NCBI GenBank assembly: GCA_016744335.1 | Contig: JADGEO010000008.1 | Coordinates: forward strand, 15,736-79,735 | Direction of reading: 5' to 3' | Length of the DNA: 64,000 bases | Origin: Anaerolineales bacterium | Lineage (GTDB): Bacteria > Chloroflexota > Anaerolineae > Anaerolineales > Villigracilaceae | Shown here: positions 1 through 64,000 of the stretch, piece after piece | Numbering within the stretch: the first letter of the stretch is position 1 | Layout of the letters: the number at the start of each line of letters is the position of its first letter | The notes under the pieces: generated by a model | The model's input: only the letters and a program-made list of their open reading frames with translations | Databases searched by the model: none | Told to the model about the DNA's origin: nothing | Made by a program: the position numbers and the translations under genes

Positions 1-533
1 ACGGTAATGCAGGCGCATTTGGCGGTGATATTGCTGGCGTTTTGCACAGTGTTGAATTATTAACAAAATCTGGGCGAGAGACTTGGGTTGTTGAAGATAT
101 GTGCTACGCATATCGAAGTAGTATATTGAAAGGTAGTGCGATTAAAGCGGTTATCTTATCTGCTGAGATAATGCTCACCGAAGGCAATCAAGCTGAAACG
201 CGTGCGGAGCGAAGTCGAAGTGTCCAAGAGCGGATGCGGTCTTTCATCCAAGAAAGAAAAAAAAGACAACCGCCTGGTGCAAGTATGGGGTCTATGTTCA
301 AAAATCCCGAAGGTGATTATGCCGGACGGTTGATTGAAGATGCTGGGCTGAAAGGTACGCAAATTGGCAATGTTGAAATTAGCTCAAAACATGCAAATTT
401 TTTCGTCAATCATGGTGAAACAAAAGCAAAAGATGTGAAAGCCTTGATTGAATTGGCGCAAAAAGAAGTTTTTGAAAAAAATGGCGTAAAGCTAGAGCTG
501 GAAATTGAACTAATTGGTGAATGGCATGAGTAA
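1..533 (+). CDS. murB: UDP-N-acetylenolpyruvoylglucosamine reductase MurB, C-terminal part (5' end lies outside the window)
   Basis: The frame is open from the window edge (codons from nt 3: GNAGAFGGDI...). The C-terminal MurB signature is present: GSMFKNPEGDYAGRLIEDAGLKGTQIGNVEISSKHANFFVNHG. It sits directly upstream of ddl-ftsQAZ. Confidence 0.85.
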   Translation, partial: GNAGAFGGDIAGVLHSVELLTKSGRETWVVEDMCYAYRSSILKGSAIKAVILSAEIMLTEGNQAETRAERSRSVQERMRSFIQERKKRQPPGASMGSMFKNPEGDYAGRLIEDAGLKGTQIGNVEISSKHANFFVNHGETKAKDVKALIELAQKEVFEKNGVKLELEIELIGEWHE

Positions 534-1593
534 TAAACTAAAAATAGCCGTTATCTTCGGCGGACGCTCAGGTGAACATGAAGTTTCATTGATGTCTGCG
601 AAAGCTGTTTTAGCCGCGCTTGACCCGCAAAAATATGATGTGGTGCAAATTGGCATTACATATCAAGGTGCGTGGCTTAGCGGTGAGAATGTACTAGAAG
701 CCTTTGAAAGTAAGAAACTTGAGAAACTGGAACCTTTTCTTTTCTCACCGGACCCAACGAAGCACGCTGCACATTTCACGTTTGATGTCGTTTTCCCTGT
801 TCTGCACGGTTCTTATGGTGAAGACGGCACCATGCAAGGTTTGCTCGAAATGGCAGATGTGGCTTATGTGGGCGCAGGCGTAGTTGGCTCGGCAGTTGGT
901 ATGGATAAAGGTATCTTTAAAGATGTAATGATTGCTAATGATATTCCCGTGGTTGAAGGCGTATTGGTTTTACGCTCAGAAATAGAAAATGATACGAACG
1001 CGGTGATTGAGAAAATTGAAACGCTGGGATACCCCGTTTTCGTGAAGCCCGCCAATATGGGGTCGTCGGTAGGTGTGAGTAAGTGTGATAATCGCTCTAG
1101 CTTATACGAAGGTTTACTCGAAGCTGCCACTTACGACCGCCGAGTCTTAATAGAGCGCGGCATTATTGATGTCCGTGAAATTGAAATTAGCGTATTGGGC
1201 AACGACAATCCTGAAGCTTCTGTGCCTGGTGAAGTAGAGCCGAGTAGAGAATTTTATTCTTATGAATCAAAATATATAGATGGCACTTCAGGGCTGATGA
1301 TACCTGCCCCGATTTCTGAAGCAATGACTGCAAAAATGCGCGAAATCGCCATACAGACCTATAAGGTGATTGACTGCGCAGGCATGGCAAGAGTAGACTT
1401 TTTGCTTGATAAAGATAATGGAAAATACTACCTCAACGAAGTAAACACCTTACCCGGTTTTACTTCAATTAGCATGTACCCCAAACTTTGGGAAGCGAGC
1501 GGTCTTCCCTACCCGCAATTGGTAGACCGTTTGATTGAGTTTGCCCTAGAAAGAAAAGAAGATCGAGATAAAACGAAGAGAAAGTTTAGGTAA
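514..1593 (+). CDS. ddl: D-alanine--D-alanine ligase
   Basis: ATP-grasp Ddl hallmarks are present: KIAVIFGGRSGEHEVSL, FPVLHGSYGEDGTMQGLLE, GYPVFVKPANMGSSVG, EVNTLPGFT. The ATG at 526 (MSNKLKIAV) is a likelier start than the TTG at 514, and it overlaps the murB stop. Confidence 0.95.
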   Translation: MVNGMSNKLKIAVIFGGRSGEHEVSLMSAKAVLAALDPQKYDVVQIGITYQGAWLSGENVLEAFESKKLEKLEPFLFSPDPTKHAAHFTFDVVFPVLHGSYGEDGTMQGLLEMADVAYVGAGVVGSAVGMDKGIFKDVMIANDIPVVEGVLVLRSEIENDTNAVIEKIETLGYPVFVKPANMGSSVGVSKCDNRSSLYEGLLEAATYDRRVLIERGIIDVREIEISVLGNDNPEASVPGEVEPSREFYSYESKYIDGTSGLMIPAPISEAMTAKMREIAIQTYKVIDCAGMARVDFLLDKDNGKYYLNEVNTLPGFTSISMYPKLWEASGLPYPQLVDRLIEFALERKEDRDKTKRKFR

Positions 1594-1652
1594 GTAGAAA
1601 CTCGGTTCTTTATCATCTAAAGGACTAAAAGGAAAAACCAAGTTTCTTAAAA

Positions 1653-2648
1653 ATGGAGCAAGCAGTGAGCGAGAAAAAGAATCTCTCCAGAGCGGCAATT
1701 GTTCGCCAACGAAGAGCAGAGCGAAAAGCGCAAGCGGCAAAAGAAGCCGCCCAAAAAAGCGTTTTGAAGCCCGTTGTGCCTATTCGCCCTTCGGAGAAGA
1801 CCAGTTTTGTCGGTGTAAAGAAACGCAAGGTGAAAACTCGGCGTTACGAGGCAAGCGCGTTTGCATCTAGCAGTGATGCCTTGCGCCCAGTTATTCCTCT
1901 TTCTGTCTCTACGCCTACAATCCACTTTGAGTGGCGGGCGGCATCGGCTATGTTGGTCATTGCCTTGAGTGTTGCGCTTTATTTACTTTTTACTTTGCCC
2001 AATTTTATGGTTACCGCACCAAAAATTAGCGGAAATCAATATCTGACTACGGAAACACTTAATGAAACACTAGCACTTTCTGGGAAAACTATTTTCACCC
2101 TTACGCCTGAAAAGTTGGAGCGCGATTTGCTCATTGCACATCCGGGGCTGGCAGATGTTGACATCACCCTCAGCCTGCCCAACGTCGCGAGCGTTAGGGT
2201 TATAGAGCGGCAACCTGCGCTTATTTGGCAACAGGATGGTAAAGTCGCATGGATTGATGCGGAGGGCATCGCTTTCAGAGCAACTTCCCAGCTAGATGGA
2301 TTGATCACCGTGAACGCTCTTGGCTCGCCACCTGCTCCCGTTGTGGACATATCCGCGCAGAGTGAGCTGGCACCGCCTCCCTATATTGCGCCTGAGACAG
2401 TGCTTGCCTTGCAATCTTTGGTTACGCATGTTCCACTCGGCACCCCAATCATCTACGATCCAGAATCAGGACTTGGTTGGACAGACCCGCATGGCTGGAC
2501 GGTACAAGTAGGTAGTATTACAGAGGATATTGGTTTGAAATTACGTCTTTATGAAAATATCGTTGCTTATTTTGAGCAAAATAATATCCAAGCTGTTTTG
2601 GTCAATTTAGAGTATCCCCATGCCCCATATTATCGGATGGAGCCTTAA
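1653..2648 (+). CDS. ftsQ: cell division protein FtsQ/DivIB (POTRA domain) with a long basic N-terminal tail
   Basis: It has a single TM segment (AASAMLVIALSVALYLLFTL) followed by a POTRA-like stretch (ISGNQYLTTETLNETLALSGKTIFTL...RVIERQPALIW). Its position between ddl and ftsA fits. Confidence 0.85.
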   Translation: MEQAVSEKKNLSRAAIVRQRRAERKAQAAKEAAQKSVLKPVVPIRPSEKTSFVGVKKRKVKTRRYEASAFASSSDALRPVIPLSVSTPTIHFEWRAASAMLVIALSVALYLLFTLPNFMVTAPKISGNQYLTTETLNETLALSGKTIFTLTPEKLERDLLIAHPGLADVDITLSLPNVASVRVIERQPALIWQQDGKVAWIDAEGIAFRATSQLDGLITVNALGSPPAPVVDISAQSELAPPPYIAPETVLALQSLVTHVPLGTPIIYDPESGLGWTDPHGWTVQVGSITEDIGLKLRLYENIVAYFEQNNIQAVLVNLEYPHAPYYRMEP

Positions 2649-2649
2649 G

Positions 2650-2731
2650 AGACTTAAGACAATAGACACAAGACCTAAGAAAAAACTAAAGTCTTAGGTC
2701 TCAGGTCTAAAGTCTCAAAAGTCTGAGGTCT
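2650..2731 (+). repeat. heptad-periodic AGAC x4 / GTCT x6 array forming a long imperfect hairpin in the ftsQ-ftsA spacer
   Basis: AGAC occurs at 2650, 2657, 2664 and 2671. GTCT occurs at 2691, 2698, 2705, 2712, 2721 and 2728. The central perfect 9-bp stem is AGACCTAAG (2671-2679) / CTTAGGTCT (2693-2701). Confidence 0.8.
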
Positions 2732-2738
2732 TAAAAAA

Positions 2739-3977
2739 ATGGAAGAGATTGTCGTAGGAATTGATGTAGGAACAACAAAAATTTGCACCCTTGTAGGGCG
2801 TTTTGATGGAACAGACGTACTGCATATTTTAGGTGTGGGCATTGAGCCAACGACTGGCATTAAAAAAGGCATTATCGTTGACCTTGAAGCGGCCTCACAT
2901 GCCATTGTGCGCTCTGTGGAACGCGCCGAGCAAAGTTCTGGTATAGAGATTGCCTCGGCTATTGTAAGTATTGCAGGGGCGCATGTTTCATCTATTAATA
3001 GTCGTGGTGCGGTTGGTATTAGCGGCGAAATTGTTGATGAATATGACGTTATCAATGTTCTTGAAGCGGCTCGTTCGGTTGCCATTCCTCATAATCGTGA
3101 AGTAATTCATATTGTAAAGCGCGGGTTTAGCATTGACGGGCAAGATGGTATTAACGAGCCAATAGGGATGCACGGTTATAAACTTGAAGTAGAGACGCAT
3201 ATCATCACCGCAGGTGCGGCAACTGTTCAAAACCTTCGTGAATGTGTAGGGGCGGCAGGTGTAGAAGTACAACAATTTGTGCTTAATCCCCTTGCTTCAG
3301 CAGACGCGGTGCTAACCAAAAACGAACGCCTTATGGGCGCGGCAGTTTGCGATATTGGTGGTGGCACAACCGACATGGCAATTTATGTTGATGGGAATGT
3401 GTGGCACACAATGGTTTTGGCAGTAGGTGGCAATCACGTTACTTCAGACATTGCGCACGGTTTACGTTTGCCTGTCTCACAAGCAGAAGAAATCAAATTA
3501 CAACAAGGCTATGCTATCCGTGCCGAAGTTGGCGCAGAAGATTATTTTTCTGTACGTCCCTTTGGTGAAGATAGAGACGTAAATATAAACAAGCAAGAAT
3601 TAGCCCATATTATTGAAGCACGCGTAGAAGAGATTTTTGAACTCGCCCTTCAAGAAATCAAACGCTCTGGTTACGATGGTCTCCTCCCCGCGGGGCTAGT
3701 GCTCACAGGCGGAGTAAGTGCTTTACCCGCCATCCGCGGACTTGCTAGTGATGTGCTCAATATGTCGGTGAGAATAGCAGAGCCTGAAAATATAAGCGGT
3801 ATGGTAGACCAACTCCATTCCCCTGCATATTCAACGGCTGTTGGGCTTCTCCGTTGGGCATTGAGCAGAGAAGATAATTTCGTTAAAGCTAAAAATGGAC
3901 GTAACTCACGAAAGAAAGAAAAAAAAGGAGTGAAGCTTGATTCAGCAAAAAACTTATTTAAGAGATTATTACCCTAA
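2739..3977 (+). CDS. ftsA: cell division protein FtsA
   Basis: Actin-like ATPase motifs are present: VGIDVGTTKICTLVG and CDIGGGTTDMAIY. A GAGG Shine-Dalgarno lies 10 nt upstream, and the gene precedes ftsZ. Confidence 0.95.
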   Translation: MEEIVVGIDVGTTKICTLVGRFDGTDVLHILGVGIEPTTGIKKGIIVDLEAASHAIVRSVERAEQSSGIEIASAIVSIAGAHVSSINSRGAVGISGEIVDEYDVINVLEAARSVAIPHNREVIHIVKRGFSIDGQDGINEPIGMHGYKLEVETHIITAGAATVQNLRECVGAAGVEVQQFVLNPLASADAVLTKNERLMGAAVCDIGGGTTDMAIYVDGNVWHTMVLAVGGNHVTSDIAHGLRLPVSQAEEIKLQQGYAIRAEVGAEDYFSVRPFGEDRDVNINKQELAHIIEARVEEIFELALQEIKRSGYDGLLPAGLVLTGGVSALPAIRGLASDVLNMSVRIAEPENISGMVDQLHSPAYSTAVGLLRWALSREDNFVKAKNGRNSRKKEKKGVKLDSAKNLFKRLLP

Positions 3978-3990
3978 GGGATAATAAGGT

Positions 3991-4018
3991 AAAACGTGAG
4001 CTTTATAAAGCACGTTTT
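3991..4018 (+). repeat. AAAACGTG / CACGTTTT hairpin in the ftsA-ftsZ spacer
   Basis: A perfect 8-bp inverted repeat lies at 3991-3998 / 4011-4018, 14 nt after the ftsA stop. Confidence 0.6.
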
Positions 4019-4104
4019 AAAATTCAACTATCTAATCAACTTATCTGGCAGATAAGGTCGCATCTGAGAAATAATTTTAGGATGCTCAATAAGTAAGGAG
4101 AAAT

Positions 4105-5268
4105 ATGATGGACTCGAAACACAGTATTAATGCAGAAGCATTCGCAAGAATTAAAGTAATTGGTGTAGGTGGCGGCGGTTCGAACGCCGTAGACCGAATG
4201 ATGGCAGAAGGTATCAAAGGCGTTGAATTTATCACGGTCAATACCGATGCCCAAGCTTTAATGCTCTCAAAAGCCCCCATCCGCGTTCGACTTGGCGACA
4301 AACTCACTCGTGGGCTTGGCGCAGGCGGCGACCCTGAAATCGGACGAAAATCGGCAGAAGAATCAGCCGATGATCTTTATGCCGCACTCAAAGGTAGCGA
4401 TATGGTTTTTATCACCGCGGGCATGGGCGGCGGTACAGGCACAGGCGCCGCCGCTGTAGTAGCCCAAATTGCCAAGGAATCGGGCGCACTTACCATTGGT
4501 GTTGTTACTCGCCCCTTCACATTTGAAGGCTCACGCAGAATGCAATCTGCCGAAGATGGTATCAACTCTCTCAAAGAACATGCCGATACATTGATAGCAA
4601 TTCCCAACGATCGCCTTCTTCAACTTGCTGATAAACGTGCCAGCCTACAAGACACCTTCCGCATGGCGGACGAAGTTTTGCATCAGGGTATTCAAGGTAT
4701 TTCAGAACTAATCACCATCCCCGGTTTAATCAATCTCGATTTTGCCGATGTGAAAACAATTATGTCAGAGGGTGGTGCGGCATTAATGGCAGTTGGCGTA
4801 GGCGAAGGCGATGAACGTGCTCGCAAAGCCGCCGAAGCCGCCATCTCTAGCGAACTCCTCGATATTACCATTGACGGTGCACGTGGCGTGCTCTTCAATG
4901 TAACTGGTGGTTCAGATTTAACCCTCTTCGAAGTCAACCAAGCCGCGGCAATCATTCGTGAAACCACTCACCCAGACGTGAATATGATTTTTGGCGCAGT
5001 TGTAGACCCCAATATGGGTGACGAAATTCGCGTCACCGTTATTGCCACTGGTTTTGAGCGCACAGGCGTACCACGTCGTATTTTGCGCCCCAGCCGCCAT
5101 AAAGAAAATAAGAAAGAAAATGTGCATTTCACTCACCCCGTAGAAGAAAGAATTAGTGTTAGTGTTGGCGCAGAACCTATACTCACTTCAACCCAGGTCA
5201 CAGAAAGAAAACCAAGCTATAACGACAACGATCTCGATATTCCAACCTTTTTGCGTAACCGACGTTAG
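4105..5268 (+). CDS. ftsZ: cell division GTPase FtsZ
   Basis: The tubulin signature [13 protein letters not shown] is present, along with [24 protein letters not shown] and the C-terminal DLDIPTFLR peptide. An AAGGAG SD lies upstream. Confidence 0.97.
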
Positions 5269-5485
5269 GATTTACAAGGGAGCGGTATCTGCTCTCTTGA
5301 TGAAAAAACAGAAGTAGCAATACGAGTCCTGTAGATCCATCAGGAAGCGACTCTCCTCGTCTGCCAGCGAGGATGGTCGTTTCTTGCTTTAAATTATATG
5401 GGGGGATAAAGTGCCACAGCGCGCGTGACTTTGGGCTTGCTTGCCCCCAACGTGCAAATTTCTAATCGTAAACTTCTTTTCTTCC

Positions 5486-5524
5486 AAACGTGCACTTCCA
5501 AACGTGCACTGCAAAACGTGCACT
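5486..5524 (+). repeat. three tandem AAACGTGCACT repeats with 14-nt period (plus a degenerate copy at 5448-5458)
   Basis: AAACGTGCACT occurs at 5486-5496, 5500-5510 and 5514-5524, in the convergent spacer between ftsZ and the minus-strand gene ending at 5554. Confidence 0.8.
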
Positions 5525-5553
5525 GCATCTGCTTTTATATGCGTTGCAGTTCT

Positions 5554-6585
5554 TTATATCTTTACCAATTCCCATCCTTCTGCTCCATCTCTAACTTCCC
5601 AGCCTAACTTTATAATTTCATCGCGCAAGTGGTCAGATTTTGCCCAATCTTTATCGGCGCGCGCCTGTTGGCGGGATTCAGTCAATTGCCGCACCTCTGC
5701 TGGGATAACGATATCAAGCTTAGGGTCAGGGGCGTTGCGGAGCAAATCCAGCGCGCTTTTCGAGATTCCCTCATCCAAATCTGGGAGATGGAGCGCACCG
5801 AGTTCATCCATCTCAAATTCTTCACCTGCGGGGTAAATTTCAGAGTGATTATCTTGAATAAGGGTCACAGAGCTAACGCCGCTCACTCGACATTTGCGGG
5901 ACTCAAAATCGAAAATCAGCCCTGTATGCTCATCCAACCCGATGATGGTTTGATTGGGCGGGAGTTGCGCCTGCCAGCGTGTAAAACGCTCACGCCCAAT
6001 AAAACAGCGGCTGGTATCAAGGTCTGCGCCGCCTTCGGCGTTATTCCAGTGTGGAATAAAGGAGAGCGGCAGATGAAAATCGGTGAAAAGATTGAGGGCA
6101 GGTTTGGTATGAACGTCTTCGCCAACTTTAAAAATTTCGTAAACGGGAAGAGCGTGCGCACCAACCGCTATGGTGGCGGCACTAGAGAAAATAAGCGCGG
6201 CATCACGCCGATGGCGAGTGCGAATGAGATCCCATGCGAGGCTATTTTGGAGTTGACGCACAGCATAGGTGGGACTGCCAGGACCCATAAAAATTAGATC
6301 GGCGGAGAGAAGCGGGGACAGAATTTTGGCATTGTTGGGGCTAAATTCTGTGCCGAGTTTGCGAGCGGGGATGATGTGAATTTTGGGGTTGTGGTTTTGC
6401 AAGCGCGTTTTGAGATACTCGCCCACTTTTTGGGCTACGATAGCGGAATTGAGTTCAAACCCCGCTGTGGTTTCGAGTATAGCGATTTTTGGGGCGTGGT
6501 TGAGGTCTTTTACCAGTTTTTCAAAAATGCGCCCGCCCGCGAGGGATGTTTCGCCAGAGCCGAGGAAGGCTATTTTTCCAAGCAT
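5554..6585 (-). CDS. hypothetical protein: class-I glutamine-amidotransferase/peptidase-S51-like N-domain plus a CysRS-type C-terminal tail
   Basis: This is a 343-aa ORF. The N-terminus (KIAFLGSGETS...KIAILETTAGFE) looks like a GATase1/S51 fold. The last ~45 aa (RQQARADKDWAKSDHLRDEIIKLGWEVRDGAEGWELV) resemble the conserved C-terminal motif of cysteinyl-tRNA synthetases. The function is not assigned. Confidence 0.5.
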   Translation of the reverse strand: MLGKIAFLGSGETSLAGGRIFEKLVKDLNHAPKIAILETTAGFELNSAIVAQKVGEYLKTRLQNHNPKIHIIPARKLGTEFSPNNAKILSPLLSADLIFMGPGSPTYAVRQLQNSLAWDLIRTRHRRDAALIFSSAATIAVGAHALPVYEIFKVGEDVHTKPALNLFTDFHLPLSFIPHWNNAEGGADLDTSRCFIGRERFTRWQAQLPPNQTIIGLDEHTGLIFDFESRKCRVSGVSSVTLIQDNHSEIYPAGEEFEMDELGALHLPDLDEGISKSALDLLRNAPDPKLDIVIPAEVRQLTESRQQARADKDWAKSDHLRDEIIKLGWEVRDGAEGWELVKI

Positions 6586-6642
6586 GAGAGATTTTCCTTT
6601 TTAACACGAAGGGCACAAAAAAACACAAAGAAAAGCTACATA

Positions 6643-7311
6643 CTAATTTTCATTAATCAGTTTGTTGGCTTTTGCCCAAATCTCATCAAACATCTCAGCA
6701 GTAAGGCGTCCCGTTTGCGTATTTTGACGGCTGGGATGATAAGAGACGAGCAACCATTCCCCGCTGGGTAGTTTGTGGAGTGCGCCATGCCCAAAAGCAT
6801 AATCTTTTTTGCGAAGATTGTAGATTTTTAACAATCTATCAAAAGCAATGTGCCCGAAAGCGATTAAAACTTTGGGACTTAAAATTTCAATTTCACGCTC
6901 TAAAAAGGGCTGGCAGGTGTTCAGTTCTTCGGCGGTGGGTTTGTTTTTGGGAGGAGCACAACGCCCAACGGCAGTAATCCATAAATTGGTCAGAAGCAAG
7001 CCATCGTCACGGGTGTCCGAATCTGGTTGATTGGCGAATCCCGCACGGTGAAGGGCAGGAAAAAGAAAATAGCCAGAGCCATCGCCGGTAAATCCGCGCC
7101 CTGTTCGGTTTGAGCCATGTGCGCCAGGGGCTAATCCTACGACCATGATTTTTGCGTGCGGGTCGCCAAAGCCTGGGACTGGTTTTCCCCAATATTCATG
7201 GTCTCGGTAGGCTTTTCGTTTGGTTTTTGCAACTTCTTCGCGCCATTCTACGAGACGTGGGCATTTTCGGCAGGCAATAATTTCAGAGGTGAGTTCTTTG
7301 AGTTTAGGCAT
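6643..7311 (-). CDS. uracil-DNA glycosylase, Fe-S type (family 5/UDGb-like, family 4 superfamily)
   Basis: It has a CRKCPRL cysteine cluster near the N-terminus. The active-site region VVGLAPGAHGSNRTGRGFTGD matches the GLAPxxHG..NRTGR.FTGD pattern. The C-terminal HPS motif is present. Confidence 0.85.
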   Translation of the reverse strand: MPKLKELTSEIIACRKCPRLVEWREEVAKTKRKAYRDHEYWGKPVPGFGDPHAKIMVVGLAPGAHGSNRTGRGFTGDGSGYFLFPALHRAGFANQPDSDTRDDGLLLTNLWITAVGRCAPPKNKPTAEELNTCQPFLEREIEILSPKVLIAFGHIAFDRLLKIYNLRKKDYAFGHGALHKLPSGEWLLVSYHPSRQNTQTGRLTAEMFDEIWAKANKLINEN

Positions 7312-7337
7312 AAGTTAATTCGTATTGCGTGACCACT

Positions 7338-8546
7338 TTAGTTCTGTATCATCGTGGTCGTGTTCTTGAAAAGCTCTCCTACATCATTTGCCGTACCCCC
7401 GCCTTGCGCAACGGATTTATCCCCACCGCCGCGACCGTTGAAGGGGGCAAGATGTTTCTGGAGCAAATCATTAGCACTGACCGTTATTCCTTCTGCGCAG
7501 GCTGTGACCAGTGAGAGTTTTTCTCCATCAAAAGAAGCCAAGACGGCTATGATATTAGGGTAATTTCTTAATTTCATCGCCAATGCGCGCAACTCGGCAG
7601 GATTACGCTTTTCAAAAAGTTTTGTAACCAACCAAGTTTCACCTATCTCTTCTGCGTGTTGCGCCATTTTATCAACTTCAATATTTAATTTCATTTCACG
7701 CAGTTTTTTTAGTTCGTTTTGTGTTTCTTTGAGTTGAATTTGGAGATTTTCTACATATTCAGACACGTCATCTACGCCAACTTTGAGTAAATTTGCTGTA
7801 TCTTGCGCGGCGTTTTGAAATTTATTGAAAAAGGTTAAGGACTGTGAACCCGCTACAAAGTGGATGCGTATTTTTTTATTTACACGCTCTGTGCGTAAAA
7901 TTTTCAAACTCCCTACCATACCCGTTTGCGGAACGTGCGTCCCGCCGCAGGCGGAGTAGTCGTAGCCGTCAATTTCGATGACGCGAATTTCGCCATCTAC
8001 TTTTGGCGGACGGCGAAAATCAACACTGTCTTTGTTTTCTACAAAATATGCCCTCATTTTGCGGTTTTCAAAGATGATTTCGTTTGCTTTTTGCTCTGCG
8101 AGCGCAATTTCTTTGGCAGAAAGCGAAGCCTTGTTAAAGTCAATGGTTGAAGGAGCCGAGCCGCTGATATGGGAAGAAAGGGTTTCTAATCCTAACTCGT
8201 GCCAGAAGACTGCCGAGAAAATATGTTGCCCAGAATGGTGCTGCATATTCGCAAGCCGCCGATTCCAGTCGATTTTGGCGGGGTAGCTGCCATTTTTCAA
8301 TTCTTTATCGAGGAGATGCACAATTTCATCTCCATCGGCAAATACGTCCACGACGCGGGCAGAGCCGATTGAGCCGATGTCGTTAGACTGCCCTCCGCCT
8401 GTTGGGTAAAAAAAGGTTGATGGCAGAATCACGCCAAAACCGCGTGCGCTGAGCTTAGTCGAAGTGTGTTCATCTCGCCGCATCCCCACAATCTCGGCGG
8501 TGAATTCGGTTGTCATTGGGTCGTCAAAATAGAGTTTTTTTGTCAT
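7338..8546 (-). CDS. AlaX-L type alanyl-tRNA editing protein (tRNA_SAD + DHHA1-like C-terminus)
   Basis: The zinc motifs HHSGQHIF and CGGTHV of the Ala/Thr-RS second additional domain are present. A coiled-coil linker and the C-terminal GRGGGDKSVAQGGG motif follow. The start overlaps the queA stop by 4 nt. Confidence 0.85.
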   Translation of the reverse strand: MTKKLYFDDPMTTEFTAEIVGMRRDEHTSTKLSARGFGVILPSTFFYPTGGGQSNDIGSIGSARVVDVFADGDEIVHLLDKELKNGSYPAKIDWNRRLANMQHHSGQHIFSAVFWHELGLETLSSHISGSAPSTIDFNKASLSAKEIALAEQKANEIIFENRKMRAYFVENKDSVDFRRPPKVDGEIRVIEIDGYDYSACGGTHVPQTGMVGSLKILRTERVNKKIRIHFVAGSQSLTFFNKFQNAAQDTANLLKVGVDDVSEYVENLQIQLKETQNELKKLREMKLNIEVDKMAQHAEEIGETWLVTKLFEKRNPAELRALAMKLRNYPNIIAVLASFDGEKLSLVTACAEGITVSANDLLQKHLAPFNGRGGGDKSVAQGGGTANDVGELFKNTTTMIQN

Positions 8547-9550
8547 AAGATTATCATCGCATCGCCAAAGGAGTAAAATCTGTATCCTTCTTGGATGGCG
8601 GTCTCGTAGGCGTTCAAAATCATTTTTCGCTTGGCGAAGGCGCTCACCAGCATCACCAACGTAGATTTTGGGAGGTGAAAATTCGTAATCATTATATCAA
8701 CTGCCTGAAAATTATAGCCGGGCAAAATAAAGAGGGATGTCGCGCCGCTTGTGGGGAGCGTTGCGCCCGTTTGGGATGCGGATTCGAGCGTGCGGACGGA
8801 TGTGGTGCCGACCGCGACGACCCTGCCCCCAGCTTGTTTGGCGTTGCTAATCTTTTGCGCGGTCTCGGGCGTGAGCTGGCACCACTCGGTGTGAATATGA
8901 TGCTCGTCAACATTTTCTTCGGTGACGGGCGCAAAAGTATCTAGCCCAACATGTAGCGTGACTTCGGCGCGATTGATGCCTTTTGCATCTAGTTCGGCGA
9001 GTAAGCGCGGCGTAAAATGTAACCCTGCTGTTGGTGCCGCCGCTGACCCCGGCTCTTGTGCGTAAACGGTTTGATAGCGTTCTGGGTCTTCGAGCTTGGC
9101 ATGAATATAGGGCGGGAGCGGCACATTGCCGATTTGTGGGAAATATGGCTCAATCGGCTCGTCAAAACGAATGAGACGTTGTGCGCCTTTGAGCACTTCG
9201 ATGATTTCGGCGTTGGGTGCATTATCAAGAATGACTTTTTTGCCCGCTTTTAGCCCTTTCCCGCCAACGAGGGCGCGCCAAGTGAGTTCATCTTCTTGAC
9301 GGAGGAGGAGTAACTCCATTTTTCCACCCGTTTCTTTGTGAGCAAAGATTCGGGCAGGAATAACGCGCGTTTGGTTGACAACGAGTAAATCATTGGGGAG
9401 AAGATAATCGCCAATATCGCTGAAATGACGATGTTCAATTTTCCCGCTTTTACGGTGTAAAACGAGTAAGCGCGATGAATCGCGCGGCTCTACAGGCGTC
9501 TGCGCGATGGATGTTTGGGGGAGGGTATAGTTGAAGTCAGATGTTTTCAT
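8543..9550 (-). CDS. queA: S-adenosylmethionine:tRNA ribosyltransferase-isomerase
   Basis: Full-length similarity to QueA: MKTSDFNYTLP..IAQTPVEPRDSSRLLV, GSAAAPTAGLHFT, VGTTSVRTLES, FYSFGDAM. Confidence 0.95.
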   Translation of the reverse strand: MKTSDFNYTLPQTSIAQTPVEPRDSSRLLVLHRKSGKIEHRHFSDIGDYLLPNDLLVVNQTRVIPARIFAHKETGGKMELLLLRQEDELTWRALVGGKGLKAGKKVILDNAPNAEIIEVLKGAQRLIRFDEPIEPYFPQIGNVPLPPYIHAKLEDPERYQTVYAQEPGSAAAPTAGLHFTPRLLAELDAKGINRAEVTLHVGLDTFAPVTEENVDEHHIHTEWCQLTPETAQKISNAKQAGGRVVAVGTTSVRTLESASQTGATLPTSGATSLFILPGYNFQAVDIMITNFHLPKSTLVMLVSAFAKRKMILNAYETAIQEGYRFYSFGDAMIIL

Positions 9551-9600
9551 AAAAAATAATATATATAAGTAGATGTGGGTCTAAGACCCGCCCTTACTTT

Positions 9601-10629
9601 TTATAAGAGTTTCCCCTGTTGCTCTTCTACGAGATACTCAAACCCCAAATGCTCATAGGCCAAGCGGGTGGCGATGCGACCTTGCGGGGTGCGGTCTAAG
9701 AAACCGAGTTGGAGCAAATAGGGCTCAACCACATCCATAATCGTGTCTGGTTCCTCGCTGATGGATGCGCCGATAGTGTTTAGACCAACGGGACCTCCAC
9801 GATATTTTTCGATGATGGCTTTCAATACGCGCCTGTCCATATCGTCTAAGCCGAGGGGGTCAATGGAGAGTAAGCCTAAGGCATCGGATGCGACTGACTT
9901 GGTGATTTTTCCGTCTGCGCGGACTTGGGCGTAATCTCGGACGCGGCGCAATAAACGCAGTGCCACGCGTGGCGTTCCACGTGCGCGGCGTGAGATTTCT
10001 TTAATCCCATCTTCATCGTAGGGTACTTTTAGCATTGTAGCGGCGCGAGTAACGATAGCTTGCGTAGAATCTAAATCATAATACTCTAATCTGTACACTG
10101 CGCCAAAGCGTGCGCGTAAGGGCGCGGTGACTAGAGCCAGTCGTGTTGTTGCGCCAACTACCGTAAAACGTGGCAATTTGAGCCGAATAGAACGCGCTGA
10201 AGGTCCTTTCCCCACAATAATATCAAGTGAAAAATCTTCCATTGCGGGGTAGAGCACTTCTTCTACTACACGACCAAGGCGATGAATTTCATCAATAAAT
10301 AAAATATCGCCCGCTCGCAAGTTGGTGAGGATTGCCGCTAAATCTCCCGCTCGCTCAATCGCAGGACCCGATGTGACGCGGATATTCACCTGCATCTCAT
10401 TTGCTAAAATATGGGCAAGCGTGGTTTTGCCTAATCCTGGCGGACCATAAAAAAGAACGTGGTCGAGAGCTTCTTCGCGTTTTCGTGCGGCTTCTATCAG
10501 AATCTCAAGATTTTCTTTGACTTTATGCTGACCAATGAGATCGCCAAGCATTTTTGGGCGTAAGGCGTGGTCTACGTTATCGTCTGGCTTCTTTTCTGGG
10601 GCAAGGGGGCGGTTTTCGGTAGATGTCAT
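9601..10629 (-). CDS. ruvB: Holliday junction branch-migration helicase RuvB
   Basis: The AAA+ Walker A ([11 protein letters not shown]) and Walker B (LFIDEIHRL) motifs are present. The sensor and winged-helix regions are typical of RuvB. Confidence 0.97.
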
Positions 10630-10636
10630 AGACTAG

Positions 10637-10666
10637 ATTATACCCGACAGAGGCACTCAAGTTCAA
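10637..10666 (-). promoter_or_regulatory. sigma70-type promoter of ruvB (TTGAAC-N18-TATAAT) placed for a leaderless mRNA
   Basis: On the minus strand, TTGAAC (10666-10661), an 18-nt spacer and TATAAT (10642-10637) are followed by exactly 7 nt and then the ruvB ATG (10629). There is no Shine-Dalgarno. Confidence 0.6.
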
Positions 10667-10710
10667 TACACGCGCGTCCCTTCCCTAAAAATATAAAAGT
10701 TGACTTGTTT

Positions 10711-10902
10711 TGAGATAATGGTCTTGTGTTTTTTTGTATTGAAGGAGATATTCTGTTTCAAAACGCTTAACAAAACAGTAATGTTAAAGTTATGTTTTTG
10801 TAATTATTGTGTATAAAAGAGATGATAGACTGTTTTCATAAATAAGTGGCTGATATTACGGAACTGTAAATCTGTAGAGAGATAGCTCTATAGATTTTTT
10901 TT
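10711..10902 (+). ncRNA. candidate small transcription unit (extended -10 to intrinsic terminator), function unknown
   Basis: An extended -10, TGaGATAAT, lies at 10711-10719. An 11-bp hairpin (10869-10879 / 10886-10896, one G-U) is followed by a run of T to 10902. No credible ORF lies between them. The call is speculative. Confidence 0.25.
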
Positions 10903-10980
10903 GTAAAAAAGTATGATGCGTAGAATCAGTAAGTAATATATGGATGTATTACGCACTTTAATTCTTTTGGAGGTTTTTTT

Positions 10981-11376
10981 ATGCGTCGTTTATTTAGTTT
11001 TCGTACCACCACTGCTGTCCTTTTAGCCTTAATCCTTTCAGCTGTTGTTTATGGTTTTGCTGCAGCAAATACTGTAGACGCAAGTAAAGCTGGCGAAGGT
11101 GAGGGTGCTGTCAGCGGTTATGCCATCACGGACATCCACTATACCCTAGACGTGTCTGGCAACCCCGGCACAATCACTAATGTAACCTTCAACACCGATG
11201 TAGCTGTTCCCACTACGGGCACTGTTTATGTTGTTGCCGAAAAACTTACTGCTCCTGCTGGCCAAGTTGCGTCAATTCCTTGTACCATGACTGTTCTTAG
11301 CGTATCATGTGACTTTGCTCCTGGTGCTCTCACTGTTCCCTACATTGAAAATTTACGTGTCGTAGCCGCTCAATAA
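10981..11376 (+). CDS. small secreted beta-rich protein, candidate substrate of the adjacent SipW-type peptidase
   Basis: A strong GGAGG SD precedes the start. The N-terminal signal-like segment ends in G-F-A-A-A-N-T-V. The mature part is Thr/Val/Gly-rich. A strong terminator follows directly. Confidence 0.7.
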   Translation: MRRLFSFRTTTAVLLALILSAVVYGFAAANTVDASKAGEGEGAVSGYAITDIHYTLDVSGNPGTITNVTFNTDVAVPTTGTVYVVAEKLTAPAGQVASIPCTMTVLSVSCDFAPGALTVPYIENLRVVAAQ

Positions 11377-11400
11377 TATCAGAACGGCACTAGACTCAAA

Positions 11401-11436
11401 AAGGCACGAGCGGATTTCGCTTCGTGCCTTTTTTTA
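11401..11436 (+). terminator. intrinsic terminator after the 131-aa gene
   Basis: The stem is AAGGCACGAGCG (11401-11412) / CGC(T)TCGTGCCTT (11418-11430) with one bulged T, followed by a T-run. Confidence 0.8.
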
Positions 11437-11444
11437 AAACAGAA

Positions 11445-13691
11445 ATGCAAAAAAATAGAAGTTGGCGTAAAATTTTGCTCTCAGCTGCCCTCCTTGTGAT
11501 TACAATCACGCTATGGGCTCTTTTTGCGCCGCTCCAATTTGGGGGAAATGTGGCTTATGTCATCGTTGCAGGCGATAGTATGTCTCCCAAGTATATGCTG
11601 GGAGATTTGGTTGTTATTCGCAACCAAGAAAATTATAAAATTGGTGATTCTGTCACCTATCAACATCCAGAAATAGACTATGTTTTCCATCGGATTGTTG
11701 AAGTAGATCCTGAAGGTCGATTTATTCTTCAAGGGGATCATAATGCCTGGGAAGATTCTTATCATCCAAGCGAGGAAGAGATTGTAGGCAAGTTGTGGTG
11801 GCATATTCCTAAGCTCGGTAATACCTTAGAAAGCTTGCGTTCTCCGTGGGGATTTGCTATTCTTACATTGGTATTTGGGTTTTTATTATTCACAATTGTA
11901 GTGCCACCTGATAAAAAACGTGGCCGCCGCAAAGAACGCGGGAAAGGCAATTTTATGTCTGGTTCTTATCAAAAAACAGGGGAAAATCTTTTTATCTTAG
12001 CTGTGCTTGCTCTGGGAGCATTATTTTTAGGCTTAGCGGCATTTCGGCACCCCGTGCTCAATGAAATTCATGCACCGCTTGCCTATGAGCAGCAGGCTGT
12101 TTTTCATTATACAGCCAATGTTCCCTCTGGAATTTATGATTCAGATAGGATACAGCCAGGGGAACCAATTTTTCGTCTTTTAAACGGTTCTTTTTCTATT
12201 GGGCTGAATTATCTGTTTATCTCGGTGCATCCAGCAGAGCTAGAGGGTACATATAGATTACTTGCGCGGGTTAGCGATGGGTCTGGTTGGAAGCGGACGC
12301 TTGAATTAACGCCTGAAACTGCATTTAGTGGCAATGTCTTCACAGTCTCGGAGACGCTTGAGCTTGATGAAATTCAAGGCTTTATTGATTCCTTGGAAAA
12401 AGAAACAGGCGTAGCACGTAGCCAATACACACTTTCTGTCCTGTCTGAAATTCAGATTGAAGGAAGAGTGAGCGAATTAGCTTTGCAAGATAGCTTTTCC
12501 CCTGAAATCAATTTTGATATTACAAATCTTGAAGTGGTTTTGCGAGATGTGTCAGATCTTAGCCAAGATGCTCTAAGCTCTATTAAGACGAGTGCGCTAA
12601 CTCGTACTTTGTATGAGCAAAATCATTTAAATATATTAGGGTTGAAAATACCTGTTTTACTTGCGCGTTGGATTGCGGCAGGTGTTGGTATTCCAGCAGT
12701 ATTATTTCTAATTTTCTCGCTCGTGCAATTATATACATCTACTCAGCGGAGTGAATTGGAGCGAGTACGGGTATGGTATGGCTCAATGCTTATAGAAGCA
12801 CGAGATATGCAAATTCTTGATTCTCCCAGACAAGTAGAAATTGCAAGTATTGATGATCTGGCAAAATTTGCCGAACAAGATCAACGCTCTATTTTACATT
12901 TGCCTGATGGGAATTCGCACCATTTTTTTGTCCAAACACCAGAGCAACTTTATCATTATCAATTAGAAGAAAACTCGACAGGTATTGGAGTTATCACTGC
13001 TCCTGCTAATAAAGAAAATTGGGTTGCACGTTTTCCATGGAAACACCAACCTTCAAAGTTGCAGCACTCGTATACGCGTGCGCTGGAGGGTTGGGCAAAT
13101 GCGGTAGACATGCGCTTTTACGAAGAAGGACACTCTGAAGAAGTTGCCAAGTTGACCGAAAAATTAGCCATATCTTTAGGGGTGCGTGGATATGCACTCG
13201 AAGAAATTCGTTTGGGAGCTTATTTACATGATATTGGATTGATGAATATACCGGACTCCATTGTACAAAAAAAGAAAAAATTGACAAAAAAAGAATGGGA
13301 TATTATACGTAACCATCCAGAGCAGGCAAAAGCTCATCTTACAGAAACTAATTTACAGTCATCCATTATAGATGTTGTTCATTATCACCATGAACGTTGG
13401 GATGGGAGTGGTTACCCAGAAGGGTTGCGCGGCGAGGAAATCCCTCTGGGCGCACGGATCGTTGCCGTGATTGATGTTTGGGATGCGCTCAAACATCCAC
13501 GCCCTTATCGTGATTCTTGGTCATCTGAAGAAATTTGCCAATACTTTCGTGAACAATCTGGCATTCAGTTTGACCCGCGTGTAACAGAGGCTTTTCTCAA
13601 ACTATTGGTAGAAGAGTTTCCAGAAGAATGTGAAGAGGTAATTACCCTCGAAGCGGAGGTGCAAGATGTTATTAAAGATAAAGAGGGTTAG
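11445..13691 (+). CDS. fusion protein: ER/archaeal (SipW)-type signal peptidase I + polytopic membrane sensor region + cytoplasmic HD-GYP domain
   Basis: S26B-type motifs are present: GDSMSP (Ser), FHRIVEV (His), LQGDHN. Four predicted TM segments have a positive-inside loop (DKKRGRRKERGK). The C-terminal HD-GYP signature is HDIGLMNIP...HYHHERWDGSGYPEG. The ORF-track start (GTG 11424) lies inside the terminator stem, so ATG 11445 is preferred. Confidence 0.8.
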   Translation: MQKNRSWRKILLSAALLVITITLWALFAPLQFGGNVAYVIVAGDSMSPKYMLGDLVVIRNQENYKIGDSVTYQHPEIDYVFHRIVEVDPEGRFILQGDHNAWEDSYHPSEEEIVGKLWWHIPKLGNTLESLRSPWGFAILTLVFGFLLFTIVVPPDKKRGRRKERGKGNFMSGSYQKTGENLFILAVLALGALFLGLAAFRHPVLNEIHAPLAYEQQAVFHYTANVPSGIYDSDRIQPGEPIFRLLNGSFSIGLNYLFISVHPAELEGTYRLLARVSDGSGWKRTLELTPETAFSGNVFTVSETLELDEIQGFIDSLEKETGVARSQYTLSVLSEIQIEGRVSELALQDSFSPEINFDITNLEVVLRDVSDLSQDALSSIKTSALTRTLYEQNHLNILGLKIPVLLARWIAAGVGIPAVLFLIFSLVQLYTSTQRSELERVRVWYGSMLIEARDMQILDSPRQVEIASIDDLAKFAEQDQRSILHLPDGNSHHFFVQTPEQLYHYQLEENSTGIGVITAPANKENWVARFPWKHQPSKLQHSYTRALEGWANAVDMRFYEEGHSEEVAKLTEKLAISLGVRGYALEEIRLGAYLHDIGLMNIPDSIVQKKKKLTKKEWDIIRNHPEQAKAHLTETNLQSSIIDVVHYHHERWDGSGYPEGLRGEEIPLGARIVAVIDVWDALKHPRPYRDSWSSEEICQYFREQSGIQFDPRVTEAFLKLLVEEFPEECEEVITLEAEVQDVIKDKEG

Positions 13692-14151
13692 ATGGCAAGT
13701 TTTGGTTTTGCTCGTTTTGTTTTTTTCAGTCATCTTTGGCATTATAGTAGGCTCAGCAACAGCAAATAGCGTATCTACAAGTTATGCAAGTGAAAGTAGT
13801 CACACTCTTACTGCAAATCAACTAAAACCAGCCGAATGCAACGGTATTAACATAAGCAATATCGTTAATTTAAGCCAAGGAGAAGTCCCCACATCAGGCA
13901 ACGATCTCATTCTAGGAACAGCTAATCGCGATATTGTGGATGGTGGCGATGGGGATGACTGCATTGTTGGTGGGGGTGCGAATGATAAAGGTAATATCGG
14001 TTCCATAAAAGCTGGGCTTTCAGGTGGCGATGGAAATGATGTCATCTTGGGTGGGGCTGGCAATGACCGTCTTATTGGTGGTGCGGGGACAGATACCTGC
14101 CATGGTGGTGCTGGTAATGACCAGATGACCTGTGAAATAGAATATCCCTAA
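13666..14151 (+). CDS. secreted/anchored protein with hemolysin-type (RTX-like) Ca-binding GGxGxD repeats
   Basis: A GGAGG SD lies 8 nt upstream. The N-terminal hydrophobic segment ends in G-S-A-T-A-N-S-V. The repeats are GGDGDDCIVGGGAND...GGDGNDVILGGAGNDRLIGGAGTDTCHGGAGND. The gene overlaps the upstream gene by 26 nt. Confidence 0.7.
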   Translation: MLLKIKRVRWQVLVLLVLFFSVIFGIIVGSATANSVSTSYASESSHTLTANQLKPAECNGINISNIVNLSQGEVPTSGNDLILGTANRDIVDGGDGDDCIVGGGANDKGNIGSIKAGLSGGDGNDVILGGAGNDRLIGGAGTDTCHGGAGNDQMTCEIEYP

Positions 14152-14167
14152 AAATCAGAATAAACCA

Positions 14168-14198
14168 AAGAGCGCGTGTTGTTTTTACGCGCTTTTTG
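14168..14198 (+). terminator. intrinsic terminator after the RTX-repeat gene (the hairpin is usable on both strands)
   Basis: The stem is AGCGCGT (14171-14177) / ACGCGCT (14187-14193), followed by TTTT. Confidence 0.65.
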
Positions 14199-14245
14199 AT
14201 TCTCAAAACCTGTATCAATATAGATAAGTCCACATTATGGGAAAG

Positions 14246-14275
14246 ATTATAGCCAACAAGCGCAACCAAGTTCAA
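14246..14275 (-). promoter_or_regulatory. orphan second copy of the ruvB-type promoter (TTGAAC-N18-TATAAT), pointing antisense toward the RTX-repeat gene
   Basis: On the minus strand it has TTGAAC (14275-14270), an 18-nt spacer and TATAAT (14251-14246). By my alignment, 34 of 42 positions are identical to the ruvB promoter at 10635-10676. Confidence 0.5.
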
Positions 14276-14300
14276 TGCACGCGCGAAGCGAAACATCCGC

Positions 14301-14306
14301 TATAAT
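14301..14306 (+). promoter_or_regulatory. candidate -10 box (TATAAT) for upp
   Basis: A perfect TATAAT lies 30 nt upstream of the upp ATG, with an AAGGAGA SD in between. There is no convincing -35. Confidence 0.35.
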
Positions 14307-14335
14307 TCAGTACCTAAACTTATAAGGAGAAAAAA

Positions 14336-14962
14336 ATGTCTAATATATTTCCATCCCAACATCCCCTTGTCGCTCATAAATTAACCCGTTTGCGCGATAA
14401 AAATACCCAACCCAAAAAATTTAGAGAGTTAACACGTGAAATTGCCGCATTACTCACTTACGAAGCTACTGCCGATTTAGAGATTACCCCGCGCAATGTT
14501 GAAACCCCGCTCACTAAAACAAGTGGTTTTGAACTTAAAGAGAATATAGGTCTTGTGCCCATTTTGCGAGCAGGATTGGGGATGGTAGAAGGCGTGTGGG
14601 GATTAATGCCCTCAGCCGAAGTTTGGCATATTGGATTGTATAGGGATGAGGAGACTTTGCAACCGGTAGAGTATTATAATAAATTGCCCGTTGCGCCTAC
14701 CGTTTCAGTTTGTCTCGTGCTTGATCCAATGCTTGCTACCGGCGGTTCCGCTGTCGCTACAGTAGACGTGGTGAAACGCTGGGGCGTAGACCGCATCAAA
14801 TTTATTGCCATGATTGCCTCCCCCGAAGGCATTGCGGCAATGCAAGAAGCGCACCCCGATGTGCCCATTCACCTTGCGAAAATTGACGAGAAACTAAATG
14901 AGATCGGCTATATTCTCCCCGGTCTTGGTGACGCGGGTGATCGGCAATTTGGGACGGCATAG
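14336..14962 (+). CDS. upp: uracil phosphoribosyltransferase
   Basis: Full-length Upp similarity: [23 protein letters not shown], the PRPP loop [13 protein letters not shown], and [12 protein letters not shown]. Confidence 0.95.
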
Positions 14963-15060
14963 AAGATTTTAGATTATGAGGGTGTGTAGATAGATTTATC
15001 TCGTTCTTCTCATGCAATACGACAAAAATGTTGTATTGCGAATGGAAAAAGGATAATAAA

Positions 15061-16278
15061 ATGAGTGCCCATATTCTTGTTGTAGACGATAATGACATCA
15101 ATTTGAAGGTTGCAAGCAAAGTTTTAGAAAAAGAGGGGTATAAGGTATCTACTGCCTTAAATGGTAAAGATGCCTTGGTACAGGCAAATAAAACGCCACC
15201 CGATTTGGCAATTTTAGATGTAATGATGCCCGATATGGATGGCTATGAACTTTGTGAAAAAATACGAAATACGCCAAAAATAGCCCATATCCCTGTGATT
15301 ATGTTAACGGCATTATCAAGAGTAGATGATCGCCTGAAAGCCTTTGAAGCAGGCGCAGATGATTTTCTTACAAAGCCGTTTAACGTGGCAGAACTACGCG
15401 CGCGTGTAAAGGTTTTATTGAGGTACCTTGATACCCATGATGAAAACGAGACAGATTATCATGCTTATAAAATAGCCGTGTTCTCTTTGCGTGGCGGCAT
15501 AGGTGTTTCAACATTGGCGAGTAATCTTGCCGTAGGGTTAACACAACTTTGGGATGAAGAAAGCCTTCTCATTGACTTGGCTTTGGTAAATGGTCAGAGC
15601 GCATTAATGCTCGATTTATCTCTTCGTAATACTTTAGGTGATTTGGCTGAAATCCCAGTAGATGAAATAGACGTAGGACTACTTGAGCAAATTACACTTC
15701 AACATCCTGGTGGCACTCGTGTGCTTGCCGCACCACGAAAAGCCATAGAAGCTGATTTGGTTACAGAAGAAAAAGTTAAAAAAATAATAAGCCTACTCGA
15801 AGCGCACTATCCTTATTTTGTTTTTGACCTTCCGCATGATTTTAACGCAACCACTATTGCCGCCCTCGATTCTGCCGACAAAATTTTACTTATGCTTGCC
15901 CCCGAAATGGCATCTATTCGTTCTGCGGGGATGGCATTAAGTGTTTTTAATGATCTTGCATACCCCAAAGAAAAAATAGATCTTGTATTAAATTGGAACT
16001 TTCAAAGCCAGGGATTACCGCGAGACGAAATAGAAGCCGCACTTAATAAAAAAATATCTATAGTTATTCCTTATGCTTCGGGCACTATTGTCTCGGCTAT
16101 TACAAAGGGAAAGCCGCCTGTGCTAGATGAAGAAGAAACACCCCTTAAAGCACTATTAGAAGATTTAGCCTATTATTGGAGTGAAGCAGATCAAAAGAAA
16201 ATAAAACCCGATTCGCCAACAGAAAGTTGGATGCGTGTAGCTAAACGGATACGTAAACGTGTAAAAAAGAACGCGTAG
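15061..16278 (+). CDS. response-regulator receiver fused to a TadZ/CpaE-like (MinD/ParA-fold) domain with a degenerate Walker A
   Basis: The REC domain is canonical (VVDDND, LDVMMPDMDG, MLTAL, KPF). The ParA-like domain starts at IAVFSLRGGIGVSTLASNLA, where RGGIGVS replaces KGGxGKT. ATG 15061 has an AGGA SD, and the ORF-track start 15028 is less likely. Confidence 0.8.
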   Translation: MSAHILVVDDNDINLKVASKVLEKEGYKVSTALNGKDALVQANKTPPDLAILDVMMPDMDGYELCEKIRNTPKIAHIPVIMLTALSRVDDRLKAFEAGADDFLTKPFNVAELRARVKVLLRYLDTHDENETDYHAYKIAVFSLRGGIGVSTLASNLAVGLTQLWDEESLLIDLALVNGQSALMLDLSLRNTLGDLAEIPVDEIDVGLLEQITLQHPGGTRVLAAPRKAIEADLVTEEKVKKIISLLEAHYPYFVFDLPHDFNATTIAALDSADKILLMLAPEMASIRSAGMALSVFNDLAYPKEKIDLVLNWNFQSQGLPRDEIEAALNKKISIVIPYASGTIVSAITKGKPPVLDEEETPLKALLEDLAYYWSEADQKKIKPDSPTESWMRVAKRIRKRVKKNA

Positions 16279-16423
16279 GATGAAGAACCGAGTTCACTCT
16301 TATTTTGGGCTTGGGTGCTGAATCCCGAGCCTTTTCTTGGCGTGAGCGGAAAAAAGTTCACGCCAAGAAAAGGTTGCTTAAGGGCACTCAAGTAGAAGAT
16401 GCGCGCGGTGCGGTTCTTCATCC
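16278..16423 (+). repeat. structured intergenic element, copy C (CTTGAGTGC-core family)
   Basis: Three nested stems are visible. P1 is GGATGAAGAACCG (16278-16290) / CGGTTCTTCATCC (16411-16423). P2 is CTTGGGTGC (16310-16318) / GCACTCAAG (16384-16392). P3 is a perfect 15-bp stem, 16331-16345 / 16358-16372. Confidence 0.7.
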
Positions 16424-16475
16424 ATCTTAACTTTTTCTTGACTTAAGATTTTTCTAGTCTTATGGGGCTAAACGT

Positions 16476-16913
16476 TTAGTCATCTGGCGTGGCAGTGGCA
16501 GTGAACTTGATTTCGCCTATATTCGTGTTTTCGCCAGCTATAACATCTACGGCAAATTCGTATCCAGCTGTTTCGTTGGCGATAACCAACGAGCGTGTGC
16601 CTGCAGGGACGCTTTCAATAAGGAAACTTCCATCTTCATTGGTTGTAGTTTCTAGGTCTGTGCCGACAATAAAAACATAGCCATTGAAGGGCTGTTTTTT
16701 ATCATTTAGTGCTATACCACTTATGGCGCCTTTGCCTACAAGAATGTTGGCGGCATTGCTTTGGGCAAAAGAAACCCCAGCAAAGAGAATGACAACGCCT
16801 AATAAACCAAAGATAATAGTGTGTAGGCGTTTTTTCTTTGCGCTTGGGTTAGAAAGTTTATGGGGAATTCCTTCTTCAAATTCTTCGAGTGAGGGTGAGT
16901 TTTCAAATGACAT
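16476..16913 (-). CDS. membrane-anchored protein with a carboxypeptidase-regulatory-like (CarboxypepD_reg) beta-sandwich domain
   Basis: It has one TM segment (IIFGLLGVVILFAGVSF) followed by ISGIALNDKKQPFNGYVFIVGTDLETTTNEDGSFLIESVPAGT. The start lies 2 nt after the stop of the pilin-like gene. Confidence 0.6.
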   Translation of the reverse strand: MSFENSPSLEEFEEGIPHKLSNPSAKKKRLHTIIFGLLGVVILFAGVSFAQSNAANILVGKGAISGIALNDKKQPFNGYVFIVGTDLETTTNEDGSFLIESVPAGTRSLVIANETAGYEFAVDVIAGENTNIGEIKFTATATPDD

Positions 16914-16915
16914 TA

Positions 16916-17638
16916 TTATTCTCCTGTATTATTAACAAGGCTATCGATAGAGAACTCTCCAAAGCAGACTTCTGTGCTATCCCATGAGCGGAGTCCAACG
17001 CCGCCTTCATCGTAGGTGCTATCTTGCCCGACAAGAACTTTTTCACCATCAAGATAGACGGTAAAGGTATCGCCTTCTACATCTAACTTCATGTCGTGTG
17101 GTTCTCCGCTCCAGTCGTATCCTGGCATTTTTTTTACTGCAAAGGGAGGTAGTTCGCGCCCGTTAACCCACTTTCTCATGATAATTGAACCGCCGCCCCA
17201 GCCGGGGTCGTATTGAACGATATAGCCATTAGTGCGCCCATCCATTTCTGTTCCACGGAAAAATACGCCGTAGCCGTTCCCTTTATCTAATTGTGCATCG
17301 CTTAGGTTTACGGTGTAGTCTTTGTTGTTTGTCATATCTTGTGAGCAGTTATTGAGGTTTTTGGCACTACGAGATGTGCATAGCTTCCCGTCTTTGGTCT
17401 CCCATCCGCCGTATTGGGATGTCCAATTATCGTATGTTGAAAAATCATCTTGGCAGTAGACCCCAGCACAAGCATCTTCGTTGCCTATGCTTTTGGCTAT
17501 AGAGCAGTAGGTGTCGTAAAGGCTGAACCCCATTGCATTTAGTGCAAGCATTATCGACATTGCAACGAGTACGGCAATAAGCGCGTATTCTACAAGCCCT
17601 TGCCCTTTGGTATTATTTCTTAAGATATTCTTTTTCAT
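16916..17638 (-). CDS. Flp/Fap-type prepilin N-terminus fused to a DUF1080/LamG-like jelly-roll domain
   Basis: The N-terminus MKKNILRNNTKGQG|LVEYALIAVLVAMSIM matches the class-III (Flp) prepilin pattern G/xxxEY. The C-terminal ~190 aa carries DUF1080-like motifs: GGWETKDGKL, GYGVFFRG, GYIVQYD, DTFTVYLDGEKV, GGVGLRSW. Confidence 0.65.
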   Translation of the reverse strand: MKKNILRNNTKGQGLVEYALIAVLVAMSIMLALNAMGFSLYDTYCSIAKSIGNEDACAGVYCQDDFSTYDNWTSQYGGWETKDGKLCTSRSAKNLNNCSQDMTNNKDYTVNLSDAQLDKGNGYGVFFRGTEMDGRTNGYIVQYDPGWGGGSIIMRKWVNGRELPPFAVKKMPGYDWSGEPHDMKLDVEGDTFTVYLDGEKVLVGQDSTYDEGGVGLRSWDSTEVCFGEFSIDSLVNNTGE

Positions 17639-17664
17639 ATAAGTGCCTCCTTATAATATAGATG

Positions 17665-18879
17665 TTATTTTTTTCGTCTTGCCATAAATCGTTTATAAAC
17701 TTTTTTCCAGGTATCACTAGGAGAAATAGGTTTGTTTTTTTTATGTTTTCTTGAGCTAAGTAGAAAAGCAAAGTCTTCAAATAATGCTGTAAGTGTACTT
17801 TCGGGGTGTTCTAGGGTAAGAGGTTTTCCGTAATTAATTGCTCGAACAAATTTATCGGCAATATGAGGAATCGTGATAGTAATTGGTACCGAGAGGGCGT
17901 CTTCTATTTTCTTTACCGTTAAATCAGAGCGTGGAATAACGGCATTGAGGATGAGCTTTACTTTTTCTGGAGGATAGCCTAATTTCCTGTAGGTGTCTAG
18001 CGCGGCAGAAGCGGCTCGGATAGATGCCATTTCTGGAGCGACTAGTAATAAGATTATATCGGCTTCATCGAGTACGCTGAGTGTCATTGGGCTAAAGTCG
18101 TGAGGTAGGTCACAGATGATATAACTGAATTCCTTACGCAGTATGTTTAGGATGCCGTTTAGGGTTTCTTTTTCTAGCGGAGAGGCTTCAGAGGGTAGGG
18201 TTGGCGCAGGGATGAAATCAAGCCCGCTTTCGTGTTGACTGATGGTTGAATTGACCGCTTCTATATCTATGCTTTCTGCATCAAAGCGGGCTAGGTCTGT
18301 CCAGGTTCGTTTGAGGGGGGCATTTAGCATGAGGGCAACTTGTCCGGCTGTCATTGCCATATCGAGCAAGATGGTTGGTTTTTCCCAGAGTCGATATATG
18401 GATAAAGAAAGGTTAATTGCGAGGCTAGAGCATCCTGTGCCGCCGCGTAAGCTATGCACTGCAATTAGGCGTGCTTTTTCTTTTTCGTTAACGCGAGTAG
18501 ATTTTACACGTTTATTGCGCCGCAATAACACCTCTATGCGGGCTATCAATTCTTTAGGTTCAAATGGTTTTGATAGGTAATCGTCTGCGCCGGCTTCGAA
18601 GGCTTCTAGTTTTGCTTGCATATCAGTTTGTGCTGTGAGAATTAATATAGGGGTCTGCGCAAAACTGTTTTCTCTGCGAAGCGTGGTTGTAACTTCATAG
18701 CCATTCATATTGGGCATAATGACATCAGTAATGATTAAATCAGGTTTTAGCCTATGAGCTTTTTGGATTCCTTCACTTCCACTAGAAGCGGTTTCTATGC
18801 GATAGTTTTTTTCCTTAAGCGCATGAATAATCATATTATGATAAATTTCTTCATCGTCTATTACTAAAATTTTAATCAT
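17665..18879 (-). CDS. response-regulator receiver fused to a TadZ/CpaE-like domain with a degenerate Walker A (paralogue of 15061..16278)
   Basis: The REC domain is canonical (VIDDEE, TDVIMPNMNG, ILTAQ, KPF). The ParA-like domain starts at IAVHSLRGGTGCSSLAINLS. I placed the start at MIKILVIDD (ATG 18879, AAAGG SD) rather than the ORF-track start 18927. Confidence 0.8.
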   Translation of the reverse strand: MIKILVIDDEEIYHNMIIHALKEKNYRIETASSGSEGIQKAHRLKPDLIITDVIMPNMNGYEVTTTLRRENSFAQTPILILTAQTDMQAKLEAFEAGADDYLSKPFEPKELIARIEVLLRRNKRVKSTRVNEKEKARLIAVHSLRGGTGCSSLAINLSLSIYRLWEKPTILLDMAMTAGQVALMLNAPLKRTWTDLARFDAESIDIEAVNSTISQHESGLDFIPAPTLPSEASPLEKETLNGILNILRKEFSYIICDLPHDFSPMTLSVLDEADIILLLVAPEMASIRAASAALDTYRKLGYPPEKVKLILNAVIPRSDLTVKKIEDALSVPITITIPHIADKFVRAINYGKPLTLEHPESTLTALFEDFAFLLSSRKHKKNKPISPSDTWKKVYKRFMARRKK

Positions 18880-18958
18880 CGATTTACCTTTGTTTTGGAT
18901 AAGTATGAGATTTTCAGTGTTTGGCATATTGCTTTTAGAGCGTTATATGGTGTGGCAT

Positions 18959-21682
18959 TTAGAGATTTTCTGATAATTCTTCACTTACTTTTTTGGATTC
19001 TTCTTCAATGTCGTTTATTAAATTATCTACTTGGTTTAGATTGCCTTTTTTACCTTCTGCCTCTAACGTTGTACTTAACTCGGCTAGTTTATTGGCAGAG
19101 AATGTTAACGACATGCCTTTGAGGTTATGAGCAACACGATATATTTTTTCTGTATCTGAATGTGCAATGGCTTCTTTTATCTCTGCAATATGTTCAGGGA
19201 GTTTTTTTAGAAAATCTTCGCACATTTCGTTGAAGAATGCCACATCGTTGCCAAAGCGTGGAAGGGCGTCTTCTATATTTACCGCAGGGCTGTTTTTTGT
19301 GGGCACTCCAGTTTGGGGTTGCGCGGCGGGGGCGGGTTTTTTATTTACTAAAGGTGAGGTTGGCACATCTGTTTTCTGCATGTCTTTACTCCATCTTTGA
19401 ATAATAGCGAATAGGGAACGTTTGTCTATAGGCTTAGAGAGATAATCGTCCATACCTGCTTCAAGGCAACGTTCGCGATCTCCCTTCATGGCGTGGGCGG
19501 TCATAGCTATAATTGGGGTATGTTTTTTCCCTGCTTCCCAAGTGCGAATTTGGCGAGTGGCTTCAAAACCATCTAAGATGGGCATTTGCACATCCATTAG
19601 GATAAGGCTATATTCATTTTTCTTATTTTTTTGAACAGCCTCTTCTCCATTGCCGACAATGTCTATGATATGCCCTTCATTTTCAAGCAATGTTGAGGCA
19701 ACTTTTTGATTTATGGGGTTGTCTTCTGCCAATAAAATATATTGTGTTCTTGTTTTTTCTTCTTTTATAAGATGGCGGGTTACGAGCCTGCCATTGTTGG
19801 GTAAGTTATTTCTTTTTTCGTTAATAACCCTTACCAATGCTGTGAAAAGCATTTTTTGCTTTATGGGTTTTAGCAAGTATCCTGCACACCCTAAATCTTG
19901 AAGCCGTTTTGCATCACCACGTTGTCCCATTGATGTTAGCACCACGACACTTAAGTTTTTCTTTCGAGGGTCGCTGAAAATAGCTCGTGCCGTTTGCTCT
20001 CCATCCATTTCTGGCATTTGCATATCAAGTAAAACTAAATCGTACAAATCTCTTTCTTTTCTGGCAACCTGAAGAGCATCGAGTCCCTCTTGCCCACCTT
20101 CAACGGCATAAGCTCTTGCGCCAAAGCTTGAAACCATTTTCTTTAGGATGATTCGATTCGTCGCGTTATCGTCAATAATAAGGATTTTCAATCCCTGCAG
20201 GTCGGTTACTTTAGTTTTTGTTTCGTTCTTGTTTTGGGCTTGTTTACTGAACTCAAGCGTGAAGCTGAAAGTTGATCCTTTTCCATATTCGCTTTCTACG
20301 CTTAAATCTCCACCCATCGCTTCGATGAGGTGTTGTGAAATTGCTAAGCCCAAACCCGTGCCACCAAATTTGCGCGTTGTTGAGCCATCTGCTTGCGTGA
20401 AACGCTCAAAAACAGCATCTAAGCGATCAGATTTAATTCCAATGCCTGTGTCTTGCACAGAAAAGCGAATTTTCACATCATTTTCACTTTCTTCTATCGC
20501 TTTTATGTAGATAATCACTTCGCCTTTTTCGGTAAATTTGATGGCATTGCCCACAAGGTTAATCAAAACCTGTCTCAATCTGCCGGGGTCACCAAGTAGG
20601 TGTGTGGGTAATTGAGGCGGGATAAAAGAAATCAACTCTAAGCCTTTTTCTTCGGCGCGACTTGCAATAGTAGATGCGACCCCCTCAACCGTATTGCGTA
20701 AATTGAAGTCTATGATTTCAATGTCTAGTTTTTTTGCTTCAATTTTTGAGTAATCAAGAATGTCATTAAGTAGTGTTAATAAAGCCTCAGCACTCTGTTG
20801 CGCTATAGTGAGATATTCTTTTTGCTCATCACTTAAATCTGTATCTAGTGTGATATCAATCATGCCGATTACACCATTCATCGGGGTACGAATTTCGTGG
20901 CTCATATTGGCTAGAAATTCGCTTTTAGAACGATTTGCTTCCTCAGCAGATTGGCGGGCTTCAACTAAAGTAGATACGTCGTGGTATATAGCCAGAGAGC
21001 CAGCTCTCTTTTCTTCCACAAATACGGGAACACCAAATAACTCTACATTTATAATAGAGCCATCTTTTCGTCTTCGTTTTGCTATTTTATGGACGCGTTG
21101 TTGGGCTACTTCTTGTGTGAGTGTTTCAGCTTCTTTTTTTGTTTCATCGGTAGTAATTAGTTCATCTATATCTTTTCCTTTAACGCCAGCACAGGTGTAG
21201 CCATATAAGTCTTCAAAGGCGGCATTACAGTGTGTTATTTTTTGTTCGTTATCCAATAAGACAACGGCGGTGGGACTGTTTTCAATTAAGGCTTGAAAGT
21301 ATTTTTTTTGGCGTAAAATTTCTTTTTCAGCTTTTTCGCGTTCTCTATTTTCGTTTTTTAAATTCTGGTTACTTTTTTCTAAATCGGCTGTTCTCTCAGC
21401 GATTTTATCTTCTAAATAATGGTTTGTGTTCTCTAGTTTTTCTTCACGTCTTCCTATAGCTCTAAATAGGAGTGCCATAATAATTGGCGCAGTGTCTACA
21501 ACCCAAAGCACGGGGTTGGCAGATTGCAATGCCCAAAAATTAGTCGGGCGTATTGATGTTTTGCTTAAGGTCGCTTCAAGAGTTGTGCCTACTACAGGAA
21601 AAAACAACCCCAAAAATAACCCAAATAAGGTATATCGTTTTGTAGTGGGAATGCTTTCAATCCAAACCGTTATTTTATTCAT
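18959..21682 (-). CDS. hybrid sensor histidine kinase (TM - PAS - HisKA - HATPase - REC - REC - HPt)
   Basis: The H-box is SHEIRTPMNG and the G-boxes are DTGIGI and GGTGLGLAIS. Two receiver domains are present (IIDDNATN..LLDMQMPEMDG and LAEDNPINQ..LMDVQMPILDG). The C-terminal HPt has AHNLKGMS. Confidence 0.9.
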   Translation of the reverse strand: MNKITVWIESIPTTKRYTLFGLFLGLFFPVVGTTLEATLSKTSIRPTNFWALQSANPVLWVVDTAPIIMALLFRAIGRREEKLENTNHYLEDKIAERTADLEKSNQNLKNENREREKAEKEILRQKKYFQALIENSPTAVVLLDNEQKITHCNAAFEDLYGYTCAGVKGKDIDELITTDETKKEAETLTQEVAQQRVHKIAKRRRKDGSIINVELFGVPVFVEEKRAGSLAIYHDVSTLVEARQSAEEANRSKSEFLANMSHEIRTPMNGVIGMIDITLDTDLSDEQKEYLTIAQQSAEALLTLLNDILDYSKIEAKKLDIEIIDFNLRNTVEGVASTIASRAEEKGLELISFIPPQLPTHLLGDPGRLRQVLINLVGNAIKFTEKGEVIIYIKAIEESENDVKIRFSVQDTGIGIKSDRLDAVFERFTQADGSTTRKFGGTGLGLAISQHLIEAMGGDLSVESEYGKGSTFSFTLEFSKQAQNKNETKTKVTDLQGLKILIIDDNATNRIILKKMVSSFGARAYAVEGGQEGLDALQVARKERDLYDLVLLDMQMPEMDGEQTARAIFSDPRKKNLSVVVLTSMGQRGDAKRLQDLGCAGYLLKPIKQKMLFTALVRVINEKRNNLPNNGRLVTRHLIKEEKTRTQYILLAEDNPINQKVASTLLENEGHIIDIVGNGEEAVQKNKKNEYSLILMDVQMPILDGFEATRQIRTWEAGKKHTPIIAMTAHAMKGDRERCLEAGMDDYLSKPIDKRSLFAIIQRWSKDMQKTDVPTSPLVNKKPAPAAQPQTGVPTKNSPAVNIEDALPRFGNDVAFFNEMCEDFLKKLPEHIAEIKEAIAHSDTEKIYRVAHNLKGMSLTFSANKLAELSTTLEAEGKKGNLNQVDNLINDIEEESKKVSEELSENL

Positions 21683-21752
21683 AATAGCTCCACAGAAAAA
21701 AGGAGTTTCTTTTTATTAGACCTCTTGCAAAAGTCTGTTTTTTCTACGCTCC

Positions 21753-21805
21753 CTGCGCCGTCCTCGGCGCAGGCTTCTCTAAAACACGCCGCCGAGGACG
21801 GCGGC
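21753..21805 (-). terminator. pair of GC-rich, mutually complementary hairpins between the RR-HD-GYP gene and the hybrid kinase
   Basis: The first hairpin is CTGCGCCG-TCCT-CGGCGCAG (21753-21772) and the second is GCCGCCG-AGGA-CGGCGGC (21788-21805). On the minus strand the second is followed by GTGTTTT. The two hairpins share a 14-nt complementary core. Confidence 0.4.
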
Positions 21806-21832
21806 TAGAGCACTTATGCAAGATGTCTATTA

Positions 21833-22819
21833 TTAATTATTTTCAACAAATGCTAAAAAGTAGCTAAGAATATCTGGGTCAAAATGTTTCCCAGTTTCTT
21901 CTTTGATATAAGCCAGTGTTTTTTCTCTCGTCCAAGCCTTACGGTAAGGACGGTCTGAAAGTAACGCGTCCCAGACATCTGCAAGGGCGAATATTCGTGC
22001 CGATAGAGGGATTTCTGTGCCTTTTAGCCCACGTGGATAGCCTGAACCATCCCATTTTTCGTGATGGCAATAAGGAATATCGATGGACGGGCGCAAATAG
22101 GTTATATCTTTAAGCATATTATAGGCATGTTGGGGATGTTCTTGCATTAGATGCCATTCTTCGGGTGTTAGTTTTCCGTTTTTAAGTAAAATGGTATCTG
22201 ATATGCCTATTTTGCCTATATCGTGTAATAACGCTCCCCATTTTATATAGCGCAAATCTTTTCCTTGTAAACCCATTTTTTCTGCCAGTGCCACTGATGT
22301 CTTTGCTACGCGTTGATTATGCTCTTCAGTTTCTTGATCTCTTAAGGTAACAGCTTTAGACCAGCCTAAAATGGTGGCATCATAGGCATTGAGCAATTCG
22401 ACATGCGCTTGTTCAAGATTGGTGCGTTCATCATGTAATTTTTGGTAGCGGTTTAGGCGCATAATGCCAGCTATGCGAGCGCGTAATTCATGCCTATCGA
22501 AGGGTTTAGAGAGAAAATCATCTGCACCAGCTTCTAGCGCTAGTAGCATAGATTTATGATCGTTTAATGCAGTGAGAATAATGATGGGTATTTCAGCGAT
22601 ATCTATATTTTGGCGAATACGCTGGCAAACTTGGTAGCCAGTAATATCGGGCATCATTACGTCTAGCAAAATCAAATCGGGTTTGAGTGTTTCGGCTTTT
22701 TCTAGTGCCTGATGACCATTTTTGGCTGTTTTTAATTGATAGCCTTCTGATTCTAGAACCGATACAAGTGTTTGGCGACCTGCGTATTCATCATCTACAA
22801 TTAAAACTGTTTTTTGCAT
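21833..22819 (-). CDS. response regulator with HD-GYP output domain (RpfG family)
   Basis: The REC domain has IVDDEYA, LLDVMMPDITG and KPF. The HD-GYP domain has LLHDIGKIG...YCHHEKWDGSGYPRGL. Confidence 0.9.
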   Translation of the reverse strand: MQKTVLIVDDEYAGRQTLVSVLESEGYQLKTAKNGHQALEKAETLKPDLILLDVMMPDITGYQVCQRIRQNIDIAEIPIIILTALNDHKSMLLALEAGADDFLSKPFDRHELRARIAGIMRLNRYQKLHDERTNLEQAHVELLNAYDATILGWSKAVTLRDQETEEHNQRVAKTSVALAEKMGLQGKDLRYIKWGALLHDIGKIGISDTILLKNGKLTPEEWHLMQEHPQHAYNMLKDITYLRPSIDIPYCHHEKWDGSGYPRGLKGTEIPLSARIFALADVWDALLSDRPYRKAWTREKTLAYIKEETGKHFDPDILSYFLAFVENN

Positions 22820-22836
22820 TGAGTGCTCCTTGTTTA

Positions 22837-22857
22837 AGACTTAAGACTTTAGACTAA
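22837..22857 (-). repeat. heptad-periodic GTCT x3 array directly upstream of the RR-HD-GYP Shine-Dalgarno
   Basis: On the plus strand, AGAC occurs at 22837, 22844 and 22851. The 11-mer AGACTTAAGAC is identical to 2650-2660. In the gene sense it reads GTCTAAAGTCTTAAGTCTTAAACAAGGAG...ATG. Confidence 0.75.
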
Positions 22858-22909
22858 AATCAACAGCTTAGGGCTGATGACCGATATCTGATATCTTAAG
22901 GCTAAATAA

Positions 22910-23554
22910 TCAATCAACTAATTTATATTTTACCGCTATACGAACTAGCCCAGCCAAATTGCGGGCGTCTAATTTTCTCATTATTCTTGAGCGGTGTTTT
23001 TCTACTGTTTTTTCGCTAATAAATAATTCTTCTGCAATTTCGGCACTGGTGTGCTCTTCGGCTATGAGTTGTAAAACTTCTTTTTCACGTGGTGAAAGAT
23101 GTGAAAGGGGGGTGCTATCCCACCCATCTGTAGGGGGATTTGAAACATTTTCGAGCATAATTTCTGAAATTTCTTGGCTTAAATAGCTTTTATTTTGGGC
23201 AAGCGCATAAACGGCTTTAATGAGTTCATCGCTAACTGATGATTTGAGCAAGTAGCCCTTAATGCCATATTTAAATGCTTGATGCACCAAGCTAGGGTCT
23301 GAATACATAGAGAGCAAAAGGATATTGGTCGTAAGCTTTAAGTTATGAATCTTCTCGGCGGCTTGAATACCATTTAGGCGGGGCATCATAATATCCATAA
23401 TGAGTACATCGGGCTGACGTTTTCTAAGTAAGTTTATTGCTTCTTGCCCATTATTGGCTTCACCAAGCACATAAATATCTTTTGTATTTTCAAGTAAAGC
23501 GCGAATACCCGCTCTTACCAACGTGTGGTCTTCGGCTATTATCACATTAATCAT
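22910..23554 (-). CDS. NarL/FixJ-family response regulator (REC + LuxR-type HTH)
   Basis: The REC domain has IIAEDH and IMDIMMPRLNG. The C-terminal HTH is LSPREKEVLQLIAEEHTSAEIAEELFISEKTVEKHRSRIMRKL. Confidence 0.9.
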   Translation of the reverse strand: MINVIIAEDHTLVRAGIRALLENTKDIYVLGEANNGQEAINLLRKRQPDVLIMDIMMPRLNGIQAAEKIHNLKLTTNILLLSMYSDPSLVHQAFKYGIKGYLLKSSVSDELIKAVYALAQNKSYLSQEISEIMLENVSNPPTDGWDSTPLSHLSPREKEVLQLIAEEHTSAEIAEELFISEKTVEKHRSRIMRKLDARNLAGLVRIAVKYKLVD

Positions 23555-24618
23555 CAGTTTTCTCTCGTGGTTAAAGTTTCTTCCAGGAGGAGTTCTGCTA
23601 CTAAGATGGTGCCTTGATTCTCGCTAGAGTTTATATAGAGTTTTCCGCCTATGAGTGTTAGGCGTTCTTTGATGCCTTTTAAGCCTATGCCTTTTTCTTG
23701 TGTTTGGTCATATTCAAAGCCTTTTCCGTTATCTTGTATGGTGAGATTTATCTTGTCTTTCTCTATACTCAATTCTACCCAACTTTTTTTTGCTTGCGTA
23801 TGCTTAATGATATTGGTTAAGCTCTCTTGCAAAACTCGATAAAGAGTAATCTGGTAAATGTCTGAAAAAACGGGTAGGTCATTATCGGCTTCAAAAATAA
23901 TTTCTAAGCCAGTGCTATGTGTAAATTCGGTACAGTAGCTTTGTAGAGCAGTTTCTAAGTTTAGTGTTTCTAACGCAGGAGGGCGTAAATCTTTTACTAA
24001 CCGATGGATATTTGTATAAATTTCTTTTGTGTCTTTGTGTAATTTTTCAAGCCTATCATATAGCGCAGAGTTTGGTGTTGAAAAAGCACCTTGTAGGTTA
24101 CGTAAAGTGAGCAGTTGCATGGTGAGGGCTTGCCCTAAATCATCGTGTAGTTCGCGTGAGAGACGTTTTCTTTCATCTTCTTGCGCAGAAACAACCTGCA
24201 TTGCCATATTTCGCAAATCTTCGCGTTGCGTTAAAAGTGTTCTATAACGGTTTAAGCGGGTAATTGTTTGTACGCGGGCAAGTAGTTCTTGGCGACTAAT
24301 TGGTTTGGTCAAAAAGTCATCTGCGCCCGCTTCTATGCCTTGAACTAGCCACATGGGTTCATTTAAAGCGGTAAGGATGAGAATAGGGACTTCGGCTAAT
24401 TTAGGTATGGTGCGTATTCGTTTACAAACTTCAAAGCCATCCATTTCTGGCATCATTACATCTAATAAAATCAAATCAGGTAAGAGGTGGCGTGCCATTT
24501 TTAGTGCTTCTTTACCATTTGATGCTGATTTTAGTAGGTAGCCTTGCCCCTCTAGCATGGAAATTAGGGTTTCTCTTGCTGATGGCTCGTCGTCTACTAT
24601 TAGGATTGTGCTTTTCAT
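23554..24618 (-). CDS. REC-fused NarL-partner type histidine kinase (REC - HisKA_3 - HATPase)
   Basis: The REC domain has IVDDEPS, LLDVMMPEMDG and KPI. The HisKA_3 H-box is LSRELHDDLGQAL and the HATPase motif is DNGKGF...GIGLKGIKER. I placed the start at MKSTILIVDD (ATG 24618). The stop abuts the NarL-type RR start. Confidence 0.85.
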   Translation of the reverse strand: MKSTILIVDDEPSARETLISMLEGQGYLLKSASNGKEALKMARHLLPDLILLDVMMPEMDGFEVCKRIRTIPKLAEVPILILTALNEPMWLVQGIEAGADDFLTKPISRQELLARVQTITRLNRYRTLLTQREDLRNMAMQVVSAQEDERKRLSRELHDDLGQALTMQLLTLRNLQGAFSTPNSALYDRLEKLHKDTKEIYTNIHRLVKDLRPPALETLNLETALQSYCTEFTHSTGLEIIFEADNDLPVFSDIYQITLYRVLQESLTNIIKHTQAKKSWVELSIEKDKINLTIQDNGKGFEYDQTQEKGIGLKGIKERLTLIGGKLYINSSENQGTILVAELLLEETLTTREN

Positions 24619-24657
24619 AGTTCTTGTTCCTTTTTGGAAGATAGCTCCTTGCATTAT

Positions 24658-24819
24658 GGGGATGAGATGCACGCGGGACGCTCGCGTTTTTGGCTTGGTG
24701 CTTGCGCCCAAGCTGGGGATGTGGGACGTACGTTTCTACGCTATATATGTTTACGTCGAGATCCTGTTGACGATGAGCACTCAAGTAGATGTTACGCGCG
24801 TTGCGGTTTTTTATCATCC
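24658..24819 (+). repeat. structured intergenic element, copy D (CTTGAGTGC-core family)
   Basis: It starts GGATGA and ends TCATCC, like copy C. The 3' part, GCACTCAAGTAGATGTTACGCGCGTTGCGGTTTTTTATCATCC, aligns closely with copy C (16384-16423). Confidence 0.6.
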
Positions 24820-24843
24820 TAAATTTGTACGGTGATTTTTGTG

Positions 24844-27800
24844 TTACAGATGTTTTTCTATGATGCTGAGAAGTTCATCGAGAATAACGGGTTTGCTCAT
24901 ATAATCGTCCATGCCTGCTTCGAGACATTTTTGGTGATCTTCGGGCATGGCGAGGGCCGTTAAGCCAATGATGGGGATTTTCTTGAGTTCTGGTTCAGCT
25001 TTTATTTTTTTTGTTGCCTCAAATCCATCCATTAAAGGCATCATTACATCCATGAGAATTAAGTTAGGTTGATGTTTTTTGCTTTTTGAAATGCTTTCGA
25101 TACCGTTTTTTGCACAGAATACTTGGTATTTGTTTTTTTCGAGAAAGTCTTTAATCATCATGGTAAGTGCTTCTGTATCTTCAACAAGTAATATGCTTTT
25201 ACCTATGCCCGAAACTTGCTTTTCTTTTTCTTTATTGTCCTTTGCAAGGTAGGGGAGTTTGTCGGTGTCTTTTACTCGTTTTGATGGCAGATGGATGGTG
25301 AAGGCACTTCCTTGTGTTGGGGTGCTTTCTATTCTTATATGGCCATTGTGTAAATCTACTAATTGTTTTACGAGGGCTAGTCCTAAGCCTGTGCCAACCT
25401 CTTTGCGTGCTAAGCCAGAATCTATTTGTACAAAGGGAGTGAATATCTGTGCTTGGTCTTTTTTTTCAATGCCTATGCCTTCATCCCAAATTTTGATTCG
25501 AATGAGATCTTTTTTGTGTTCTGCGTCAACTTTTACGCCTAAATTGCCGCCTTGGGGAGTGAATTTAATAGCATTGCTTAATAAATTAACTATTATCTGT
25601 TTTAGGCGGCGTTCGTCTGCCCAGATATTGTTAATATTTTCATCAAATTCGTAAATTATCTTTTGGTTTTTCTTTTGCGATTGTTGTTTAAGCATTCTTA
25701 TGCTGGCTTCACATATTTTCTGAAGGCTTACTTTTTCTATATGTAATAAAACTTCTCCTGATTCTATTTTAGCAAGATCAAGAATATCATTAATAAGCGA
25801 GAGCAGGTGATGCCCGCTCTCGTTGACGGTTTTTAGATATTTGCCTTGTTTTTTATTAATGGGTCCTGCTGTTTCTTCTATTAGACTTTCAGATAATCCC
25901 ATAATGGCGTTTAGTGGAGTGCGGAGTTCGTGGCTCATATTGGCGAGAAATTCGTCTTTTATACGTAAGGCGTGCGCCAACTTTGTATTTGCCAAATGCA
26001 GGATTTTTTCGGCTTCTTTGGCGGCAGTAATATCCATATCTATACCAACTAGCTTCTTGCACTGTTCTTTTTCATCAAAAAGCATGATTGCGTGTGTTGC
26101 AATCTGGCGGGAGGAATTATCTGCTCTGGTGATGCCGTATTCTATTTTCATTTCATAGGGAATTTCATTTTGAAAAAGCTGTGTACGATTTTTTATTATC
26201 TTCTCTCTGTCTTCAGGGGAGAGAAATTTGAGCCAATTAGAAAAAGAAGGTTGGTATTTATTGGGAGATGTCCCATAAATTTCGTACATTTGTTTATCCC
26301 AAAACTGAGTATCTGTGTTTTCCATGCTTTCCCAGATACCAAAGCCTGCCGCTGAGGTTGCCAGCTCCAGTCTTCGGCGGGCTGATTCTATCTCATCGGT
26401 ACGAAGAAGAACGCGTTCTTCTAATTCGAGGTTAAGTTTGCTCAAATTCTTTTCAGCCAGTAGACGTTCGTTTAGCTCCTGTTGAATTTCAAGATAGAGT
26501 TTTGCGTTTTCAAGAGAAATAGCCGCTTGGTTTGCTAGAGTAAATAGCAGGCGTTTATCATTAGTAGAAAAAGCATTTTTCTTTTTACTTTCTACTGCAA
26601 TTGAGCCTATTGCTTCATCGCCCACCATCATTGGTGCGTAGAGACCTGATTTTATATCTGCATAAGAGGCTATATAACGCTTATCTTTAGATAAATCGCT
26701 AATACAAAGACTTTTTTTATGCTTAATCACCCAACCGCTCAATCCTTGTTTAGAGGAGGAAATCATTTTATTTAGATGAGCTATTTGCTCTTGATTTTCT
26801 GTTTTCTTAATACCAATCATATTGAACCCCAGCAGTTCTACTTGATCACTTTTTGAATGGTATAAACGAATGGCAACGTGATGCCATTTTAGTTTTTTTT
26901 CAAGGACTTCAATGACTTTTTGTGCTATTTCTTTTTGCTCTAATAAACCGCTAATTGCAAGGCCATTTTCATAAAGAACTTCTAACTCTGATAAATGGCG
27001 TTGGATATTGTTTTCAGCTTTTTTACGTTCGGTGATATCCTCTGCAGAACAGACCACAAATTTAACATTGCCTTCTTGATCTAACTCGGGTGTTTTTAAA
27101 ATAGAAAGCAAGCGTTGTTCGCCAGAAGTATTCGGGACCCAGATTTCACTTTTATGTTTCTGACGAGTTTGGAAAACCTTGCGGTTATTTTTTACCTTTG
27201 TTTTTGCAGCCTCTTTAGGAAAAAGAGTAAAGATATTGCTATGAGCTAACTTTTCAACTGCTATACCACAAAAATCGGCATGTGTCCGATTTACTACGCC
27301 GTAAGTACATTCGTCTTTAAGGTACCAGACTTGTATTTGGATATGATCTAATAAGATTCTTTGATTTTCTCTTACTAAGCGAATTTTTTCTTGCATCTGT
27401 TTTCGTTCACTTAATTCATATTCTATGGTTTGATAAAGGCGAGCATTTTCAAGTGATTGTGTAGCGGCGGCAACAGCATTGACGGCTAAGGCTACCTCCT
27501 CCTCGCTGAATTCACGTTTCTCTATCGCATCTAACCCTAGAGTACCCACCACCTCACCACGCTCTATTAAGGGTAGAATTAGCATCGAAACAGTGCCCCG
27601 TTGCCGAAAAGCCTCATAAAAGAATGAGAAACGCGAATCATTCTGGATATCGGTTATAGCCAAAGGGACTTTGTGTTCTATAATATATTGCAGAATAGGA
27701 TTGCCCTCAACAGGCATCACTATATCTATCGCACTGAAACAACCTTCGGCTAGATATTCTGCTACAACAACAGAGCTAGTGTGCGTTTTGTTCAGTAAGG

Positions 27801-29118
27801 CTGCGGCGGCTTGTGGCACATCTAAAGCTAGAGCCAGCGCACGGCAGATAGTTTCCAGTACATCTTCTCTGTTGAGACTTGTACTCGTGGTGGCAATGAT
27901 TCTGTTGTAGAGGGTCAGTTCGCTATGTTTACGCTGTAGTGCTTTAGCCGCCTGGACGCGCTTGGTGATGTCCAAAACAATAGCGGCAAATAGAGTTTCC
28001 TCTTCGTGCTCCAGAAGCTGTAAATGCACTTCCACATCATAAAGTGATCCATCTTTTCGTTGGTAGAGGGTCTCAAAAATAATTTTTTCTTTTTCTCTAT
28101 TAAGCAAAGATGCTACAAGGGTTGCAAAGGATTCGTCTGTAAATTGGGGCTTAATATCAAGAGGGGTTAGGTGTCGGAATTCCTCCATCGTATATCCTAA
28201 ATTCTGTTGAGCAGCATCATTTACTTGAATGAATTTCAAAGTATCTGCTTTGAATAAGAAGATTTCATTAAGTGAGTCTTCGAAGATGCGGCTAAGTTGG
28301 GCGATATTTTTTTGTGCTTTTTTGCGCTCGGTGACATCGGAGGCAATCATGCCAAGCCCGCTACCCACTTTAAAAACCTTCCACGTTAGGTATATATCAT
28401 CTCCTGATTTGGGATGAGGAACCCTCTCTTCTATGATAAGGGGCTTTCCTGTCTCAAGGACCTTTATATACGCGTCATATCTATTTGTCTTCTTGATATT
28501 GGGCGAGAGTTCCAGCATGTTTTTTCCCAACACGTCTTCTCTATTAACCGCCAATAACCCTAAGCTCACCGGATTGATCTCTATCAGGTTGAATTCAGCA
28601 TCCCAAAGGGTGAAAGAGTCGGTTGCTGACTCTATGAACTCGCTTAATCTTTCTTCGCTTTCCCGCAATGCCTGAGTACGCTCGTCAACAAGCTGTTCCA
28701 GATTTTTCTGATAGCGCAGATTTTCCTCTGCTAAGCGGCGGCGTTCGTCATCAAGAGTTTTGACTTTTGCCGCGTTGGCGACTGTTCTGATGAGTTTCCC
28801 CTTGCTGATGAGCTTGGTCAGGTAGTCGAAAGCATCGGCACGCACCGCTTTCGAGGCGGTTTCAACTGTCGGTTCTCCCGTCATCAAGATCACTTGCACG
28901 CGCGGTGCGCTCTCCCGGATGGCTTCGAGCAATTTAACCCCCGTTATACGCGGCATGACGATGTCTGTCACTACCACGTCGAAATCCTCCGTTGCAAGCA
29001 TCTTCATTGCCTGGTCGGCATCTTCGGCTACCTCAACTTCATAATTGTCATTTCTGAGGAATTCACTCAAGGTGATGCGAATGCTAAGTTCGTCGTCAAC
29101 AATCAATATATGTGCCAT
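24844..29118 (-). CDS. 1424-aa hybrid sensor kinase (NtrC-like REC - PAS x2 - GAF - PAS - GAF - PAS - HisKA - HATPase - REC)
   Basis: The N-terminal REC has LIVDDELSIR...TDIVMPRITG. Multiple DITERK-terminated PAS units and two GAF-like regions follow. The H-box is SHELRTPLNA, the G-box is GTGLGLALV, and the C-terminal REC has LVEDTEA..LMDVMMPLMDG. Confidence 0.9.
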   Translation of the reverse strand: MAHILIVDDELSIRITLSEFLRNDNYEVEVAEDADQAMKMLATEDFDVVVTDIVMPRITGVKLLEAIRESAPRVQVILMTGEPTVETASKAVRADAFDYLTKLISKGKLIRTVANAAKVKTLDDERRRLAEENLRYQKNLEQLVDERTQALRESEERLSEFIESATDSFTLWDAEFNLIEINPVSLGLLAVNREDVLGKNMLELSPNIKKTNRYDAYIKVLETGKPLIIEERVPHPKSGDDIYLTWKVFKVGSGLGMIASDVTERKKAQKNIAQLSRIFEDSLNEIFLFKADTLKFIQVNDAAQQNLGYTMEEFRHLTPLDIKPQFTDESFATLVASLLNREKEKIIFETLYQRKDGSLYDVEVHLQLLEHEEETLFAAIVLDITKRVQAAKALQRKHSELTLYNRIIATTSTSLNREDVLETICRALALALDVPQAAAALLNKTHTSSVVVAEYLAEGCFSAIDIVMPVEGNPILQYIIEHKVPLAITDIQNDSRFSFFYEAFRQRGTVSMLILPLIERGEVVGTLGLDAIEKREFSEEEVALAVNAVAAATQSLENARLYQTIEYELSERKQMQEKIRLVRENQRILLDHIQIQVWYLKDECTYGVVNRTHADFCGIAVEKLAHSNIFTLFPKEAAKTKVKNNRKVFQTRQKHKSEIWVPNTSGEQRLLSILKTPELDQEGNVKFVVCSAEDITERKKAENNIQRHLSELEVLYENGLAISGLLEQKEIAQKVIEVLEKKLKWHHVAIRLYHSKSDQVELLGFNMIGIKKTENQEQIAHLNKMISSSKQGLSGWVIKHKKSLCISDLSKDKRYIASYADIKSGLYAPMMVGDEAIGSIAVESKKKNAFSTNDKRLLFTLANQAAISLENAKLYLEIQQELNERLLAEKNLSKLNLELEERVLLRTDEIESARRRLELATSAAGFGIWESMENTDTQFWDKQMYEIYGTSPNKYQPSFSNWLKFLSPEDREKIIKNRTQLFQNEIPYEMKIEYGITRADNSSRQIATHAIMLFDEKEQCKKLVGIDMDITAAKEAEKILHLANTKLAHALRIKDEFLANMSHELRTPLNAIMGLSESLIEETAGPINKKQGKYLKTVNESGHHLLSLINDILDLAKIESGEVLLHIEKVSLQKICEASIRMLKQQSQKKNQKIIYEFDENINNIWADERRLKQIIVNLLSNAIKFTPQGGNLGVKVDAEHKKDLIRIKIWDEGIGIEKKDQAQIFTPFVQIDSGLARKEVGTGLGLALVKQLVDLHNGHIRIESTPTQGSAFTIHLPSKRVKDTDKLPYLAKDNKEKEKQVSGIGKSILLVEDTEALTMMIKDFLEKNKYQVFCAKNGIESISKSKKHQPNLILMDVMMPLMDGFEATKKIKAEPELKKIPIIGLTALAMPEDHQKCLEAGMDDYMSKPVILDELLSIIEKHL

Positions 29119-29194
29119 ATTTTGAATCCTTTTTCAGTTGCCAGTTTTTGGTATTTCATAGTCAATGTATAACCGCAATATATTATTCCACATT

Positions 29195-29925
29195 TCAGCC
29201 CTTATCTATCGGCAAGTCCAGATAAAAGCGAGTGAATTGATTTTCTTCACTCTCAAAGGTGAGTTTCCCATGATGATCCTGAACAATGCCGAGGCTGATT
29301 GAAAGCCCTAACCCGGTGCCTGTGGTGCGGTCTTTGGTGGTATAGAAGGGATCGAAAATCCGCTCTCTTATTTCAACAGGAATGCCCGCCCCACGATCTT
29401 CTATGGTTGTACGCAACCAATGCTGTCCGTCTTTTTCGAAAGGGCGCACCGTTACCGTACAAATTTTATTAGGATCATATTCCGGATAGTGTTCGTTCAG
29501 TGCGTCACGGGCATTGGTGAGCAAATTCATTATTACCTGTTGGATTTGCTGGTTGCGACACTGGATTTTGGGCAGATTTTCGGGCACATCGACCTCCAAT
29601 GTGATTTGGTCCTGTTTAATGACTGTGCGAATCAACAAAAGTGTGTCGTTCATTATATCGGTCATTCTGGCTGCGCTATGGGATTGCTTTTCCTGTCGGG
29701 AAAAGGTGAGCAGATTATGCACGATTTTTGCTACGCGCTTGGTTTCTTTAATGATTCCAGCGGAAAACTCGCGCAGGCGACTCTCGCCCGGGTCAATGCG
29801 GTCATGGATCAGTTGAGCATAGTTCATGATGCCCATTATGGGGTTGTTGATCTCGTGGGCAACACCGCTGGCTAAGGTTCCAATCGCTTCGAGTTTCTGA
29901 TGCTGGCGGAGGTGGGCTTCAAATT
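29195..29925 (-). repeat. shared HisKA-HATPase transmitter cassette, copy 1 (DNA-level repeat)
   Basis: It aligns with 31681-32425 over its whole length and has 27-45 nt runs of perfect identity, for example TTCACTCTCAAAGGTGAGTTTCCCATGATGATCCTGAACAATGCC. Confidence 0.85.
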
Positions 29926-31603
29926 CTTGTTTGTCTTCTTCTGCTTGTTTACGCTCGGTGATATCTAAGCCAACGGAAAGTAACCCTGTAATACTTCCCT
30001 TTGCGTCTCGGAGTGTGCTGTCACTCCACTCAATTTGACGTTCGTGTCCATCCTTTGTCGTAATCGGGCTAGTATTGTTCTTTGTTGGGGCATCCCCTAT
30101 AGCATTTTTGAACAAGGCGCGAAGCTTTAAATTATCTTGCTCGGGCAAAAAAACGCTAAACCAGGACTGACCCTGAACTTCGGCTAAGGAGTATCCAGAG
30201 AGAGACTCCATATAAGAATTGAAACGCACAATCCTACCCTCCACATCCAGCACCAATATAATGATTTGGGCTGTGTTGAGCAAATTCTCTGCGAAATCCC
30301 GCTCTTTCTGCAACTCTTTCTGCACCCGTGCCCGCTTGGTGATTTCTGCTTCAAGCTTCTCAATGGATGTTGTTGTCTTTTCAAGTCCTTTTGCCATAGC
30401 GTTGAAGGCATTCCCCAAATGTCCGATTTCATCTTTTCGTGAAGTAGTAATCCGAGAGCTTAAATCCCCTTTGGCAACTTCCTCACTTTGTTCAATTAAT
30501 TGTATCAAGGGTTTCACTGTTTGATTGCCAAGGAAGAATGCTGTAAAAGCCAGGAAAAATATGAGTAGAATTCCAGTATAGGAAAGCATTAGCGTTGAGA
30601 CTTTTAGAGAACTTAAAACATTTTCCATTGAATGATAGTTTATGATGTACCAAGATTCACCAATATTACCTTTTTGATGGTCTATTGATTTAAATGTTCC
30701 CCCAAAATCATAACCTTTTATCCCCGAAGTGATCCCGATTTCCGACATACCAATCAACCATTTCTTTTCTGAATCATCAAATACGAAAGACTGATTATTC
30801 CCAAGTTCTAATTTCTCAGATATTACATCGGGGACTCGGTTTTTCAGGGGTTCGGAATTTTCCTCAAAGATAATTTCTCCACCACTGCGAACCAGTTTGA
30901 AATCTCCTACGTATTCATTTTGGGAGCTTAATATCAATTGGCTTATAGCTCCTAGTATGTTTAGATTCACTTTTAAAATACCAATTATTTCATCTCCCTG
31001 TTTAATAGGGACAACCAAACCTAATACATATCCACCAACACTGTCATCATAACCACGGTCATCAAAAAATACAGCTCCTTCACCATTATTAAAAGCTCCT
31101 TGCCACCAATATTTATCATGGTGAGCAAAGGTAGTGAGCTTGGCTGTGGATGCAACAAGAGCACCGTATTTATTGGTTAGGAAAATTTCGCCATATTCTC
31201 CCTCTAAATTATTTTGCTGTTCTTTTAGAAAACGCGCGGTATCATTATCTGTGAATTCAAGAATGAATGCATTATTTTCGTCATTGCTTGCTTGCCATTC
31301 TTCATTTTGGAGTTGAATTTTTTCATTCCTTCTTATTTCAGATAATTGGCTGTAAGAGCGATTGCTTTCTTCCAAAGCCGCTTTTAGGGTGGGCGTGATA
31401 GAAAGTGTTTGGGTGGTTTTAACTTTTTCCAATAGCAACTGTTCTATATTTATAGAAGCTTCAGTTGAAAGAGCTATCGTGTGTTGGAGTTCGCTATTTA
31501 TAGTTGTGTTTTTATTGCCAACATAAACCGTAAACATAGTAACGGAAAGTATTATTAGGCCTAATATGAAAATATTTAATCCTAGTCTAATTGCGTAGCG
31601 CAT
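29195..31603 (-). CDS. sensor histidine kinase A (extracytoplasmic Cache-like domain - HAMP - PAS - shared transmitter cassette)
   Basis: It has an N-terminal TM, a ~300-aa periplasmic region and a second TM. The HAMP region is KGDLSSRITTSRKDEIGHLGNAFN. The PAS unit is followed by the H-box AHEINNPIMGIMNYAQLI and the G-box GTGLGLSISLGIV. Confidence 0.9.
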   Translation of the reverse strand: MRYAIRLGLNIFILGLIILSVTMFTVYVGNKNTTINSELQHTIALSTEASINIEQLLLEKVKTTQTLSITPTLKAALEESNRSYSQLSEIRRNEKIQLQNEEWQASNDENNAFILEFTDNDTARFLKEQQNNLEGEYGEIFLTNKYGALVASTAKLTTFAHHDKYWWQGAFNNGEGAVFFDDRGYDDSVGGYVLGLVVPIKQGDEIIGILKVNLNILGAISQLILSSQNEYVGDFKLVRSGGEIIFEENSEPLKNRVPDVISEKLELGNNQSFVFDDSEKKWLIGMSEIGITSGIKGYDFGGTFKSIDHQKGNIGESWYIINYHSMENVLSSLKVSTLMLSYTGILLIFFLAFTAFFLGNQTVKPLIQLIEQSEEVAKGDLSSRITTSRKDEIGHLGNAFNAMAKGLEKTTTSIEKLEAEITKRARVQKELQKERDFAENLLNTAQIIILVLDVEGRIVRFNSYMESLSGYSLAEVQGQSWFSVFLPEQDNLKLRALFKNAIGDAPTKNNTSPITTKDGHERQIEWSDSTLRDAKGSITGLLSVGLDITERKQAEEDKQEFEAHLRQHQKLEAIGTLASGVAHEINNPIMGIMNYAQLIHDRIDPGESRLREFSAGIIKETKRVAKIVHNLLTFSRQEKQSHSAARMTDIMNDTLLLIRTVIKQDQITLEVDVPENLPKIQCRNQQIQQVIMNLLTNARDALNEHYPEYDPNKICTVTVRPFEKDGQHWLRTTIEDRGAGIPVEIRERIFDPFYTTKDRTTGTGLGLSISLGIVQDHHGKLTFESEENQFTRFYLDLPIDKG

Positions 31604-31680
31604 GCTTAAATCCTTTTATCTGAAAAAAATGTTTGTGTATTGCTACGTTATTATCACTAATAATCAAGGTCATTTTATCC

Positions 31681-32425
31681 TTATCCTTCTACGTCCGAGC
31701 CCTTATCTATGGGTAAGTCGAGATGAAAGCGTGTGAATTGATTTTTTTCACTCTCAAAGGTGAGTTTCCCATGATGATCCTGAACAATGCCAAGGCTGAT
31801 TGAAAGCCCTAACCCGGTGCCTCTGGTGCGGTCTTTGCTGGTGTAAAAGGGATCGAAAATCCGCTCTCTGATTTTAGCCGGGATGCCCATCCCACGATCT
31901 TCGATTGTGGTACGCAACCAGTGTTGCCCGTCTTTTTCGAAAGGGCGCACCGTTAGCGTACAAATTTTATTTGGATCATATTCTGGATAGCGTTCGTTCA
32001 GCGCGTCACGGGCATTGGTGAGCAGATTCATTATTACCTGTTGGATTTGCTGGCTGCGGCACTTGATTGTGGGCAGATTGTCGGGCACATCGACCTCCAA
32101 TGTGATTTGGTCCCGTTTAATGATCGTGCGGATAAGAGAAAGTGTTTTGTCTAAGATATCATCGATTCTGGCTGGTCTGTGGATTTGCCTATCCTGCCGT
32201 GAAAAGGTGAGCAGGTTACGAACGATCTCAGCTACTCGTTCGGTTTCATCGATGATTCCAGCGGAAAACTCGCATAATCGGTCCTCTGCCGGGTCGATAC
32301 GGTCATAAATCAATTGAGCATAATTCATGATGCCAGTAAGCGGGTTGTTAATCTCGTGGGCAACACCGCTGGCTAAGGTTCCAATAGCTTCGAGTTTCTG
32401 ATGCTGGCGGAGTTGGGTTTCGAGA
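31681..32425 (-). repeat. shared transmitter cassette, copy 2
   Basis: See copy 1. This is the closest partner of 29195-29925. Confidence 0.85.
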
Positions 32426-33975
32426 CTTATTCGTTCTTTTTCTGCCTTCACACGGTCAGTAACGTCTGTTCCAATAGCCCACTGCTCCCAGCCAGGAATG
32501 GAAACCTGTTTCGATATATTTGCCCAAGACACCGTTCTTGTACTTCCATCCTTGTGCTTGATATCCCATATATGATCTCTATAATCGACAGTATGTTCAG
32601 AAATTTCTGTCTTCACCTGATTAAGGGTTTCTATATTTGGATACAGAAATTTCATAGCCTTTGGGTTTTCGATGATTTCTTCTGCGCTGTAACCGGTCAC
32701 TAGCTCACACTCCTGATTCCACAGGACAAAATTCCCTTCGGCATTGATAGCGTCTATCATAATGGGAATATTCTGAACCAACAGGCGCAGCCGCTTCTCG
32801 CTCTCCTGCAGTGCCTCCTCCGCCCGCACCCGCTCGGTGATATCGCGGGCAATCCCCAATACACTTTTTTGAATTCCTTCTTCTTTGATTGGAGATATTG
32901 CCAATTCCACAAGAATTGCTTGACCATTTTTGTGGCGCAGGGGCATTTCTCGCACACTATCCTTTGCCCACATTTGCAATTGCTCATCGCTGGGTAGTTT
33001 TTCAGCTTGAAACCTTAGGTCGCTAACCCTCATTTGATGAATCTCTGTCAGTGAGTAGCCAATCATTTCAAGAGCAGCTGGATTTGCGTCTTGATATTCA
33101 CCTTTTAGGTTGATAATAAAAATGGCATCTTGAGAGGCATCAAATAGATCGCGGTAGTGCGTTTCACTTATTGCGGCTGCTACGTTATATTTTTGAGCAA
33201 AATAGACTGCTGAAATCGTGATGAAAGAAAATAGTAAGCCAAAGGTGAGCGTTTTTTTTGTGTCCCCAATTTCAGTATCAAGGAATTCCTCTGTAGGCGC
33301 AAAAGTTAAATCAAGAACGGTTGTGTTTTCAAAAGTTATTATTTTACTGGTAGCAAACCCTTCTTGAGGGGGTTTCCAGTTGGCGCTTTTGAAAATTACG
33401 GTCCCTTCATCTGAAAGTTGGAGCATATAATCATCATTTGTTTCATTCAGCACAGGTGAAATAAATGCATCAATATCGATTGTCCCAATGACATAGCCCG
33501 TAAATTCTTCACCGTCATAGACAGGAACCCATAAATTAACATCTGATGAATCCCCGTTAATTTCACTAGCACTTTGATTTATATAGGGCAGATTATCTTG
33601 AAGTGGCACAATCTGCCGAATATGATAGGTTTCATCAACCCAGGCAATACTTTTTATCCCTGTAAATGCGTCAATATAAAATGCTGCATCTTTTGCCCAT
33701 TCGTCAATGTCTTTTTCATTACGAGGCGCACCTCGTGATACCAATCGCTCAAGTGCTTGATGGATGCTGTTATATCTAATTTCTGTTTCACTGGCGTAAT
33801 GTCTTGCTTTCGATTCTGTGCTTGAAATAATTTGAGCTAGGTTTCTTGATGCTTGTGTTCTCCACAAAAAAACAGAGACAGCGACCAAAGAAAAGCCAAG
33901 TAGAATTAGAAAAGCGCGTGCAGAGAAGAATTTCTTACTTGATTTAACAAACTTGTTTTTGATGTTTTCTATCAA
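31681..33975 (-). CDS. sensor histidine kinase B (extracytoplasmic domain - PAS x2 - shared transmitter cassette)
   Basis: It has two TM segments flanking a ~200-aa outside domain and two PAS units. The transmitter is near-identical to kinase A (AHEINNPLTGIMNYAQLI...GTGLGLSISLGIVQDHHGKLTFESE). Confidence 0.9.
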   Translation of the reverse strand: MIENIKNKFVKSSKKFFSARAFLILLGFSLVAVSVFLWRTQASRNLAQIISSTESKARHYASETEIRYNSIHQALERLVSRGAPRNEKDIDEWAKDAAFYIDAFTGIKSIAWVDETYHIRQIVPLQDNLPYINQSASEINGDSSDVNLWVPVYDGEEFTGYVIGTIDIDAFISPVLNETNDDYMLQLSDEGTVIFKSANWKPPQEGFATSKIITFENTTVLDLTFAPTEEFLDTEIGDTKKTLTFGLLFSFITISAVYFAQKYNVAAAISETHYRDLFDASQDAIFIINLKGEYQDANPAALEMIGYSLTEIHQMRVSDLRFQAEKLPSDEQLQMWAKDSVREMPLRHKNGQAILVELAISPIKEEGIQKSVLGIARDITERVRAEEALQESEKRLRLLVQNIPIMIDAINAEGNFVLWNQECELVTGYSAEEIIENPKAMKFLYPNIETLNQVKTEISEHTVDYRDHIWDIKHKDGSTRTVSWANISKQVSIPGWEQWAIGTDVTDRVKAEKERISLETQLRQHQKLEAIGTLASGVAHEINNPLTGIMNYAQLIYDRIDPAEDRLCEFSAGIIDETERVAEIVRNLLTFSRQDRQIHRPARIDDILDKTLSLIRTIIKRDQITLEVDVPDNLPTIKCRSQQIQQVIMNLLTNARDALNERYPEYDPNKICTLTVRPFEKDGQHWLRTTIEDRGMGIPAKIRERIFDPFYTSKDRTRGTGLGLSISLGIVQDHHGKLTFESEKNQFTRFHLDLPIDKGSDVEG

Positions 33976-34005
33976 TAGCTTTTCCTTCTGACTGTTTCAG
34001 TTATT

Positions 34006-35535
34006 TTATTCTTCCCAGGAAGCATTCCAGATTTCTTCCAAGGTTTTGTATCCTTTTTTCTCTAGCTCCGATATATAGCCGTCCCAATCTTCATCAATGC
34101 TGAGTTCACCTATAATAAATAATTGACCTGTTTCAGCTGTATAAGGGGCGATTTTTTCATCAAGAATGCGGATGGCTTCAATGGCATTAGAATCTAATTC
34201 AAGCTGTGGGGCAAGTTTTGCAGTCTCGCCAGCACTTAGGGACCTATCCAGAAAGGCTACTATTTCAGGTGGTTTTTTATAATCTTCGAACTCTTCATTT
34301 TCAGTCAGATTAAAGAGCGTATTGAGACCATATTCCGCCGTTATGTCAAGCATCCCTTCTGGGTTTTTTGGCGTTTTGATGTTGGGAAGATAAGCTTTTC
34401 CATTGGGAGTGTTTTCAAAAGTTGTACCCTCAATGCCCCAAGTGGTTAAGGTTCTGCCTTCCTCAGAATAAACTGCCCAATCTAAAAAAATGAGCAGGTC
34501 TTCAAAATAGGGTTCATTGATTACCCGAGCAGGCACGACCAATCCTTTTTTGAATGGGTCCACTGCTGGCAGTGCCCTAATACCAATGGTACTTTCGGGC
34601 ACTGGGAGGGCAGCCCACTCTCCATCAGGGAAACCATTTTCTTCCAGTTTTGCATTCCAACCATCAAAACCCGGTGTGATCCACGTAACCGTAACTAAAG
34701 CTCTGCCATCTTGAATCTTATTATAATAATCTTCATTGTTTTGTGTGAAAATGTCTGGGTCGAGAATTTCTGCCTGATAACAACGATTTAGAAAGCGATA
34801 AAGCTCTTTATAGTTTTCAGTTGCAGGAGCAAATTGCCAACGATTTTCTGCCTCATTATAAGATCTGGTACCATCCCACCCTGCCGGGATGTCGTAACCT
34901 GATCCCATCATGGAGAATAAATGTGCTCCTCCCCAAGAAGCGGTGATGGGCGTTGTGTCAGGATAAATTTCTTTTAAATACACTAAGGCATCAAACAGTT
35001 CATCATAAGTATTTGGGATTTCCAGACCGTTTTTTTTGAAAATATCTCGCCGGTAAACCCATTGTTGGACCTGATTTTCTCTTTGATAGCCGGGAAGAAT
35101 ATAATACTTTCCGTTGGCTAATCTCAGTTTATCCAATTCGCTTTCTAGATTATGCTTCTTTATATAGTCCATAAAATTCGGCATGAGGCTTTCGTAATCG
35201 CTAAAAGCTAACAAAGTTCCAGCGGAGGCATAATTTTTGATGGTGTCTGGCCACACTTTTAAAACAATATCCGGAATATTTCCTGATTCGAATGTTTGGG
35301 TTATAGCCGTTCCATAGTCGGCATCATCCCTAAGATGAACGTTCAGGATAACATTCTGGCGATTTTCGTATTCTTCGAGAATTAGCCACTCTGTTTGAAA
35401 AGGAGTATTTTCCTCTTCATTATATAAAACGGAAAAAATAATTGGTTCTGCTGGCTCTTCTGTGGAACTGCATCCCACTATGCCTGTTGACAGGAATGTT
35501 CCTAGCATAATGACAATAACTATCATTTTCTTCAT
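34006..35535 (-). CDS. orphan extracellular solute-binding lipoprotein (ABC family-1, sugar-type)
   Basis: The lipoprotein signal is MKKMIVIVIMLGTFLSTGIVG|C and a GGAGAAAG SD precedes the start. The size and sequence resemble large family-1 SBPs. No permease or ATPase gene lies nearby. The ORF-track start 35598 adds 21 aa before the signal peptide. Confidence 0.75.
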   Translation of the reverse strand: MKKMIVIVIMLGTFLSTGIVGCSSTEEPAEPIIFSVLYNEEENTPFQTEWLILEEYENRQNVILNVHLRDDADYGTAITQTFESGNIPDIVLKVWPDTIKNYASAGTLLAFSDYESLMPNFMDYIKKHNLESELDKLRLANGKYYILPGYQRENQVQQWVYRRDIFKKNGLEIPNTYDELFDALVYLKEIYPDTTPITASWGGAHLFSMMGSGYDIPAGWDGTRSYNEAENRWQFAPATENYKELYRFLNRCYQAEILDPDIFTQNNEDYYNKIQDGRALVTVTWITPGFDGWNAKLEENGFPDGEWAALPVPESTIGIRALPAVDPFKKGLVVPARVINEPYFEDLLIFLDWAVYSEEGRTLTTWGIEGTTFENTPNGKAYLPNIKTPKNPEGMLDITAEYGLNTLFNLTENEEFEDYKKPPEIVAFLDRSLSAGETAKLAPQLELDSNAIEAIRILDEKIAPYTAETGQLFIIGELSIDEDWDGYISELEKKGYKTLEEIWNASWEE

Positions 35536-35594
35536 GGTGCTTTCTCCGTATAAGTTATAAAAGTAAAAACCGTTCATCCTCGCCTCTTTTTTGT

Positions 35595-36350
35595 TCATTC
35601 AACTTTCTCTTCTGTTTCCCAATCATTGACCACAGGCAAGTCGAGATAAAAACGTGTAAATTTATTTTCTTCACTCTCAAAGGTCAGTTTTCCGTGATGA
35701 TCTTGGACGATTCCAAGACTGATTGAGAGCCCTAACCCCGTGCCTGTGGCACGGTCTTTGGTAGTATAGAATGGATCGAAGATGCGCTCTCTAATCTCAA
35801 TCGGGATGCCCGCCCCACGATCTTCGATGGTTGTCCGCACCCATCTTCGCCCTTCTTTTTCAAAGAGACTTGCTCTCACAGAAATGATCTTTTCAGGGTC
35901 GTATTCAGGGTAGCGTATGTTCAGCGCATCGCGGGCGTTAGTGAGCAGATTCATAATTACCTGCTGTATCTGTTGACTGCGACACTTGATTGTCGGCAAA
36001 TCATCCGGCACATCTACCTCTAATTTGATTTGATCCCGTTTAATGACCGTACGGATAAGAGAAAGTGTTCCGTCTAAAACATCAACGATCCTCGTTGGGC
36101 TATGGGATTCATTTTCCTGTCGAGAAAAGGTGAGCAGGTTACGAACGATCTCTGCCACACGCTCACTTTCAAAGATGATTTCTTTAGAAAACTCGCGTAG
36201 ACGATTTTCTGCTGGGTCAATGCGCTCATGAATGAGCTGGGCATAGTTCATAATACCAGTGAGCGGATTATTGATCTCATGAGCCACGCCTCCGGCTAAG
36301 GTGCCGATGGAGGCTAGTTTCTGCTCCTGGCGGAGATGGGCTTCAAGCTC
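35595..36350 (-). repeat. shared transmitter cassette, copy 3
   Basis: It is collinear with copies 1, 2, 4 and 5 at the DNA level, from the H-box to the stop codon. Confidence 0.8.
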
Positions 36351-38864
36351 CATTTTTTCTGCCTCTGCTTGCTTACGCTTGGAGATGTCACTTGTGATAC
36401 CTTGCATGCCAAGAAAACCACCTTTTTTATCTAGCAATACGGTACTTCTTATTTCAACATCGATTTGTTCGTCGGCTTTATTGAGCATTTTGCTTTCAAA
36501 GCTTAATGGGTTATGGGTTTTAACATTTTTAATATGTTTGTTGGCAATTGCACTCACCCTAAGGTATTCTTCTTTAGTAAAATGAGTGCCAAGAGAAGTG
36601 CCTTCCCATTCTTCTGGTTTGAATCCGGTTATGCGTTCTAGTGCTGGACTAAGATAAGTGAAGTTGAGTTGCTTATCCATTGCCCAGATGCAGTCACTTG
36701 AATTCTCAGCCAGAAGACGATATTTCTCTTCGCTTTCTTTTAGTTCTTTTTCGGCAAGTTTACGTTCTGTAATATCATAGCCAATTACTAATACCGAGTC
36801 ATTTTTATTATTCAATTTAATCGGATTACCATATAGTTCCAATATACGTTTTTTGTTTCGAGGCAATATAATATCCAATTCATATTTATGAATGATATCT
36901 TTATTAGCTTGGAACTCTTTAACCCGTTGTGCTAATTGCTTTTTCTCTTTTTTCCCCAATATAAATTGGGCTATATCAGAACCAATTACTTGCTCTTTGG
37001 GTAAGTTGATATATGCTAAGGCATAGTCATTGGCATAAGTTATTTTTCCGTTAAAATTATGGGTAATTATTAGATGTTTTGCATTTTCAGCCAACACTCG
37101 ATATTTTTCTTCACCTTCCTTTAACCTTTTTTCTGTTTTTATGCGTTCTGTAATATCTAGAAAAGTTCCAATTGTTTTATGCGCTTTCCCAAACTCATCA
37201 AAGAAATTTTTGCCGATTCCGTGAATATGAATAGTATTCCCATTAGTTTGTATTAAACGGAATTGAACATTCATGTTGGTCTTATTTTTAAAAGTAGACT
37301 GTATATGTTGCGCCACTCTCTGACGGTCTTTGGGATGGATATATTTCGTAAATTCTTCATGCATGCAGTCAACGGTTTCAGAATTTTCATCCAATAACCG
37401 ATAAAAACCCTTTGACCAAAATCCTTTGCCGCTTTTCCAGTCTCGTTCAAAATACCCTAGATTCGCTATATCCTCACCTTGTGTAAGAACTTCCAGGTTT
37501 CTGTTAAGTTCTTCTTCTGCCTTTTTGCGCTCGGTGATATCAATTGTTCCACCTTGAATGGCACTTATATTTTCATTAATATCTCGAACACCTTTAAGAG
37601 ATGTTTCAACAAAAACAATTGAACCGTCTTTCTTGTACATCTCCAGCTCAATTGTCTGCATTGGCCAACGCTCTGCCATTGGTTTATTGTTTTCTTTTTT
37701 AAAAAGGCTTTGAACCAAAGAATGTGATTTAGGCGTCATTATTTCTTCTAAAGAGAGATTTTCAGCTTCTTCAGGTGTATATCCTCTGAGTTTCATAACA
37801 GAGGGACTGTAATAAGTGAAATTTCCCTGCGGATCCATTACCCAAATTGTAGCAATGGTATTTTCGGCAAGCAATTTATATTTCTTTTCGCTTTCTTCTA
37901 ATTTGTTTTTTGCGTTTATACTCTTAGTAATATTCCTTGAAATCCCTTCAACGGCAATAAGCTGTCCTTCATCATCGTAGGTTGGAGTGTATCGTTGTTC
38001 TGCCCAAATGACTCTTCCATCTTTTTTAATCCATCTAAAAACAACAGTATCTTCTCTGAGGAGCTCTTTGGAAAAATACTCTTCTAAGATATGCCTGTCA
38101 TCTGGGTGTGCTATTTTTATTCCAAGCTGTGGATCGTCATAATGTTCCTGCGGCGTATAGCCGATAAAATTTGTTGAATTAGGAGATACGTATGTGAATT
38201 TGCGTTGCGGGAGCAGTTCATACCTAAAGACCATGTCTTGCATGTTTTCGATCAAATTTCTATATTTTTTTTCACTAGTAAAAAGTTGCTGATTGACTGT
38301 TTTTAGCTTTTTTTCGTTTGCCTTAAGGTTATCAATCATTTTTTCTTGCTCAGTTTTTTGCATAGCCATTGCGCTTATCTGCAATGTCATAGTAAGCAGA
38401 AAACCCATCACATCTTTAACTTTCTCCTCAGACACAATAGGAACCTGATCGAGGGCATCAAGGTATTTCTTTTTGTCAAAGCCAAAATTTTCAGCTTGTT
38501 TGATGAAAAAATTGCGGTCAGGCTTTTTAAAAAAGAACTGTCCCGTAAATAAATTGGCGACATGTTCATTATTTATTATTATGGGAACGGCAACATCGAC
38601 TAATCCATTTAAGCATTTATAGAAATGATATTTTTCGCCAGCTTCCATTTGGCCTGCTAATTTTGTGTCACTTTCAGTACACCTTTTTGATGTTTCGGGA
38701 TGTACCCGATGAAAACAAGTGCAGATTTCTCTCCAGCCAGATTGCGACAACACCTTGCCCTCAAGGTCCAGGATCGCGGTTACAAATCCGGTTGATTTAT
38801 TAAAACCTTTCAAAAGCAGGTTGATTTTTTCAAAATCAAATAGTTCAAGAGTTTTCTTTTTCAT
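35595..38864 (-). CDS. sensor histidine kinase C (PocR sensory domain - multiple PAS - shared transmitter cassette), cytoplasmic
   Basis: The N-terminal PocR pattern is CTCFHRVHPETSKRCTESD...YKCLNGLVDVAVPI...GQFFF. At least five DITERK-type PAS units precede the cassette (AHEINNPLTGIMNYAQLI). Confidence 0.9.
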   Translation of the reverse strand: MKKKTLELFDFEKINLLLKGFNKSTGFVTAILDLEGKVLSQSGWREICTCFHRVHPETSKRCTESDTKLAGQMEAGEKYHFYKCLNGLVDVAVPIIINNEHVANLFTGQFFFKKPDRNFFIKQAENFGFDKKKYLDALDQVPIVSEEKVKDVMGFLLTMTLQISAMAMQKTEQEKMIDNLKANEKKLKTVNQQLFTSEKKYRNLIENMQDMVFRYELLPQRKFTYVSPNSTNFIGYTPQEHYDDPQLGIKIAHPDDRHILEEYFSKELLREDTVVFRWIKKDGRVIWAEQRYTPTYDDEGQLIAVEGISRNITKSINAKNKLEESEKKYKLLAENTIATIWVMDPQGNFTYYSPSVMKLRGYTPEEAENLSLEEIMTPKSHSLVQSLFKKENNKPMAERWPMQTIELEMYKKDGSIVFVETSLKGVRDINENISAIQGGTIDITERKKAEEELNRNLEVLTQGEDIANLGYFERDWKSGKGFWSKGFYRLLDENSETVDCMHEEFTKYIHPKDRQRVAQHIQSTFKNKTNMNVQFRLIQTNGNTIHIHGIGKNFFDEFGKAHKTIGTFLDITERIKTEKRLKEGEEKYRVLAENAKHLIITHNFNGKITYANDYALAYINLPKEQVIGSDIAQFILGKKEKKQLAQRVKEFQANKDIIHKYELDIILPRNKKRILELYGNPIKLNNKNDSVLVIGYDITERKLAEKELKESEEKYRLLAENSSDCIWAMDKQLNFTYLSPALERITGFKPEEWEGTSLGTHFTKEEYLRVSAIANKHIKNVKTHNPLSFESKMLNKADEQIDVEIRSTVLLDKKGGFLGMQGITSDISKRKQAEAEKMELEAHLRQEQKLASIGTLAGGVAHEINNPLTGIMNYAQLIHERIDPAENRLREFSKEIIFESERVAEIVRNLLTFSRQENESHSPTRIVDVLDGTLSLIRTVIKRDQIKLEVDVPDDLPTIKCRSQQIQQVIMNLLTNARDALNIRYPEYDPEKIISVRASLFEKEGRRWVRTTIEDRGAGIPIEIRERIFDPFYTTKDRATGTGLGLSISLGIVQDHHGKLTFESEENKFTRFYLDLPVVNDWETEEKVE

Positions 38865-39620
38865 AATTTATTTTCTATTTCTGGTAACTTCCAGCCATTG
38901 TCCACAGGTAAATCAAGATAAAAACGCGTGCCTTTCCCTTCTTCGCTCTCAAAGGTCAGATTGCCGTGATGATCTTGAATAATGCCAAGACTGATTGAGA
39001 GACCTAGCCCTGTACCTGTAGCGCGATCTTTGGTGGTGTAAAAAGGATCGAAAATTCGTTCTCTAATTTCAACTGGGATGCCCGCGCCAGAATCTTCAAC
39101 GGTTGTGCGTAGCCATCTGTGTCCTTCTTTCTCAAATAGCTTCACACTTATATTAATAATCTTATCTGGGTCATATTCCGGGTAACGCTCATTGAGAGCA
39201 TCACGGGCGTTGGTGATCAGGTTTATCAGCACCTGTTGGATCTGCTGACTACGACACCTAAATTTAGGGAGAGCATCTGGTATATTGATTTCCAATATGA
39301 TTTGATCACGTTTAATGATTGTTTGAATCAACGAGAGAGTGTTGTCTACAATATCGGTCATTTTGGCAAGACTATGGAAATGTTTTTCCTGCCGAGCAAA
39401 GGTGAGTAGATTGCGCACAATTTCTGCTACGCGCTCGCTTTCCTCGATGATACCAGCAGAAAACTCGCGCAGGCGACTCTCTGTTGGGTCAATTCGGTCA
39501 TAGATTAATTGGGCATAGTTCATGATGCCCATAATTGGATTATTAATCTCATGAGCGACACCACCTGCTAGCGTCCCAATTGATTCAAGTTTTTGTCTAT
39601 GACGAAGATGGACCTCCATC
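38861..39620 (-). repeat. shared transmitter cassette, copy 4
   Basis: It shares 65-nt and 63-nt runs of perfect identity with copy 5, for example CCATTGTCCACAGGTAAATCAAGATAAAAACGCGTGCCTTTCCCTTCTTCGCTCTCAAAGGTCAG. Confidence 0.9.
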
Positions 39621-42223
39621 TGGTGTTTTTCTTTTTCCGCCCGTACACGCTCGGTCACTTCAATAATCTGCACAAGATATCCTATAAGTTCTCTATCACC
39701 TATTAACGGGCAAACGTACATGTCCAAATAGATAATTCCAGATCTCTTTGAGGGGAATAAGCCCGTCTTTTTTACAGTATCAAAGTCTAAGTTAGTGGGT
39801 ATAAAGACAGCCTCCCCATTTTTTAAAATTTCCGCATTTTCTGCTGGCATATTTGGGTCAGCCCACATATTAAACCCAAGCACGTGACTCTTATCATCGA
39901 TTCCGAACAAAGTTAAGGTTTGCTCGTTGGCATCAAACAATTTACCATCTTTGTCGTAGATTTGAATGGCAAGGGGAGATTGCTCAAAGATATTACGGAA
40001 ATTTTCTTCGCTTTTTTTCAAGGCTTCCTCTGCCGACTTACGTTCGGTGATATCTTCAGCTGTGGCCAGTATCCCAAAGATATTGCCCTCATTATCTTTT
40101 AATGGCATTTTATTGGTACGCCACCAAAAAAATTTACCGTCTGGGGTTGTGTAGTCCTCTTCATACCCTAATTTGGGCATTCCACTTCTCAAGACTTGGC
40201 GATCATCTTCAATATATTTTTCAGCTTCCTGTCCCCAAATTAATTCAAAGTCATTTTTACCGATCACATTTTCGGTTTCTGTCTCTCCTGCGGCTTTTGC
40301 AAAAGAAGAGTTACAGCCTAAATAGACTGAATTTATATCTTTCCAAAAGATTCTTATTGGCATCAAATTGATGACTAACTCAAACATGTCCTTTTGTTTT
40401 TTTAGTTCTTCTTCCATCATTTTTCGATCGGTTATGTCAATTAAACAACCTCGTACTAATATCCCATTACCATTGTCGTCTCGCTTAGTTACTTCGCCAG
40501 ATATCATCAGCCAGTGCACGCTTTCATCTGGCCATATGATTCGATAATCAAAGCTGTAAAAATTAGAACCGCCTGGGGCAAAAACTTCTTCGATAATACG
40601 GTCGGATGCTTGGCGGTCATCTAAGTGCGTTGCATCTAAGTAAGTGCCGGTATTCCATACTTTTTGCACTTCCAAGCCATAGAGATCGTCGTAATTTGAC
40701 GAGTGCTCCATGTGGTCAGCAACAATATCATATTCCCATACCGCCACATTAGCCGCCTCTGTACTCAGTCTCAATCGCTCTTCGTTGAGTCTTATGGCCT
40801 CTTCTGCCTTTGCCAATTTGGTGATGTCTCTCGAAATGCCCAAAACCGTCTTTACACGACCACTCAGGTCAAATTCTGGGAATAGTCGCCAATCCAGATA
40901 AACTTTCCCTTCGGACCCTTCCCAATCAAAGATAGTTTGGATTGATTCCCCTGTCTTAAATACATGGGTGATCTTTTCCTCCCAGTCATTACTTAAATCT
41001 TCATCAAAACCCGCCTCTAGGTGGGTTTTGCCAATGATATCCTCTTCGGTTAAACCAGACACCTGTAAAGCAGCCGGGTTTTCGTATAAGTGTCTACATT
41101 CTTCGTCGTATCGCATAATATAGTCCTGGCTATTTTCAGCTAAAGACCTGAAATCTTCCTCACTTTGACGCAGTGCTTCTTCGCGGGAATTAACTGCCTC
41201 CCTCATGACGTTAAAACTCTCGGTGAGTTGATCGATTTCCTGGTAATGTTGTTCTAGCGGAACAGCACGATAATCACCATGAGCTATTTTTTGAGAGTAT
41301 TCAGTTAGGTGTAAGAGCGGCTGTAAGGTTTTTTTCAAACTGAACAGGGCTATTATGATAGCAATCACCAGAGCGGACAATGCCCCGATCCCGATAATAT
41401 TTCTCATTCTTATGACTGAAGAAAATGATTCATCAACCGGTTGAGTCACTCCCACCAGCCAGCCTGTTCGGGAAACAGGAACCACGCTACCGAGCAGATT
41501 TATCCCATTCACCTGATACTCAAAGGTGCCATCCTGTCCGCTTAAGCCTTGTTGAATTGCATAATGAAAGCCAATATTTTCCCGTTGAGAAACGAGAGAT
41601 TCGCTGCGATGTGCGATAAGAGTGCCTTTGTTATCCGTAATCAGGGCATACCCCTGTGACCCTATTTTAATTTCCGCAATGATGGCGTTAAGGGCGCTCA
41701 GGTTCAAATAGCCAACAATCATTTCGTTTTTAAAGGGAATACTCAGTGTTAGGGTCGGTTCCCCACTTCGCGTGGAAATAAAGATTGACGACCAATAGGG
41801 CGCGCGAAGGTCACTGGTGGCTCGAAAAAAATCCTGACCTGACATATCGAGCAGAAACAAATCTTCTGAATAAGGAGCAAGATGCCTGACTATTCCCGTA
41901 TGATCAAGGATCATGATTGTGTCAAAGAATTGGTAATGTTGAATAATTGAATCTAAATAGGCATTTCTTTGATCTGATGTAATGAGTTGCTTTGTGTCGA
42001 TGACATCTTCTACGTGTTTCAAAATATGCAGTGGTTCATCCAAGAATCGCTCCACCTCGCCGGAAATGGAGTTGGCTAGCAGAAGGTTTCTCTCCGAAAT
42101 TTCCTTTTCCAAACCGACAGTCATAATCTGCAAGCTGAGTAAACCAATCCCAAGAATCGGCAATATCGTTACCAACACAAAGTTTATTGTCAATATATTT
42201 CTGAGACTAGAACGTGGTTTCAT
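38861..42223 (-). CDS. sensor histidine kinase D (dCache-like domain - HAMP - multiple PAS - shared transmitter cassette)
   Basis: It has TM, a ~260-aa outside domain, TM and HAMP (AHGDYRAVPLEQHYQEIDQLTESFN). Several PAS units precede the cassette. The start lies 2 nt after the SBP stop, and the stop overlaps the kinase C start by 4 nt. Confidence 0.9.
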   Translation of the reverse strand: MKPRSSLRNILTINFVLVTILPILGIGLLSLQIMTVGLEKEISERNLLLANSISGEVERFLDEPLHILKHVEDVIDTKQLITSDQRNAYLDSIIQHYQFFDTIMILDHTGIVRHLAPYSEDLFLLDMSGQDFFRATSDLRAPYWSSIFISTRSGEPTLTLSIPFKNEMIVGYLNLSALNAIIAEIKIGSQGYALITDNKGTLIAHRSESLVSQRENIGFHYAIQQGLSGQDGTFEYQVNGINLLGSVVPVSRTGWLVGVTQPVDESFSSVIRMRNIIGIGALSALVIAIIIALFSLKKTLQPLLHLTEYSQKIAHGDYRAVPLEQHYQEIDQLTESFNVMREAVNSREEALRQSEEDFRSLAENSQDYIMRYDEECRHLYENPAALQVSGLTEEDIIGKTHLEAGFDEDLSNDWEEKITHVFKTGESIQTIFDWEGSEGKVYLDWRLFPEFDLSGRVKTVLGISRDITKLAKAEEAIRLNEERLRLSTEAANVAVWEYDIVADHMEHSSNYDDLYGLEVQKVWNTGTYLDATHLDDRQASDRIIEEVFAPGGSNFYSFDYRIIWPDESVHWLMISGEVTKRDDNGNGILVRGCLIDITDRKMMEEELKKQKDMFELVINLMPIRIFWKDINSVYLGCNSSFAKAAGETETENVIGKNDFELIWGQEAEKYIEDDRQVLRSGMPKLGYEEDYTTPDGKFFWWRTNKMPLKDNEGNIFGILATAEDITERKSAEEALKKSEENFRNIFEQSPLAIQIYDKDGKLFDANEQTLTLFGIDDKSHVLGFNMWADPNMPAENAEILKNGEAVFIPTNLDFDTVKKTGLFPSKRSGIIYLDMYVCPLIGDRELIGYLVQIIEVTERVRAEKEKHQMEVHLRHRQKLESIGTLAGGVAHEINNPIMGIMNYAQLIYDRIDPTESRLREFSAGIIEESERVAEIVRNLLTFARQEKHFHSLAKMTDIVDNTLSLIQTIIKRDQIILEINIPDALPKFRCRSQQIQQVLINLITNARDALNERYPEYDPDKIINISVKLFEKEGHRWLRTTVEDSGAGIPVEIRERIFDPFYTTKDRATGTGLGLSISLGIIQDHHGNLTFESEEGKGTRFYLDLPVDNGWKLPEIENKL

Positions 42224-42225
42224 AG

Positions 42226-43344
42226 TTACTCTTCCTTTACGAATATCCCATCTTTAATCGTAAATAGTTTGAAGTTTCCTGTTGGATCCCCAAACTCATC
42301 AATAACCAAATCATTTTGTAATCCAGGAAATATCTGTTGCTCGATAATAGCGCGTTTAAGAGTTGCGGCTTCATAGTCGGTAGTATTTTGCATGGCCGTA
42401 TACAGCATATAGACTGCCTGATAGGCATAGATTGCGCCAAAATTGGGCTCAAGATTAAATGTGGTCTCTAGTTTTTCTGCAAACGCCACAAAGGCCGGCT
42501 CTTGGCTGTTCATATCAACTACCTGGACAAAATTAATGCCTTCAACGGCTTGGCCGCCATGCTGAATCAAATCGGTAGTTGTGGCCCATCCTGCCATAAA
42601 AATAGGGGTATCTGTATCCAATTTTCTGATCTGCTGAGAAATCAATGCGGCGTCAATCGATCCGGCCAGTATGAGAATTCCATCCGGTTTTGTGTCTTTT
42701 AATGGCGTGACAAGTGTTGAAAAGGAGGTATTTGTGCCTGATGTAAATGTAATTGTAGAAGCCACTGTTCCTGACAATGATTCATAGGCAGATTGAAAGT
42801 CATTGAGATTGGTTTCGGTTAAGTCTTTATTAGCCAAATCATAGATGACACTCATGGTGTTCAGTTTGAAATTGTGCATTGCAAATTCGGCAATTGCCGT
42901 CATTTCCGCATCGCTGACGGGTGTAATTCGAATAAAAAAATCATCCAGCCCTGACAAGCGGGGCGTACTTGCTGTAGGAGCAATCAAAAGCATTTCTTGT
43001 TGATTGATGAGGGGAATAACTGCCAGGCTCATTGTGCTTGTGGCATGTCCGATAATGGCAACAACCTCTTCATCTATCAATTCTTGGTCAACCCTCAGCG
43101 CAACTTCAGGATCATTCTGATCATCTTTTACGATGAGTTCCAGAAGGCGTCCATTTATGCCGCCGGACGCATTGATTTCTTCCACAGCAAGTAACGCTCC
43201 GGCTCTCTCCGAAACTCCCAATTCTGACATCCGGCCACTTAACCCAGCTACAAATCCAATCTTAATGGGTTGTTCTGATGAACAACCCATTAAGAACAGC
43301 ATGAAAAGCATATATAAAATGTTGACTACATATATTTTCTTCAT
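42226..43344 (-). CDS. orphan periplasmic-binding lipoprotein (LivJ/Peripla_BP_6 type)
   Basis: The lipoprotein signal is MKKIYVVNILYMLFMLFLMG|C and a GGAG SD precedes the start. The sequence IKIGFVAGLSGRMSELG...INASGGINGR is typical of branched-chain amino-acid-type SBPs. No transporter genes are adjacent. Confidence 0.75.
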   Translation of the reverse strand: MKKIYVVNILYMLFMLFLMGCSSEQPIKIGFVAGLSGRMSELGVSERAGALLAVEEINASGGINGRLLELIVKDDQNDPEVALRVDQELIDEEVVAIIGHATSTMSLAVIPLINQQEMLLIAPTASTPRLSGLDDFFIRITPVSDAEMTAIAEFAMHNFKLNTMSVIYDLANKDLTETNLNDFQSAYESLSGTVASTITFTSGTNTSFSTLVTPLKDTKPDGILILAGSIDAALISQQIRKLDTDTPIFMAGWATTTDLIQHGGQAVEGINFVQVVDMNSQEPAFVAFAEKLETTFNLEPNFGAIYAYQAVYMLYTAMQNTTDYEAATLKRAIIEQQIFPGLQNDLVIDEFGDPTGNFKLFTIKDGIFVKEE

Positions 43345-43480
43345 TTTTTTCTCCTTATGTAACTTGCTAGCCATCTTCTCTTTTCAATGTGACACGTGCT
43401 TTTGCCTTCGCTCGATTTGGCCACATAACGATGACATAATCTTCTCGACGTTTTGTATACTGAAAGCAGCTTTGCTCAAA

Positions 43481-44230
43481 TTACTTCTCCAACTCCCACC
43501 CATTGTCCACAGGTAAATCAAGATAAAAACGCGTGCCTTTCCCTTCTTCGCTCTCAAAGGTCAGTTTGCCGTGATGATCTTGAACAATGCCAAGACTGAT
43601 TGAGAGTCCCAGCCCTGTACCCGTAGTGCGATCTTTGGTGGTGTAAAAAGGATCGAAAATTCGTTCTCTAATTTCAACTGGGATGCCCGCTCCGTGATCT
43701 TCAACGGTTGTGCGTAGCCATCTTCGACCTTCTTTTTCAAATAGTTTCACACTTATATTGATGATCTTGTCTGGGTTATATTCAGGATAACGCTCATTGA
43801 GGGTATCTCGGGCGTTGGTTAGCAAGTTCATCAGCACCTGTTGAATTTGCTGGCTGCGACATTTGATCTTAGGGAGGTCATTGGGGACATTTACCTCTAA
43901 TGTGATTTGATCCCGCTTGATAATTGTACGGATCAGAGTGAGTGTGCCGTTCATGATGTCAACCATTTGAGCTGGGCTGTGGGATTGCTTTTCCTGGCGG
44001 GCAAAGGTCAGCAAGTTGTGCACGATCTCTGCTACACGTTTGGTTTCATGAATTATTTCAGAGGAAAACTCGCTTAATTGCTTTTGGCTTGGCTCCAGAC
44101 GTTCACCAATCAACTGAGCATAGTTCATGATGCCCATGATAGGGTTATTGATTTCATGAGCTACACCACCAGCCAGTGTGCCAATTGATTCGAGTTTCTG
44201 TCCATGGCGCAGATGCACTTCCATTTGTTG
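43481..44230 (-). repeat. shared transmitter cassette, copy 5
   Basis: It is the closest partner of copy 4 and of the decayed copy at 47985-48472. Confidence 0.9.
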
Positions 44231-45853
44231 TTTTTCCTCCTGAGCCCGCACTCGCTCGGTGATGTCACGCACAATGCTTATCCATGCCACTTGTCCCTCA
44301 TATTCGATGGGAGCTGTGTTAACTTCAACTCGGATAGGTTCTCCTCCTTTTGTAACGTGAAGGTAGCTGTGTTCTAAGGTGTTATCTTCATCATTTATGT
44401 TTTTTTCGACTTCTAATAAATCTTCTTGGGGATGAAGGTCTTGTGGTGTCATCTGGCGTAATTCTTCTAGAGTGTATCCATAACGGTTCAACGCAGATTG
44501 ATTGCAGTCTAAAAAATAGTATTTCTCTTTATCGAAGATAAAAATTGGATCTGCAATTTGAGCAAAGAGACTACGATATTTCTTTTCGCTCTCCCGCAAC
44601 TCTTCCTCAGCTTTGATACGTTTTTCCTCCAACTCAAGGCTGTAAAGTGCAAATGATATATCTCCAGCAAGCTCTTCAAATAGAGATACTTCTTCTGAAT
44701 CGATGGTAGATTTTGTTAGCATGGTAATGTTGAGCATGCCATAAATTATTCCGTTGAACTCCAGCCTGATGGCAAGCGTATTATAAGGTTTACTGCTGTC
44801 CGATAAAAAACAATCCATACAAAGGTCTGAGGTATTCGTAATATGTTGCATACCTTTCTGAGCGAGGGTGGTATGGGAACAGGGCGTCAGATCACATCTT
44901 TCAAGCAAGTCTGTCAGAGATAAAGTATTGCCCCGCATATCTCTGTGGACGAATTTGATAGGGGTATTTTCTTTGTTGACCAACAAAATCCAGGAGGCTA
45001 TATAGCTATCTACTTCGATAAGGTGCTGACAGGCTCTTTCAAGTAGGCGGTCGAGATCTCTCTCTTGTGTAATAAGCTGATTGACATTACGAATGGCACG
45101 CAGGATGCGGGTGAGATGGATAATTTTGGCTACTGCACCCTCGCGGGCTTCAATCATTTCATTTGTCCCACGCTGTAAGAAACCTATCTCGTCCTGTGAT
45201 TTGGTTTCCTGAACTCGAGTGGATAAATTTCCATCCCTAACGCGTTTGAGAATTTCTGCAAGATCGCCAATAGGATTTATTATCATCCAGTTAAAAGAGA
45301 TGATAATCACCAACGATGTTATCAACATCGTTATGAGCGAACCGAAAATGAATAGGCGCGTTAGTTCAGTTTTCTCGGCAGTGGCTCCAAGATTGCTGAC
45401 TTCTGTATATACAAAGAAGCGCGGCGTACGCTGGTCGGCTGCATAAATTGGAGAAATAGCGATCACTTTTTCTAATTCTCGGATCACTACATTTTGAGAA
45501 TTGTTGATATTGAACAGGGCAATGTCTACATCGGGGACATTGCTGATATCCATTCCAAGCAGAGTAGGGTCGAGGGCGTAAAAAACATTGCCGTTCACGC
45601 CGACCACCATCCCAGAGATCAACTCATCGCCGACCAGCTCCCGCATCGTGACTGAATCAGATACCGAGTCAAAACTCAGTAATCCGGCATTCATCAGCAC
45701 ACCGGGGAGTTGAGCTTGGGCATCAATCCGTAAATCAACCTCATCAAAAAAACGGTTGATGTAGATGATTCCCAATACTGTTTGTACGATCATCTCCACC
45801 AGGATGATGATGGCTCCAATTTTGAAGGAAAGACTGTTGATTTTTTTTTTCAT
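43481..45853 (-). CDS. sensor histidine kinase E (extracytoplasmic domain - HAMP - GAF - PAS - shared transmitter cassette)
   Basis: It has TM, a ~170-aa outside domain, TM and HAMP (RDGNLSTRVQETKSQDEIGFLQRGTN). A GAF-like region and PAS precede the cassette. I placed the start at MKKKINSLSF (ATG 45853) rather than the ORF-track start 45946. Confidence 0.85.
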   Translation of the reverse strand: MKKKINSLSFKIGAIIILVEMIVQTVLGIIYINRFFDEVDLRIDAQAQLPGVLMNAGLLSFDSVSDSVTMRELVGDELISGMVVGVNGNVFYALDPTLLGMDISNVPDVDIALFNINNSQNVVIRELEKVIAISPIYAADQRTPRFFVYTEVSNLGATAEKTELTRLFIFGSLITMLITSLVIIISFNWMIINPIGDLAEILKRVRDGNLSTRVQETKSQDEIGFLQRGTNEMIEAREGAVAKIIHLTRILRAIRNVNQLITQERDLDRLLERACQHLIEVDSYIASWILLVNKENTPIKFVHRDMRGNTLSLTDLLERCDLTPCSHTTLAQKGMQHITNTSDLCMDCFLSDSSKPYNTLAIRLEFNGIIYGMLNITMLTKSTIDSEEVSLFEELAGDISFALYSLELEEKRIKAEEELRESEKKYRSLFAQIADPIFIFDKEKYYFLDCNQSALNRYGYTLEELRQMTPQDLHPQEDLLEVEKNINDEDNTLEHSYLHVTKGGEPIRVEVNTAPIEYEGQVAWISIVRDITERVRAQEEKQQMEVHLRHGQKLESIGTLAGGVAHEINNPIMGIMNYAQLIGERLEPSQKQLSEFSSEIIHETKRVAEIVHNLLTFARQEKQSHSPAQMVDIMNGTLTLIRTIIKRDQITLEVNVPNDLPKIKCRSQQIQQVLMNLLTNARDTLNERYPEYNPDKIINISVKLFEKEGRRWLRTTVEDHGAGIPVEIRERIFDPFYTTKDRTTGTGLGLSISLGIVQDHHGKLTFESEEGKGTRFYLDLPVDNGWELEK

Positions 45854-45964
45854 ATCGTTTACGCATAAGCCTAAAATAAAATCTATTATTTTCTTCAGGC
45901 CAAGCCTCTTTAGTGGATAAATAAGCCTGTAATAGTTATCGTGCAAATCAATCTGCTATTACTC

Positions 45965-47929
45965 CTACGGGACAATAAAATACTGGCACGGGTTAGTCGG
46001 AGCGGGGCTGGGGTATGTCCAGGCATATGGAAGGAGTTTGGGTACGTTATGCATACGGTTAGATACAATACCATAACCATTACCGGGGACTGCAATGCCA
46101 ATGGTATGGAATTCTTCGGCTGCGATTTCTAATATATTCATCATCAATTCATCTTGGACAGATGTATCAGCAGTGGCTTTAATTTGGTCATAGAGTTCCA
46201 TTTGTTGTTGTGCCCACAAAGGAGGGACTTCACTCTCGAAATACTCGTTTGGTGAATACCACCAGACCCATTTCATACCATACCCTGCCTCTGCATTACC
46301 AGGAAAATACATCCCTGGCGTCAGAATAACATCAAGTCCGCCAGTACCTGACCAAACTAAGGCATCATGGGTGGCAAAATTGCGGCTTTCATCTAATTCC
46401 TGCCAGCCTTTTTCTTCAATTATGGTGCGGATGCCAACTGCCTCCCAATCCTCTTTGATCAGTTTAAGTGCCTCAGGCCAGTCTTTGTTGAATACATCTG
46501 CGACTTCAATCGTGATAGTTAAACTATTCCCATCTAGGTCTTTACGGAAGCCATCCTGTTCTTTTTCTGTGAGACCAGCTTGGTCTAGATATTCTCGTGC
46601 TAAATCAGGATCGTAGTCTGTGTATTGGGTTGCAAGTTTTTCGTTATAAAAGTGGGATTCGGGACGAGGGGCTGCCTGATAAGGGGCTAAGGCGTTAGTG
46701 AAGACTTGGTCGATAATTCGTTGACGATTGATAGCCAATGATAGGCCAACTCGAAAATCTTTATCTAAGAAAATCTTCCGTTTTACAGGATCGGGGTGAG
46801 TGAGGTTAAATTGGATAACCATCTCATTCATATCGCTAGGTTTGGTGGCCACAAACCAGTAATCAGTTAAAGATTTGGTGTACAAATCTTGATTCTCTGG
46901 TTTATTGATATGTCGTATTTGCATATCGATCTTGCCAGCGGTGGCCAGTTTAACAAGTTCATCGGCCGATTCGGCTAGGGTGAAATGTAGTTCATCGATA
47001 TAAGGAAGTTGCTGAAAATTCGTATCTATCTTCCAGTAATATGGGTTTCGGTGGGCATTTAGGAAACCGCTATCATTGGGTTCATAGGCGGTGGAAAAAA
47101 CCCATGCGTGCAGGGTTGGGATTTCAGGGTTCCACCAGCATCGCTTTGAGTGATTAAAGCGATGTTGCCAATTATCGAATCCGAGTTCTTTGGCAATTAT
47201 ATCGGCTTCAGATGAGTTTTCAGGCAAAAACTGTTCCAAATAGTGTCGTGGATATGAAGTGATGTCGGCACCTCTAGGGAATGCAAGGTATTGAAGAAAT
47301 AACCCATAAGGTTGACTGAAGCGAATGATAAAACTGGTGTCTGAAAGGATTTCAACCTCCCATGATTCGCCACCTGGTGCCAACCAATCTGGCGGGCCAT
47401 TAGGGAAAAAATCTTGATTTTGAGTCCATTCATAATAGAAAAGAATATCAGAGCTTGTAAAAGGATGTCCATCAGACCAACGCATACCTTCTCTAAGAGT
47501 AAAGGTGAAAGCAGTTGAATCTTTGTTGACTTCAACTGATTGGGCAATATTAGGGATTGTTTTTGTCCAGTTGGCATCCCACTGAACCAAATTTTCATAG
47601 GTAAAGGTGCGCACGAAAAGTCCTGTATCCTTGGAATTCAATGCACCCATGCGCCAAGTGCCGCCGTAAACACCAACACGCTCTACTGGCTGGATGAGCA
47701 TAGGATTAGTGGGTAAACGCTCTTCTACCGAAGGAAGTTCGTCATTGATAACCATCGCAGCTAATTGAGGAGCTTCATTATAGATAGATTTGGAGTCAAC
47801 ATCAGGTTCTTCTGTAAGAGTTGCCTTCTGCACAGTTTCAATCTCATCCAACTCCTGTGTTGACCTACATCCTGCCATGTCTATTGACAGCAATATCCCC
47901 AATATGATAACAACAATTGTTTTTTTCAT
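45965..47929 (-). CDS. orphan extracellular solute-binding lipoprotein (ABC family-5, peptide/oligosaccharide type)
   Basis: The lipoprotein signal is MKKTIVVIILGILLSIDMAG|C. The ~650-aa size and sequence resemble family-5 SBPs (RWSDGHPFTSSDILFYY, HFTLAESADE). No permease or ATPase gene lies nearby. Confidence 0.75.
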   Translation of the reverse strand: MKKTIVVIILGILLSIDMAGCRSTQELDEIETVQKATLTEEPDVDSKSIYNEAPQLAAMVINDELPSVEERLPTNPMLIQPVERVGVYGGTWRMGALNSKDTGLFVRTFTYENLVQWDANWTKTIPNIAQSVEVNKDSTAFTFTLREGMRWSDGHPFTSSDILFYYEWTQNQDFFPNGPPDWLAPGGESWEVEILSDTSFIIRFSQPYGLFLQYLAFPRGADITSYPRHYLEQFLPENSSEADIIAKELGFDNWQHRFNHSKRCWWNPEIPTLHAWVFSTAYEPNDSGFLNAHRNPYYWKIDTNFQQLPYIDELHFTLAESADELVKLATAGKIDMQIRHINKPENQDLYTKSLTDYWFVATKPSDMNEMVIQFNLTHPDPVKRKIFLDKDFRVGLSLAINRQRIIDQVFTNALAPYQAAPRPESHFYNEKLATQYTDYDPDLAREYLDQAGLTEKEQDGFRKDLDGNSLTITIEVADVFNKDWPEALKLIKEDWEAVGIRTIIEEKGWQELDESRNFATHDALVWSGTGGLDVILTPGMYFPGNAEAGYGMKWVWWYSPNEYFESEVPPLWAQQQMELYDQIKATADTSVQDELMMNILEIAAEEFHTIGIAVPGNGYGIVSNRMHNVPKLLPYAWTYPSPAPTNPCQYFIVP

Positions 47930-47984
47930 GGTGCTCTCTTTTAGTATACGTGGGATAAACCGAATATATATGCCTCTTCTTTTC

Positions 47985-48472
47985 TCATTCATCTTTCATC
48001 TCTACGCACCAATTATTGTCCACCGGTAAGGCAAGATAAAAACGCGTGCCTTTCCCTTCTTCGCTCTTAAAGGCCAATTTACCGTGGTGATCTTGAACGA
48101 TACCGAGACTGATAGAGAGACCTAATCCCGTTCTTGTAGCACGTTCTTTGGTGGTGTAAAAAGGAACAAAAATACTTTCTCTGATTCTAAAGGGAATATC
48201 TGCCTTAAAATCGTTCGTAGCTATCTTCGACTTTCTTTCTCGAAGAGATTTACGCTCACGTCATAATTTTGTCTGGGTCATACTCTGGGTTGAGGGTATC
48301 ACGGGCAAAGGTCAGTAAGTTGTGCACGATCTCTGCTACGCGTTTGGTTTCATAAATTATTGCAGAGGAAAACTTGTTCAATTGCTTCTGGCTTAGGTCT
48401 AGACGCTCATCAATCACCTGAGCATAGTTTATGATGCCCATGATAGGGTTATTGATTTCGTGAGCTACGCCC
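47985..48472 (-). pseudogene. decayed, 5'-truncated sixth copy of the shared kinase transmitter cassette
   Basis: It aligns with the 3' end of kinase E (43481-44190) but has several indels and an internal deletion of roughly 190 nt. Similarity stops abruptly at ~48471, inside the H-box (AHEINNP). Only a 61-aa ORF fragment survives. Confidence 0.85.
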
Positions 48473-48699
48473 CTCTTACATCTTTAACAATATATTCGCT
48501 GTCAATGACAATTACATTTTTGTTAATACTGTCTGAAAATAGCATTGGTTTTCTTTGAGCGTATCCTTTGTTTGTACTTGCTCTATTTTATCTGCTATCT
48601 CTTAAACATCTATCTTTACTATAGCATATTTAGCTTGTAAGAAATATATTGATTAGATGACAAAAGCTTTCCTTTTTCTTGGATAAAAAAACCGCTTCG

Positions 48700-48850
48700 C
48701 ACTTGCCCTCAACTTGGGTGCCGATATTTGATGTTCTCTTGGCGTAAACAGGGGCAAGGCGTTCACATCAAGATTCTGTTTGGGGTTTGCACCCCAGCCT
48801 AAAACACGTATGCCAAGCCTGCCGAAGTCCGCACGATGTAGGTTTCCATT
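48700..48850 (+). repeat. structured intergenic element, copy E (CTTGAGTGC-core family)
   Basis: P2 is CTTGGGTGC (48713-48721) / GCACCCCAG (48789-48797). P3 is TCTTGGCGT (48737-48745) / ACATCAAGA (48765-48773). The core AGGCGTTCACATCAAGATTCTGTTTGGGGTTTGCAC is nearly identical to copy F. Confidence 0.65.
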
Positions 48851-48900
48851 CTAGAGCAGTTGCGCCATCGAGTTTGAAGTGTACCTTTATTTCTTTTCTT

Positions 48901-51129
48901 CTATTCACCCATTGCTACTCGAAATCCAAAATCATACCAGTATGATGGCGCCATTCTATAGCGCGCTGAACAGCGCGCATATTCGTAACTCATAATAAAA
49001 GAGCCTCCCCGCAATACACGGTATTTCCCAATTTTAGGACCTTTGGGGTCTCTTTCTATAATTTGGGTACGTTTTTTATATTCCTTAGTATTAAACCAAT
49101 CAGAGCACCATTCCCAGATATTTCCACTCATGTCAACGCATCCGTATGGGCTATCGCCTTGTGGCGAAAAATGACCAAGAGGTGTTACTCTTCCTATTTT
49201 TCTTTCAGCTGTATTGCAATACTTTGTGTTGAACTGATTTCCCCATGGATAAAGACGCCCATCTGTGCCTCGTGATGCTTTTTCCCACTCTGCTTCGGTA
49301 GGTAATCGATAGTTTTTATTAGTTTGCTCGCTAAGCCATTCACAATACTCGTTAGCGGCTTTCCATGTGACATTTACTACTGGGAAGTCGCCTTTATCTT
49401 TAGGAAAGTTATGGTTTTGCCAGCCAACTGGTTGCTCTAATTTTACATCTCTAATAAATGCTTGATATTCATGATTGGTGATCAGGTATTTGCCAATACG
49501 ATAATCTGAAAGATTGACCGTATGTTGTGGTGTCTCACGCCGTATTCTTTCGAGCGATATTCCTGAATTTATGAGATCTTGAACTTGTTTTTGAGTGCTT
49601 CCCATGAGGAAATTGCCTGCGGGGATATGTATTGTTTGAGGTTCAAAAAAAATTCGCGGATGGGTTATTGATATATTTTTGTTCATCTCAACGTTACGCG
49701 TTAGGGTGAAGTAGCTTCTGATCTCGTTTGGTGTCAGATCGCTAAAGTTAACATCTGGCATATTGAGAGGATGAAGTGTTAAGATGCGATGTACAGCTTC
49801 ATTGGTAGAAAATGAGGCTACAGTTGGGTTTAGTTCTACTTTTCGTTTTCTGTCTGGCTGAGAGTTATCTTGAGAGTTATCTTGAGAGGCTGGTAAAAAA
49901 TCAACAGTGTAATAGTTTTCTAAATCACGTAAAAAACGCGGAGATTCTTTTAGCCTGCTGTATAGCTCAGGTGCTACGGCTTGAATTGTAACTATTTTGG
50001 CTAAACGTGCTGGTTTGATTTGGTGTTTTGATTGAGTAAAACGTTTTTGTGCTAAGTTCCAGAGCAATAGAAAAACATTTACTGTGCGTTTCACGAGGCG
50101 TGGGTTATCTTCTAGGCCCATTGCAAAAATTTGGGGACAAGCAGGGTGGGGCCATTCAGGTACCAGAGAATTAACAAAATTAGTTGAGATTTGCCTATCT
50201 ATAGGTGGGATTTGAAATGGAAGTTGAATGATTTTTTCAAGATAACGTGTTCCTTTAAGAAGGTTATTATATTCATTTGGTTTTTGTTGAATATCGTTGT
50301 TTCCATTTTCGAAATCAGCGTATTTGATTTCAATACCTTGTGTAATAATACTTTGGTCTGCACCTATGACAAAAACACAGCCAGGTGTATCAAGAAAGAG
50401 TTTGATAGCCTCTAGCGTTTCTACTGCTTTCTCTGGAAGGCAACGATCTAAATCGTCAATAAAAATAACTAACCGTAAATTCTTTTTGATTAGATATTCA
50501 TCTGCTAATTCTGTAAAATGTTTCTGAAATTGCTCTGAAAATCTTACCTGCTCAATATGTTCATTGACACGCTCTCGTTGAATTGAAGAGAAAATTTTGG
50601 TAAGTGCTTGTTCGGAATGTTCCGTATTGCGCAGTTCTTTTAATAGGTCAGAGACAATTGTGCCGCCCGGTAAAATTGATAACCCTACCTGTACTGCACT
50701 TTCAGCGGCTCCATATCCTAGCTTATCCCACTCAACTGTGATACCGCCGAGTTTCTCTACCGTTACGGGTTGATAGAGTGCCATTTTCAAGCGTTCAAGT
50801 TTTTCAATATCTTCAGGTTTATCATTAGGGATTGCCTCTTTGAGTGATACTAAAGTGCTTAAAAGGAATGCTCTCCAAACTGTCTCTTCTTTATCATACA
50901 TCCATGCGTTGAACCATGTTGTGCGAAAAGATTTGGGCAATCTTTTGCGCATCATAAGCATTAACGATGTTTTTCCTGAGCCCCATGTTCCAAAAATGCC
51001 AATTGTTAATGGGGTGTCTGTAGTAGGAGAAATGATAATATCGACTAAGGAATCAACGTAAGGTGTAAAATCAAGTGTGTCTTTATCTGTAGGGAAATCA
51101 TTTAATGTATATGCTTGTGAAGGTTTCAT
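48901..51129 (-). CDS. KAP-family P-loop NTPase fused to a C-terminal FGE/SUMF1-like (formylglycine-generating-enzyme fold) domain
   Basis: The Walker A is IGIFGTWGSGKTSLM, and the KAP-type Walker B region is VIFIDDLDRCLPEKAVETLEAIKLFL. The C-terminal FGE-like motifs are PAGNFLMGS, YRLPTEAEWEKA, GNIWEWCSDWF and RVLRGGSF. The start overlaps the stop of the upstream kinase (ATGA). Confidence 0.85.
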   Translation of the reverse strand: MKPSQAYTLNDFPTDKDTLDFTPYVDSLVDIIISPTTDTPLTIGIFGTWGSGKTSLMLMMRKRLPKSFRTTWFNAWMYDKEETVWRAFLLSTLVSLKEAIPNDKPEDIEKLERLKMALYQPVTVEKLGGITVEWDKLGYGAAESAVQVGLSILPGGTIVSDLLKELRNTEHSEQALTKIFSSIQRERVNEHIEQVRFSEQFQKHFTELADEYLIKKNLRLVIFIDDLDRCLPEKAVETLEAIKLFLDTPGCVFVIGADQSIITQGIEIKYADFENGNNDIQQKPNEYNNLLKGTRYLEKIIQLPFQIPPIDRQISTNFVNSLVPEWPHPACPQIFAMGLEDNPRLVKRTVNVFLLLWNLAQKRFTQSKHQIKPARLAKIVTIQAVAPELYSRLKESPRFLRDLENYYTVDFLPASQDNSQDNSQPDRKRKVELNPTVASFSTNEAVHRILTLHPLNMPDVNFSDLTPNEIRSYFTLTRNVEMNKNISITHPRIFFEPQTIHIPAGNFLMGSTQKQVQDLINSGISLERIRRETPQHTVNLSDYRIGKYLITNHEYQAFIRDVKLEQPVGWQNHNFPKDKGDFPVVNVTWKAANEYCEWLSEQTNKNYRLPTEAEWEKASRGTDGRLYPWGNQFNTKYCNTAERKIGRVTPLGHFSPQGDSPYGCVDMSGNIWEWCSDWFNTKEYKKRTQIIERDPKGPKIGKYRVLRGGSFIMSYEYARCSARYRMAPSYWYDFGFRVAMGE
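49861..49889 (-). repeat. 12-bp tandem duplication inside the KAP-FGE linker (encodes SQDN-SQDN-SQ)
   Basis: AGAGTTATCTTG occurs at 49861-49872 and again at 49873-49884, followed by a partial third unit. Confidence 0.8.
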
Positions 51130-53078
51130 AGTGTTTTTGCTTTCTTCAAACGAACCGTAAAAATTGTGCCTTCATTGGGCCTGCTTTCTACGGTGATTTC
51201 TCCGCCCATTTCTTTGATGATTGAGCTTACAATATAAAGCCCTATGCCGCTTCCCGGAATTTCGGCAAGGGTCACGTTTTTAGCACGGAAAAAACGCTGG
51301 AATAAATAGGGGATATCCTCTTCGGGGATGCCAACGCCATTGTCTATAATCGCGATATTTGTATGGGTTTTGTTCTCTGACACTTCAATTTTCACTTCGC
51401 TACCATTCGGAGAGAACTTGGTGGCGTTGGTGAGTAAATTAATAAAGACTTGTTGCAATCCACTTTTATCGCCTAAGGCGGTATAAGTTTTATTTCGCCC
51501 GCTAAGGCGTAATGATATTTGCCGCTTTGCAACAATCGGTTGAACAGATCGCATAGATTCTCGTAAGACGGGGAGTAATGAAAGCGGCTCAGATTTGATT
51601 TCCATCATACCGCTCTCTAATCGTCCGGCAGATAATAGGCGGTCTATGAGGGTTTTCTGACGCTTAAGCTCAGCGTTTAGGGTGTGCCAGTATTTTCTTA
51701 GTTCTTCTCTTGAGCCACCTTCTTGAATGAGTTCTACCATCAGCATTGCGGCGGTTAAGGGAGTGCGTAGTTCATGAGAAGCACGGTTGATAAAATCTGA
51801 TTTCATTTCATCTAGTTTGGCTTGTTCTGTAATATCTCGAATGATAATGATAGCTTCTTCTGCATAAATAGGTGAGAGTTGGGCTTCATAAACGCCTTTT
51901 GCATAAGGAAGGCGAAAGGTGGTCGCTTTTTGAGGTGAAGCGAAAGTGTTTTTATTCTCTTCTCCTAAAAATTGTGAGACAATTTCTTCGGGAAAAGTCT
52001 CTTTTAGTTTCCTTCCATAAGCTAAGTCTCGATGAATATGAAGGGGATGCTCTGGTTTCGCACTGTAATCTAATATATTTCCTTTAATATCAATACGAAT
52101 GATTAGGTCTGGCAGGGCATCGACTAAAATTTGGTTTCGTGTTTCATTGAGCCGAATGGTTTCTTCATAATGATTGCGCTGTAGTACGGCATTAATTAAG
52201 TTGACCGCGGTTTGAATGGCATCTACCTCAGATTGTGACCACATTATTCTTTGCTCGTTAAAAAAGCCTATGTAGCCGCGTGTTCTAAATGCCCCGTCAA
52301 TAGGGAATGAAATAAATGATATATTCTGAGGGGTGGCGCTATCTTTTAATCTGACAGAATGCACTTGCCGATGGGAATCTAGTGTTTCGAGTGTGTTGTT
52401 CTCAAAGACTTTAGTTATATCTATTTTTTTAGATTTCCAATTTTCCCAAATATATTTTTTTTGCATTTGGGCTGGTTTTAAAGTGCGATCTAGTGCAAAA
52501 ATAGTGACGCAAGATATATTCATGATGCGCCCTAAAGCTTCTAACATAGAGGGGATTTTCCTCTCAATACTCGAAGACTGCAAGAGTTTTTCAGTTGCCT
52601 GGCTAATTGTAGAAAGAATTAAGGCATTTTGTTTTAGTATTCGCTCTGTGTTTTTCTTAACCGAAATATCACGAGCAATGCTTTGAATATAGGCGGGCTT
52701 ACCATTATCGTAAATAATTGAGGTGCTTATTTCTACAGGAATTGTGGGTCCACCCTTGCATTGAAGAACTCGCTCTTGAAGTTGCGCCCCTTGTATATTT
52801 CTTATATCATTATTGAGTAACGCCCCTTGCGAAACCACTTCGTTTACTGGTTTGCCTACCAATTCATTTTCTTTATACCCCAATAAGTTTAACGCCTGCT
52901 GGTTGGCAGTAATATAGCGAAAATCAAGCCCGATAATAAAGATAGCCTCCCCCGTTTGCTCAAATAAGGCACGATACGATAACTCATCGTCCCAGCCTTT
53001 ATCTAATGTGGGCAATGCAGATTTTTCTTTTTTTTCTTTAGCAAAATACTCACTTAGGGGAATAGTTTTTGCTTCCAT
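51126..53078 (-). CDS. cytoplasmic sensor histidine kinase (PAS - GAF-like - PAS - HisKA - HATPase)
   Basis: The H-box is SHELRTPLTA, the N/G boxes are LLTNATKFSP and DNGVGIPEED..GSGIGLYIV, and PAS units are present (e.g. ARDISVKK, IRDITEQ). No TM segments were seen. Confidence 0.9.
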   Translation of the reverse strand: MEAKTIPLSEYFAKEKKEKSALPTLDKGWDDELSYRALFEQTGEAIFIIGLDFRYITANQQALNLLGYKENELVGKPVNEVVSQGALLNNDIRNIQGAQLQERVLQCKGGPTIPVEISTSIIYDNGKPAYIQSIARDISVKKNTERILKQNALILSTISQATEKLLQSSSIERKIPSMLEALGRIMNISCVTIFALDRTLKPAQMQKKYIWENWKSKKIDITKVFENNTLETLDSHRQVHSVRLKDSATPQNISFISFPIDGAFRTRGYIGFFNEQRIMWSQSEVDAIQTAVNLINAVLQRNHYEETIRLNETRNQILVDALPDLIIRIDIKGNILDYSAKPEHPLHIHRDLAYGRKLKETFPEEIVSQFLGEENKNTFASPQKATTFRLPYAKGVYEAQLSPIYAEEAIIIIRDITEQAKLDEMKSDFINRASHELRTPLTAAMLMVELIQEGGSREELRKYWHTLNAELKRQKTLIDRLLSAGRLESGMMEIKSEPLSLLPVLRESMRSVQPIVAKRQISLRLSGRNKTYTALGDKSGLQQVFINLLTNATKFSPNGSEVKIEVSENKTHTNIAIIDNGVGIPEEDIPYLFQRFFRAKNVTLAEIPGSGIGLYIVSSIIKEMGGEITVESRPNEGTIFTVRLKKAKTL

Positions 53079-53096
53079 ATAGACCTCAGTAACTTA

Positions 53097-54203
53097 TTAA
53101 TTGGGTAACATGGCTACTACATGGCAACCGTGTTTGCTATCTATAATTTTCACGTATCCTTTATTCATTTCAAAAAATGCACGTGCGATATTTAATCCAA
53201 CACCAAGCCCTTCGTGTTCTCTTGTATCGCCTTGGCTAATCTGATAAAAGCGGTCAAAAACTTTTTCTCTTAAATCGGCGGGGACGCCAATCCCGTTATC
53301 TTCTACACTAATGCCGATGCCATTTTCAAGAGATTTTATGATTAAATTCACTTTTCCTTTATTCGGACTGAACTTGAAGGCATTATCAACGAGATGCAAT
53401 ATGACATGGGAAAATTCTCGGCGGGGAACAAAAATCTCATCTTCTGTAAGTAGCTTGGCGTTAAAGTCTAAATCTTTTTCTTTATATCTTTCTAAACGTT
53501 TTTCTAATAAATTAATAAGGTGCGTTTTCACAGCCAGCGGTTGTCTTATGTCGTTCAAGTTTCCTTGGTCTATATTAGAAAGCAAAATTAAATCAGTAGA
53601 AAGAGATTCCAAGCGATTGGCATTAGATAATGCCATGCGAATAAATTGTATTTTATCTTCTGGGTTTATAACTTTATTGTTGACTGCCAGCTCTAAGGGC
53701 ATGAGGATATTGGTAAGTGGGGTACGCAATTCATGATGAAAGTTTTGAAGAATTTCCTGTTTTAGTTTATTTAACTCTTCTTCAGCTTGCTTTTTCATTT
53801 CTTCGCGTCCGCGGGTTTGTTCAAAGTGAACTCGTTGTAAAATTGCATCAATGCGGGCAAGAAGTTCCTCTGTTTCAAATGGTTTTACAATATAATCATC
53901 TGCGCCCTCTTCGAAGCCTCGCAAGCGGTCTTCTTTCTCTGTTCGTGCGGTTAGAAAAATAAAAGGAATCGTGGCGAACTTAGCATCTTCGCGTATTATT
54001 TTACGCATTTCAAAGCCATCTAAGAAGGGCATCATCACATCTGACAGCACCAAATCAGGGGCATTCTTTTTCACCTCTTCTATCCCTTGGCGTCCATCTT
54101 TTGCCGTAATTACGCGATATCCATGGCGTTCTATTTTTGCCTTTAATCCCAATAAAATTGAAGGATCATCGTCAATAACCAATATGGTTTGTTTAGCTTT
54201 CAT
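53097..54203 (-). CDS. REC-fused histidine kinase (REC - HisKA - HATPase)
   Basis: The REC domain has VIDDDPS, LSDVMMPFLDG, LTART and KPF. The H-box is HHELRTPLT and the HATPase motifs are VDNAFKFSP and DNGIGVP..GLGVGLNIA. Confidence 0.9.
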   Translation of the reverse strand: MKAKQTILVIDDDPSILLGLKAKIERHGYRVITAKDGRQGIEEVKKNAPDLVLSDVMMPFLDGFEMRKIIREDAKFATIPFIFLTARTEKEDRLRGFEEGADDYIVKPFETEELLARIDAILQRVHFEQTRGREEMKKQAEEELNKLKQEILQNFHHELRTPLTNILMPLELAVNNKVINPEDKIQFIRMALSNANRLESLSTDLILLSNIDQGNLNDIRQPLAVKTHLINLLEKRLERYKEKDLDFNAKLLTEDEIFVPRREFSHVILHLVDNAFKFSPNKGKVNLIIKSLENGIGISVEDNGIGVPADLREKVFDRFYQISQGDTREHEGLGVGLNIARAFFEMNKGYVKIIDSKHGCHVVAMLPN

Positions 54204-54561
54204 GGGGCAATTCTCCTAAGGATTGAGTTACCCCATAAGATTTATCGACTAAAGAAGATTTGTTGTTTATAAACATAATTTGGATATTTGCCAAGGCAAT
54301 TAAATCTCCCGAATTAAGCACACAGCGAATAATTTTTTTCCCGTTGACATAAGTTCCCCCAGTCGATTGCATGTCATAAAGCACGTATTGTTTTCCTTCA
54401 AGGATTATTTCAGCATGTTCACGTGATAAAAGAGCCTCGTGAAAAACAAGATCGTTCTCTAAATTACGCCCCAACGTAGTTTTCCTTTTATTTAATGGGA
54501 CTACCTGTTTGTTGACCACAAGTGATGCCTGGTGCGAATATAGGTAGGATGAATTGTTCAT
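54193..54561 (-). CDS. FHA-domain protein
   Basis: This 122-aa ORF has the FHA core TTLGRNLENDLVFHEALLSREHAEIILEGKQYVLYDMQSTGGTYVNGKKI. A GAGGA SD precedes the start, and the gene overlaps the REC-kinase start by 11 nt. Confidence 0.85.
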   Translation of the reverse strand: MNNSSYLYSHQASLVVNKQVVPLNKRKTTLGRNLENDLVFHEALLSREHAEIILEGKQYVLYDMQSTGGTYVNGKKIIRCVLNSGDLIALANIQIMFINNKSSLVDKSYGVTQSLGELPHES

Positions 54562-54606
54562 GTTTTCGTCCTCTAATAAAGTTTAATAAGGAGTAATATA
54601 AGGGAA

Positions 54607-54743
54607 AGTTGACGCTCTTAATTTGAACTTGAGTGCAGATAGTGAGCATTTTCTTAGTGTAAGCTGTGTGAGGCGTTCACACTAAGATTCTGTTGGGGTT
54701 TTTGCACGCCTGCTAAAAACACGTACGGTACGGAGTTTCATCC
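54607..54743 (+). repeat. structured intergenic element, copy F (CTTGAGTGC-core family)
   Basis: It has TTGAACTTGAGTGC at 54623-54636. P3 is a perfect stem, TCTTAGTGT (54652-54660) / ACACTAAGA (54679-54687). It ends in TCATCC (54738-54743), like copies C and D. Confidence 0.65.
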
Positions 54744-54950
54744 AAATTATTTAGCTTAAAAAAACTATTCCTACATATGTTATTCTGACAGAGAATAAAA
54801 AAAACACCAATAGGGGGATTCCCTACGCATAAAATAAGGGAAACGCTTTGATTTAGATTGGCGCATCCCCGATGATTTCAATCATCGGTTCAAGCAAGAA
54901 TTATCAGGCTAATTCTTGCTGAACCTGAATTTTACTCCCAATTAGTTTTT

Positions 54951-55712
54951 CTATTTTATATCTAATCCTGTAAGTTTTGTCAGCCCTTTATGCATTAATA
55001 AGAAGGGTAAAAGCAAGAAGATGTGCACACCTGCACTTAATCCAAAAATAGCGGCGACAGATTGAAAGAAGATATTCAATGGAGGGGCGATATTTTTCAG
55101 CATCCATACCCCTGCGCCAGCAAATATAGCAATTGTGAGTAGAAAGATGATAACGCCAGCCAAAGGTAGCCAAGCTTGTCTATCTGATTCTGAGGGAAGC
55201 ATGGTACTGCTCACGGTGAAGGTGAGATAAAACCAGAGCAGAAAATCGGGCAGTGAAGGTAGCAATGCTAATCCAGACCAAAAGGCCATAAAATCTGCTT
55301 GACGAAGTGCGTCCCAAAGTGGCAGGAGATTTAGCTTATATACCGCCGCGTAAGAGATAAATAATCCGCCGACAATAAGGGGCGCCATGCCAATGAGTGA
55401 ATCTCGTAGAATATCTGCTTTAGAGACTTCTACATATCCTAATCTTAAGCGTCCGTCAGGCATAGATTCTGGGATGAGGGAGACTTTTCCCGTTGGGACA
55501 AATAAAATTTTAGCCATAAGAAAATGGCTGAGTTCGTGTAGGAATACGCCGGGGAAAAAGAGCAATGAAAATAAAATCATTGTGATATTGGCGCGGCGCG
55601 TTAGAATTAACAAAACAGCTTGAATCTCACGATGCAAGCCGCGTTGTAAAAATATAAATGGCACCAGCATTAGCAGGAGCCAGATTAATCCGTTGAGGAG
55701 GGAGATATTCAA
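54951..55712 (-). CDS. polytopic membrane protein with HExxH motif (putative intramembrane zinc metalloprotease-like)
   Basis: This 253-aa ORF has ~6 hydrophobic segments. An HELSH motif lies at the end of a TM segment (VFLHELSHFLMAK). The family assignment is tentative (DUF3267/M50B-like). Confidence 0.5.
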   Translation of the reverse strand: MNISLLNGLIWLLLMLVPFIFLQRGLHREIQAVLLILTRRANITMILFSLLFFPGVFLHELSHFLMAKILFVPTGKVSLIPESMPDGRLRLGYVEVSKADILRDSLIGMAPLIVGGLFISYAAVYKLNLLPLWDALRQADFMAFWSGLALLPSLPDFLLWFYLTFTVSSTMLPSESDRQAWLPLAGVIIFLLTIAIFAGAGVWMLKNIAPPLNIFFQSVAAIFGLSAGVHIFLLLPFLLMHKGLTKLTGLDIK

Positions 55713-55721
55713 TGTACGTTG

Positions 55722-55763
55722 CGGATTGCGGATTGCGTAATTTTTTACGCAATCCGCAATCCG
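55722..55763. repeat. perfect 19-bp inverted repeat built from tandem GGATTGC heptamers
   Basis: The arms are CGGATTGCGGATTGCGTAA (55722-55740) and TTACGCAATCCGCAATCCG (55745-55763), separated by a TTTT loop. It lies between the tpiA stop and the next gene start, and no U-run follows on either strand. Confidence 0.8.
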
Positions 55764-55772
55764 AATTAGGTT

Positions 55773-56516
55773 TTAGTTTTGCGCGGCAAGCACAATTTCG
55801 GTGAATGCGTCTGCTTTGAGTGATGCGCCGCCGACTAAGGCACCATCTATATCAGATTGGGAGAAGTATTCAACAGCGTTGCTTCCTTTGACTGAGCCAC
55901 CGTATAGAATACGGATTTTCTCGGCTTCTTCTTTGCCAAAAAGTTCGGCTAAAACGGAGCGAATTATTTTGATGGTGCTGTTTGCGCCATCGGCTGTTGC
56001 GGCAAGACCAGTGCCAATTGCCCAAATAGGTTCGTAGGCAATCACTAAATTTGTGTTTACGTCTTTTAGTCCCTCTTTGATTTGGCGGGTAACGACTTCG
56101 CTTGTTTTATCGGCTTTGTTTTCTTCAAGACTTTCGCCAACGCAAATAATGGGCATTATGCCTTCACTTTGAGCGGCTTTAACTTTTTTATTGACGGTCT
56201 CATCGGTCTCGCCGAAATAGGCGCGGCGTTCAGAGTGACCCAAGATGACAAAGTTGGCAAATTCGCTCACCATAGCGGGAGCAAGTTCACCCGTGTACGC
56301 ACCGCCAGATTCCCAGTGCATATTTTGGGCACCGAGTTTAATCGCTGTTCCCTCTAATAATGCGGCTACGGGGAGTAGAGCAGACGATGGTGGGCAGAGA
56401 ACAATTTCTGCCTTATTCATTTCTTTTACAAGTGGAATAAACTCAGAAACTAATTCACGAGCTTCTGAGACAGTTTTATTCATTTTCCAGTTTCCAGCAA
56501 TAATGGGGATTCTCAT
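55773..56516 (-). CDS. tpiA: triosephosphate isomerase
   Basis: TpiA motifs are present: IIAGNWKMN, ILGHSERR, AYEPIWAIGTG, YGGSV. Confidence 0.96.
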   Translation of the reverse strand: MRIPIIAGNWKMNKTVSEARELVSEFIPLVKEMNKAEIVLCPPSSALLPVAALLEGTAIKLGAQNMHWESGGAYTGELAPAMVSEFANFVILGHSERRAYFGETDETVNKKVKAAQSEGIMPIICVGESLEENKADKTSEVVTRQIKEGLKDVNTNLVIAYEPIWAIGTGLAATADGANSTIKIIRSVLAELFGKEEAEKIRILYGGSVKGSNAVEYFSQSDIDGALVGGASLKADAFTEIVLAAQN

Positions 56517-56528
56517 ATTATTTTCTCC

Positions 56529-58346
56529 TTAGGGGATTTGGTTTAGGGCATTGTCAATTTCGTTTGCTATCCAGTCGGGGATGTTGGGGTTCTCCCAGAT
56601 AGATTCTAAAATTCCGCGGGCTTCATCGTATTCGCCCTGTTGAATGTGCATTTCTGCTTTTAGTAGGCTGGCTTCAGGGGAATAAGGGGCATTTCTTCTT
56701 GCTTCTCCTAAAAGGAGAAGAGCTTCTTTCTTGTCACCATGATAAAACTCATGGCGGGCTTGAGCGACTAGCATAAGAGTAGGGTCTGTGTTACCTATTC
56801 TTTCAAGGAGATTCTCTAAATTTTTAGATATGGGTAAGGCAGATGTTTTGTACACGCTTTCACCAAGTGCTTCTCGCAAATATATATGTTCTTCCCCGTT
56901 ATTCGCAGGCATATTTTCTATTGCATGTAGAAGCATCATGGCGGCACCGCTCCAATACTCTCTGTCCATAAATTCGTAGCCCGCACCTTCGTAAAGATCA
57001 ATATCGTCCCCGCCTATTCTTTCTATAGCTATAATCTCTTTTTGAATCTCTTCTCTATTTCCTGGGGTTTCTTCGAGTAGTATTATAGCAAGTTCTAAAT
57101 GGGCATAGGGATTATCAGGTTCATCATCTACCCATTCCCTAGCCTCTTCTAGTCTATCTGTTTCTTCTTGTCCTATAGGGGGAAGAGGTGCATCGGGGCG
57201 ATTCAATTCTTCGGAGGCTTCGTAACCATTTTCTATATTTTCAGCCTCTGATAAACGATCAAAAAGTCCATCTTGGGCTATTGCGTTTAAGAAGAAAAAA
57301 AACGCAATAAGCAGAAGAATGCCAGCAGTAACAAAAACCCAAACTTTAGATTTTTTCTTTGATTTTTCTGTAATTTTTGTTGTTTTTTGGGCTTCAATTG
57401 CTTCTAATTTTTCGGGCGCAAGGGTAGCGGCTTCTGCTCTATCCAAAACATCAGGTGGTGGAGGTATAGGGATATTTTGAATAGGCGAGGTCATTGTGGC
57501 ATCTGCCATATCTACATTAGAATCGTCCCATGCTTTTTTGAAAGCGATATTTAATGCTTCTACACTTTCGTAACGATCTTCACGCTCTTTAGCAAGAGCT
57601 TTTAGCAAGACTCTCTCTACTTCATCGGGCACATTTGGGTTAACCAAATGAGGCAAAGGTAGAGGCGAATAAATATGGTCGTGAATAATAGAGAAGGGAG
57701 TATCAGAACTAAATGGCACTTTTCCTACCACCATTTCATAAAGCATCACGGCAAAAGAATAAATATCGGTACGATTGTCGAGATCTTTCTCCCCTTTTGC
57801 CTGCTCAGGTGAGATATATTGGGGTGTGCCCATAATCATGTCAGAAGAAAGGGTAGATTCACCCGATTGGGCAATCCGCGCCAAGCCGAAATCGGCAAGA
57901 TAGGCTTTACCATCTTTTGCCATAATCACATTCGAGGGCTTAATATCACGGTGTAAAATGCCTTGCTGATGTGCATGTCCTAAACCTGCGCCAACAGCTT
58001 CAACCACTTTCCATACTTCATCTACCTCTAAGCGACCTTTATTTAAATCTGCCTTGAGCGTATCCCCTTCTATATATTTCATCACCAAATAAGGTTGTTC
58101 ATCGTGCTCAGCAAAATCATAAACAGGCACGATATTGGGGTGTTCTAATCTAGCAACAAGCCGTGCTTCACGCTGAAAACGCGCTAAAAAGTTAGGGTCT
58201 TCTAAAAAGGCAGGGTGCAAAACCTTAAGCGCAACATAACGGTCTAAATTGGCATGATAGGCTTTATATACCGTTGCCATACCACCGCGCCCCAGCTTTT
58301 CCATTACTCTATAAGAGCCTACATTTTCGCCTTCATTGAAAGCCAT
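56529..58346 (-). CDS. Hanks-type Ser/Thr protein kinase with a TM segment and an extracytoplasmic helical-repeat (TPR-like) C-terminal region
   Basis: Kinase motifs are present: GRGGMATVYKA, HRDIKPSNV, DFGLA, GTPQYISPE. The TM segment is VWVFVTAGILLLIAFFFFL. I placed the start at MAFNEGENVGSYRV (ATG 58346) rather than the ORF-track start 58469. Confidence 0.88.
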   Translation of the reverse strand: MAFNEGENVGSYRVMEKLGRGGMATVYKAYHANLDRYVALKVLHPAFLEDPNFLARFQREARLVARLEHPNIVPVYDFAEHDEQPYLVMKYIEGDTLKADLNKGRLEVDEVWKVVEAVGAGLGHAHQQGILHRDIKPSNVIMAKDGKAYLADFGLARIAQSGESTLSSDMIMGTPQYISPEQAKGEKDLDNRTDIYSFAVMLYEMVVGKVPFSSDTPFSIIHDHIYSPLPLPHLVNPNVPDEVERVLLKALAKEREDRYESVEALNIAFKKAWDDSNVDMADATMTSPIQNIPIPPPPDVLDRAEAATLAPEKLEAIEAQKTTKITEKSKKKSKVWVFVTAGILLLIAFFFFLNAIAQDGLFDRLSEAENIENGYEASEELNRPDAPLPPIGQEETDRLEEAREWVDDEPDNPYAHLELAIILLEETPGNREEIQKEIIAIERIGGDDIDLYEGAGYEFMDREYWSGAAMMLLHAIENMPANNGEEHIYLREALGESVYKTSALPISKNLENLLERIGNTDPTLMLVAQARHEFYHGDKKEALLLLGEARRNAPYSPEASLLKAEMHIQQGEYDEARGILESIWENPNIPDWIANEIDNALNQIP

Positions 58347-58567
58347 GAATTTGTCCTTAGTTGGATAGTTTTGTGATTTGATTTCTAAATTATAGCCCAA
58401 TTCAAAAGAATTATGTTTTCTAGAGGGTGCCTGATTCCAAATTTCATTTCTCCAATTTAGATATTGCACAGGCTAATATTTGAGCTTCTTTTCAAGCAGA
58501 TTAAAACTAATTATAGGCGCAAAAGCTGTGAAGAGGTTGAGAGAGCACCTTCTTAGCGATACTATCA

Positions 58568-58601
58568 TAAAAAGACCCCGTTTTTTCAAAAAACGGGGTC
58601 T
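58568..58601 (-). terminator. intrinsic terminator downstream of pgk
   Basis: On the minus strand the hairpin is AGACCCCGTTTTTT-G-AAAAAACGGGGTCT, followed by TTTT. It begins 7 nt after the pgk stop. Confidence 0.8.
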
Positions 58602-58607
58602 CGAAAT

Positions 58608-59783
58608 TTATTTGTCTGCCAGCGCAGATACACCAGGCAATATCTTACCTTCGAGCATCTCTAGCGATGCTCCTCCCCCCGTAGAAATATGGCTCACTTT
58701 ATTGTCTAAGTTAGCTTCTTTGATTGCGGCAACCGAGTCACCGCCGCCGATAACACTAACTACATCTGCATTTGCAACAGCTTCGGCAACGCCGAAGGTG
58801 CCTTTGGCAAAATTTGGAAATTCAAAAACGCCCATGGGACCATTCCAAACAACCGTTTTAGACTTTTGGATGATGGATGCGTACGCGACGACTGTGGCAG
58901 GTCCTATATCTAAAATCCGCCAGCCAGTGGGGACATCGCCAATCGGCACGACCTTGTTTTCAGCTTGGTTGCTAAAATCGGACGCGATTGCTACGTCAAC
59001 GGGAAGCACTAATGCGTCCCCAGCTTTTTCTATTAATTCTTTGGCAGTGGCAATAGCGTCATCTTCTACCAATGAATCAGCCAGATCATAGCCCTGTGCC
59101 TTGAAGAATGTATTCGCCATCCCGCCGCCGATGAGAATTTTATCGGTTTTGGCGAGTAGGTTGGTGATTACGCCAATTTTATCGCTCACCTTTGCGCCGC
59201 CTAAAATGGCAATAAAAGGTTTTTCGGCATTAGCAATGGTGTTGCCGAGATATTTTAATTCTTTTTCCAGCAAAAAACCCGCCGCAGAGGGGAGCAATTC
59301 TGCTACGCCTACGTTTGATGCGTGGGCGCGGTGTGCTGTGCCGAAAGCGTCATTAACGAAGACATCGGCTAAAGCGGCAAGTTCTTTTGCCATTGCGGGG
59401 TCATTTTTTTTCTCACCAGCATGAAAACGGGTGTTTTCGAGTAAGAGAATTTCGCCAACTTTCAAAGATGATGCGGCTGTTTGGGCAACGTCACCAAGAC
59501 AGTTGTCTGCGAATTTGACGGGCATTCCGATTACTTCCGCTAGATGTTTGGCAACGGGAGCAAGTGAAAATTCAGGTTTGGCTTCGCCTTTTGGTCGTCC
59601 CAGATGAGAACATAGAATGACTTTCGTATCCTGATCCAATAAGTATTTAATGGTCGGCAGCGCGGCTTGAATTCGGGTATCGTCTCCCACCATCCCGTCG
59701 TTAATCGGGACATTGAAATCCACACGCACGAGCACTTTTTTATCTTTGACGTTGAGGTCTTTTAGTGTTTTTTTGTTGAGCAT
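58608..59783 (-). CDS. pgk: phosphoglycerate kinase
   Basis: Pgk motifs are present: [37 protein letters not shown] placed the start at [10 protein letters not shown] (ATG 59783), which has a GGAG SD. Confidence 0.96.
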
Positions 59784-59793
59784 ATTTTTCTCC

Positions 59794-59864
59794 AAAAAAA
59801 ACGTGAAACATGAAAACGTGATGCGTGATAAAAAATCACGTTTCACGCACCACGTTTCACGTTT
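59794..59864 (-). terminator. terminator/attenuator-like compound hairpin between gap and pgk
   Basis: On the minus strand, an 11-bp perfect closing stem AAACGTGAAAC / GTTTCACGTTT (59854-59864 with 59799-59809) encloses a CGTGAT-TTTTT-ATCACG hairpin. A U-run follows and abuts the pgk SD. Confidence 0.55.
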
Positions 59865-59890
59865 AAAGTTTTAGAACTAATTAAATAAGT

Positions 59891-60913
59891 TTACAGACTT
59901 TTTGCAATTTTTGCCGCAAAATCGGTCAGGCGGGTGGCGTAGCCCCACTCGTTGTCGTACCAAGAGACAACTTTGACCATATTGCCATCCATAACGGCGG
60001 TGAGGTCGGCATCTACGATGGAGGAGCGTTCGTCGCCTTTATAATCCATAGAAACAAGGGGTTCTTCGCTGAAGCCGAGGAAGCCTTTCATTGCGCCTTC
60101 AGATGCGGCTTTGAGGGCGGCATTTACTTCTTCTGCGGTGGTTTCTTTTTCAACTTCAAAGACTGCGTCTACAATAGAGACGGTGGGGGTGGGAACGCGC
60201 AGGGAGTAGCCATCGAGTTTGCCTTTGAGTTCGGGGATGACGAGGGCGATTGCTTTTGCCGCACCAGTAGATGTGGGGATGATGTTGATGGCGGCAGCGC
60301 GAGCGCGGCGTGGGTCGCTATCGGCAAGATCGAGCACGTTTTGGCTGGTGGTATAAGAGTGGATGGTGGTCATCAACCCTTTTTTGATGGTGAAGTTATC
60401 ATTGATAACTTTGCTAAAAGGAGCCAAGCAGTTGGTGGTGCAAGATGCGTTAGAAACGATGTGGTGATTGGCGGGGTCGTAGTCTTGGTCATTTACGCCC
60501 ATAACTGCGGTGAAAACATCGCCGCCTTTGGCTGGGGCGGTAAGAATAACTTTCTTTGCGCCAGCTTCGATATGAGATTGGGGACCAGGGGTAGTGGTGG
60601 GGTCACGGAAGACGCCGGTGCCTTCAAAAACAATCTCTACGCCCAGTTCGCCCCAAGGGAGGTCGGCGGGGTTGCGTTCAGCAGTAACTTTGATAGTTTT
60701 GCCATCAATAACGAGATTGCCATCTACAACTTCAACGTCACCGTCAAATTTGCCATAGCTTGAGTCATATTTGAAAAGTTGCGCGTTTGTCTCTGTATCC
60801 CAAAGATCGTTGATCCCGACTACTTCCAATTCTTCTGGGTAGCGTTCTAAAACAATTTTGAGCAATTGGCGACCGATACGTCCAAATCCGTTAATACCTA
60901 CTTTTGTTGTCAT
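59891..60913 (-). CDS. gap: glyceraldehyde-3-phosphate dehydrogenase (type I)
   Basis: Gap motifs are present: [11 protein letters not shown], the active-site [12 protein letters not shown], and WYDNEWGY. Confidence 0.97.
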
Positions 60914-61106
60914 TATTAAATCTCCTTAATTATGAGGTCTGTGTCTTTTAGAAAAACACAGTGAGTTTGTGATTTTTTTTGCAAAACCTATTGTATCTCA
61001 TTTTTGTTTAGATGGTAAATTATAACCCACTCGCTCTGATTGCTCTAAAAACTCAGTTGCTCCCCAAAAAGCACTCAACTTTTCCCCAAGATGATAAAAT
61101 AGCCCT

Positions 61107-61133
61107 TGTCACTCCTGTCACCCCTGTCACCCC
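61107..61133 (+). repeat. three direct TGTCAC repeats with 9-bp period immediately upstream of the kinase gene
   Basis: TGTCAC occurs at 61107, 61116 and 61125, each followed by TCC or CCC. The array ends 13 nt before ATG 61146. Confidence 0.7.
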
Positions 61134-61145
61134 TTGGTATACCCC

Positions 61146-62687
61146 ATGCTCCCTACCCTCCCCGACTTCCGTGTTCGTCAACGAGATTATCTTCTCGAAA
61201 TAACCCGTGCCATTACCCAAGAACTTAATCTCGATAAACTTCTTGCTCGTATTCTGCGCATCTCTATAGAAATGCTTGCAGGTCAAGCGGGTCTTATCGC
61301 GCTTAAAAAAGATGAGGGGTGGCTCGTTGGTTCGGCGCAAAAAATCCCCCCTGCATTGCTCGATTATCTAAAGCCCCTCCTTGCCGAAGAAACTGTCTCT
61401 GAGTTTGACATCAACGAACTAAATAGAATGCTCAAAAGCCTTGCTTATACATCCAGCCGTGGTCTGCTCAATGGCGTTGGGCTTCCGCTCGTAGCCCACC
61501 AGCAGGTAATTGGCGTAATCTTCATCTTTCGTAACTACGCCGATTTATTCTCTCTCAATGACAAAAGACTGCTCCGTGCCTTCGCCGACCAAGCCGCCAC
61601 AGCCGTTTATAATGCTCAACTTTATGGGCAAGTGAGCTACGAAAAGCAACGTCTCGATGCCCTTTTAGAATCTGCCGCCGATGGCATTCTTATCCTTAAC
61701 GCCGATCACACAATAGAGCGCGTTAATAGTGCTTTTCAGAAACTATATGGTCAGCCCCGTGAGCAAATTACAGGCAAAGCACATGCCGAAATTATTCGCT
61801 GGGCAACTGACCCACATGGCGCAACCCTCGAAGAATCCGAATCCGAAGGTTGGCCCCTCACCCCCAACGCCTCTCTCTATGTCGAAGGAGATTTGTATCG
61901 CTCCGATCCGCCCAACCTCCCTGTAGGGGTCACTTACGCACCCTTATTTTCTGCCGATGACAGCCTTCGAAACATCTTCATCACCGTGCGAGATATTACC
62001 CATTTCCGCACCGCAGAGCAGGTTAAAAGCACTTTTATTTCTGTCGTTAGCCACGAACTTCGCACCCCTGTTGCCCTCATCAAGGGCTACGCCAGCACCC
62101 TTCGCCGTGATGACGCTCGCTGGGACAGAGAAGTTATCGAAGATAGCCTGATGGTCATCGAAGACGAAGCCGACCGCCTAGCAAAAATGATAGACGATTT
62201 ATTGGACGCTTCGCGATTCCAAGCAGGCGGATTAAGCCTCAATCGCCTCGATATCTCCATACAGAATCTTGCCATTCAGCTAGCGGAACGCCACATGACC
62301 CAAGCAGGAGCGCGGCAAATCAGCACCACCTTCCCCGAGCATTTCCCGTTAATTTTCGCAGATGAAACACGGATTCGCCAAGTGCTCACCAATCTTATCT
62401 CCAACGCCATTAAATACGCCCCTGAAGGCAATATCACCATCAGCGGAGAAGCGCGTCCCGAACAAATTATCCTCTGCGTCACGGACGAAGGTCCCGGCAT
62501 AGAACCCAAAGATATGCCTCACATCTTCGATAGATTCTACAGAGCCACAGAATCGGTTAATAAAACAAAAGGCGCCGGGCTGGGACTCTACCTCGCCCGC
62601 GCCATCATAGAAGCTCACGGCGGCAGAATGTGGATAGACTCCAAAGCCACCGAAGGCGCACGGATTTGTTTCTCGTTGCCGAGGTAG
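61146..62687 (+). CDS. cytoplasmic sensor histidine kinase (GAF - PAS - HisKA - HATPase)
   Basis: A GAF-like N-terminus (LLEITRAITQELNLDKLLARIL) and PAS (AADGILILNADHTIERVNSAF) are present. The H-box is SHELRTPVAL and the G-boxes are DEGPGIEPKD..GAGLGLYLA. The ORF-track start is TTG 61134, but ATG 61146 is likelier. Confidence 0.88.
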   Translation: MLPTLPDFRVRQRDYLLEITRAITQELNLDKLLARILRISIEMLAGQAGLIALKKDEGWLVGSAQKIPPALLDYLKPLLAEETVSEFDINELNRMLKSLAYTSSRGLLNGVGLPLVAHQQVIGVIFIFRNYADLFSLNDKRLLRAFADQAATAVYNAQLYGQVSYEKQRLDALLESAADGILILNADHTIERVNSAFQKLYGQPREQITGKAHAEIIRWATDPHGATLEESESEGWPLTPNASLYVEGDLYRSDPPNLPVGVTYAPLFSADDSLRNIFITVRDITHFRTAEQVKSTFISVVSHELRTPVALIKGYASTLRRDDARWDREVIEDSLMVIEDEADRLAKMIDDLLDASRFQAGGLSLNRLDISIQNLAIQLAERHMTQAGARQISTTFPEHFPLIFADETRIRQVLTNLISNAIKYAPEGNITISGEARPEQIILCVTDEGPGIEPKDMPHIFDRFYRATESVNKTKGAGLGLYLARAIIEAHGGRMWIDSKATEGARICFSLPR

Positions 62688-62781
62688 AAAAATATACTAA
62701 TTCCTCAAAAAAATCAGGTGAGTTTAGATAAAACTATCTGAAATTTAATGCCTTTGCCTTATTTTTTCTTTTTAGGGCAAC

Positions 62782-62810
62782 TTGCCGAATATATAAATAA
62801 ATTGTATACT
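62782..62810 (+). promoter_or_regulatory. candidate sigma70-type promoter for the BMP lipoprotein gene
   Basis: TTGCCG (62782-62787), a 17-nt spacer and TATACT (62805-62810) lie ~68 nt upstream of the ATG, which has an AAGGAG SD. Confidence 0.4.
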
Positions 62811-62877
62811 TGGCGAAGCGCGAGCATTTGTAGACTTGCGTTAATTTATTCGATGTAGTAAAGAAGGAGTAAGAAAA

Positions 62878-63918
62878 ATGAAAAAGTTATACCTTGTATT
62901 TGCGGTACTCGCAATTGCCGCTCTCGCACTTTCTGCTTGTGGAAGCTCTGAACCTGAAGCCGCCACAGTAAGCGAAGACGATTGTGCTGATGAAGCCGTC
63001 CTTTGCGTTGGTCTCGTAACCGATGTTGGAGAAATTGACGACAAATCTTTCAATCAATCTGCATGGGAAGGCGTTCAACTAGCTGTTGATGAAATGGGCG
63101 CATTTTCCAAATATGTTGAGACCAAAGATGCTAAAGATTATGCCGCTAATATCGGTCTTTTCGCTGAAAAAGACTATGATGTTATCGTCACTGTTGGTTT
63201 CGCAATGGGCGATGCAACATTAGCCGCCGCTGCCGAATACCCCGAAATTGATTTCATTGGTGTTGACCAAGGTCAATGGGGCGGAGAAGTGGCAAATGTA
63301 GCTGGGCTAATTTTCCCAGAAGATAAATCTGGTTTCTTGGCTGGTGCATTAGCCGCTCAAATGACCGAAACTGGCACTATCGCCGCTGTTCTCGGTACCG
63401 ACTTGGTTCCCCCTGTTGTTGCTTTCAAAGAAGGCTACGAAGCAGGCGCACTTTATATCAATCCTGATATTAACTTGATCTCCACCTATCACCCAGGTGG
63501 TATGGATGTTGCATTTGTTGACCCAGAATGGGGCGCAACTACCTCCAAGCAAGCTATTGACCAAGGCGCAGATGTTGTTTTCGGTGCTGGTGGAAAAACC
63601 GGTAACGGCGCACTCATCGAAGTTGCTTCTCACGAAGGCTCTCTCTGCATCGGTGTTGACACCGATCAATGGGAAACTGTTCCTGAAGCACAGCCTTGTT
63701 TGATCACAAGCGCGATGAAACTCATTACCCCCGGCGTTTTTGACCTAATCAGTGCTTCCTCTGCTGGCGAATTCCCCGCTGGTAACTTCCTCGGTACCGT
63801 TGGTTTAGCTCCATTCCATGATTTTGATGATTCTGTTCCTCAAGAAGTCAAAGACACCTTGGATGAAATTGATGCTGGCTTGCAAGACGGCAGCATTACC
63901 ACCGGTTACGGTGAGTAG
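62878..63918 (+). CDS. BMP-family (PnrA/Med/TmpC-like) ABC substrate-binding lipoprotein
   Basis: The lipoprotein signal is MKKLYLVFAVLAIAALALSA|C. BMP motifs are present: GLVTDVGEIDDKSFNQSAWEGV, and GVDTDQ follows later. Confidence 0.88.
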   Translation: MKKLYLVFAVLAIAALALSACGSSEPEAATVSEDDCADEAVLCVGLVTDVGEIDDKSFNQSAWEGVQLAVDEMGAFSKYVETKDAKDYAANIGLFAEKDYDVIVTVGFAMGDATLAAAAEYPEIDFIGVDQGQWGGEVANVAGLIFPEDKSGFLAGALAAQMTETGTIAAVLGTDLVPPVVAFKEGYEAGALYINPDINLISTYHPGGMDVAFVDPEWGATTSKQAIDQGADVVFGAGGKTGNGALIEVASHEGSLCIGVDTDQWETVPEAQPCLITSAMKLITPGVFDLISASSAGEFPAGNFLGTVGLAPFHDFDDSVPQEVKDTLDEIDAGLQDGSITTGYGE

Positions 63919-63940
63919 AGTATCGTTAGCTTAGAACTTA

Positions 63941-63975
63941 AAAGAGCGTGGCTTTAGAGCCACGCTCTTTTTTTA
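63941..63975 (+). terminator. intrinsic terminator after the BMP lipoprotein gene
   Basis: The stem is AGAGCGTGGC (63943-63952) / GCCACGCTCT (63959-63968), followed by a T-run. Confidence 0.85.
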
Positions 63976-64000
63976 TAAAAAAATCCTTGACACAAATAGC

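Follow-up and report, generated by a model that had tools for sequence, protein, structure and literature searches.

A predicted maturation cassette of Chloroflexota in which a signal peptidase-DUF5305-HD-GYP fusion lies between two putative exported substrates

Results

Organisation of the locus

The window (the whole 64-kb stretch of DNA analysed) contains three adjacent genes, here termed A, B and C, whose features are collected in Table 1. The open reading frame of gene B runs from a GTG at 11424 to 13691 (755 aa); the start conserved among its homologues is the ATG at 11445, which gives a protein of 748 aa rather than the 749 aa of the first-pass annotation. No obvious Shine-Dalgarno sequence was found in the 5′ flank of gene B, the end of which is overlapped by the start of gene C over 26 nt.

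The gap between A and B contains a hairpin at 11403-11428 and, directly after it, a T-run at 11429-11435. The hairpin has a free energy of -21.9 kcal/mol (z = -4.1), and none of 200 shuffled sequences was equally stable. A comparable hairpin and T-run recurs in the A/B gap of 24 of 77 related loci, which, with the GGAGG read upstream of gene A, bears out the earlier view that this gene has a strong Shine-Dalgarno sequence and a terminator of its own. It is proposed that the hairpin works as an attenuator that sets the expression of A well above that of B and C. The second hairpin and T-run, at 14174..14202, probably mark the end of the operon.

Table 1. Positions of the genes and features of the cassette within the window
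Feature	Position	Strand	Description	Basis
Gene A	10981..11376	+	131 aa, Sec-type signal peptide, exported	ORF
Shine-Dalgarno GGAGG of gene A	10969..10973	+	7 nt 5′ of start	read directly from sequence
Cleavage-region signature of A, G25-F-A-A-A-N-T-V32	11053..11076	+		profile, 84 anchored A-family sequences
Intrinsic-terminator-like hairpin GGCACGAGCGGATTTCGCTTCGTGCC + T7	11403..11435	+	A/B gap	free energy, pattern scan
Gene B	11445..13691	+	748 aa, four TM fusion	Pfam, NCBIfam, alignment, AlphaFold
S26B peptidase domain	11532..11819	+	gene B residues ~30-125, extracytoplasmic (predicted)	TIGR02228, alignment, Foldseek
DUF5305 all-beta ectodomain	12057..12653	+	gene B residues ~205-403	PF17231, AlphaFold
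Alpha/beta domain (DUF5305 module)	12753..12968	+	gene B residues ~437-508, cytoplasmic (predicted)	AlphaFold
HD-GYP domain	13047..13619	+	gene B residues ~535-725, cytoplasmic (predicted)	HD_5, structure-anchored alignment
Gene C	13666..14151	+	161 aa, exported, RTX repeats	ORF, HemolysinCabind
Cleavage-region signature of C, G29-S-A-T-A-N-S-V36	13750..13773	+		profile, 76 anchored C-family sequences
Terminator-like hairpin + T-run	14174..14202	+	3′ of gene C	pattern scan only

Gene B joins a signal peptidase to DUF5305 and HD-GYP domains

The product of gene B combines, in this order, a signal peptidase I domain, a DUF5305 domain, a cytoplasmic alpha/beta domain and an HD-GYP domain. Four hydrophobic segments were found (residues 10-28, 135-153, 182-200 and 409-427), with K/R-rich stretches at the N-terminus and in the loop 154-181, and the helices of an AlphaFold model (pLDDT 77.6) match these four segments. 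Hydropathy, charge and modelled helices thus agree on the topology drawn in the first-pass annotation: the peptidase and DUF5305 ectodomains are predicted to lie outside the membrane, and the loop, the alpha/beta domain and the HD-GYP domain inside.

The peptidase part scored 67.3 bits against TIGR02228 (sigpep_I_arch; cutoff 51.85), and in an alignment with human SEC11A its GDSMSP, FHRIV and GDHN boxes coincide with the catalytic boxes, the catalytic residues of B being S45, H82 and D98/D104. In the alignment of the peptidase domain of B homologues, S45, H82, R83, G97, D98, N100 and D104 are invariant. An ER/archaeal-type S26 peptidase had been recognised here from its motifs, and these results confirm it. 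The SipW model NF046067 scored 44, far under its cutoff of 190, and the NCBIfam profile search gave no match to TIGR04088; Foldseek matched the N-terminal domain to the LexA, lambda cI, SipA and SPase folds. The ~200-aa domain between TM3 and TM4, previously taken for a sensor, is DUF5305 (PF17231; 53.5 bits, cutoff 29), its strands being modelled with a pLDDT of ~90. DUF5305 has been published as the TafG-like accessory module of such peptidases (PMC11821415, PMC12337348, bioRxiv 10.64898/2026.01.04.697558), and DUF5305 proteins have a cytoplasmic alpha/beta fold (bioRxiv 10.64898/2026.01.04.697558).

The C-terminal domain matches HD_5 of Pfam with E = 5e-36, and Foldseek paired it with 4mcw (4e-12), as well as with 4r8z and 9rbz. 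Aligned to PmGH (4MCW) and V-cGAP3 (5Z7C), it keeps the canonical H, HD, H, HH and D ligands and the GYP motif, as expected from the earlier reading of an HD-GYP domain with all its motifs. The linker that precedes it (residues 511-535) is variable in the alignment, of low confidence in the AlphaFold model and predicted to be disordered, which speaks against a tight allosteric coupling. B has no HAMP, no S-helix and no other rigid linker for signalling.

An assembly or frameshift error that joined separate peptidase and HD-GYP genes is virtually out of the question. One sublineage (P0029/P0031) does have DUF5305-HD-GYP genes lacking the peptidase domain, but the full fusion forms an uninterrupted reading frame in ~40 independent protein clusters from Chloroflexota metagenomes (36-81% identity), obtained from different sources and with different assemblers. 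It was also present in nine species-level genomes and in an exhaustive 50%-identity library, being full-length in eight representatives, one of which, P0130, gave two matched stretches, its HD_5 domain being confirmed by Pfam. Since the three domains occur together independently, an artefact is refuted and the fusion is genuine, the single polypeptide proposed in the first-pass annotation.

The cassette is conserved and its outer genes share a signature

When 80 species-level loci were compared, an A-like gene was found directly 5′ of the peptidase-DUF5305 gene in 77 and a C-like gene directly 3′ of it in 78, frequently with a 4-nt overlap. Several loci have tandem A paralogues. The search for further conserved neighbours at the 80 loci revealed no other family in more than 15 of them, and the same neighbourhood count showed no conserved chaperone, usher, sortase or anchor gene near the cassette, which consists of three genes only. 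We propose that the A-B-C cassette is widespread among Chloroflexota and may be self-contained for export and maturation.

The motifs GFAAANTV in A and GSATANSV in C, noted from the start as a common feature, are both present. The consensus is [AG]-[FY]-A-A-[AS]-N-T-V-P-x-[TS]-x-A-G-[DE]-G for the A family (84 anchored sequences) and A-[VFIL]-A-A-[TAS]-N-[TS]-[VI]-P-x-[TS]-R for the C family (76 anchored sequences), so that in both the hydrophobic segment is directly followed by [AG]-hydrophobic-A-A-x-N-[TS]-[VI]-P. The Asn is invariant in the two profiles, and a near-invariant A-A lies two to three residues ahead of it. As this motif is conserved in both families across ~80 loci, the resemblance goes far beyond chance. 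In the window as a whole, A and C carry the signature behind a signal-like segment; there is also one faint look-alike, at 16476-16913. Cleavage had been placed at A-x-A / N; the cross-family profiles fit instead [AG]-x-A / A-x-N, two residues upstream, which, judged from the sequences, is likely to be the sole cut site compatible with both families. The idea that A and C are dedicated substrates is strongly supported by the synteny (77-78 of 80 loci) together with the common signature, from which we infer that B would cleave both proteins at the predicted site.

It might be argued that B, relatives of which NCBI labels plainly as 'signal peptidase I', is a housekeeping enzyme lying between A and C incidentally. 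This is very improbable given the near-universal synteny, the restriction of the signature to families A and C, and the fact that bacterial ER-type peptidases are typically substrate-specific, SipW being an example (PMC8767453).

Properties of proteins A and C

Mature A (~104 aa) is acidic (pI 4.2) and has two conserved Cys residues. Its AlphaFold model (pLDDT 80) is a six-strand beta-sandwich preceded by a conserved, unstructured N-terminal extension of ~20 residues, which is Gly-rich (AGDGxG), unlike a typical amphipathic donor strand. The 49 homologues of A are all unnamed and have no Pfam domains. No fold or sequence match to A was found in the PDB, and no similarity to TasA, AbpA, Tafi or any solved pilin was detectable; the matrix-fibre analogy with TasA drawn in the first-pass annotation consequently rests solely on operon logic. 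Protein C is also acidic (pI 4.05) and has four Cys residues; its signal peptide and shared signature are followed by a conserved LKP..C segment and then by ~6 GGxGxD RTX-type calcium-binding repeats (HemolysinCabind, E = 3e-19).

Distribution of the c-di-GMP domains

HD-GYP was present in nine of the 80 species-level loci and EAL occupied the same position in 11; one relative, at 73% identity, has lost the HD-GYP domain. Nine long variants from the 50%-identity set were scanned, of which six carried EAL, two an FGE-sulfatase-like domain and one an unknown C-terminal addition. The HD-GYP and EAL versions fall in separate branches of an NJ tree, the two domains being non-homologous. B itself is not degenerate, but a majority of the fused HD-GYP domains lack the metal ligands, though they retain the region ERWDGSG(Y/Q)P. 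In 18 clusters HK/QH is found and both the first His and the last Asp are missing; six clusters have HG/RT. The fused EAL domain examined has degenerate catalytic and loop-6 motifs (ExTE to EINR, DDFGTGYSS to DNFATDAAN, and EGVE to QGIE).

Since most cassettes lack HD-GYP and that relative has lost it, the domain is dispensable to the core function; to go by these sequence comparisons, it is a lineage-specific addition outside the conserved core. The presence of EAL in the same position and the frequent loss of metal ligands point to c-di-GMP sensing as the common role. The proposal that processing is coupled to c-di-GMP turnover is thus better restated as a coupling to sensing, with or without turnover, the HD-GYP domain being mostly absent or degenerate.

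Discussion

We assign a probability of about 0.6 to the reading that A-B-C is a maturation cassette in which B is the platform, A and C are its substrates, and HD-GYP provides a link to c-di-GMP. B would be a membrane platform uniting a SipW/Sec11-like Ser-His-Asp signal peptidase I with its DUF5305 accessory, the ectodomains facing outward. A and C would be dedicated Sec substrates of B, recognised via the family-specific signature straddling the cut site, and a cut after [AG]-x-A would leave the mature N-terminus A-x-N-T-V-P. A is proposed to be the major substrate or structural subunit; its strong Shine-Dalgarno sequence and attenuating terminator suggest that it is made in excess, and it would be the principal structural protein secreted; its fold would be a small beta-sandwich held by disulfide bonds, with a flexible extension at the N-terminus. 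C, proposed as a minor substrate or accessory subunit, would be translationally coupled to B; as a calcium-binding RTX beta-roll partner of low abundance, it might plausibly act as tip, anchor or nucleator. The canonical HD-GYP domain, on its flexible linker, would tie the platform to c-di-GMP, most likely acting there as a phosphodiesterase held close to where export takes place, and many relatives would have a binding-only domain, either degenerate HD-GYP or EAL, in its place. We infer in this way that A and C would have a structural or fibre role, and likewise which way the c-di-GMP coupling would run and what it would do.

Several known systems resemble parts of this cassette. The haloarchaeal Tafi loci (PMC11821415, PMC12337348) also place an ER/archaeal-type peptidase and a DUF5305 partner beside small beta-sandwich subunits, the peptidase TafD being experimentally required for processing of the pilin TafA and TafG being the DUF5305 protein (PMC11821415). 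In B, however, peptidase and DUF5305 share one chain, which also has a cytoplasmic HD-GYP domain; the signals of A and C are Sec-type while Tafi substrates use Tat, A and C have no detectable homology to TafA or TafE, and the cassette has three genes as opposed to seven. In the tapA-sipW-tasA operon of Bacillus subtilis a substrate-specific Ser-His-Asp peptidase likewise lies beside or between major and accessory exported substrates, and the cytoplasmic C-terminal tail of SipW has a distinct part of its own in regulating biofilm formation (PMC8767453). Yet SipW, of ~190 aa, has no DUF5305 or nucleotide-signalling domain, A is not TasA-like, and the cleavage signature differs. Streptococcus pyogenes SipA/LepA (PDB 4n31), a structural match to the N-terminus of B, pairs the signal-peptidase fold with a dedicated role in building the pilus, a surface polymer; unlike B, which retains Ser, His and Asp, it lacks catalytic residues and is chaperone-like in sortase-mediated assembly.

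The loci of AbpX and the TasA superfamily have the architecture modelled for B (DUF5305 beta-sandwich outside, two TM segments, cytoplasmic alpha/beta domain), and c-di-GMP enzymes, HD-GYP included, have been reported in abpX gene neighbourhoods (bioRxiv 10.64898/2026.01.04.697558), although there they are neighbouring genes whereas in B the domain is fused to the peptidase. AbpX subunits are acidic and calcium-dependent, and as monomers they have an unstructured N-terminal extension (bioRxiv 10.64898/2026.01.04.697558). The 104-aa six-strand sandwich of A differs from them in having no PDB match to TasA or AbpX folds, and where the AbpX donor strand is aromatic-plus-acidic the A/C signature is A-A-x-N-T-V-P. 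It is possible, though on balance doubtful, that A and C are small secreted or wall-associated calcium-binding proteins (an adhesin pair or envelope stabilisers) with a private leader peptidase to which the c-di-GMP domain is merely anchored. A has no fold or sequence link to known polymerising subunits, the three genes have no conserved neighbour that encodes a chaperone, usher, sortase or anchor, and HD-GYP is joined through a flexible linker. Against this, the attenuator after A, the tandem A paralogues and a coupled, low-level C resemble operons for major and minor subunits, and the conserved unstructured N-terminus of A recalls the extensions seen in AbpX and other subunits that self-assemble. 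Moreover, the recruitment of two non-homologous c-di-GMP domains to the same position, in separate NJ branches, makes an unlinked anchor hard to sustain.

Another arrangement of cytoplasmic c-di-GMP domain, extracytoplasmic protease and RTX protein is found in LapD-LapG of Pseudomonas and DvhD-DvhG of Desulfovibrio. LapD (degenerate EAL) and DvhD (degenerate HD-GYP) are transmembrane c-di-GMP proteins that govern an extracytoplasmic protease, and LapG and DvhG cut a calcium-binding RTX surface protein in its N-terminal region, c-di-GMP thereby deciding its display (PMC3032545, PMC13090378). In those systems receptor and protease are separate, the protease being of the BTLCP cysteine type and removing an already exported adhesin; in B the signal peptidase is in the same chain, the HD-GYP is canonical and regulation is predicted. 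B could nonetheless follow the same inside-out logic in one polypeptide, with binding of c-di-GMP to its C-terminal sensor domain switching the peptidase or subunit release through TM4 and DUF5305, and hydrolysis by B only resetting the switch. The degenerate fused HD-GYP and EAL domains described above would fit such a receptor, as would the precedent of DvhD, in which a degenerate HD-GYP binds c-di-GMP and controls an extracytoplasmic protease acting on an RTX adhesin (PMC13090378), the DvhD structure 9rbz being among the closest matches. We consider it unlikely, because the active site of B is fully canonical, its linker is variable, of low confidence and free of HAMP or S-helix elements, most cassettes have no c-di-GMP domain at all, and the degenerate domains are putative binders of c-di-GMP.

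The peptidase-DUF5305 fusion is already known (PMC11821415; bioRxiv 10.64898/2026.01.04.697558): bacterial examples were listed in the Tafi paper (PMC11821415), and it was noted in Chloroflexota, including Anaerolinea thermophila E8MZY1 (bioRxiv 10.64898/2026.01.04.697558). Of the fusion of c-di-GMP domains to peptidase-DUF5305, as of families A and C, no description was found in the literature. The module suggests a link between a second messenger and the way in which a cell-surface structure matures.

Genes A, B and C form one unit

The peptidase gene, B, lies between gene A and the RTX-repeat gene C, all three in the same orientation (see the table of features). In a set of 80 related, species-level loci, tblastn placed an A-like gene directly 5′ of B in 77 and a C-like gene directly 3′ of it in 78. 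The three-gene neighbourhood noticed in the window therefore recurs in other genomes, and A and C are part of one unit with B. All-against-all clustering of the ORFs flanking the 80 loci revealed no conserved cassette gene beyond these three, every other ORF family being found in 15 loci or fewer.

The hairpin downstream of gene A had a folding energy of -21.9 kcal/mol (z = -4.1); shuffling the sequence 200 times produced nothing as stable. Of 77 loci, 24 have a hairpin followed by a T-run in the interval separating A and B (L001-L006, L012 and L033 included); L007, the other HD-GYP locus, has none. The reading frame of gene B extends back to a GTG at 11424; its homologues, however, start at the position of the ATG at 11445 (MQKNRSW...), which yields a product of 748 residues rather than the 749 originally claimed. 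Among related loci, the overlap between B and C was often 4 nt. Two or three tandem paralogues of A were present 5′ of the peptidase gene in L083 (3682-4080 and 4539-4934), L077, L056, L007, L044, L065, L074 and L076, an arrangement that, by analogy, resembles sets of major and minor subunits.

In the window, the genes 3′ of the cassette include a dense signalling block (18959-31603, minus strand). Clustering of the ORFs of the 80 loci showed none of the genes of this signalling-rich region to be conserved with the cassette elsewhere. The 240-residue protein encoded between the two CpaE-like ATPases is unusual in bearing a Flp-type leader on a lectin-like protein.

Features of the cassette and of its surroundings in the window
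Feature	Position	Strand	Remarks
ruvB	9601-10629	-	one side of the cassette
Cassette A-B-C	10981-14151	+	three co-oriented ORFs
GGAGG	10969-10973	+	5′ of gene A; read from the sequence
Gene A	10981-11376	+	ORF, 131 aa
GC-rich hairpin	11403-11428	+	26 nt, followed by a T7 run; 3′ of gene A
Gene C	13666-14151	+	ORF, 161 aa; 26-nt overlap with the end of B
upp	14336-14962		other side of the cassette
REC-ParA/CpaE-like ATPase	15028-16278	+	
CarboxypepD_reg-like protein	16476-16913	-	145 aa; signal-anchor segment, then 'SFAQSN-AANILVGKGAISG'
Flp-pilin-like N-terminus plus 3-keto-disaccharide-hydrolase (DUF1080-like) domain	16916-17638	-	240 aa; between the two ATPases
REC-ParA/CpaE-like ATPase	17665-18927	-	
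PAS hybrid histidine kinase	18959-21682	-	two REC plus Hpt
REC-HD-GYP regulator	21833-22819	-	RpfG-like
LuxR-type response regulator	22910-23554	-	
REC-HisKA_3 kinase	23554-24711	-	
REC/PAS/GAF hybrid kinase	24844-29118	-	1424 aa
dCache-HAMP-PAS kinase	29195-31603	-	

Protein B joins an ER-type signal peptidase to DUF5305 and HD-GYP domains

Protein B scored 67.3 bits against TIGR02228, the NCBIfam model for archaeal/ER-type signal peptidase I (cutoff 51.85), and 34.4 bits against Pfam Peptidase_S24 (cutoff 23.3); with the narrower Bacillus SipW equivalog NF046067 its score was 44, against the 190 required. The N-terminal 160 residues align with human SEC11A (7p2p), pairing GDSMSP with SGSMEP, FHRIV with VHRVL and GDHNAWED with GDNNAVDD. 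Conservation of the S26 catalytic Ser and His, on which the reading of the first-pass annotation depended, was borne out by the alignments: S45 and H82, together with R83, G97, D98, N100 and D104, were invariant in all B homologues having an N-terminus. The catalytic pair is thus Ser-His rather than Ser-Lys, accompanied by conserved Asp boxes (D98, D104); this is the same Ser-His-Asp chemistry as that reported for SipW (Ser47, His87 and Asp106; PMC8767453). Foldseek searches with the N-terminal domain returned LexA, lambda cI, SipA and signal-peptidase folds. The HMM match, the catalytic residues and a predicted N-terminal anchor that places the catalytic domain on the trans face of the membrane indicate that B is probably an S26B (ER/archaeal-type) signal peptidase.

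Hydropathy identified four transmembrane segments in B (10-28, 135-153, 182-200 and 409-427), with K/R-rich stretches at the N-terminus before the first and in the loop 154-181 after the second. The AlphaFold model (pLDDT 77.6) contains helices at 5-27, 134-152, 173-201 and 404-435, an all-beta ectodomain (205-403, pLDDT ∼90) between the last two, a cytoplasmic alpha/beta segment (437-508), a low-confidence linker (511-535) and a helical HD-GYP domain (535-725). The topology proposed earlier agrees with all these predictions. The ∼200-residue outside domain, on the other hand, had been called a sensor, and it matches Pfam DUF5305 instead (PF17231; 53.5 bits, cutoff 29, residues 283-506); its arrangement in the model, beta domain between two helices and then alpha/beta, agrees with the description in the AbpX preprint (bioRxiv 10.64898/2026.01.04.697558). 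In Tafi and AbpX/TasA-type loci, DUF5305 (TafG) is described as partnering dedicated signal peptidases. In B the domain is fused to its peptidase; peptidase-DUF5305 fusions have already been noted in Actinoplanes, Tepidiforma and Anaerolinea thermophila (PMC11821415, PMC12337348, bioRxiv 10.64898/2026.01.04.697558).

The C-terminal domain matched HD_5 (PF13487) with 124.4 bits (cutoff 27.2; E = 5e-36). When compared with PmGH (4MCW), the first His, HD, third His, HH, Asp and GYP were all found to be kept, the segments GHSEEV, LHDIGL, NHPEQ, HHERWDGSGYP and DVWDAL aligning with the matching PmGH residues; no residue could be aligned with the extra Glu that serves the third metal of PmGH. Foldseek recovered the HD-GYP structures 4mcw (PmGH, 4e-12), 4r8z, 9rbz and 3tm8, and the best PDB sequence match was V-cGAP3, which is cGAMP-specific. 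The HD-GYP domain of the window protein is predicted to be catalytically active. A degenerate receptor domain of the LapD/DvhD type was also considered for this protein, and is ruled out by the canonical HD-GYP motifs.

Proteins A and C share a signature at the end of the signal peptide

The motif G-x-A-x-A-N-[ST]-V, reported in the first-pass annotation for A and C, was confirmed and extended by position profiles of 84 A-family and 76 C-family sequences, in which positions were counted from the invariant Asn (see the table of the signature).

Residues around the invariant Asn in the A and C families (number of sequences where counted)
Position	A family	C family
-5	A/G (82)	A (53), S, G, V
-4	F/Y (81)	V, F, I, L
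-3	A (82)	A (63)
-2	A (79)	A (70)
-1	A52, S18, T6, G3, Q2, V2	T30, A20, S9, E4, G4, K2
after N	T-V-P-x-[TS]-x-A-G-[DE]-G	[TIS]-[VI]-P-x-[TS]-R

Type I signal peptidases require a small residue at both -1 and -3. Were the cut immediately N-terminal to the Asn, as first proposed, many members would have T, Q, E or K at -1, while a cut after [AG]-x-A is compatible with nearly all of them and gives a mature N-terminus A-x-N-T-V-P; we therefore infer that cleavage probably occurs after [AG]-x-A. Neither A nor C matched TIGR04088 or the other NCBIfam SipW-cognate signal models at E ≤ 0.1, and the signature is distinct from the signal peptide of the SipW-cognate class. When A and C were compared directly, they resembled each other only in the signal peptide and around the signature (E = 0.01); their mature parts are therefore not paralogous. 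The CarboxypepD_reg-like protein at 16476-16913 is the sole signature look-alike in the window outside the cassette, and its likeness is faint (A-A-N-hydrophobic ... G-x-G-x-I-S-G).

Mature A has ∼104 residues, a pI of 4.2 and two conserved Cys. Its AlphaFold model, built from a 49-sequence alignment (pLDDT 80), is a six-strand beta-sandwich over residues 22-103, preceded by ∼20 highly conserved, Gly-rich residues that are unstructured in the monomer model. An N-terminal extension disordered in the monomer has also been reported for the self-assembling AbpX (bioRxiv 10.64898/2026.01.04.697558), but the Gly-rich nature of that of A tells against the likeness; that A polymerises is a hypothesis. 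Membership of the TasA superfamily (TasA, AbpA, AbpX, TafE) was explored as well. Foldseek of A against the PDB gave nothing at E ≤ 0.001, its top matches being generic Ig/FN3-like folds; a profile of A against PDB sequences gave nothing below E = 0.7; and A and its 48 homologues all lack both a name and a Pfam domain. Because the PDB searches produced only generic or insignificant matches, A was not placed in that superfamily.

Mature C has a pI of 4.05, four Cys and about six GGxGxD-like repeats, which mark it as a putative RTX calcium-binding protein; HemolysinCabind (PF00353; E = 3e-19, two stretches) was its sole Pfam match. Type I secretion by means of a C-terminal signal was rejected for C, which carries an N-terminal Sec-type signal peptide; no T1SS genes were conserved near the cassette among the 80 loci.

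The C-terminal domain of B is a variable add-on

An assembly or frameshift artefact at the junction of B is ruled out by independent full-length homologues. The full tri-domain protein (peptidase-DUF5305-HD-GYP) was found in ∼40 independent clusters at 90% identity, 36-81% identical to B, the named ones all being Chloroflexi/Anaerolineae metagenome bins. When 1.84 billion 50%-identity representatives were searched exhaustively, eight were found to span the full length; one of them, P0130, did so in two matched stretches, and its HD_5 domain was confirmed by Pfam. A second homologue search, with an N-terminal profile of B, returned the same set as the search that gave the ∼40 clusters and added nothing. 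Each of the 150 best representatives, and each of the 80 best loci at species level, covered residues ∼10-510, the peptidase-DUF5305 part being much commoner than the full tri-domain protein.

Among the 80 loci, nine bore an HD-GYP domain at the C-terminus, 11 an EAL domain at the same position, and ∼60 neither. The fused EAL domains scanned matched Pfam with E = 1e-53 to 1e-64. Nine long (>770 aa) 50%-identity representatives were also scanned with Pfam; six carried EAL, two an FGE-sulfatase-like domain and one nothing recognisable. In the two FGE-sulfatase (formylglycine-generating-enzyme-like) cases, P0200 and P0212, this domain replaces the c-di-GMP domain, and similarity to B stops near residue 415-424. 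In a tree built by neighbour joining from the first 520 residues, whose topology is not robust, the main HD-GYP group formed one clade, L007 stood apart and EAL forms appeared in at least three places. P0019/L083, 73% identical to B in its N-terminal part, has a short transmembrane tail in place of HD-GYP, with only a faint remnant. The signalling domain at the C-terminus of B is thus a variable add-on. Peptidase-DUF5305 variants of 600-636 residues without a c-di-GMP domain (L018, L026, L029 and L036) have a low-complexity tail followed by a common peptide, 'EY[VM]I.[TS]GEI[EG]F', which may be a conserved cytoplasmic docking motif.

In the sublineage P0028/29/31 the peptidase domain is missing and the protein consists of DUF5305-HD-GYP. 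At P0031-type loci, on at least 24 contigs, the HD-GYP of the peptidase-less gene is degenerate and the DNA just 5′ of it is non-coding. The L081 and L082 contigs both end ∼200 nt upstream, which suggests a repeat or hypervariable region, possibly of A genes, that breaks assemblies.

A motif census of 39 fused HD-GYP clusters found ∼13 canonical, the window protein included. In 18 clusters the motifs read HK/QH, usually with GQP or GHP and with the first His and last Asp lost, and in six HG/RT, so that 24 of ∼39 are degenerate. In L042, the only fused EAL inspected at the level of single residues, EINR stands in place of ExTE, DNFATDAAN in place of DDFGTGYSS and QGIE in place of EGVE; this domain is degenerate too. 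The presence of two unrelated c-di-GMP domains at one position, and the retention of many non-catalytic copies, argue for c-di-GMP binding as their probable common denominator. A proven precedent is DvhD of Desulfovibrio, in which a degenerate HD-GYP has been shown to bind c-di-GMP and to control the periplasmic protease that acts on an RTX adhesin (PMC13090378).

A possible link between c-di-GMP and maturation of a surface component

On the mechanism proposed here, B would be a private processing platform for A and C, both of which it would cleave at the shared signature. The strong Shine-Dalgarno sequence and an attenuator would allow A to be made in excess over B and C, and translational coupling would produce C in step with B. 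The HD-GYP domain of B would act as a phosphodiesterase tethered at the export site, serving as a local sink or as feedback, a role favoured here since the domain is predicted to be active and lies on a variable linker. The main alternative is that the C-terminal domain works as an inside-out c-di-GMP sensor; in the degenerate relatives this is the likelier of the two roles.

On a broader reading, to which we give a probability of about one in four, the cassette would encode an unrecognised Chloroflexota surface polymer with A as its major and C as its calcium-binding minor subunit. The maturation of both would be gated directly by c-di-GMP: when the nucleotide is bound or hydrolysed by the cytoplasmic domain (HD-GYP or EAL) attached to the peptidase-DUF5305 platform, signal-peptide cleavage or subunit release would be switched. 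The structural role of A and C, and the direction and effect of any coupling to c-di-GMP, are presumptive parts of this proposal. Were it true, B would be the first second-messenger-regulated signal peptidase, with the logic of LapD-LapG fused in one protein.

The first-pass annotation knew of no described example of such a fusion. As regards the joining of a signal peptidase to HD-GYP or EAL this stood, a literature search having found no description, which is not proof of absence; the peptidase-DUF5305 fusion, however, was already known. Neither were descriptions of families A and C or of their signature found in the literature, and the database entries for the proteins go no further than 'signal peptidase I', 'HD domain-containing protein' or 'hypothetical'.

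In both archaea and bacteria, biofilm fibres (TasA, Tafi, AbpX) are increasingly seen to be matured by dedicated ER-type signal peptidases that have a DUF5305 partner, and B joins machinery of this type to a c-di-GMP domain in one polypeptide. The occurrence of HD-GYP and EAL at one position offers a concrete, testable case of second-messenger control at the step of secretion and maturation rather than transcription. The analysis also defines two families of unannotated proteins and a sharp signature at the N-terminus, which could reveal the substrates of such peptidases across Chloroflexota. The cell-surface biology of this phylum is poorly known; the cassette is clean, conserved and experimentally tractable and, to judge from its sequence, would link c-di-GMP to the maturation of a secreted surface component.

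What the first reader, a model, noticed from the sequence alone, without database searches (positions are those of the whole stretch)
16278..54743. Family of ~140-160 nt structured intergenic elements (CTTGAGTGC core), with compensatory stem changes and pairwise bracketing of gene modules
Copies C (16278-16423), D (24658-24819), E (~48700-48850) and F (~54607-54743) are collinear on the plus strand and occur only between genes. C folds into three nested stems. The central stem P3 is conserved in structure but not in sequence: C has TCTTGGCGTGA/TCACGCCAAGA and F has TCTTAGTGT/ACACTAAGA, with two double compensatory changes. E has TCTTGGCGT/ACATCAAGA, with 8 of 9 positions pairing. P2 uses the 9-mer CTTG(G/A)GTGC and its complement. 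The 10-mer GCACTCAAGT occurs on the plus strand in the ruvB promoter and in copies C and D. It occurs on the minus strand in F. That is four occurrences, where well under one is expected for a given 10-mer in 64 kb. C, D and F share the end sequence TCATCC, and C and D share the start sequence GGATGA. The most similar copies are neighbours. C and D enclose the pilin/TadZ/HPt-kinase/HD-GYP/NarL block (16476-24618). E and F enclose exactly the FHA-to-KAP operon. The elements could be a structured sRNA or insulator, a MITE/REP-like element, or recombination sites delimiting mobile gene cassettes.
Basis: seen in the sequence. Interest (0 to 1): 0.65.

Follow-up and report, generated by a model that had tools for sequence, protein, structure and literature searches.

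The report
Old palindromic intergenic repeat family
The flagged sequences are real copies of a roughly 145-170-base imperfect-palindrome repeat that sits between genes in a small group of uncultured Anaerolineae bacteria; it most resembles the decayed MITE/ERIC/REP-type repeats known from other bacteria, so it is a new family of an ordinary kind.

Summary
The four copies C, D, E and F exist where stated and are homologous. A model built without D scores D at E 2e-4. It scores a positional orthologue of D in another genome (L138) at E 1.5e-10.

Each copy has two inverted arms of about 50 nt (GGATGAA...CTTGRGTGC) around a central hairpin, P3. Only C is still a near-perfect hairpin. D, E and F have each decayed in different parts.

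The compensatory changes in P3 are real, but there are few of them. They beat shuffled controls only in the six-copy alignment. For the whole three-stem structure they do not beat the controls.

No strand bias points to an RNA from one strand. There is no Rfam match, no target-site duplication and no transposase in the window.

Copies sit at orthologous sites in relatives with 72-90% protein identity, and they diverge star-like from a consensus. The family was seen only in a narrow Anaerolineae clade.

The arms resemble the conserved leaderless ruvB/upp promoter region.

The "bracketing" of gene modules is only a description of position. KAP-FGE homologues (66% identical) in other genomes lack the element.

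Best reading: an old, mostly immobile MITE/ERIC-like palindromic repeat family. Interest is low to moderate.

The parts
16278..16423 (+). Copy C, the most intact member. P1 is 16278-16290 / 16411-16423, P2 is 16309-16319 / 16383-16393, and P3 is 16328-16347 / 16356-16375. It lies between the convergent TadZ/CpaE-like gene and the 145-aa gene, and its first base overlaps the TadZ stop codon.
   Evidence: Fold -78.2 kcal/mol, z = -9.1. As DNA, z = -6.4. R1 scores 98 bits on the + strand and 74 bits on the - strand. The orthologue in L124 is 81% identical over the left arm plus P3.
16307..16340 (+). Local hairpin P2' (GGGCTTGGG...CCCGAGCC) followed by TTTTCTT, inside the left arm of C. It looks like an intrinsic terminator for the TadZ-like gene.
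   Evidence: Terminator-like site reported. The hairpin is kept in L124 with a G-C to A-T double change.
24658..24819 (+). Copy D. The right arm is well kept (82% identical to the right arm of C). The left arm is of the GGCTTGG...CCAAGC type, and P3 has decayed. It lies 40 nt upstream of the RR-HisKA_3 kinase gene and 24 nt after the stop of the 1424-aa hybrid kinase gene.
   Evidence: 23.6 bits on the - strand, E 2e-4, not in the training set. Positional orthologue at L138:9410-9553.
48681..48852 (+). Copy E. It has the left arm, P3 (7 Watson-Crick pairs, 1 G.U and 1 mismatch out of 9) and an E/F-type right part. It lies 49 nt after the stop of the KAP-NTPase/FGE gene and next to a histidine-kinase gene fragment.
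   Evidence: R1 scores 81.6 bits. It is 74% identical to F over 100 nt. It does not fold as a whole, z = +1.2.
54598..54743 (+). Copy F. The left terminus has decayed. P3 carries two double changes relative to C. It lies 37 nt upstream of the FHA gene start and downstream of the terminator-like site of the 253-aa gene (54810-54826).
   Evidence: R1 scores 80.9 bits.
5403..5480 (+). Probable degenerate half copy: an arm GGGATAAAGTGCC...CGCGCG...GGGCTTGCTTGCC plus the left strand of P3, TCTAATCGTAAAC. It lies between the convergent ftsZ and a 343-aa gene.
   Evidence: The orthologue L124:1140-1228 scores R1 16.2 bits, E 0.03, and arm HMM E 0.007. The window copy itself is weak (E 0.55). The two are 77% identical.
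10629..10680 (-). Arm-like sequence that forms the leaderless ruvB promoter: CGCGCGTGTA-TTGAAC-TTGAGTGCCTCTGTCGGG-TATAAT-7 nt-ATG.
   Evidence: Promoter scan finds TTGAAC-18-TATAAT, 10 of 12. The arm HMM, built only from element arms, gives E 1.4e-3 here, 1.4e-4 in L124, 2e-3 in L126 and 0.017 in L128. Sequences.
14237..14290 (-). Second, decaying copy of the ruvB promoter arm, on the upp side of a 3.5-kb insertion. It is 81% identical to 10635-10676, and its outer end abuts the upp -10 box.
   Evidence: L124 has a single copy and no insertion.

Best explanation
C, D, E and F belong to an old family of non-coding imperfect-palindrome repeats of MITE/ERIC/REPIN type. The family is specific to a small clade of uncultured Anaerolineae (Chloroflexota).

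The ancestral unit was a near-perfect palindrome of about 145 bp. It had two inverted arms of about 50 nt (GGATGAARAACCG ... CTTGRGTGC) around a central 14-20-bp hairpin (TTTTCTTGGCGTGA / TCACGCCAAGAAAA).

Inferred history: the unit spread into intergenic gaps in the ancestor of the clade through an unidentified transposase or copying process. It then stopped moving. The copies have since been inherited vertically at fixed sites and are decaying independently.

Inferred present effect: any effect is a by-product of the hairpins when they are transcribed within neighbouring mRNAs. C, between convergent genes, could end or stabilise transcripts. D and F would be intercistronic or 5'-UTR hairpins. 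One solitary arm serves as the core of the ruvB/upp promoter.

Shown here: family membership, the palindromic architecture, orthologous persistence, star-like divergence, and the absence of an RNA-strand signal. Inferred: past mobility and any present role.
For: **A real family with sharp ends**
- The core covariance model R1 finds C, E and F, and it finds untrained members: D (E 2e-4) and L138e (E 1.5e-10).
- Further copies occur in other genomes in different contexts: L124, L125 and L127.
- Similarity starts and stops at GGATGAA / TTCATCC.

**Palindrome**
- R1 also hits the reverse strand of every copy: C 74 bits, L127e 64, L125e 42, F 40.
- The C-derived structure is 68% paired across 7 copies, against about 40% for slid controls.

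**Independent decay**
- C keeps P1, P2 and P3.
- L138e keeps P1 but has lost P3.
- D has lost its left arm and P3.
- L124 lacks the right arm.
- E and F do not fold as wholes.

**Star-like divergence**
- The positional orthologue of D (L138e) is closer to C (0.73) than to D (0.65). All pairs fall between 0.55 and 0.73, against a shuffle baseline of 0.50.

**Neutral-like rate at short range**
- C versus L124 is 81% identical. Fourfold-degenerate sites of the flanking genes are 75-80% identical.

**No RNA-specific signal**
- P3 has 9 G.U against 7 A.C. The arms are biased in opposite directions in different copies. There is no Rfam hit.

**Narrow distribution**
- A strict core pattern gave one hit in all JGI metagenome contigs.
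- There were no hits in viral contigs or plasmids.
- There were none in loci of relatives with 66-74% protein identity.

**Lineage context**
- An unrelated 148-nt palindromic insert abuts the element in L124, so elements of this kind do insert in this lineage.
Against: - No target-site duplication is seen at any copy (direct reading).
- No two copies are near-identical, so there is no sign of recent transposition.
- No transposase or parent IS with these ends lies in the window or the fetched loci.
- Genome-wide copy number could not be measured, because only about 190 kb of related DNA was available.
- Copies persist at orthologous sites across relatives in which fourfold sites are near saturation (0.35-0.50). 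They still share 0.61-0.73 identity. That could mean host-level constraint rather than junk.
- P3 shows four double changes in six copies (1/500 shuffles).
- The P2' hairpin shows a double change between the orthologues C and L124.
- The arm resembles a conserved, functional promoter. The family might therefore derive from host regulatory DNA rather than from a transposon.
Confidence: 0.6

Rival explanations
1. A host-maintained cis-acting RNA or DNA hairpin module. The elements would be kept by selection because, once transcribed within neighbouring mRNAs, their hairpins end, stabilise or process transcripts between operons. Examples would be a bidirectional terminator at C and intercistronic hairpins at D, E and F. 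On this view they are a regulatory feature, not selfish relics.
For: - Copies persist at orthologous sites: C in the window and L124; D in the window and L138; the ftsZ-downstream copy in the window and L124.
- Cross-species identity of 0.61-0.73 is above the shuffle baseline of 0.50, although fourfold sites are at 0.35-0.50.
- P3 has double changes.
- P2' plus a T-run inside C looks like a terminator, and it is kept in L124 with a compensatory change.
- All copies lie at gene ends or just upstream of start codons.
Against: - Different copies have lost different stems.
- L124 has lost a whole arm.
- There is no terminator-like site on the gene strand in D, E or F.
- P3 is flanked 5' by T and 3' by A on both strands, which is the reverse of an intrinsic terminator.
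- Whole-structure covariation is not above shuffles.
- C versus L124 evolves at about the synonymous rate.
- Other intergenic DNA is equally conserved: 79% over 419 nt upstream of ruvB between the window and L125.
Confidence: 0.2
2. Promoter or transcription-factor-site paralogues. The arms would be copies of a host regulatory sequence, the ruvB/upp bidirectional promoter core. The palindromes would be back-to-back duplications of it that drive or regulate the adjacent signalling operons.
For: - The arm HMM, trained only on element arms, hits the ruvB promoters of four genomes (E 1.4e-4 to 0.017), against a best of 0.04 in 891 kb of unrelated DNA.
- Order and spacing match: GGATG..CCGC..CGCGCG..CTTGAGTGCC, then 10 nt, then the -10 position.
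- -10-like hexamers abut the outer termini that face genes: D-left CATAAT, F-left TATATT, L125e-right TATTAC and upp TATAAT (direct reading).
Against: - In the elements the inner -10 position holds CATTTT or CCTTTT and faces the P3 hairpin, not a gene.
- The -10-like box at the left end of D is not conserved in the orthologue L138.
- No sigma-70-like promoter is called in or next to C, D or F.
- C and the ftsZ-downstream copy lie between convergent genes, where no promoter is needed.
- The variable loop length of P3 argues against a double-stranded operator.
- The promoter hits come from orthologous promoters, so they are not independent.
Confidence: 0.12
3. Recombination sites that delimit mobile gene modules. 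Pairs of elements would be the ends of cassettes that are gained or lost as units.
For: - The 3.5-kb three-gene block 10677-14243 is flanked by about 50-bp direct repeats of the arm-like ruvB promoter sequence (81% identical).
- The block is present in the window and in L125 but absent from the closer relative L124, which has a single copy of the repeat.
- E and F flank one four-gene operon.
Against: - There is no recombinase in the window among the proteins examined.
- No integron-type core sites are present.
- C-D and E-F are palindromes, not direct repeats.
- KAP-FGE homologues elsewhere lack the element and the operon context.
- The C-to-HD-GYP part of the C-D block is syntenic in L124, and the D-to-TadZ2 part is syntenic in L138, with the element kept at the orthologous site. 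This looks like vertical inheritance.
- Any two consecutive intergenic repeats 'bracket' something.
Confidence: 0.06

Closest known systems
ERIC / IRU elements of Enterobacteria (about 127-bp imperfect palindromes; from my own knowledge of Hulton 1991, Sharples & Lloyd 1990, Wilson & Sharp 2006)
   Same: Similar size. Imperfect palindrome that folds into one long hairpin. Strictly intergenic, often inside transcription units. Low to moderate copy number with diverged copies. Copies persist at orthologous sites in related species. No associated transposase is known.
   Different: No sequence relationship was tested or is expected. The phylum differs (Chloroflexota). Here the arms resemble a host promoter. 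Copy number here is unknown.
Correia elements (CREE/NEMIS) of Neisseria
   Same: Palindromic repeats of 100-160 bp with inverted-repeat ends. They lie next to genes, and their ends can supply promoter parts. As RNA they form hairpins that affect transcript fate.
   Different: Correia elements make a TA target duplication, are highly similar to one another and number in the hundreds. Here there is no duplication, copies are only 55-73% alike, and the count is unknown.
REP / REPIN elements mobilised by RAYT (Y1) transposases (PMC3116915, PMC3337134, PMC3733652; found, abstracts seen only)
   Same: Intergenic. Hairpin made of two inverted units. No target duplication. Long-term vertical persistence. 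RAYT-like Y1 genes exist in relatives next to ruvB.
   Different: The REPs that flank those RAYT-like genes are unrelated in sequence (AAGGACTTTAGTCCTT). There is no consistent GTAG/CGTC tag at the arm ends. The arms are about 50 nt rather than 20-40-nt palindromes. No RAYT lies in the window.
Integron attC sites
   Same: Imperfect palindromes of 60-140 nt that fold as single strands and separate gene units in one orientation.
   Different: No integrase. No RYYYAAC / GTTRRRY core sites. The enclosed units are 6-24 kb of multi-gene operons. The elements are kept at orthologous sites.

Membership tests
MITE (non-autonomous transposon) | Short (<~300 bp), non-coding, with terminal inverted repeats | tested here: met
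   Length is 144-172 nt. Ends are GGATGAAGAACCG / CGGTTCTTCATCC in C. Comparable ends occur in L125e, L127e and L138e. No ORF was examined or is claimed.
MITE (non-autonomous transposon) | Target-site duplication flanking each copy | tested here: not met
   The flanks of C, D, E, F, L124, L125e, L127e and L138e share no direct repeat (reading).
MITE (non-autonomous transposon) | Many dispersed copies, including presence/absence at orthologous sites | tested here: inconclusive
   There are 4 full copies and 1 half copy in 64 kb, plus copies in 4 other contigs. All three sites that could be compared are occupied in the relatives. The sites are empty only in relatives of 69% identity or less. The whole genome was not available.
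MITE (non-autonomous transposon) | A parent IS or transposase with the same ends | not testable with these tools
   None lies in the window or the fetched loci.
REP / REPIN-RAYT system | Units are 20-40-nt palindromes with a conserved 5' GTAG/CGTC tag | tested here: not met
   The four bases ending at the terminal G of each arm are GTAG, ATGG, ATAG, GTGG, TTTG and TTAG. This is not a conserved tag. The arms are about 50 nt and are not themselves palindromes.
REP / REPIN-RAYT system | A cognate RAYT gene flanked by the same repeat | tested here: not met
   The RAYT-like gene in L126 (Pfam Y1_Tnp, 26 bits) is flanked by unrelated REPs. A gene with a weak Y1_Tnp match also lies next to ruvB in L128; its flanks were not examined. 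There is none in the window. The rest of the genome is unseen.
Any curated RNA family (Rfam 15) | Score at or above the family gathering threshold | tested here: not met
   There are 0 hits in the window. In E-value mode on C, the only matches are far-sub-threshold ones: miRNA-precursor hairpins, plus Phe_leader and DnaX at E 4.7-9.2.
Structured RNA (new family) | Covariation above background and a strand-specific G.U excess | tested here: not met
   For the full structure, double changes are not above shuffles: 478 of 500 shuffles reach the observed value. P3 gives 1/500 on six copies but 146/500 on seven. G.U:A.C is 9:7 in P3 and the direction is mixed in the arms. The sample is small.
Integron attC | Core sites R''/R' (RYYYAAC ... 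GTTRRRY) and a nearby IntI integrase | tested here: not met
   The ends are GGATGAA / TTCATCC. No integrase domain appears among the annotated neighbours.
Intrinsic terminator | GC-rich hairpin directly followed by a U-run on the transcribed strand | tested here: inconclusive
   Such a site is found only inside the left arm of C, plus a small one in D on the + strand. None is found on the gene strand of D, E or F.

The most novel reading that the evidence does not exclude
The palindromes are not transposon relics. On this reading they are a host-built module derived from the ruvB/upp bidirectional promoter core. Two promoter-like arms face a central hairpin, and selection keeps the module at operon boundaries of the signalling-gene region. 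There it would act as a combined transcript-end and re-initiation (insulator) element. Because arm copies are repeated, it would also act as a break-point for gain and loss of gene blocks, as seen at the 3.5-kb ruvB-upp insertion.
Probability: 0.1. Interest if true: 0.6.

Novelty: new member of a known kind. Interest (0 to 1): 0.3.

Why it matters
- I know of no description of palindromic intergenic repeats for Anaerolineae, and two full-text searches found none. A defined family gives annotators a model for masking or labelling these gaps and a marker for this clade.
- The resemblance of the arms to a conserved leaderless promoter is a small but concrete case of exchange between repeat DNA and promoters, in one direction or the other.
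- The block flanked by arm repeats shows how such repeats can mark structural variation.
- None of this changes current understanding of bacterial repeats.

Tried and rejected
1. **Genome-collection scan, wasted.** The scan with CTTGRGTGCN{10,22}TCTTRGYGT was too permissive.
2. **Known RNA families.** There were no credible hits: none at the gathering score and only far-sub-threshold matches on C.
3. **Plasmid and viral collections.** No match.
4. **One-strand RNA.** I counted G.U against A.C. C and D favour the + strand, L125e and L127e favour the other strand, and P3 is balanced. Rejected.
5. **Target-site duplications.** None found.
6. **LexA or sigma-54 sites in the arm.** GAAC-N4-GTGC is present at the ruvB promoter, but the GAAC is not conserved in the elements, and there is no TGGCAC-N5-TTGC. 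Rejected on reading.
7. **Outward promoter at the arm terminus.** -10-like boxes appear at D-left, F-left, L125e-right and upp. The box at D is not conserved in the orthologue L138, and the scan calls no promoter. Kept only as a minor rival.
8. **RAYT link.** The flanking REPs of the RAYT-like gene in L126 are unrelated to this family.
9. **Recent transfer of the 3.5-kb block between lineages.** The block genes show ordinary divergence, with fourfold-site identity of 0.39-0.64. Rejected.
10. **The match at 225-262.** It lies inside murB coding sequence and is chance.

Full report
**Source and setting**

The window is positions 13632-77631 of a 77.7-kb metagenome scaffold: ENA ERZ28566656, BORC21-1_SAMN14087008_METAG-scaffold_16. 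Homologues of its TadZ/CpaE-like response-regulator protein are named Anaerolineae or Chloroflexota in public records. G+C content is 42.6%.

The region from 16 to 55 kb holds almost only signalling genes on the minus strand. These are hybrid histidine kinases, response regulators, HD-GYP, FHA and KAP-NTPase/FGE proteins.

**The observation**

The exact 10-mer count is 4, against 0.13 expected, and 0 of 100 shuffles reach 4.

C is a near-perfect 146-nt hairpin. As RNA it folds at -78.2 kcal/mol with z = -9.1. As DNA z = -6.4. D, E and F do not fold better than shuffles as wholes.

The left arm plus the central hairpin P3 aligns at 73% column identity across C, E, F and three copies from other contigs.

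I built a covariance model (R1) of that core. On the window with filters off it recovers C, E and F. It also recovers D, which was not used in training: 23.6 bits, E 2e-4, through its right arm. Nothing else scores above 14 bits.

R1 also matches the reverse strand of each copy. The unit is therefore an imperfect palindrome whose right arm is the reverse complement of the left arm. For that reason, 'all copies on the plus strand' carries little information.

**More copies elsewhere**

- L124 is the orthologous locus in a relative with 90% TadZ identity. It has the left arm and P3 at the same place, directly after the TadZ gene, but it lacks the right arm. An unrelated 148-nt palindromic insert abuts the element there.
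- L125 is from GCA_029935795.1 (77% TadZ identity). It has a full copy next to the 145-aa gene.
- L138 is a second contig of the same MAG. It has a copy at the site orthologous to D, between the big hybrid kinase and the RR-HisKA_3 gene. R1 scores it 44.7 bits, E 1.5e-10, independent of training.
- A strict core pattern found only one hit in all JGI metagenome contigs, L127. That copy lies in an unrelated context and is again a long hairpin, z = -5.6.
- Loci from relatives with 66-74% protein identity contain no copy.
- The window has a weak extra half copy after ftsZ (5403-5480). Its orthologue in L124 is clearer.

**Structure and covariation**

On the six intact copies, P3 (18 pairs) is 86% paired. 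Four pairs show double changes, and only 1 of 500 shuffles reaches this. Between the orthologues C and L124 there is a U-A to C-G change in P3.

When D and L138e, whose P3 has decayed, are added, the signal disappears (146/500).

The full three-stem structure of C was projected on seven copies. It is 68% paired, against about 40% for slid controls, so the palindrome is a property of the family. Double changes, however, are not above shuffles (478/500).

G.U against A.C mismatches are 9:7 in P3. In the arms, C (7:1) and D (10:3) lean to the plus strand, while L125e (3:7) and L127e (5:8) lean the other way. Nothing therefore singles out an RNA from one strand.

Rfam gives no credible match.

Different copies have lost different parts:
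- L138e keeps a 22-bp outer stem but not P3.
- D keeps the right arm only.
- L124 lost an arm.

**Rates**

Between the window and L124, fourfold-degenerate sites of the flanking genes are 75-80% identical. The element is 81% identical, which is close to neutral.

Between the window and the 77% relative, fourfold sites are at 0.35-0.50. Element pairs share 0.61-0.73 of alignment columns, against a shuffle baseline of 0.50 +/- 0.02.

The positional orthologue of D is closer to C (0.73) than to D (0.65). This is a star-like pattern of decay from one consensus.

The excess over baseline may reflect constraint. Other intergenic DNA in the same comparison is just as conserved, though: 79% over 419 nt upstream of ruvB.

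**The promoter link**

The 10-mer next to ruvB is part of a conserved leaderless promoter: TTGAAC, 18 nt, TATAAT, 7 nt, ATG.

Lined up on CTTGNNTGC, this promoter shares order and spacing with the element arms in the window, L124, L125, L126 and L128. The shared order is GGATG..CCGC..CGCGCG..CTTGAGTGCC, then 10 nt, then the -10 position.

A profile built only from eight element arms finds these promoters at E 1.4e-4 to 0.017. The best hit in 891 kb of unrelated DNA is E 0.04. This support is moderate, and the promoters are orthologous to each other.

In the elements the -10 position holds CATTTT or CCTTTT and faces P3, so the arms are not obviously promoters themselves.

Either a solitary arm was recruited long ago as the ruvB/upp promoter core, or the family grew out of that promoter. 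I cannot tell which.

**Bracketing and cassettes**

C and D, and E and F, do flank the stated gene sets, but any consecutive intergenic repeats do that.
- The gene order from C to the HD-GYP gene is conserved in L124. From D to the second TadZ-like gene it is conserved in L138. In both cases the element is in place, which points to vertical inheritance.
- The closest KAP-FGE homologues (66% identity) lie in other contexts without elements.
- The one real presence/absence case is elsewhere. The three-gene block 10677-14243 splits the ruvB-upp promoter region and is flanked by about 50-bp direct repeats of it (81% identical). L125 has the same arrangement. L124 has a single copy and no block. 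The block genes show ordinary divergence, so this is not a recent transfer. Loss by recombination between the repeats in L124 is the simplest account (inference).

**Verdict**

The family is real. It is best read as an old palindromic intergenic repeat that is now largely immobile. It is similar in kind to ERIC, Correia or REPIN elements, but it fails the specific tests for MITEs (no target duplication) and for REPINs (no tag, no cognate RAYT).

A host role as a transcript-end or intercistronic hairpin is possible, chiefly for C. C carries a terminator-like hairpin plus T-run in its left arm, conserved with a compensatory change in L124.

Reading the elements as an sRNA gene or as cassette recombination sites is not supported.

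The main limitation is that only about 190 kb of related DNA could be examined. Copy number and genome-wide distribution therefore remain unknown.

Noticed in passing
window 10677-14243, with repeats at 10628-10676 and 14237-14285: A three-gene block (131-aa protein; 755-aa Peptidase_S24/DUF5305/HD protein; 161-aa HemolysinCabind protein) splits the ruvB-upp divergent promoter. It is flanked by about 50-bp direct repeats of that promoter, 81% identical, and the upp-side copy includes a decayed ruvB start codon. L125 has the same arrangement. The closer relative L124 has neither the block nor the duplication.
   Followed up: partly
L124:11221-11368: An unrelated 148-nt palindromic insert with ends TTTCGGATAAG / CTTATCCGAAA (DNA fold z = -3.6). 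It lies exactly between the TadZ stop codon and the left end of the element. It is absent from the window (0 matches with up to 3 mismatches).
   Followed up: partly
L126:12421-13023 and L128:5379-5984: A 200-aa IS200-like Y1 transposase (RAYT-like; Pfam Y1_Tnp 26 bits for the L126 protein) lies directly downstream of ruvB in two more distant relatives. In L126 it is flanked on both sides by REP-like palindromes (AAGGACTTTAGTCCTT, AACCGCTAAAGCGGTT) unrelated to the family studied here. The window has no gene at this position.
   Followed up: partly
window 29195-48471: An array of five paralogous hybrid histidine-kinase genes, interrupted by other genes, whose 3' parts are 72-91% identical in DNA. 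A sixth, truncated C-terminal fragment lies at 47989-48471 (61-90% identical to parts of the others) in the 908-bp non-coding gap that also holds copy E.
   Followed up: no
window 5480-5535: Three tandem copies of about 13 nt (CCAAACGTGCACT / GCAAAACGTGCACT), directly after the degenerate half element downstream of ftsZ.
   Followed up: no
window 10604-11005 versus L125:7860-8270: The AT-rich non-coding stretch upstream of ruvB, about 350 nt within the 419-nt aligned span, is 79% identical between genomes whose fourfold-degenerate sites are only 39-64% identical. This suggests a conserved non-coding function, such as a leader, an sRNA or regulatory sites.
   Followed up: no
window 55722-55763: A 42-nt near-perfect palindrome (90% self-complementary) between tpiA and the 253-aa gene. 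A similar sequence lies at L125:2881-2935 downstream of TadZ. This may be another small repeat or terminator family.
   Followed up: no
window 10629-10643 and the same position in L124, L125, L126 and L128: The ruvB start codon lies 7 nt after a perfect TATAAT box in all five genomes, which implies a leaderless ruvB mRNA.
   Followed up: partly
window 2641-2731: A 40-nt inverted repeat pair (70% complementary, 11 nt apart), rich in AAGAC/GTCTT units, in the gap between the genes at 1653-2648 and 2739-3977.
   Followed up: no

Follow-up and report, generated by a model that had tools for sequence, protein, structure and literature searches.

A tandem array of sensor histidine kinases with one transmitter type and a predicted common receiver in an uncultured Anaerolineales bacterium

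The window, a 64,000-nucleotide stretch of DNA from an uncultured Anaerolineales bacterium, contains a chromosomal and co-directional array of five intact sensor histidine kinases (A to E) plus one dead copy, and every copy carries one NtrB-like transmitter type made up of a coiled-coil linker, a DHp domain, and a CA domain. We place at roughly 65% the probability that this is a shuffled array of old transmitter subtypes, subject to purifying selection and occasional gene conversion, whose kinases converge on the hybrid kinase U encoded by the neighboring gene.

Results

Gene content of the array

Minus-strand histidine kinase ORFs were found for all five genes where the initial annotation had placed them (Table 1), and the differing input architectures that it described were backed by Pfam, with the dCache matches of A and B being weak. 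An orphan lipoprotein solute-binding protein is encoded upstream of each of three kinase groups, and X1 is adjoined by neither a permease nor an ATPase gene of an ABC transporter. The ORF of kinase E reaches a TTG codon at 45946, but the ATG codon is the likelier start. The chromosomal setting is apparent from ddl-ftsQAZ at the start of the window, and the encoded FtsZ is 95% identical to that of an Anaerolineales MAG. A tRNA scan found none, no Rfam family reached its gathering score, and a promoter and terminator scan of positions 29000-48950 returned counts equal to the shuffled expectation and was, therefore, uninformative on operon structure. Plus-strand ORFs within the cassettes (29420-29875 and 32401-32703) were set aside, on position only, as by-products of opposite-strand coding.

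Table 1. Coordinates and composition of the array genes, the D-E tract, and U
Feature	Coordinates	Strand	Description
U, 1424 aa hybrid kinase	24844..29118	-	REC-PAS-PAS-GAF-GAF-PAS-HisKA-HATPase-REC
U, N-terminal receiver	28744..29118		NtrC-type
Kinase A, 802 aa	29195..31603	-	Weak dCache, HAMP, PAS, cassette (29195-29914); last kinase of the array
Kinase B, 764 aa	31681..33975	-	Weak dCache/extracytoplasmic region, 2 PAS, cassette (31681-32415); sister of A
X1, lipoprotein solute-binding protein (SBP_bac_1)	34006..35598	-	Directly upstream of kinase B
Kinase C, 1089 aa	35595..38864	-	Cytoplasmic PocR, 4-5 PAS, cassette (35595-36338)
Kinase D, 1120 aa	38861..42223	-	dCache, HAMP, PAS x4, cassette (38861-39610)
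D-E gene-conversion tract, D side	38888..39130	-	G1 box to C-terminus
X2, lipoprotein periplasmic-binding protein (Peripla_BP_6)	42226..43374	-	2 bp upstream of kinase D
Kinase E, about 790 aa from ATG	43481..45853	-	HAMP, GAF, PAS, cassette (43481-44215)
D-E gene-conversion tract, E side	43493..43735	-
F, lipoprotein solute-binding protein (SBP_bac_5)	45965..47992	-	Upstream of kinase E
Sixth cassette copy, pseudogene	47988..48475	-	Abrupt start at GVAHEINNP

Anatomy and boundary of the shared transmitter

PF00512 and PF02518 were detected above threshold in all five kinases, which identifies them as class I HisKA-type histidine kinases, and the alignment of A to E shows no variation in the H, N, G1, F, and G2 motifs. 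As initially reported, the C-terminal cassettes are nearly the same at the protein level: the alignment of the last 239-249 residues is gap-free, and its mean column identity is 84%. The sharp onset of similarity was likewise confirmed; it coincides with the end of the last PAS domain, 60-90 nt before the HLR motif. The sensor parts of A to E are unrelated or alike only generically. These features support the view that the transmitter acts as a sharply bounded, exchangeable module. Conservation is stronger in the CA half (pN of 0.04) than in the DHp half (0.12-0.15) and is therefore explicable without a shared partner. The cassette family is widespread (756 homologues at E<1e-40). Copies from outside the window share 75-84% identity with those inside it, and in a scan of a genome collection with the cassette the best of the matches listed was 63% identical.

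Divergence and phylogeny of the five cassettes

We calculated dS by the Nei-Gojobori method for all 10 cassette pairs and built bootstrapped neighbor-joining trees (own code) that included cassette copies from other genomes. Nucleotide identity ranges from 72 to 86% among the pairs of A to E, dN from 0.09 to 0.17, and dS is saturated (1.2 to infinity) in eight of the 10 pairs, with values over the whole cassette of 0.43 for A-B and 0.95 for D-E. The resulting dN/dS of about 0.05-0.1 indicates strong purifying selection on the cassettes. Young divergence is seen only in A-B and in the last ∼240 nt of D-E (dS of 0.10). The initial annotation had described the cassettes as near-identical at the DNA level, synonymous sites included, which overstates their likeness. 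It had also argued that they are not old paralogues; the comparison of cassette and sensor dS that it proposed was run, and for most pairs the cassette dS was as saturated as that of the sensor PAS domains, which marks most pairs as old paralogues.

In the trees, A to E were monophyletic in only 14 of 300 and 14 of 500 bootstraps and interleaved with the cassette copies of other organisms. The A+B and D+E groupings received bootstrap support of 84-91% and 77-80%, respectively, and cassettes of other genomes fall within both clades. The topology indicates at least two old transmitter subtypes, {A,B,C} and {D,E}, that are also present in other genomes. Copies are closer to each other than to those of other genomes for A+B, for D+E, and for the arrays of two related contigs (L081 and L084), but not for A to E jointly.

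Gene conversion in D-E, the pseudogene, and related contigs

The exact runs previously noted were confirmed for D-E (65 and 63 nt) and for A-B (45, 35, 33, 30, and 28 nt). The two D-E runs exceed the iid expectation (P<2e-4), whereas the 45-nt A-B run is within expectation at 86% identity (P=0.12). Identical synonymous codons are clustered beyond chance only in D-E (p=0.0002), and in the eight pairs with saturated dS the identical-codon fraction is 0.44-0.55, equal to background. Segmental dS between D and E declines from saturated at the 5′ side to 1.0 and then to 0.10 at the 3′ side, where the tract from the G1 box to the C-terminus has a nucleotide identity of 94%. The partition trees conflict, with D and E grouped in 500 of 500 bootstraps for the 3′ part versus 75 of 500 for the 5′ part. 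The pseudogene has neither a sensor region nor a start codon, contains an internal deletion of ∼60 codons along with frameshifts and stop codons, and has lost its N and G1 boxes. It is a mosaic whose 5′ 170 nt match E at 90% identity. Mosaic dS, discrete tract boundaries, and tree conflict along the gene, as expected for concerted evolution, were found for D-E, for E and the pseudogene, and for L084; the other eight pairs among A to E displayed none of these signs. Of the repeated cassette conversion claimed at the outset, the D-E 3′ tract and the pseudogene 5′ end are retained, but most pairs are old paralogues and A to E are not monophyletic. The likeness of A and B could reflect plain duplication followed by sensor replacement rather than conversion.

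Module-bounded conversion is directly visible in relatives, and L084 and L081 appear to display it more clearly than the window array does. On L084, two kinases with unrelated N-termini share a 715-nt identical tract extending from the linker to DNGW (pS of 0.03), which on this metagenomic scaffold could be an assembly effect. The cassette trio of L081 was monophyletic in 499 of 500 bootstraps, with pS of 0.39-0.53 versus 0.63-0.74 for true orthologues. The sensor parts of the window and L081 kinases are only 25-30% identical, so sensor orthologues are not comparable with the cassette clustering.

Two other histories can be weighed against these data. If ancient duplication and shuffling had been followed by purifying selection alone, with the D-E tract a product of RNA-level selection or chance, then the saturated dS of most pairs, the low dN/dS, and the slow evolution of the cassette family across phyla would all be expected. 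We regard this pure paralogy as very improbable given the fall of D-E dS from saturation to 0.10 within one gene, the associated codon clustering, the conflicting 5′ and 3′ trees, the two D-E runs beyond iid expectation, and the 715 identical nt of L084 between genes with unrelated 5′ parts. At the other extreme, recent and repeated conversion might have homogenized all five cassettes, belonging to orphan kinases with no adjoining regulator that signal to an unknown distant one. Synonymous saturation in eight of the 10 pairs, their background level of identical codons, the non-monophyly of A to E, and a cognate-type receiver gene 76 bp downstream of A make this history quite improbable as well, even though it accommodates the sharp boundary at the PAS/linker junction, the long identical D-E runs, and the within-genome homogenization in L084 and L081.

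The N-terminal receiver of U and kinase specificity

The initial statement that no regulator gene lies beside any of the kinases is incorrect for A, which ends 76 bp upstream of U. The N-terminal receiver of U is nearest to NtrC1, retains Asp, Thr, and Lys at the catalytic positions, and matches the L084 receiver in helix 1. Both the adjacency and the orthology of this receiver type are conserved. Of 36 homologous cassette genes in other genomes, 22 have a U-type receiver that begins no more than about 100 nt downstream, and for all 23 receivers downstream of homologous cassettes the N-terminal REC of U was the reciprocal best match in the window (62-191 bits, versus 26-60 bits for any other window REC, of which there are 10 or more). 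The receivers adjoining cassettes in the closest relatives are 66% (L084), 78% (L165), 63% (L166), and 69% (L167) identical to that of U, and on L167 a U-type receiver is located 16 bp past a cassette stop. Two to three tandem cassette kinases followed by a single U-type receiver gene or pair were found on L084, L017, and L167. On L081, the closest relative, the genes that follow the array within the contig encode another kinase and receivers that are not of the U type. A metagenome scan using the U receiver and generic REC motif patterns yielded matches of ≤44% identity and was unhelpful.

The helix-1 specificity positions of A to E read xGNY. At H+7, A, D, and E have Met whereas B and C have Thr, and the start of helix 2 differs among the copies (AG/KE/SE). 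The assertion that the DHp specificity residues are the same in all five kinases is nearly but not fully correct. The near-invariance of these residues in helix 1 and the single cognate-type receiver at the end of the array lend indirect support to a many-inputs-to-one-receiver design. Such a design is plausible with U as its hub, and the N-terminal receiver of U is the predicted common phospho-acceptor of A to E. The two to three differing positions of the specificity zone could in principle insulate some of the kinases. Wiring would then be one-to-one, with the U receiver dedicated to A and the remaining kinases using other receivers in the window or elsewhere. We consider such wiring unlikely. 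The varying H+7 and helix-2 residues are consistent with it, many REC proteins are encoded nearby (ten in the window), and cross-talk has been argued to be generally limited even in kinase expansions (Alm et al. 2006, PMC1630713); however, the other window RECs are unlike the cognate receiver type of the family (26-60 versus 62-191 bits), the tandem cassette kinases of L084, L017, and L167 share a single U-type receiver gene or pair, and only one of the four core helix-1 positions varies. Further U-type receivers or cassette copies may be present elsewhere in the genome.

Discussion

In the account that we favor, the array would have grown through domain shuffling, with the transmitter being duplicated and fused to sensor regions that are unrelated. 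Strong purifying selection would be the main force holding the transmitter copies alike, with occasional module-bounded conversion or recent duplication superimposed (the D-E 3′ tract, the E/pseudogene 5′ end, and A-B). From the sequence, we infer phosphotransfer from A to E to U and all steps beyond it. Each kinase would sense its own ligand, for some via the adjacent binding protein, and autophosphorylate at the conserved His, and phosphate from all five would be passed to the NtrC-type receiver at the N-terminus of U. As a receiver-controlled hybrid kinase, U would hand the integrated signal to a downstream relay comprising a REC-HisKA_3/LuxR pair, REC-HD-GYP, a hybrid kinase with Hpt, and REC-ParA-like proteins.

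The locus is a tidy example of known ways of network building, namely a probable lineage-specific kinase expansion with domain shuffling and a predicted multikinase network, and it involves no new signaling principle. Its value lies in a concrete many-inputs-to-one-receiver prediction for a poorly studied phylum, which specifies both the five kinases and the receiver domain, and in a clean natural case of sensor-kinase creation in which sensors are joined to a conserved transmitter at a fixed post-PAS junction. This junction and the cassette could guide chimeric sensor design. More tentatively, and with more doubt than confidence, the transmitter might be a standard plug kept by module-bounded conversion, by which new sensors (often with a binding protein) are wired at once to hub U; heterodimers among A to E, which the nearly uniform DHp of the co-expressed kinases may permit, might even integrate signals before phosphotransfer. 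If so, the locus would be an evolvable sensor-capture array and not a simple set of paralogues.

Lineage-specific expansions of histidine kinases with domain shuffling were described for Desulfovibrio and Nostoc (Alm, Huang & Arkin 2006, PMC1630713). Like the window array, they combine paralogous cores with shuffled N-terminal sensors and a PAS domain just before the core, and they are mostly "orphans", with only one member adjoining a regulator. The window array differs in the tight tandem arrangement of its members, with genes for solute-binding proteins in between, in having its similarity boundary after rather than before the last PAS domain, and in showing explicit module-bounded gene conversion, a term absent from that paper. 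In the literature collection searched, nothing relevant was found on gene conversion of transmitters in histidine kinases or on their concerted evolution.

Many-to-one networks are exemplified by Bacillus KinA-E, which act on Spo0F (PMC8749435), and by the GacS network (PMC8175716, PMC8498467). As proposed for the window, several differently sensing kinases in these networks address one receiver; unlike in KinA-E and GacS, the convergence in the window is deduced from sequence and synteny only. The Bacillus Kin kinases are scattered and have diverged further, whereas those of the window are clustered with transmitters that are 72-86% identical.

Among solved structures, the LvrB kinase core (8vc9, E=4e-54) comes nearest to the cassette. 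In the Leptospira Lvr relay, LvrA acts on the receiver-controlled kinase LvrB, which acts on LvrC (PMC13269768, PMC5863495). The logic proposed for the window is similar in that one kinase acts upstream of another by phosphorylating the latter's N-terminal receiver. In LvrB-type kinases the N-terminal REC is helix-joined directly to DHp-CA, whereas in U five PAS/GAF modules intervene and an extra REC is present at the C-terminus; moreover, the U receiver is nearest to NtrC1 rather than LvrB, and five upstream kinases are present versus one in Lvr.

The NtrB/NtrC pairs (ZraS/ZraR and NtrC1) resemble the cassette in their HE-I-N-N-P H-box, with ZraS among the best PDB matches, and resemble U in having an NtrC-type receiver. 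Members of that family pair the kinase with a REC, sigma-54 AAA+, and HTH_8 regulator, whereas the window receiver is fused to a PAS-GAF-kinase and receivers in its lineage are fused to a kinase or HD-GYP output rather than to a sigma-54 activator. The window system is related to the NtrB/NtrC family but is not a member of it. Downstream of distant cassette homologues, REC-sigma54-HTH regulators are encoded.

Architecture of the kinase array

Histidine-kinase ORFs were found at all five positions assigned to kinases A to E in the initial annotation, and their differing inputs were borne out by Pfam domains. The C-terminal 239-249 residues of the five proteins (the cassette, comprising coiled-coil linker, DHp, and CA) form a gap-free alignment that runs from HLRxxQKL to DLP and has a mean column identity of 84%. 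When nucleotide identity was scanned in anchored 30-nt windows across A to E, it climbed out of a background of 0.1-0.4, reaching 0.5-0.7 at −60 nt and 0.6-1.0 over the stretch that begins with the HLR codon; the module thus begins where the last PAS domain ends (DIT-ER motif) and takes in the linker. A sixth cassette copy, which lies just upstream of gene F (SBP_bac_5), starts abruptly at GVAHEINNP, is missing ∼60 internal codons (the N box among them), and carries frameshifts and stop codons; it is a pseudogene. Upstream of it lies an AT-rich non-coding stretch of 425 bp, in which neither a sensor-region remnant nor an Rfam match was detected.

Coordinates of the kinase array and neighboring features in the window (kinases A to E are on the minus strand)
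Feature	Coordinates	Domains or content	Remarks
Kinase A	29195-31603	weak dCache+HAMP+PAS	
Kinase B	31681-33975	weak dCache+2 PAS	
Kinase C	35595-38864	PocR+PAS repeats	
Kinase D	38861-42223	dCache+HAMP+4 PAS	
Kinase E	43481-45853	HAMP+GAF+PAS	
Hybrid kinase U	24844-29118	REC-PAS-PAS-GAF-GAF-PAS-HisKA-HATPase-REC	
Solute-binding protein	34006-35598	SBP_bac_1	directly upstream of kinase/kinase group
Solute-binding protein	42226-43374	Peripla_BP_6	directly upstream of kinase/kinase group
Solute-binding protein F	45965-47992	SBP_bac_5	directly upstream of kinase/kinase group
Sixth cassette copy	47988-48475		pseudogene
Non-coding stretch	48476-48900		upstream of pseudogene
Signaling block	15028-24711	REC-HisKA_3 kinase with REC-LuxR regulator; REC-HD-GYP; PAS-kinase-REC-REC-Hpt hybrid; two REC-ParA/BcsQ-like proteins; protein with Flp-pilin-like N-terminus and 3-keto-disaccharide-hydrolase domain	downstream of U; part syntenic with metagenome contig L167 (155-9546)
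742-aa protein	48901-51129	KAP-family P-loop NTPase fused to formylglycine-generating-enzyme-like (FGE-sulfatase) domain	between conserved REC-kinase/PAS-kinase pair and kinase array
755-aa protein	11424-13691	Peptidase_S24 (LexA/signal-peptidase-like), DUF5305, HD-GYP-type HD_5	unusual fusion
Ser/Thr protein kinase	56529-58469	C-terminal TPR repeats	near further PAS/GAF histidine kinases (61134-62687)

Divergence and gene conversion among the cassettes

The description of the cassettes as near-identical at the DNA level was overstated. Their nucleotide identity is 72-86%, and dS (Nei-Gojobori) ranges from 1.2 to infinity in eight of the ten pairs, with 0.43 for A-B and 0.95 for D-E; dN by the same method is 0.09-0.17. 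Identical codons made up 44-55% of same-amino-acid codons in the eight old pairs, a share taken as the saturated background, 78% in A-B, and 65% in D-E. Comparison of cassette dS with that of alignable sensor parts, the check proposed in the initial annotation for its gene-conversion reading, gave comparable values for most pairs, which are thus old paralogues. The transmitter copies are under strong purifying selection, and conservation is higher in the CA half than in the DHp half.

The identical runs were present exactly as quoted (65 and 63 nt in D-E; 45, 35, 33, 30, and 28 nt in A-B). The 65-nt run exceeds iid expectation (P<2e-4); the 45-nt run does not (P=0.12). The D-E alignment is a mosaic, in which cassette codons 1-120 are saturated (pS 0.80), codons 121-165 have a dS of 1.0, and codons 166-236 a dS of 0.10, and it contains 31 identical synonymous codons in succession (permutation p=0.0002). 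In partitioned NJ trees D and E were joined in 75/500 bootstraps for nt 1-360 versus 500/500 for nt 481-708, and the nearest relative of D in the 5' partition was A (76%). The pseudogene is likewise mosaic, its 5' 170 nt being 90% identical to E and its 3' part matching E and D at only 74-77%. Together these results indicate that conversion occurs, in sub-module tracts between particular neighbors; the proposal of gene conversion holds for the D-E tract and the 5' part of the pseudogene, but not for most pairs. Duplication and sensor shuffling, with conversion on occasion, gave rise to the array of six transmitter copies.

Relatives of the transmitter family

The family is widespread and slowly evolving, with 756 member proteins at E<1e-40; many of these share 60-79% identity with D. 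Certain outside homologues are as near to window copies as these are to one another (A-P0003, 84%; A-B, 85%), and the best match of C is P0004 (79%). Monophyly of the five window copies was recovered in only 14/300 and 14/500 bootstraps, and the supported pairs were A+B (84-91%) and D+E (77-80%). Copies A, B, and C cluster with locus L165, P0002, and P0003, and D and E with P0001 and the copies on marine metagenome contig L081; this interleaving implies at least two transmitter subtypes older than this genome.

Contig L081 carries orthologues of three window genes (72-76% identity, pS 0.63-0.74) and, in the corresponding place, a PAS-kinase, a binding protein, a dCache-kinase, a binding protein, and a dCache-kinase, every kinase having this cassette. 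Its three cassettes are monophyletic (499/500) and 84-90% identical (pS 0.39-0.53); its sensor parts are only 25-30% identical to those of the window and not orthologous. At metagenomic locus L084 (760-5047), two kinases in tandem, 1017 and 401 aa long and unrelated at their N-termini, share a run of 715 identical nucleotides that stretches from the linker (QAEEEK) to DNGW, with immediate divergence on either side; the run reflects module-bounded conversion of very recent date or else an artefact of the scaffold. The L081 and L084 cassettes argue that the module-bounded copying or conversion proposed initially is real in this lineage; the window itself shows an older, partial form of it.

On L081 (6887-8245), the related array is headed by a DDE transposase together with a truncated PAS ORF, an arrangement suggesting that mobile elements play a part in the turnover of the array. 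On this contig, the place of the window's 742-aa KAP/FGE-sulfatase gene is taken by an IS transposase and a PAS fragment.

A conserved receiver at the downstream end of the array

The statement that no regulator lies beside the kinases proved wrong: a conserved receiver of the family's cognate type, the N-terminal domain of the 1424-aa hybrid kinase U, adjoins the array's downstream end, 76 bp beyond A. Across 80 genome loci with cassette homologues, 36 cassette genes reached 150 bits or more, and 22 of these had a same-strand receiver start within ∼100 nt downstream. The best window match of such downstream receivers was the U N-terminal REC in 23/23 (62-191 bits versus 26-60 bits for the next-best of 10 or more window REC domains). 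The same adjacency recurs in the closest relatives. L084 has its two cassette kinases followed by REC-PAS-GAF-GAF-HD-GYP, whose receiver is 66% identical to that of U; L165 has a cassette kinase (77-81% identical), a 179-aa ORF, and a receiver 78% identical; and the L166 receiver is 63% identical. On L167, the cassette-kinase end is followed after 16 bp by a stand-alone receiver (69%) and then by a second U-type receiver (65%) fused to GAF-GAF-HD-GYP; the succeeding PAS hybrid kinase, Hpt protein, REC-ParA-like protein, and homologue of window ORF 16916-17638 keep the order found downstream of U. No U-type receiver was found within the L081 contig. The outputs fused to this receiver differ (HD-GYP, kinase core, and, in distant relatives, sigma-54 activator). 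The U receiver retains the acidic pocket, phospho-Asp, Thr, and Lys, and its helix 1 is nearly that of L084 (SIRITLSEFLR versus SIRITLGEFLR). Its nearest solved structure is NtrC1; the nearest solved kinase core to the cassette is LvrB, then ZraS and HK853.

Helix-1 positions H+7, H+8, H+11, and H+12 dominate partner choice in Skerker/Laub-type studies. By alignment to HK853, A, D, and E carry M-G-N-Y at these positions and B and C carry T-G-N-Y; helix 2 begins, over its first turns, with SAGII in A, B, and D, with SKEII in C, and with SSEII in E. The specificity residues, initially thought the same in all five, are thus nearly alike but vary at H+7 and the start of helix 2. In the predicted wiring, A to E would all phosphorylate the N-terminal receiver of U, which would in turn control the kinase of U itself and the relay downstream. 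Such logic resembles that of LvrA to LvrB (PMC13269768), and the convergence is like that in KinA-E (PMC8749435) and other many-to-one networks. In its evolutionary pattern the array, at least for the A+B and D+E pairs, resembles the expansions described by Alm et al. 2006 (PMC1630713), which are lineage-specific and involve domain shuffling; these authors, too, noted that only one or a few members of such a set adjoin a regulator. The array structure is real, neatly organized, and ordinary in kind.

Genomic setting

The window is chromosomal, with ddl-ftsQ-ftsA-ftsZ at its start and an FtsZ 95% identical to that of an Anaerolineales MAG. The window's own proteins had no entry in the public protein index. 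From ∼54 kb down to ∼17 kb nearly all genes are minus-strand and encode signaling proteins. The signal sequences of all three solute-binding proteins are of the lipoprotein type (…VGC, …MGC, …AGC), genes for an ABC permease or ATPase are absent from their surroundings, and the L081 array repeats the pattern with two other families (ABC_sub_bind, NMT1); these proteins are probably co-sensors for the array kinases. The output of the signaling block downstream of U may relate to c-di-GMP and surface or pilus functions. The window as a whole is unusually rich in signaling genes.
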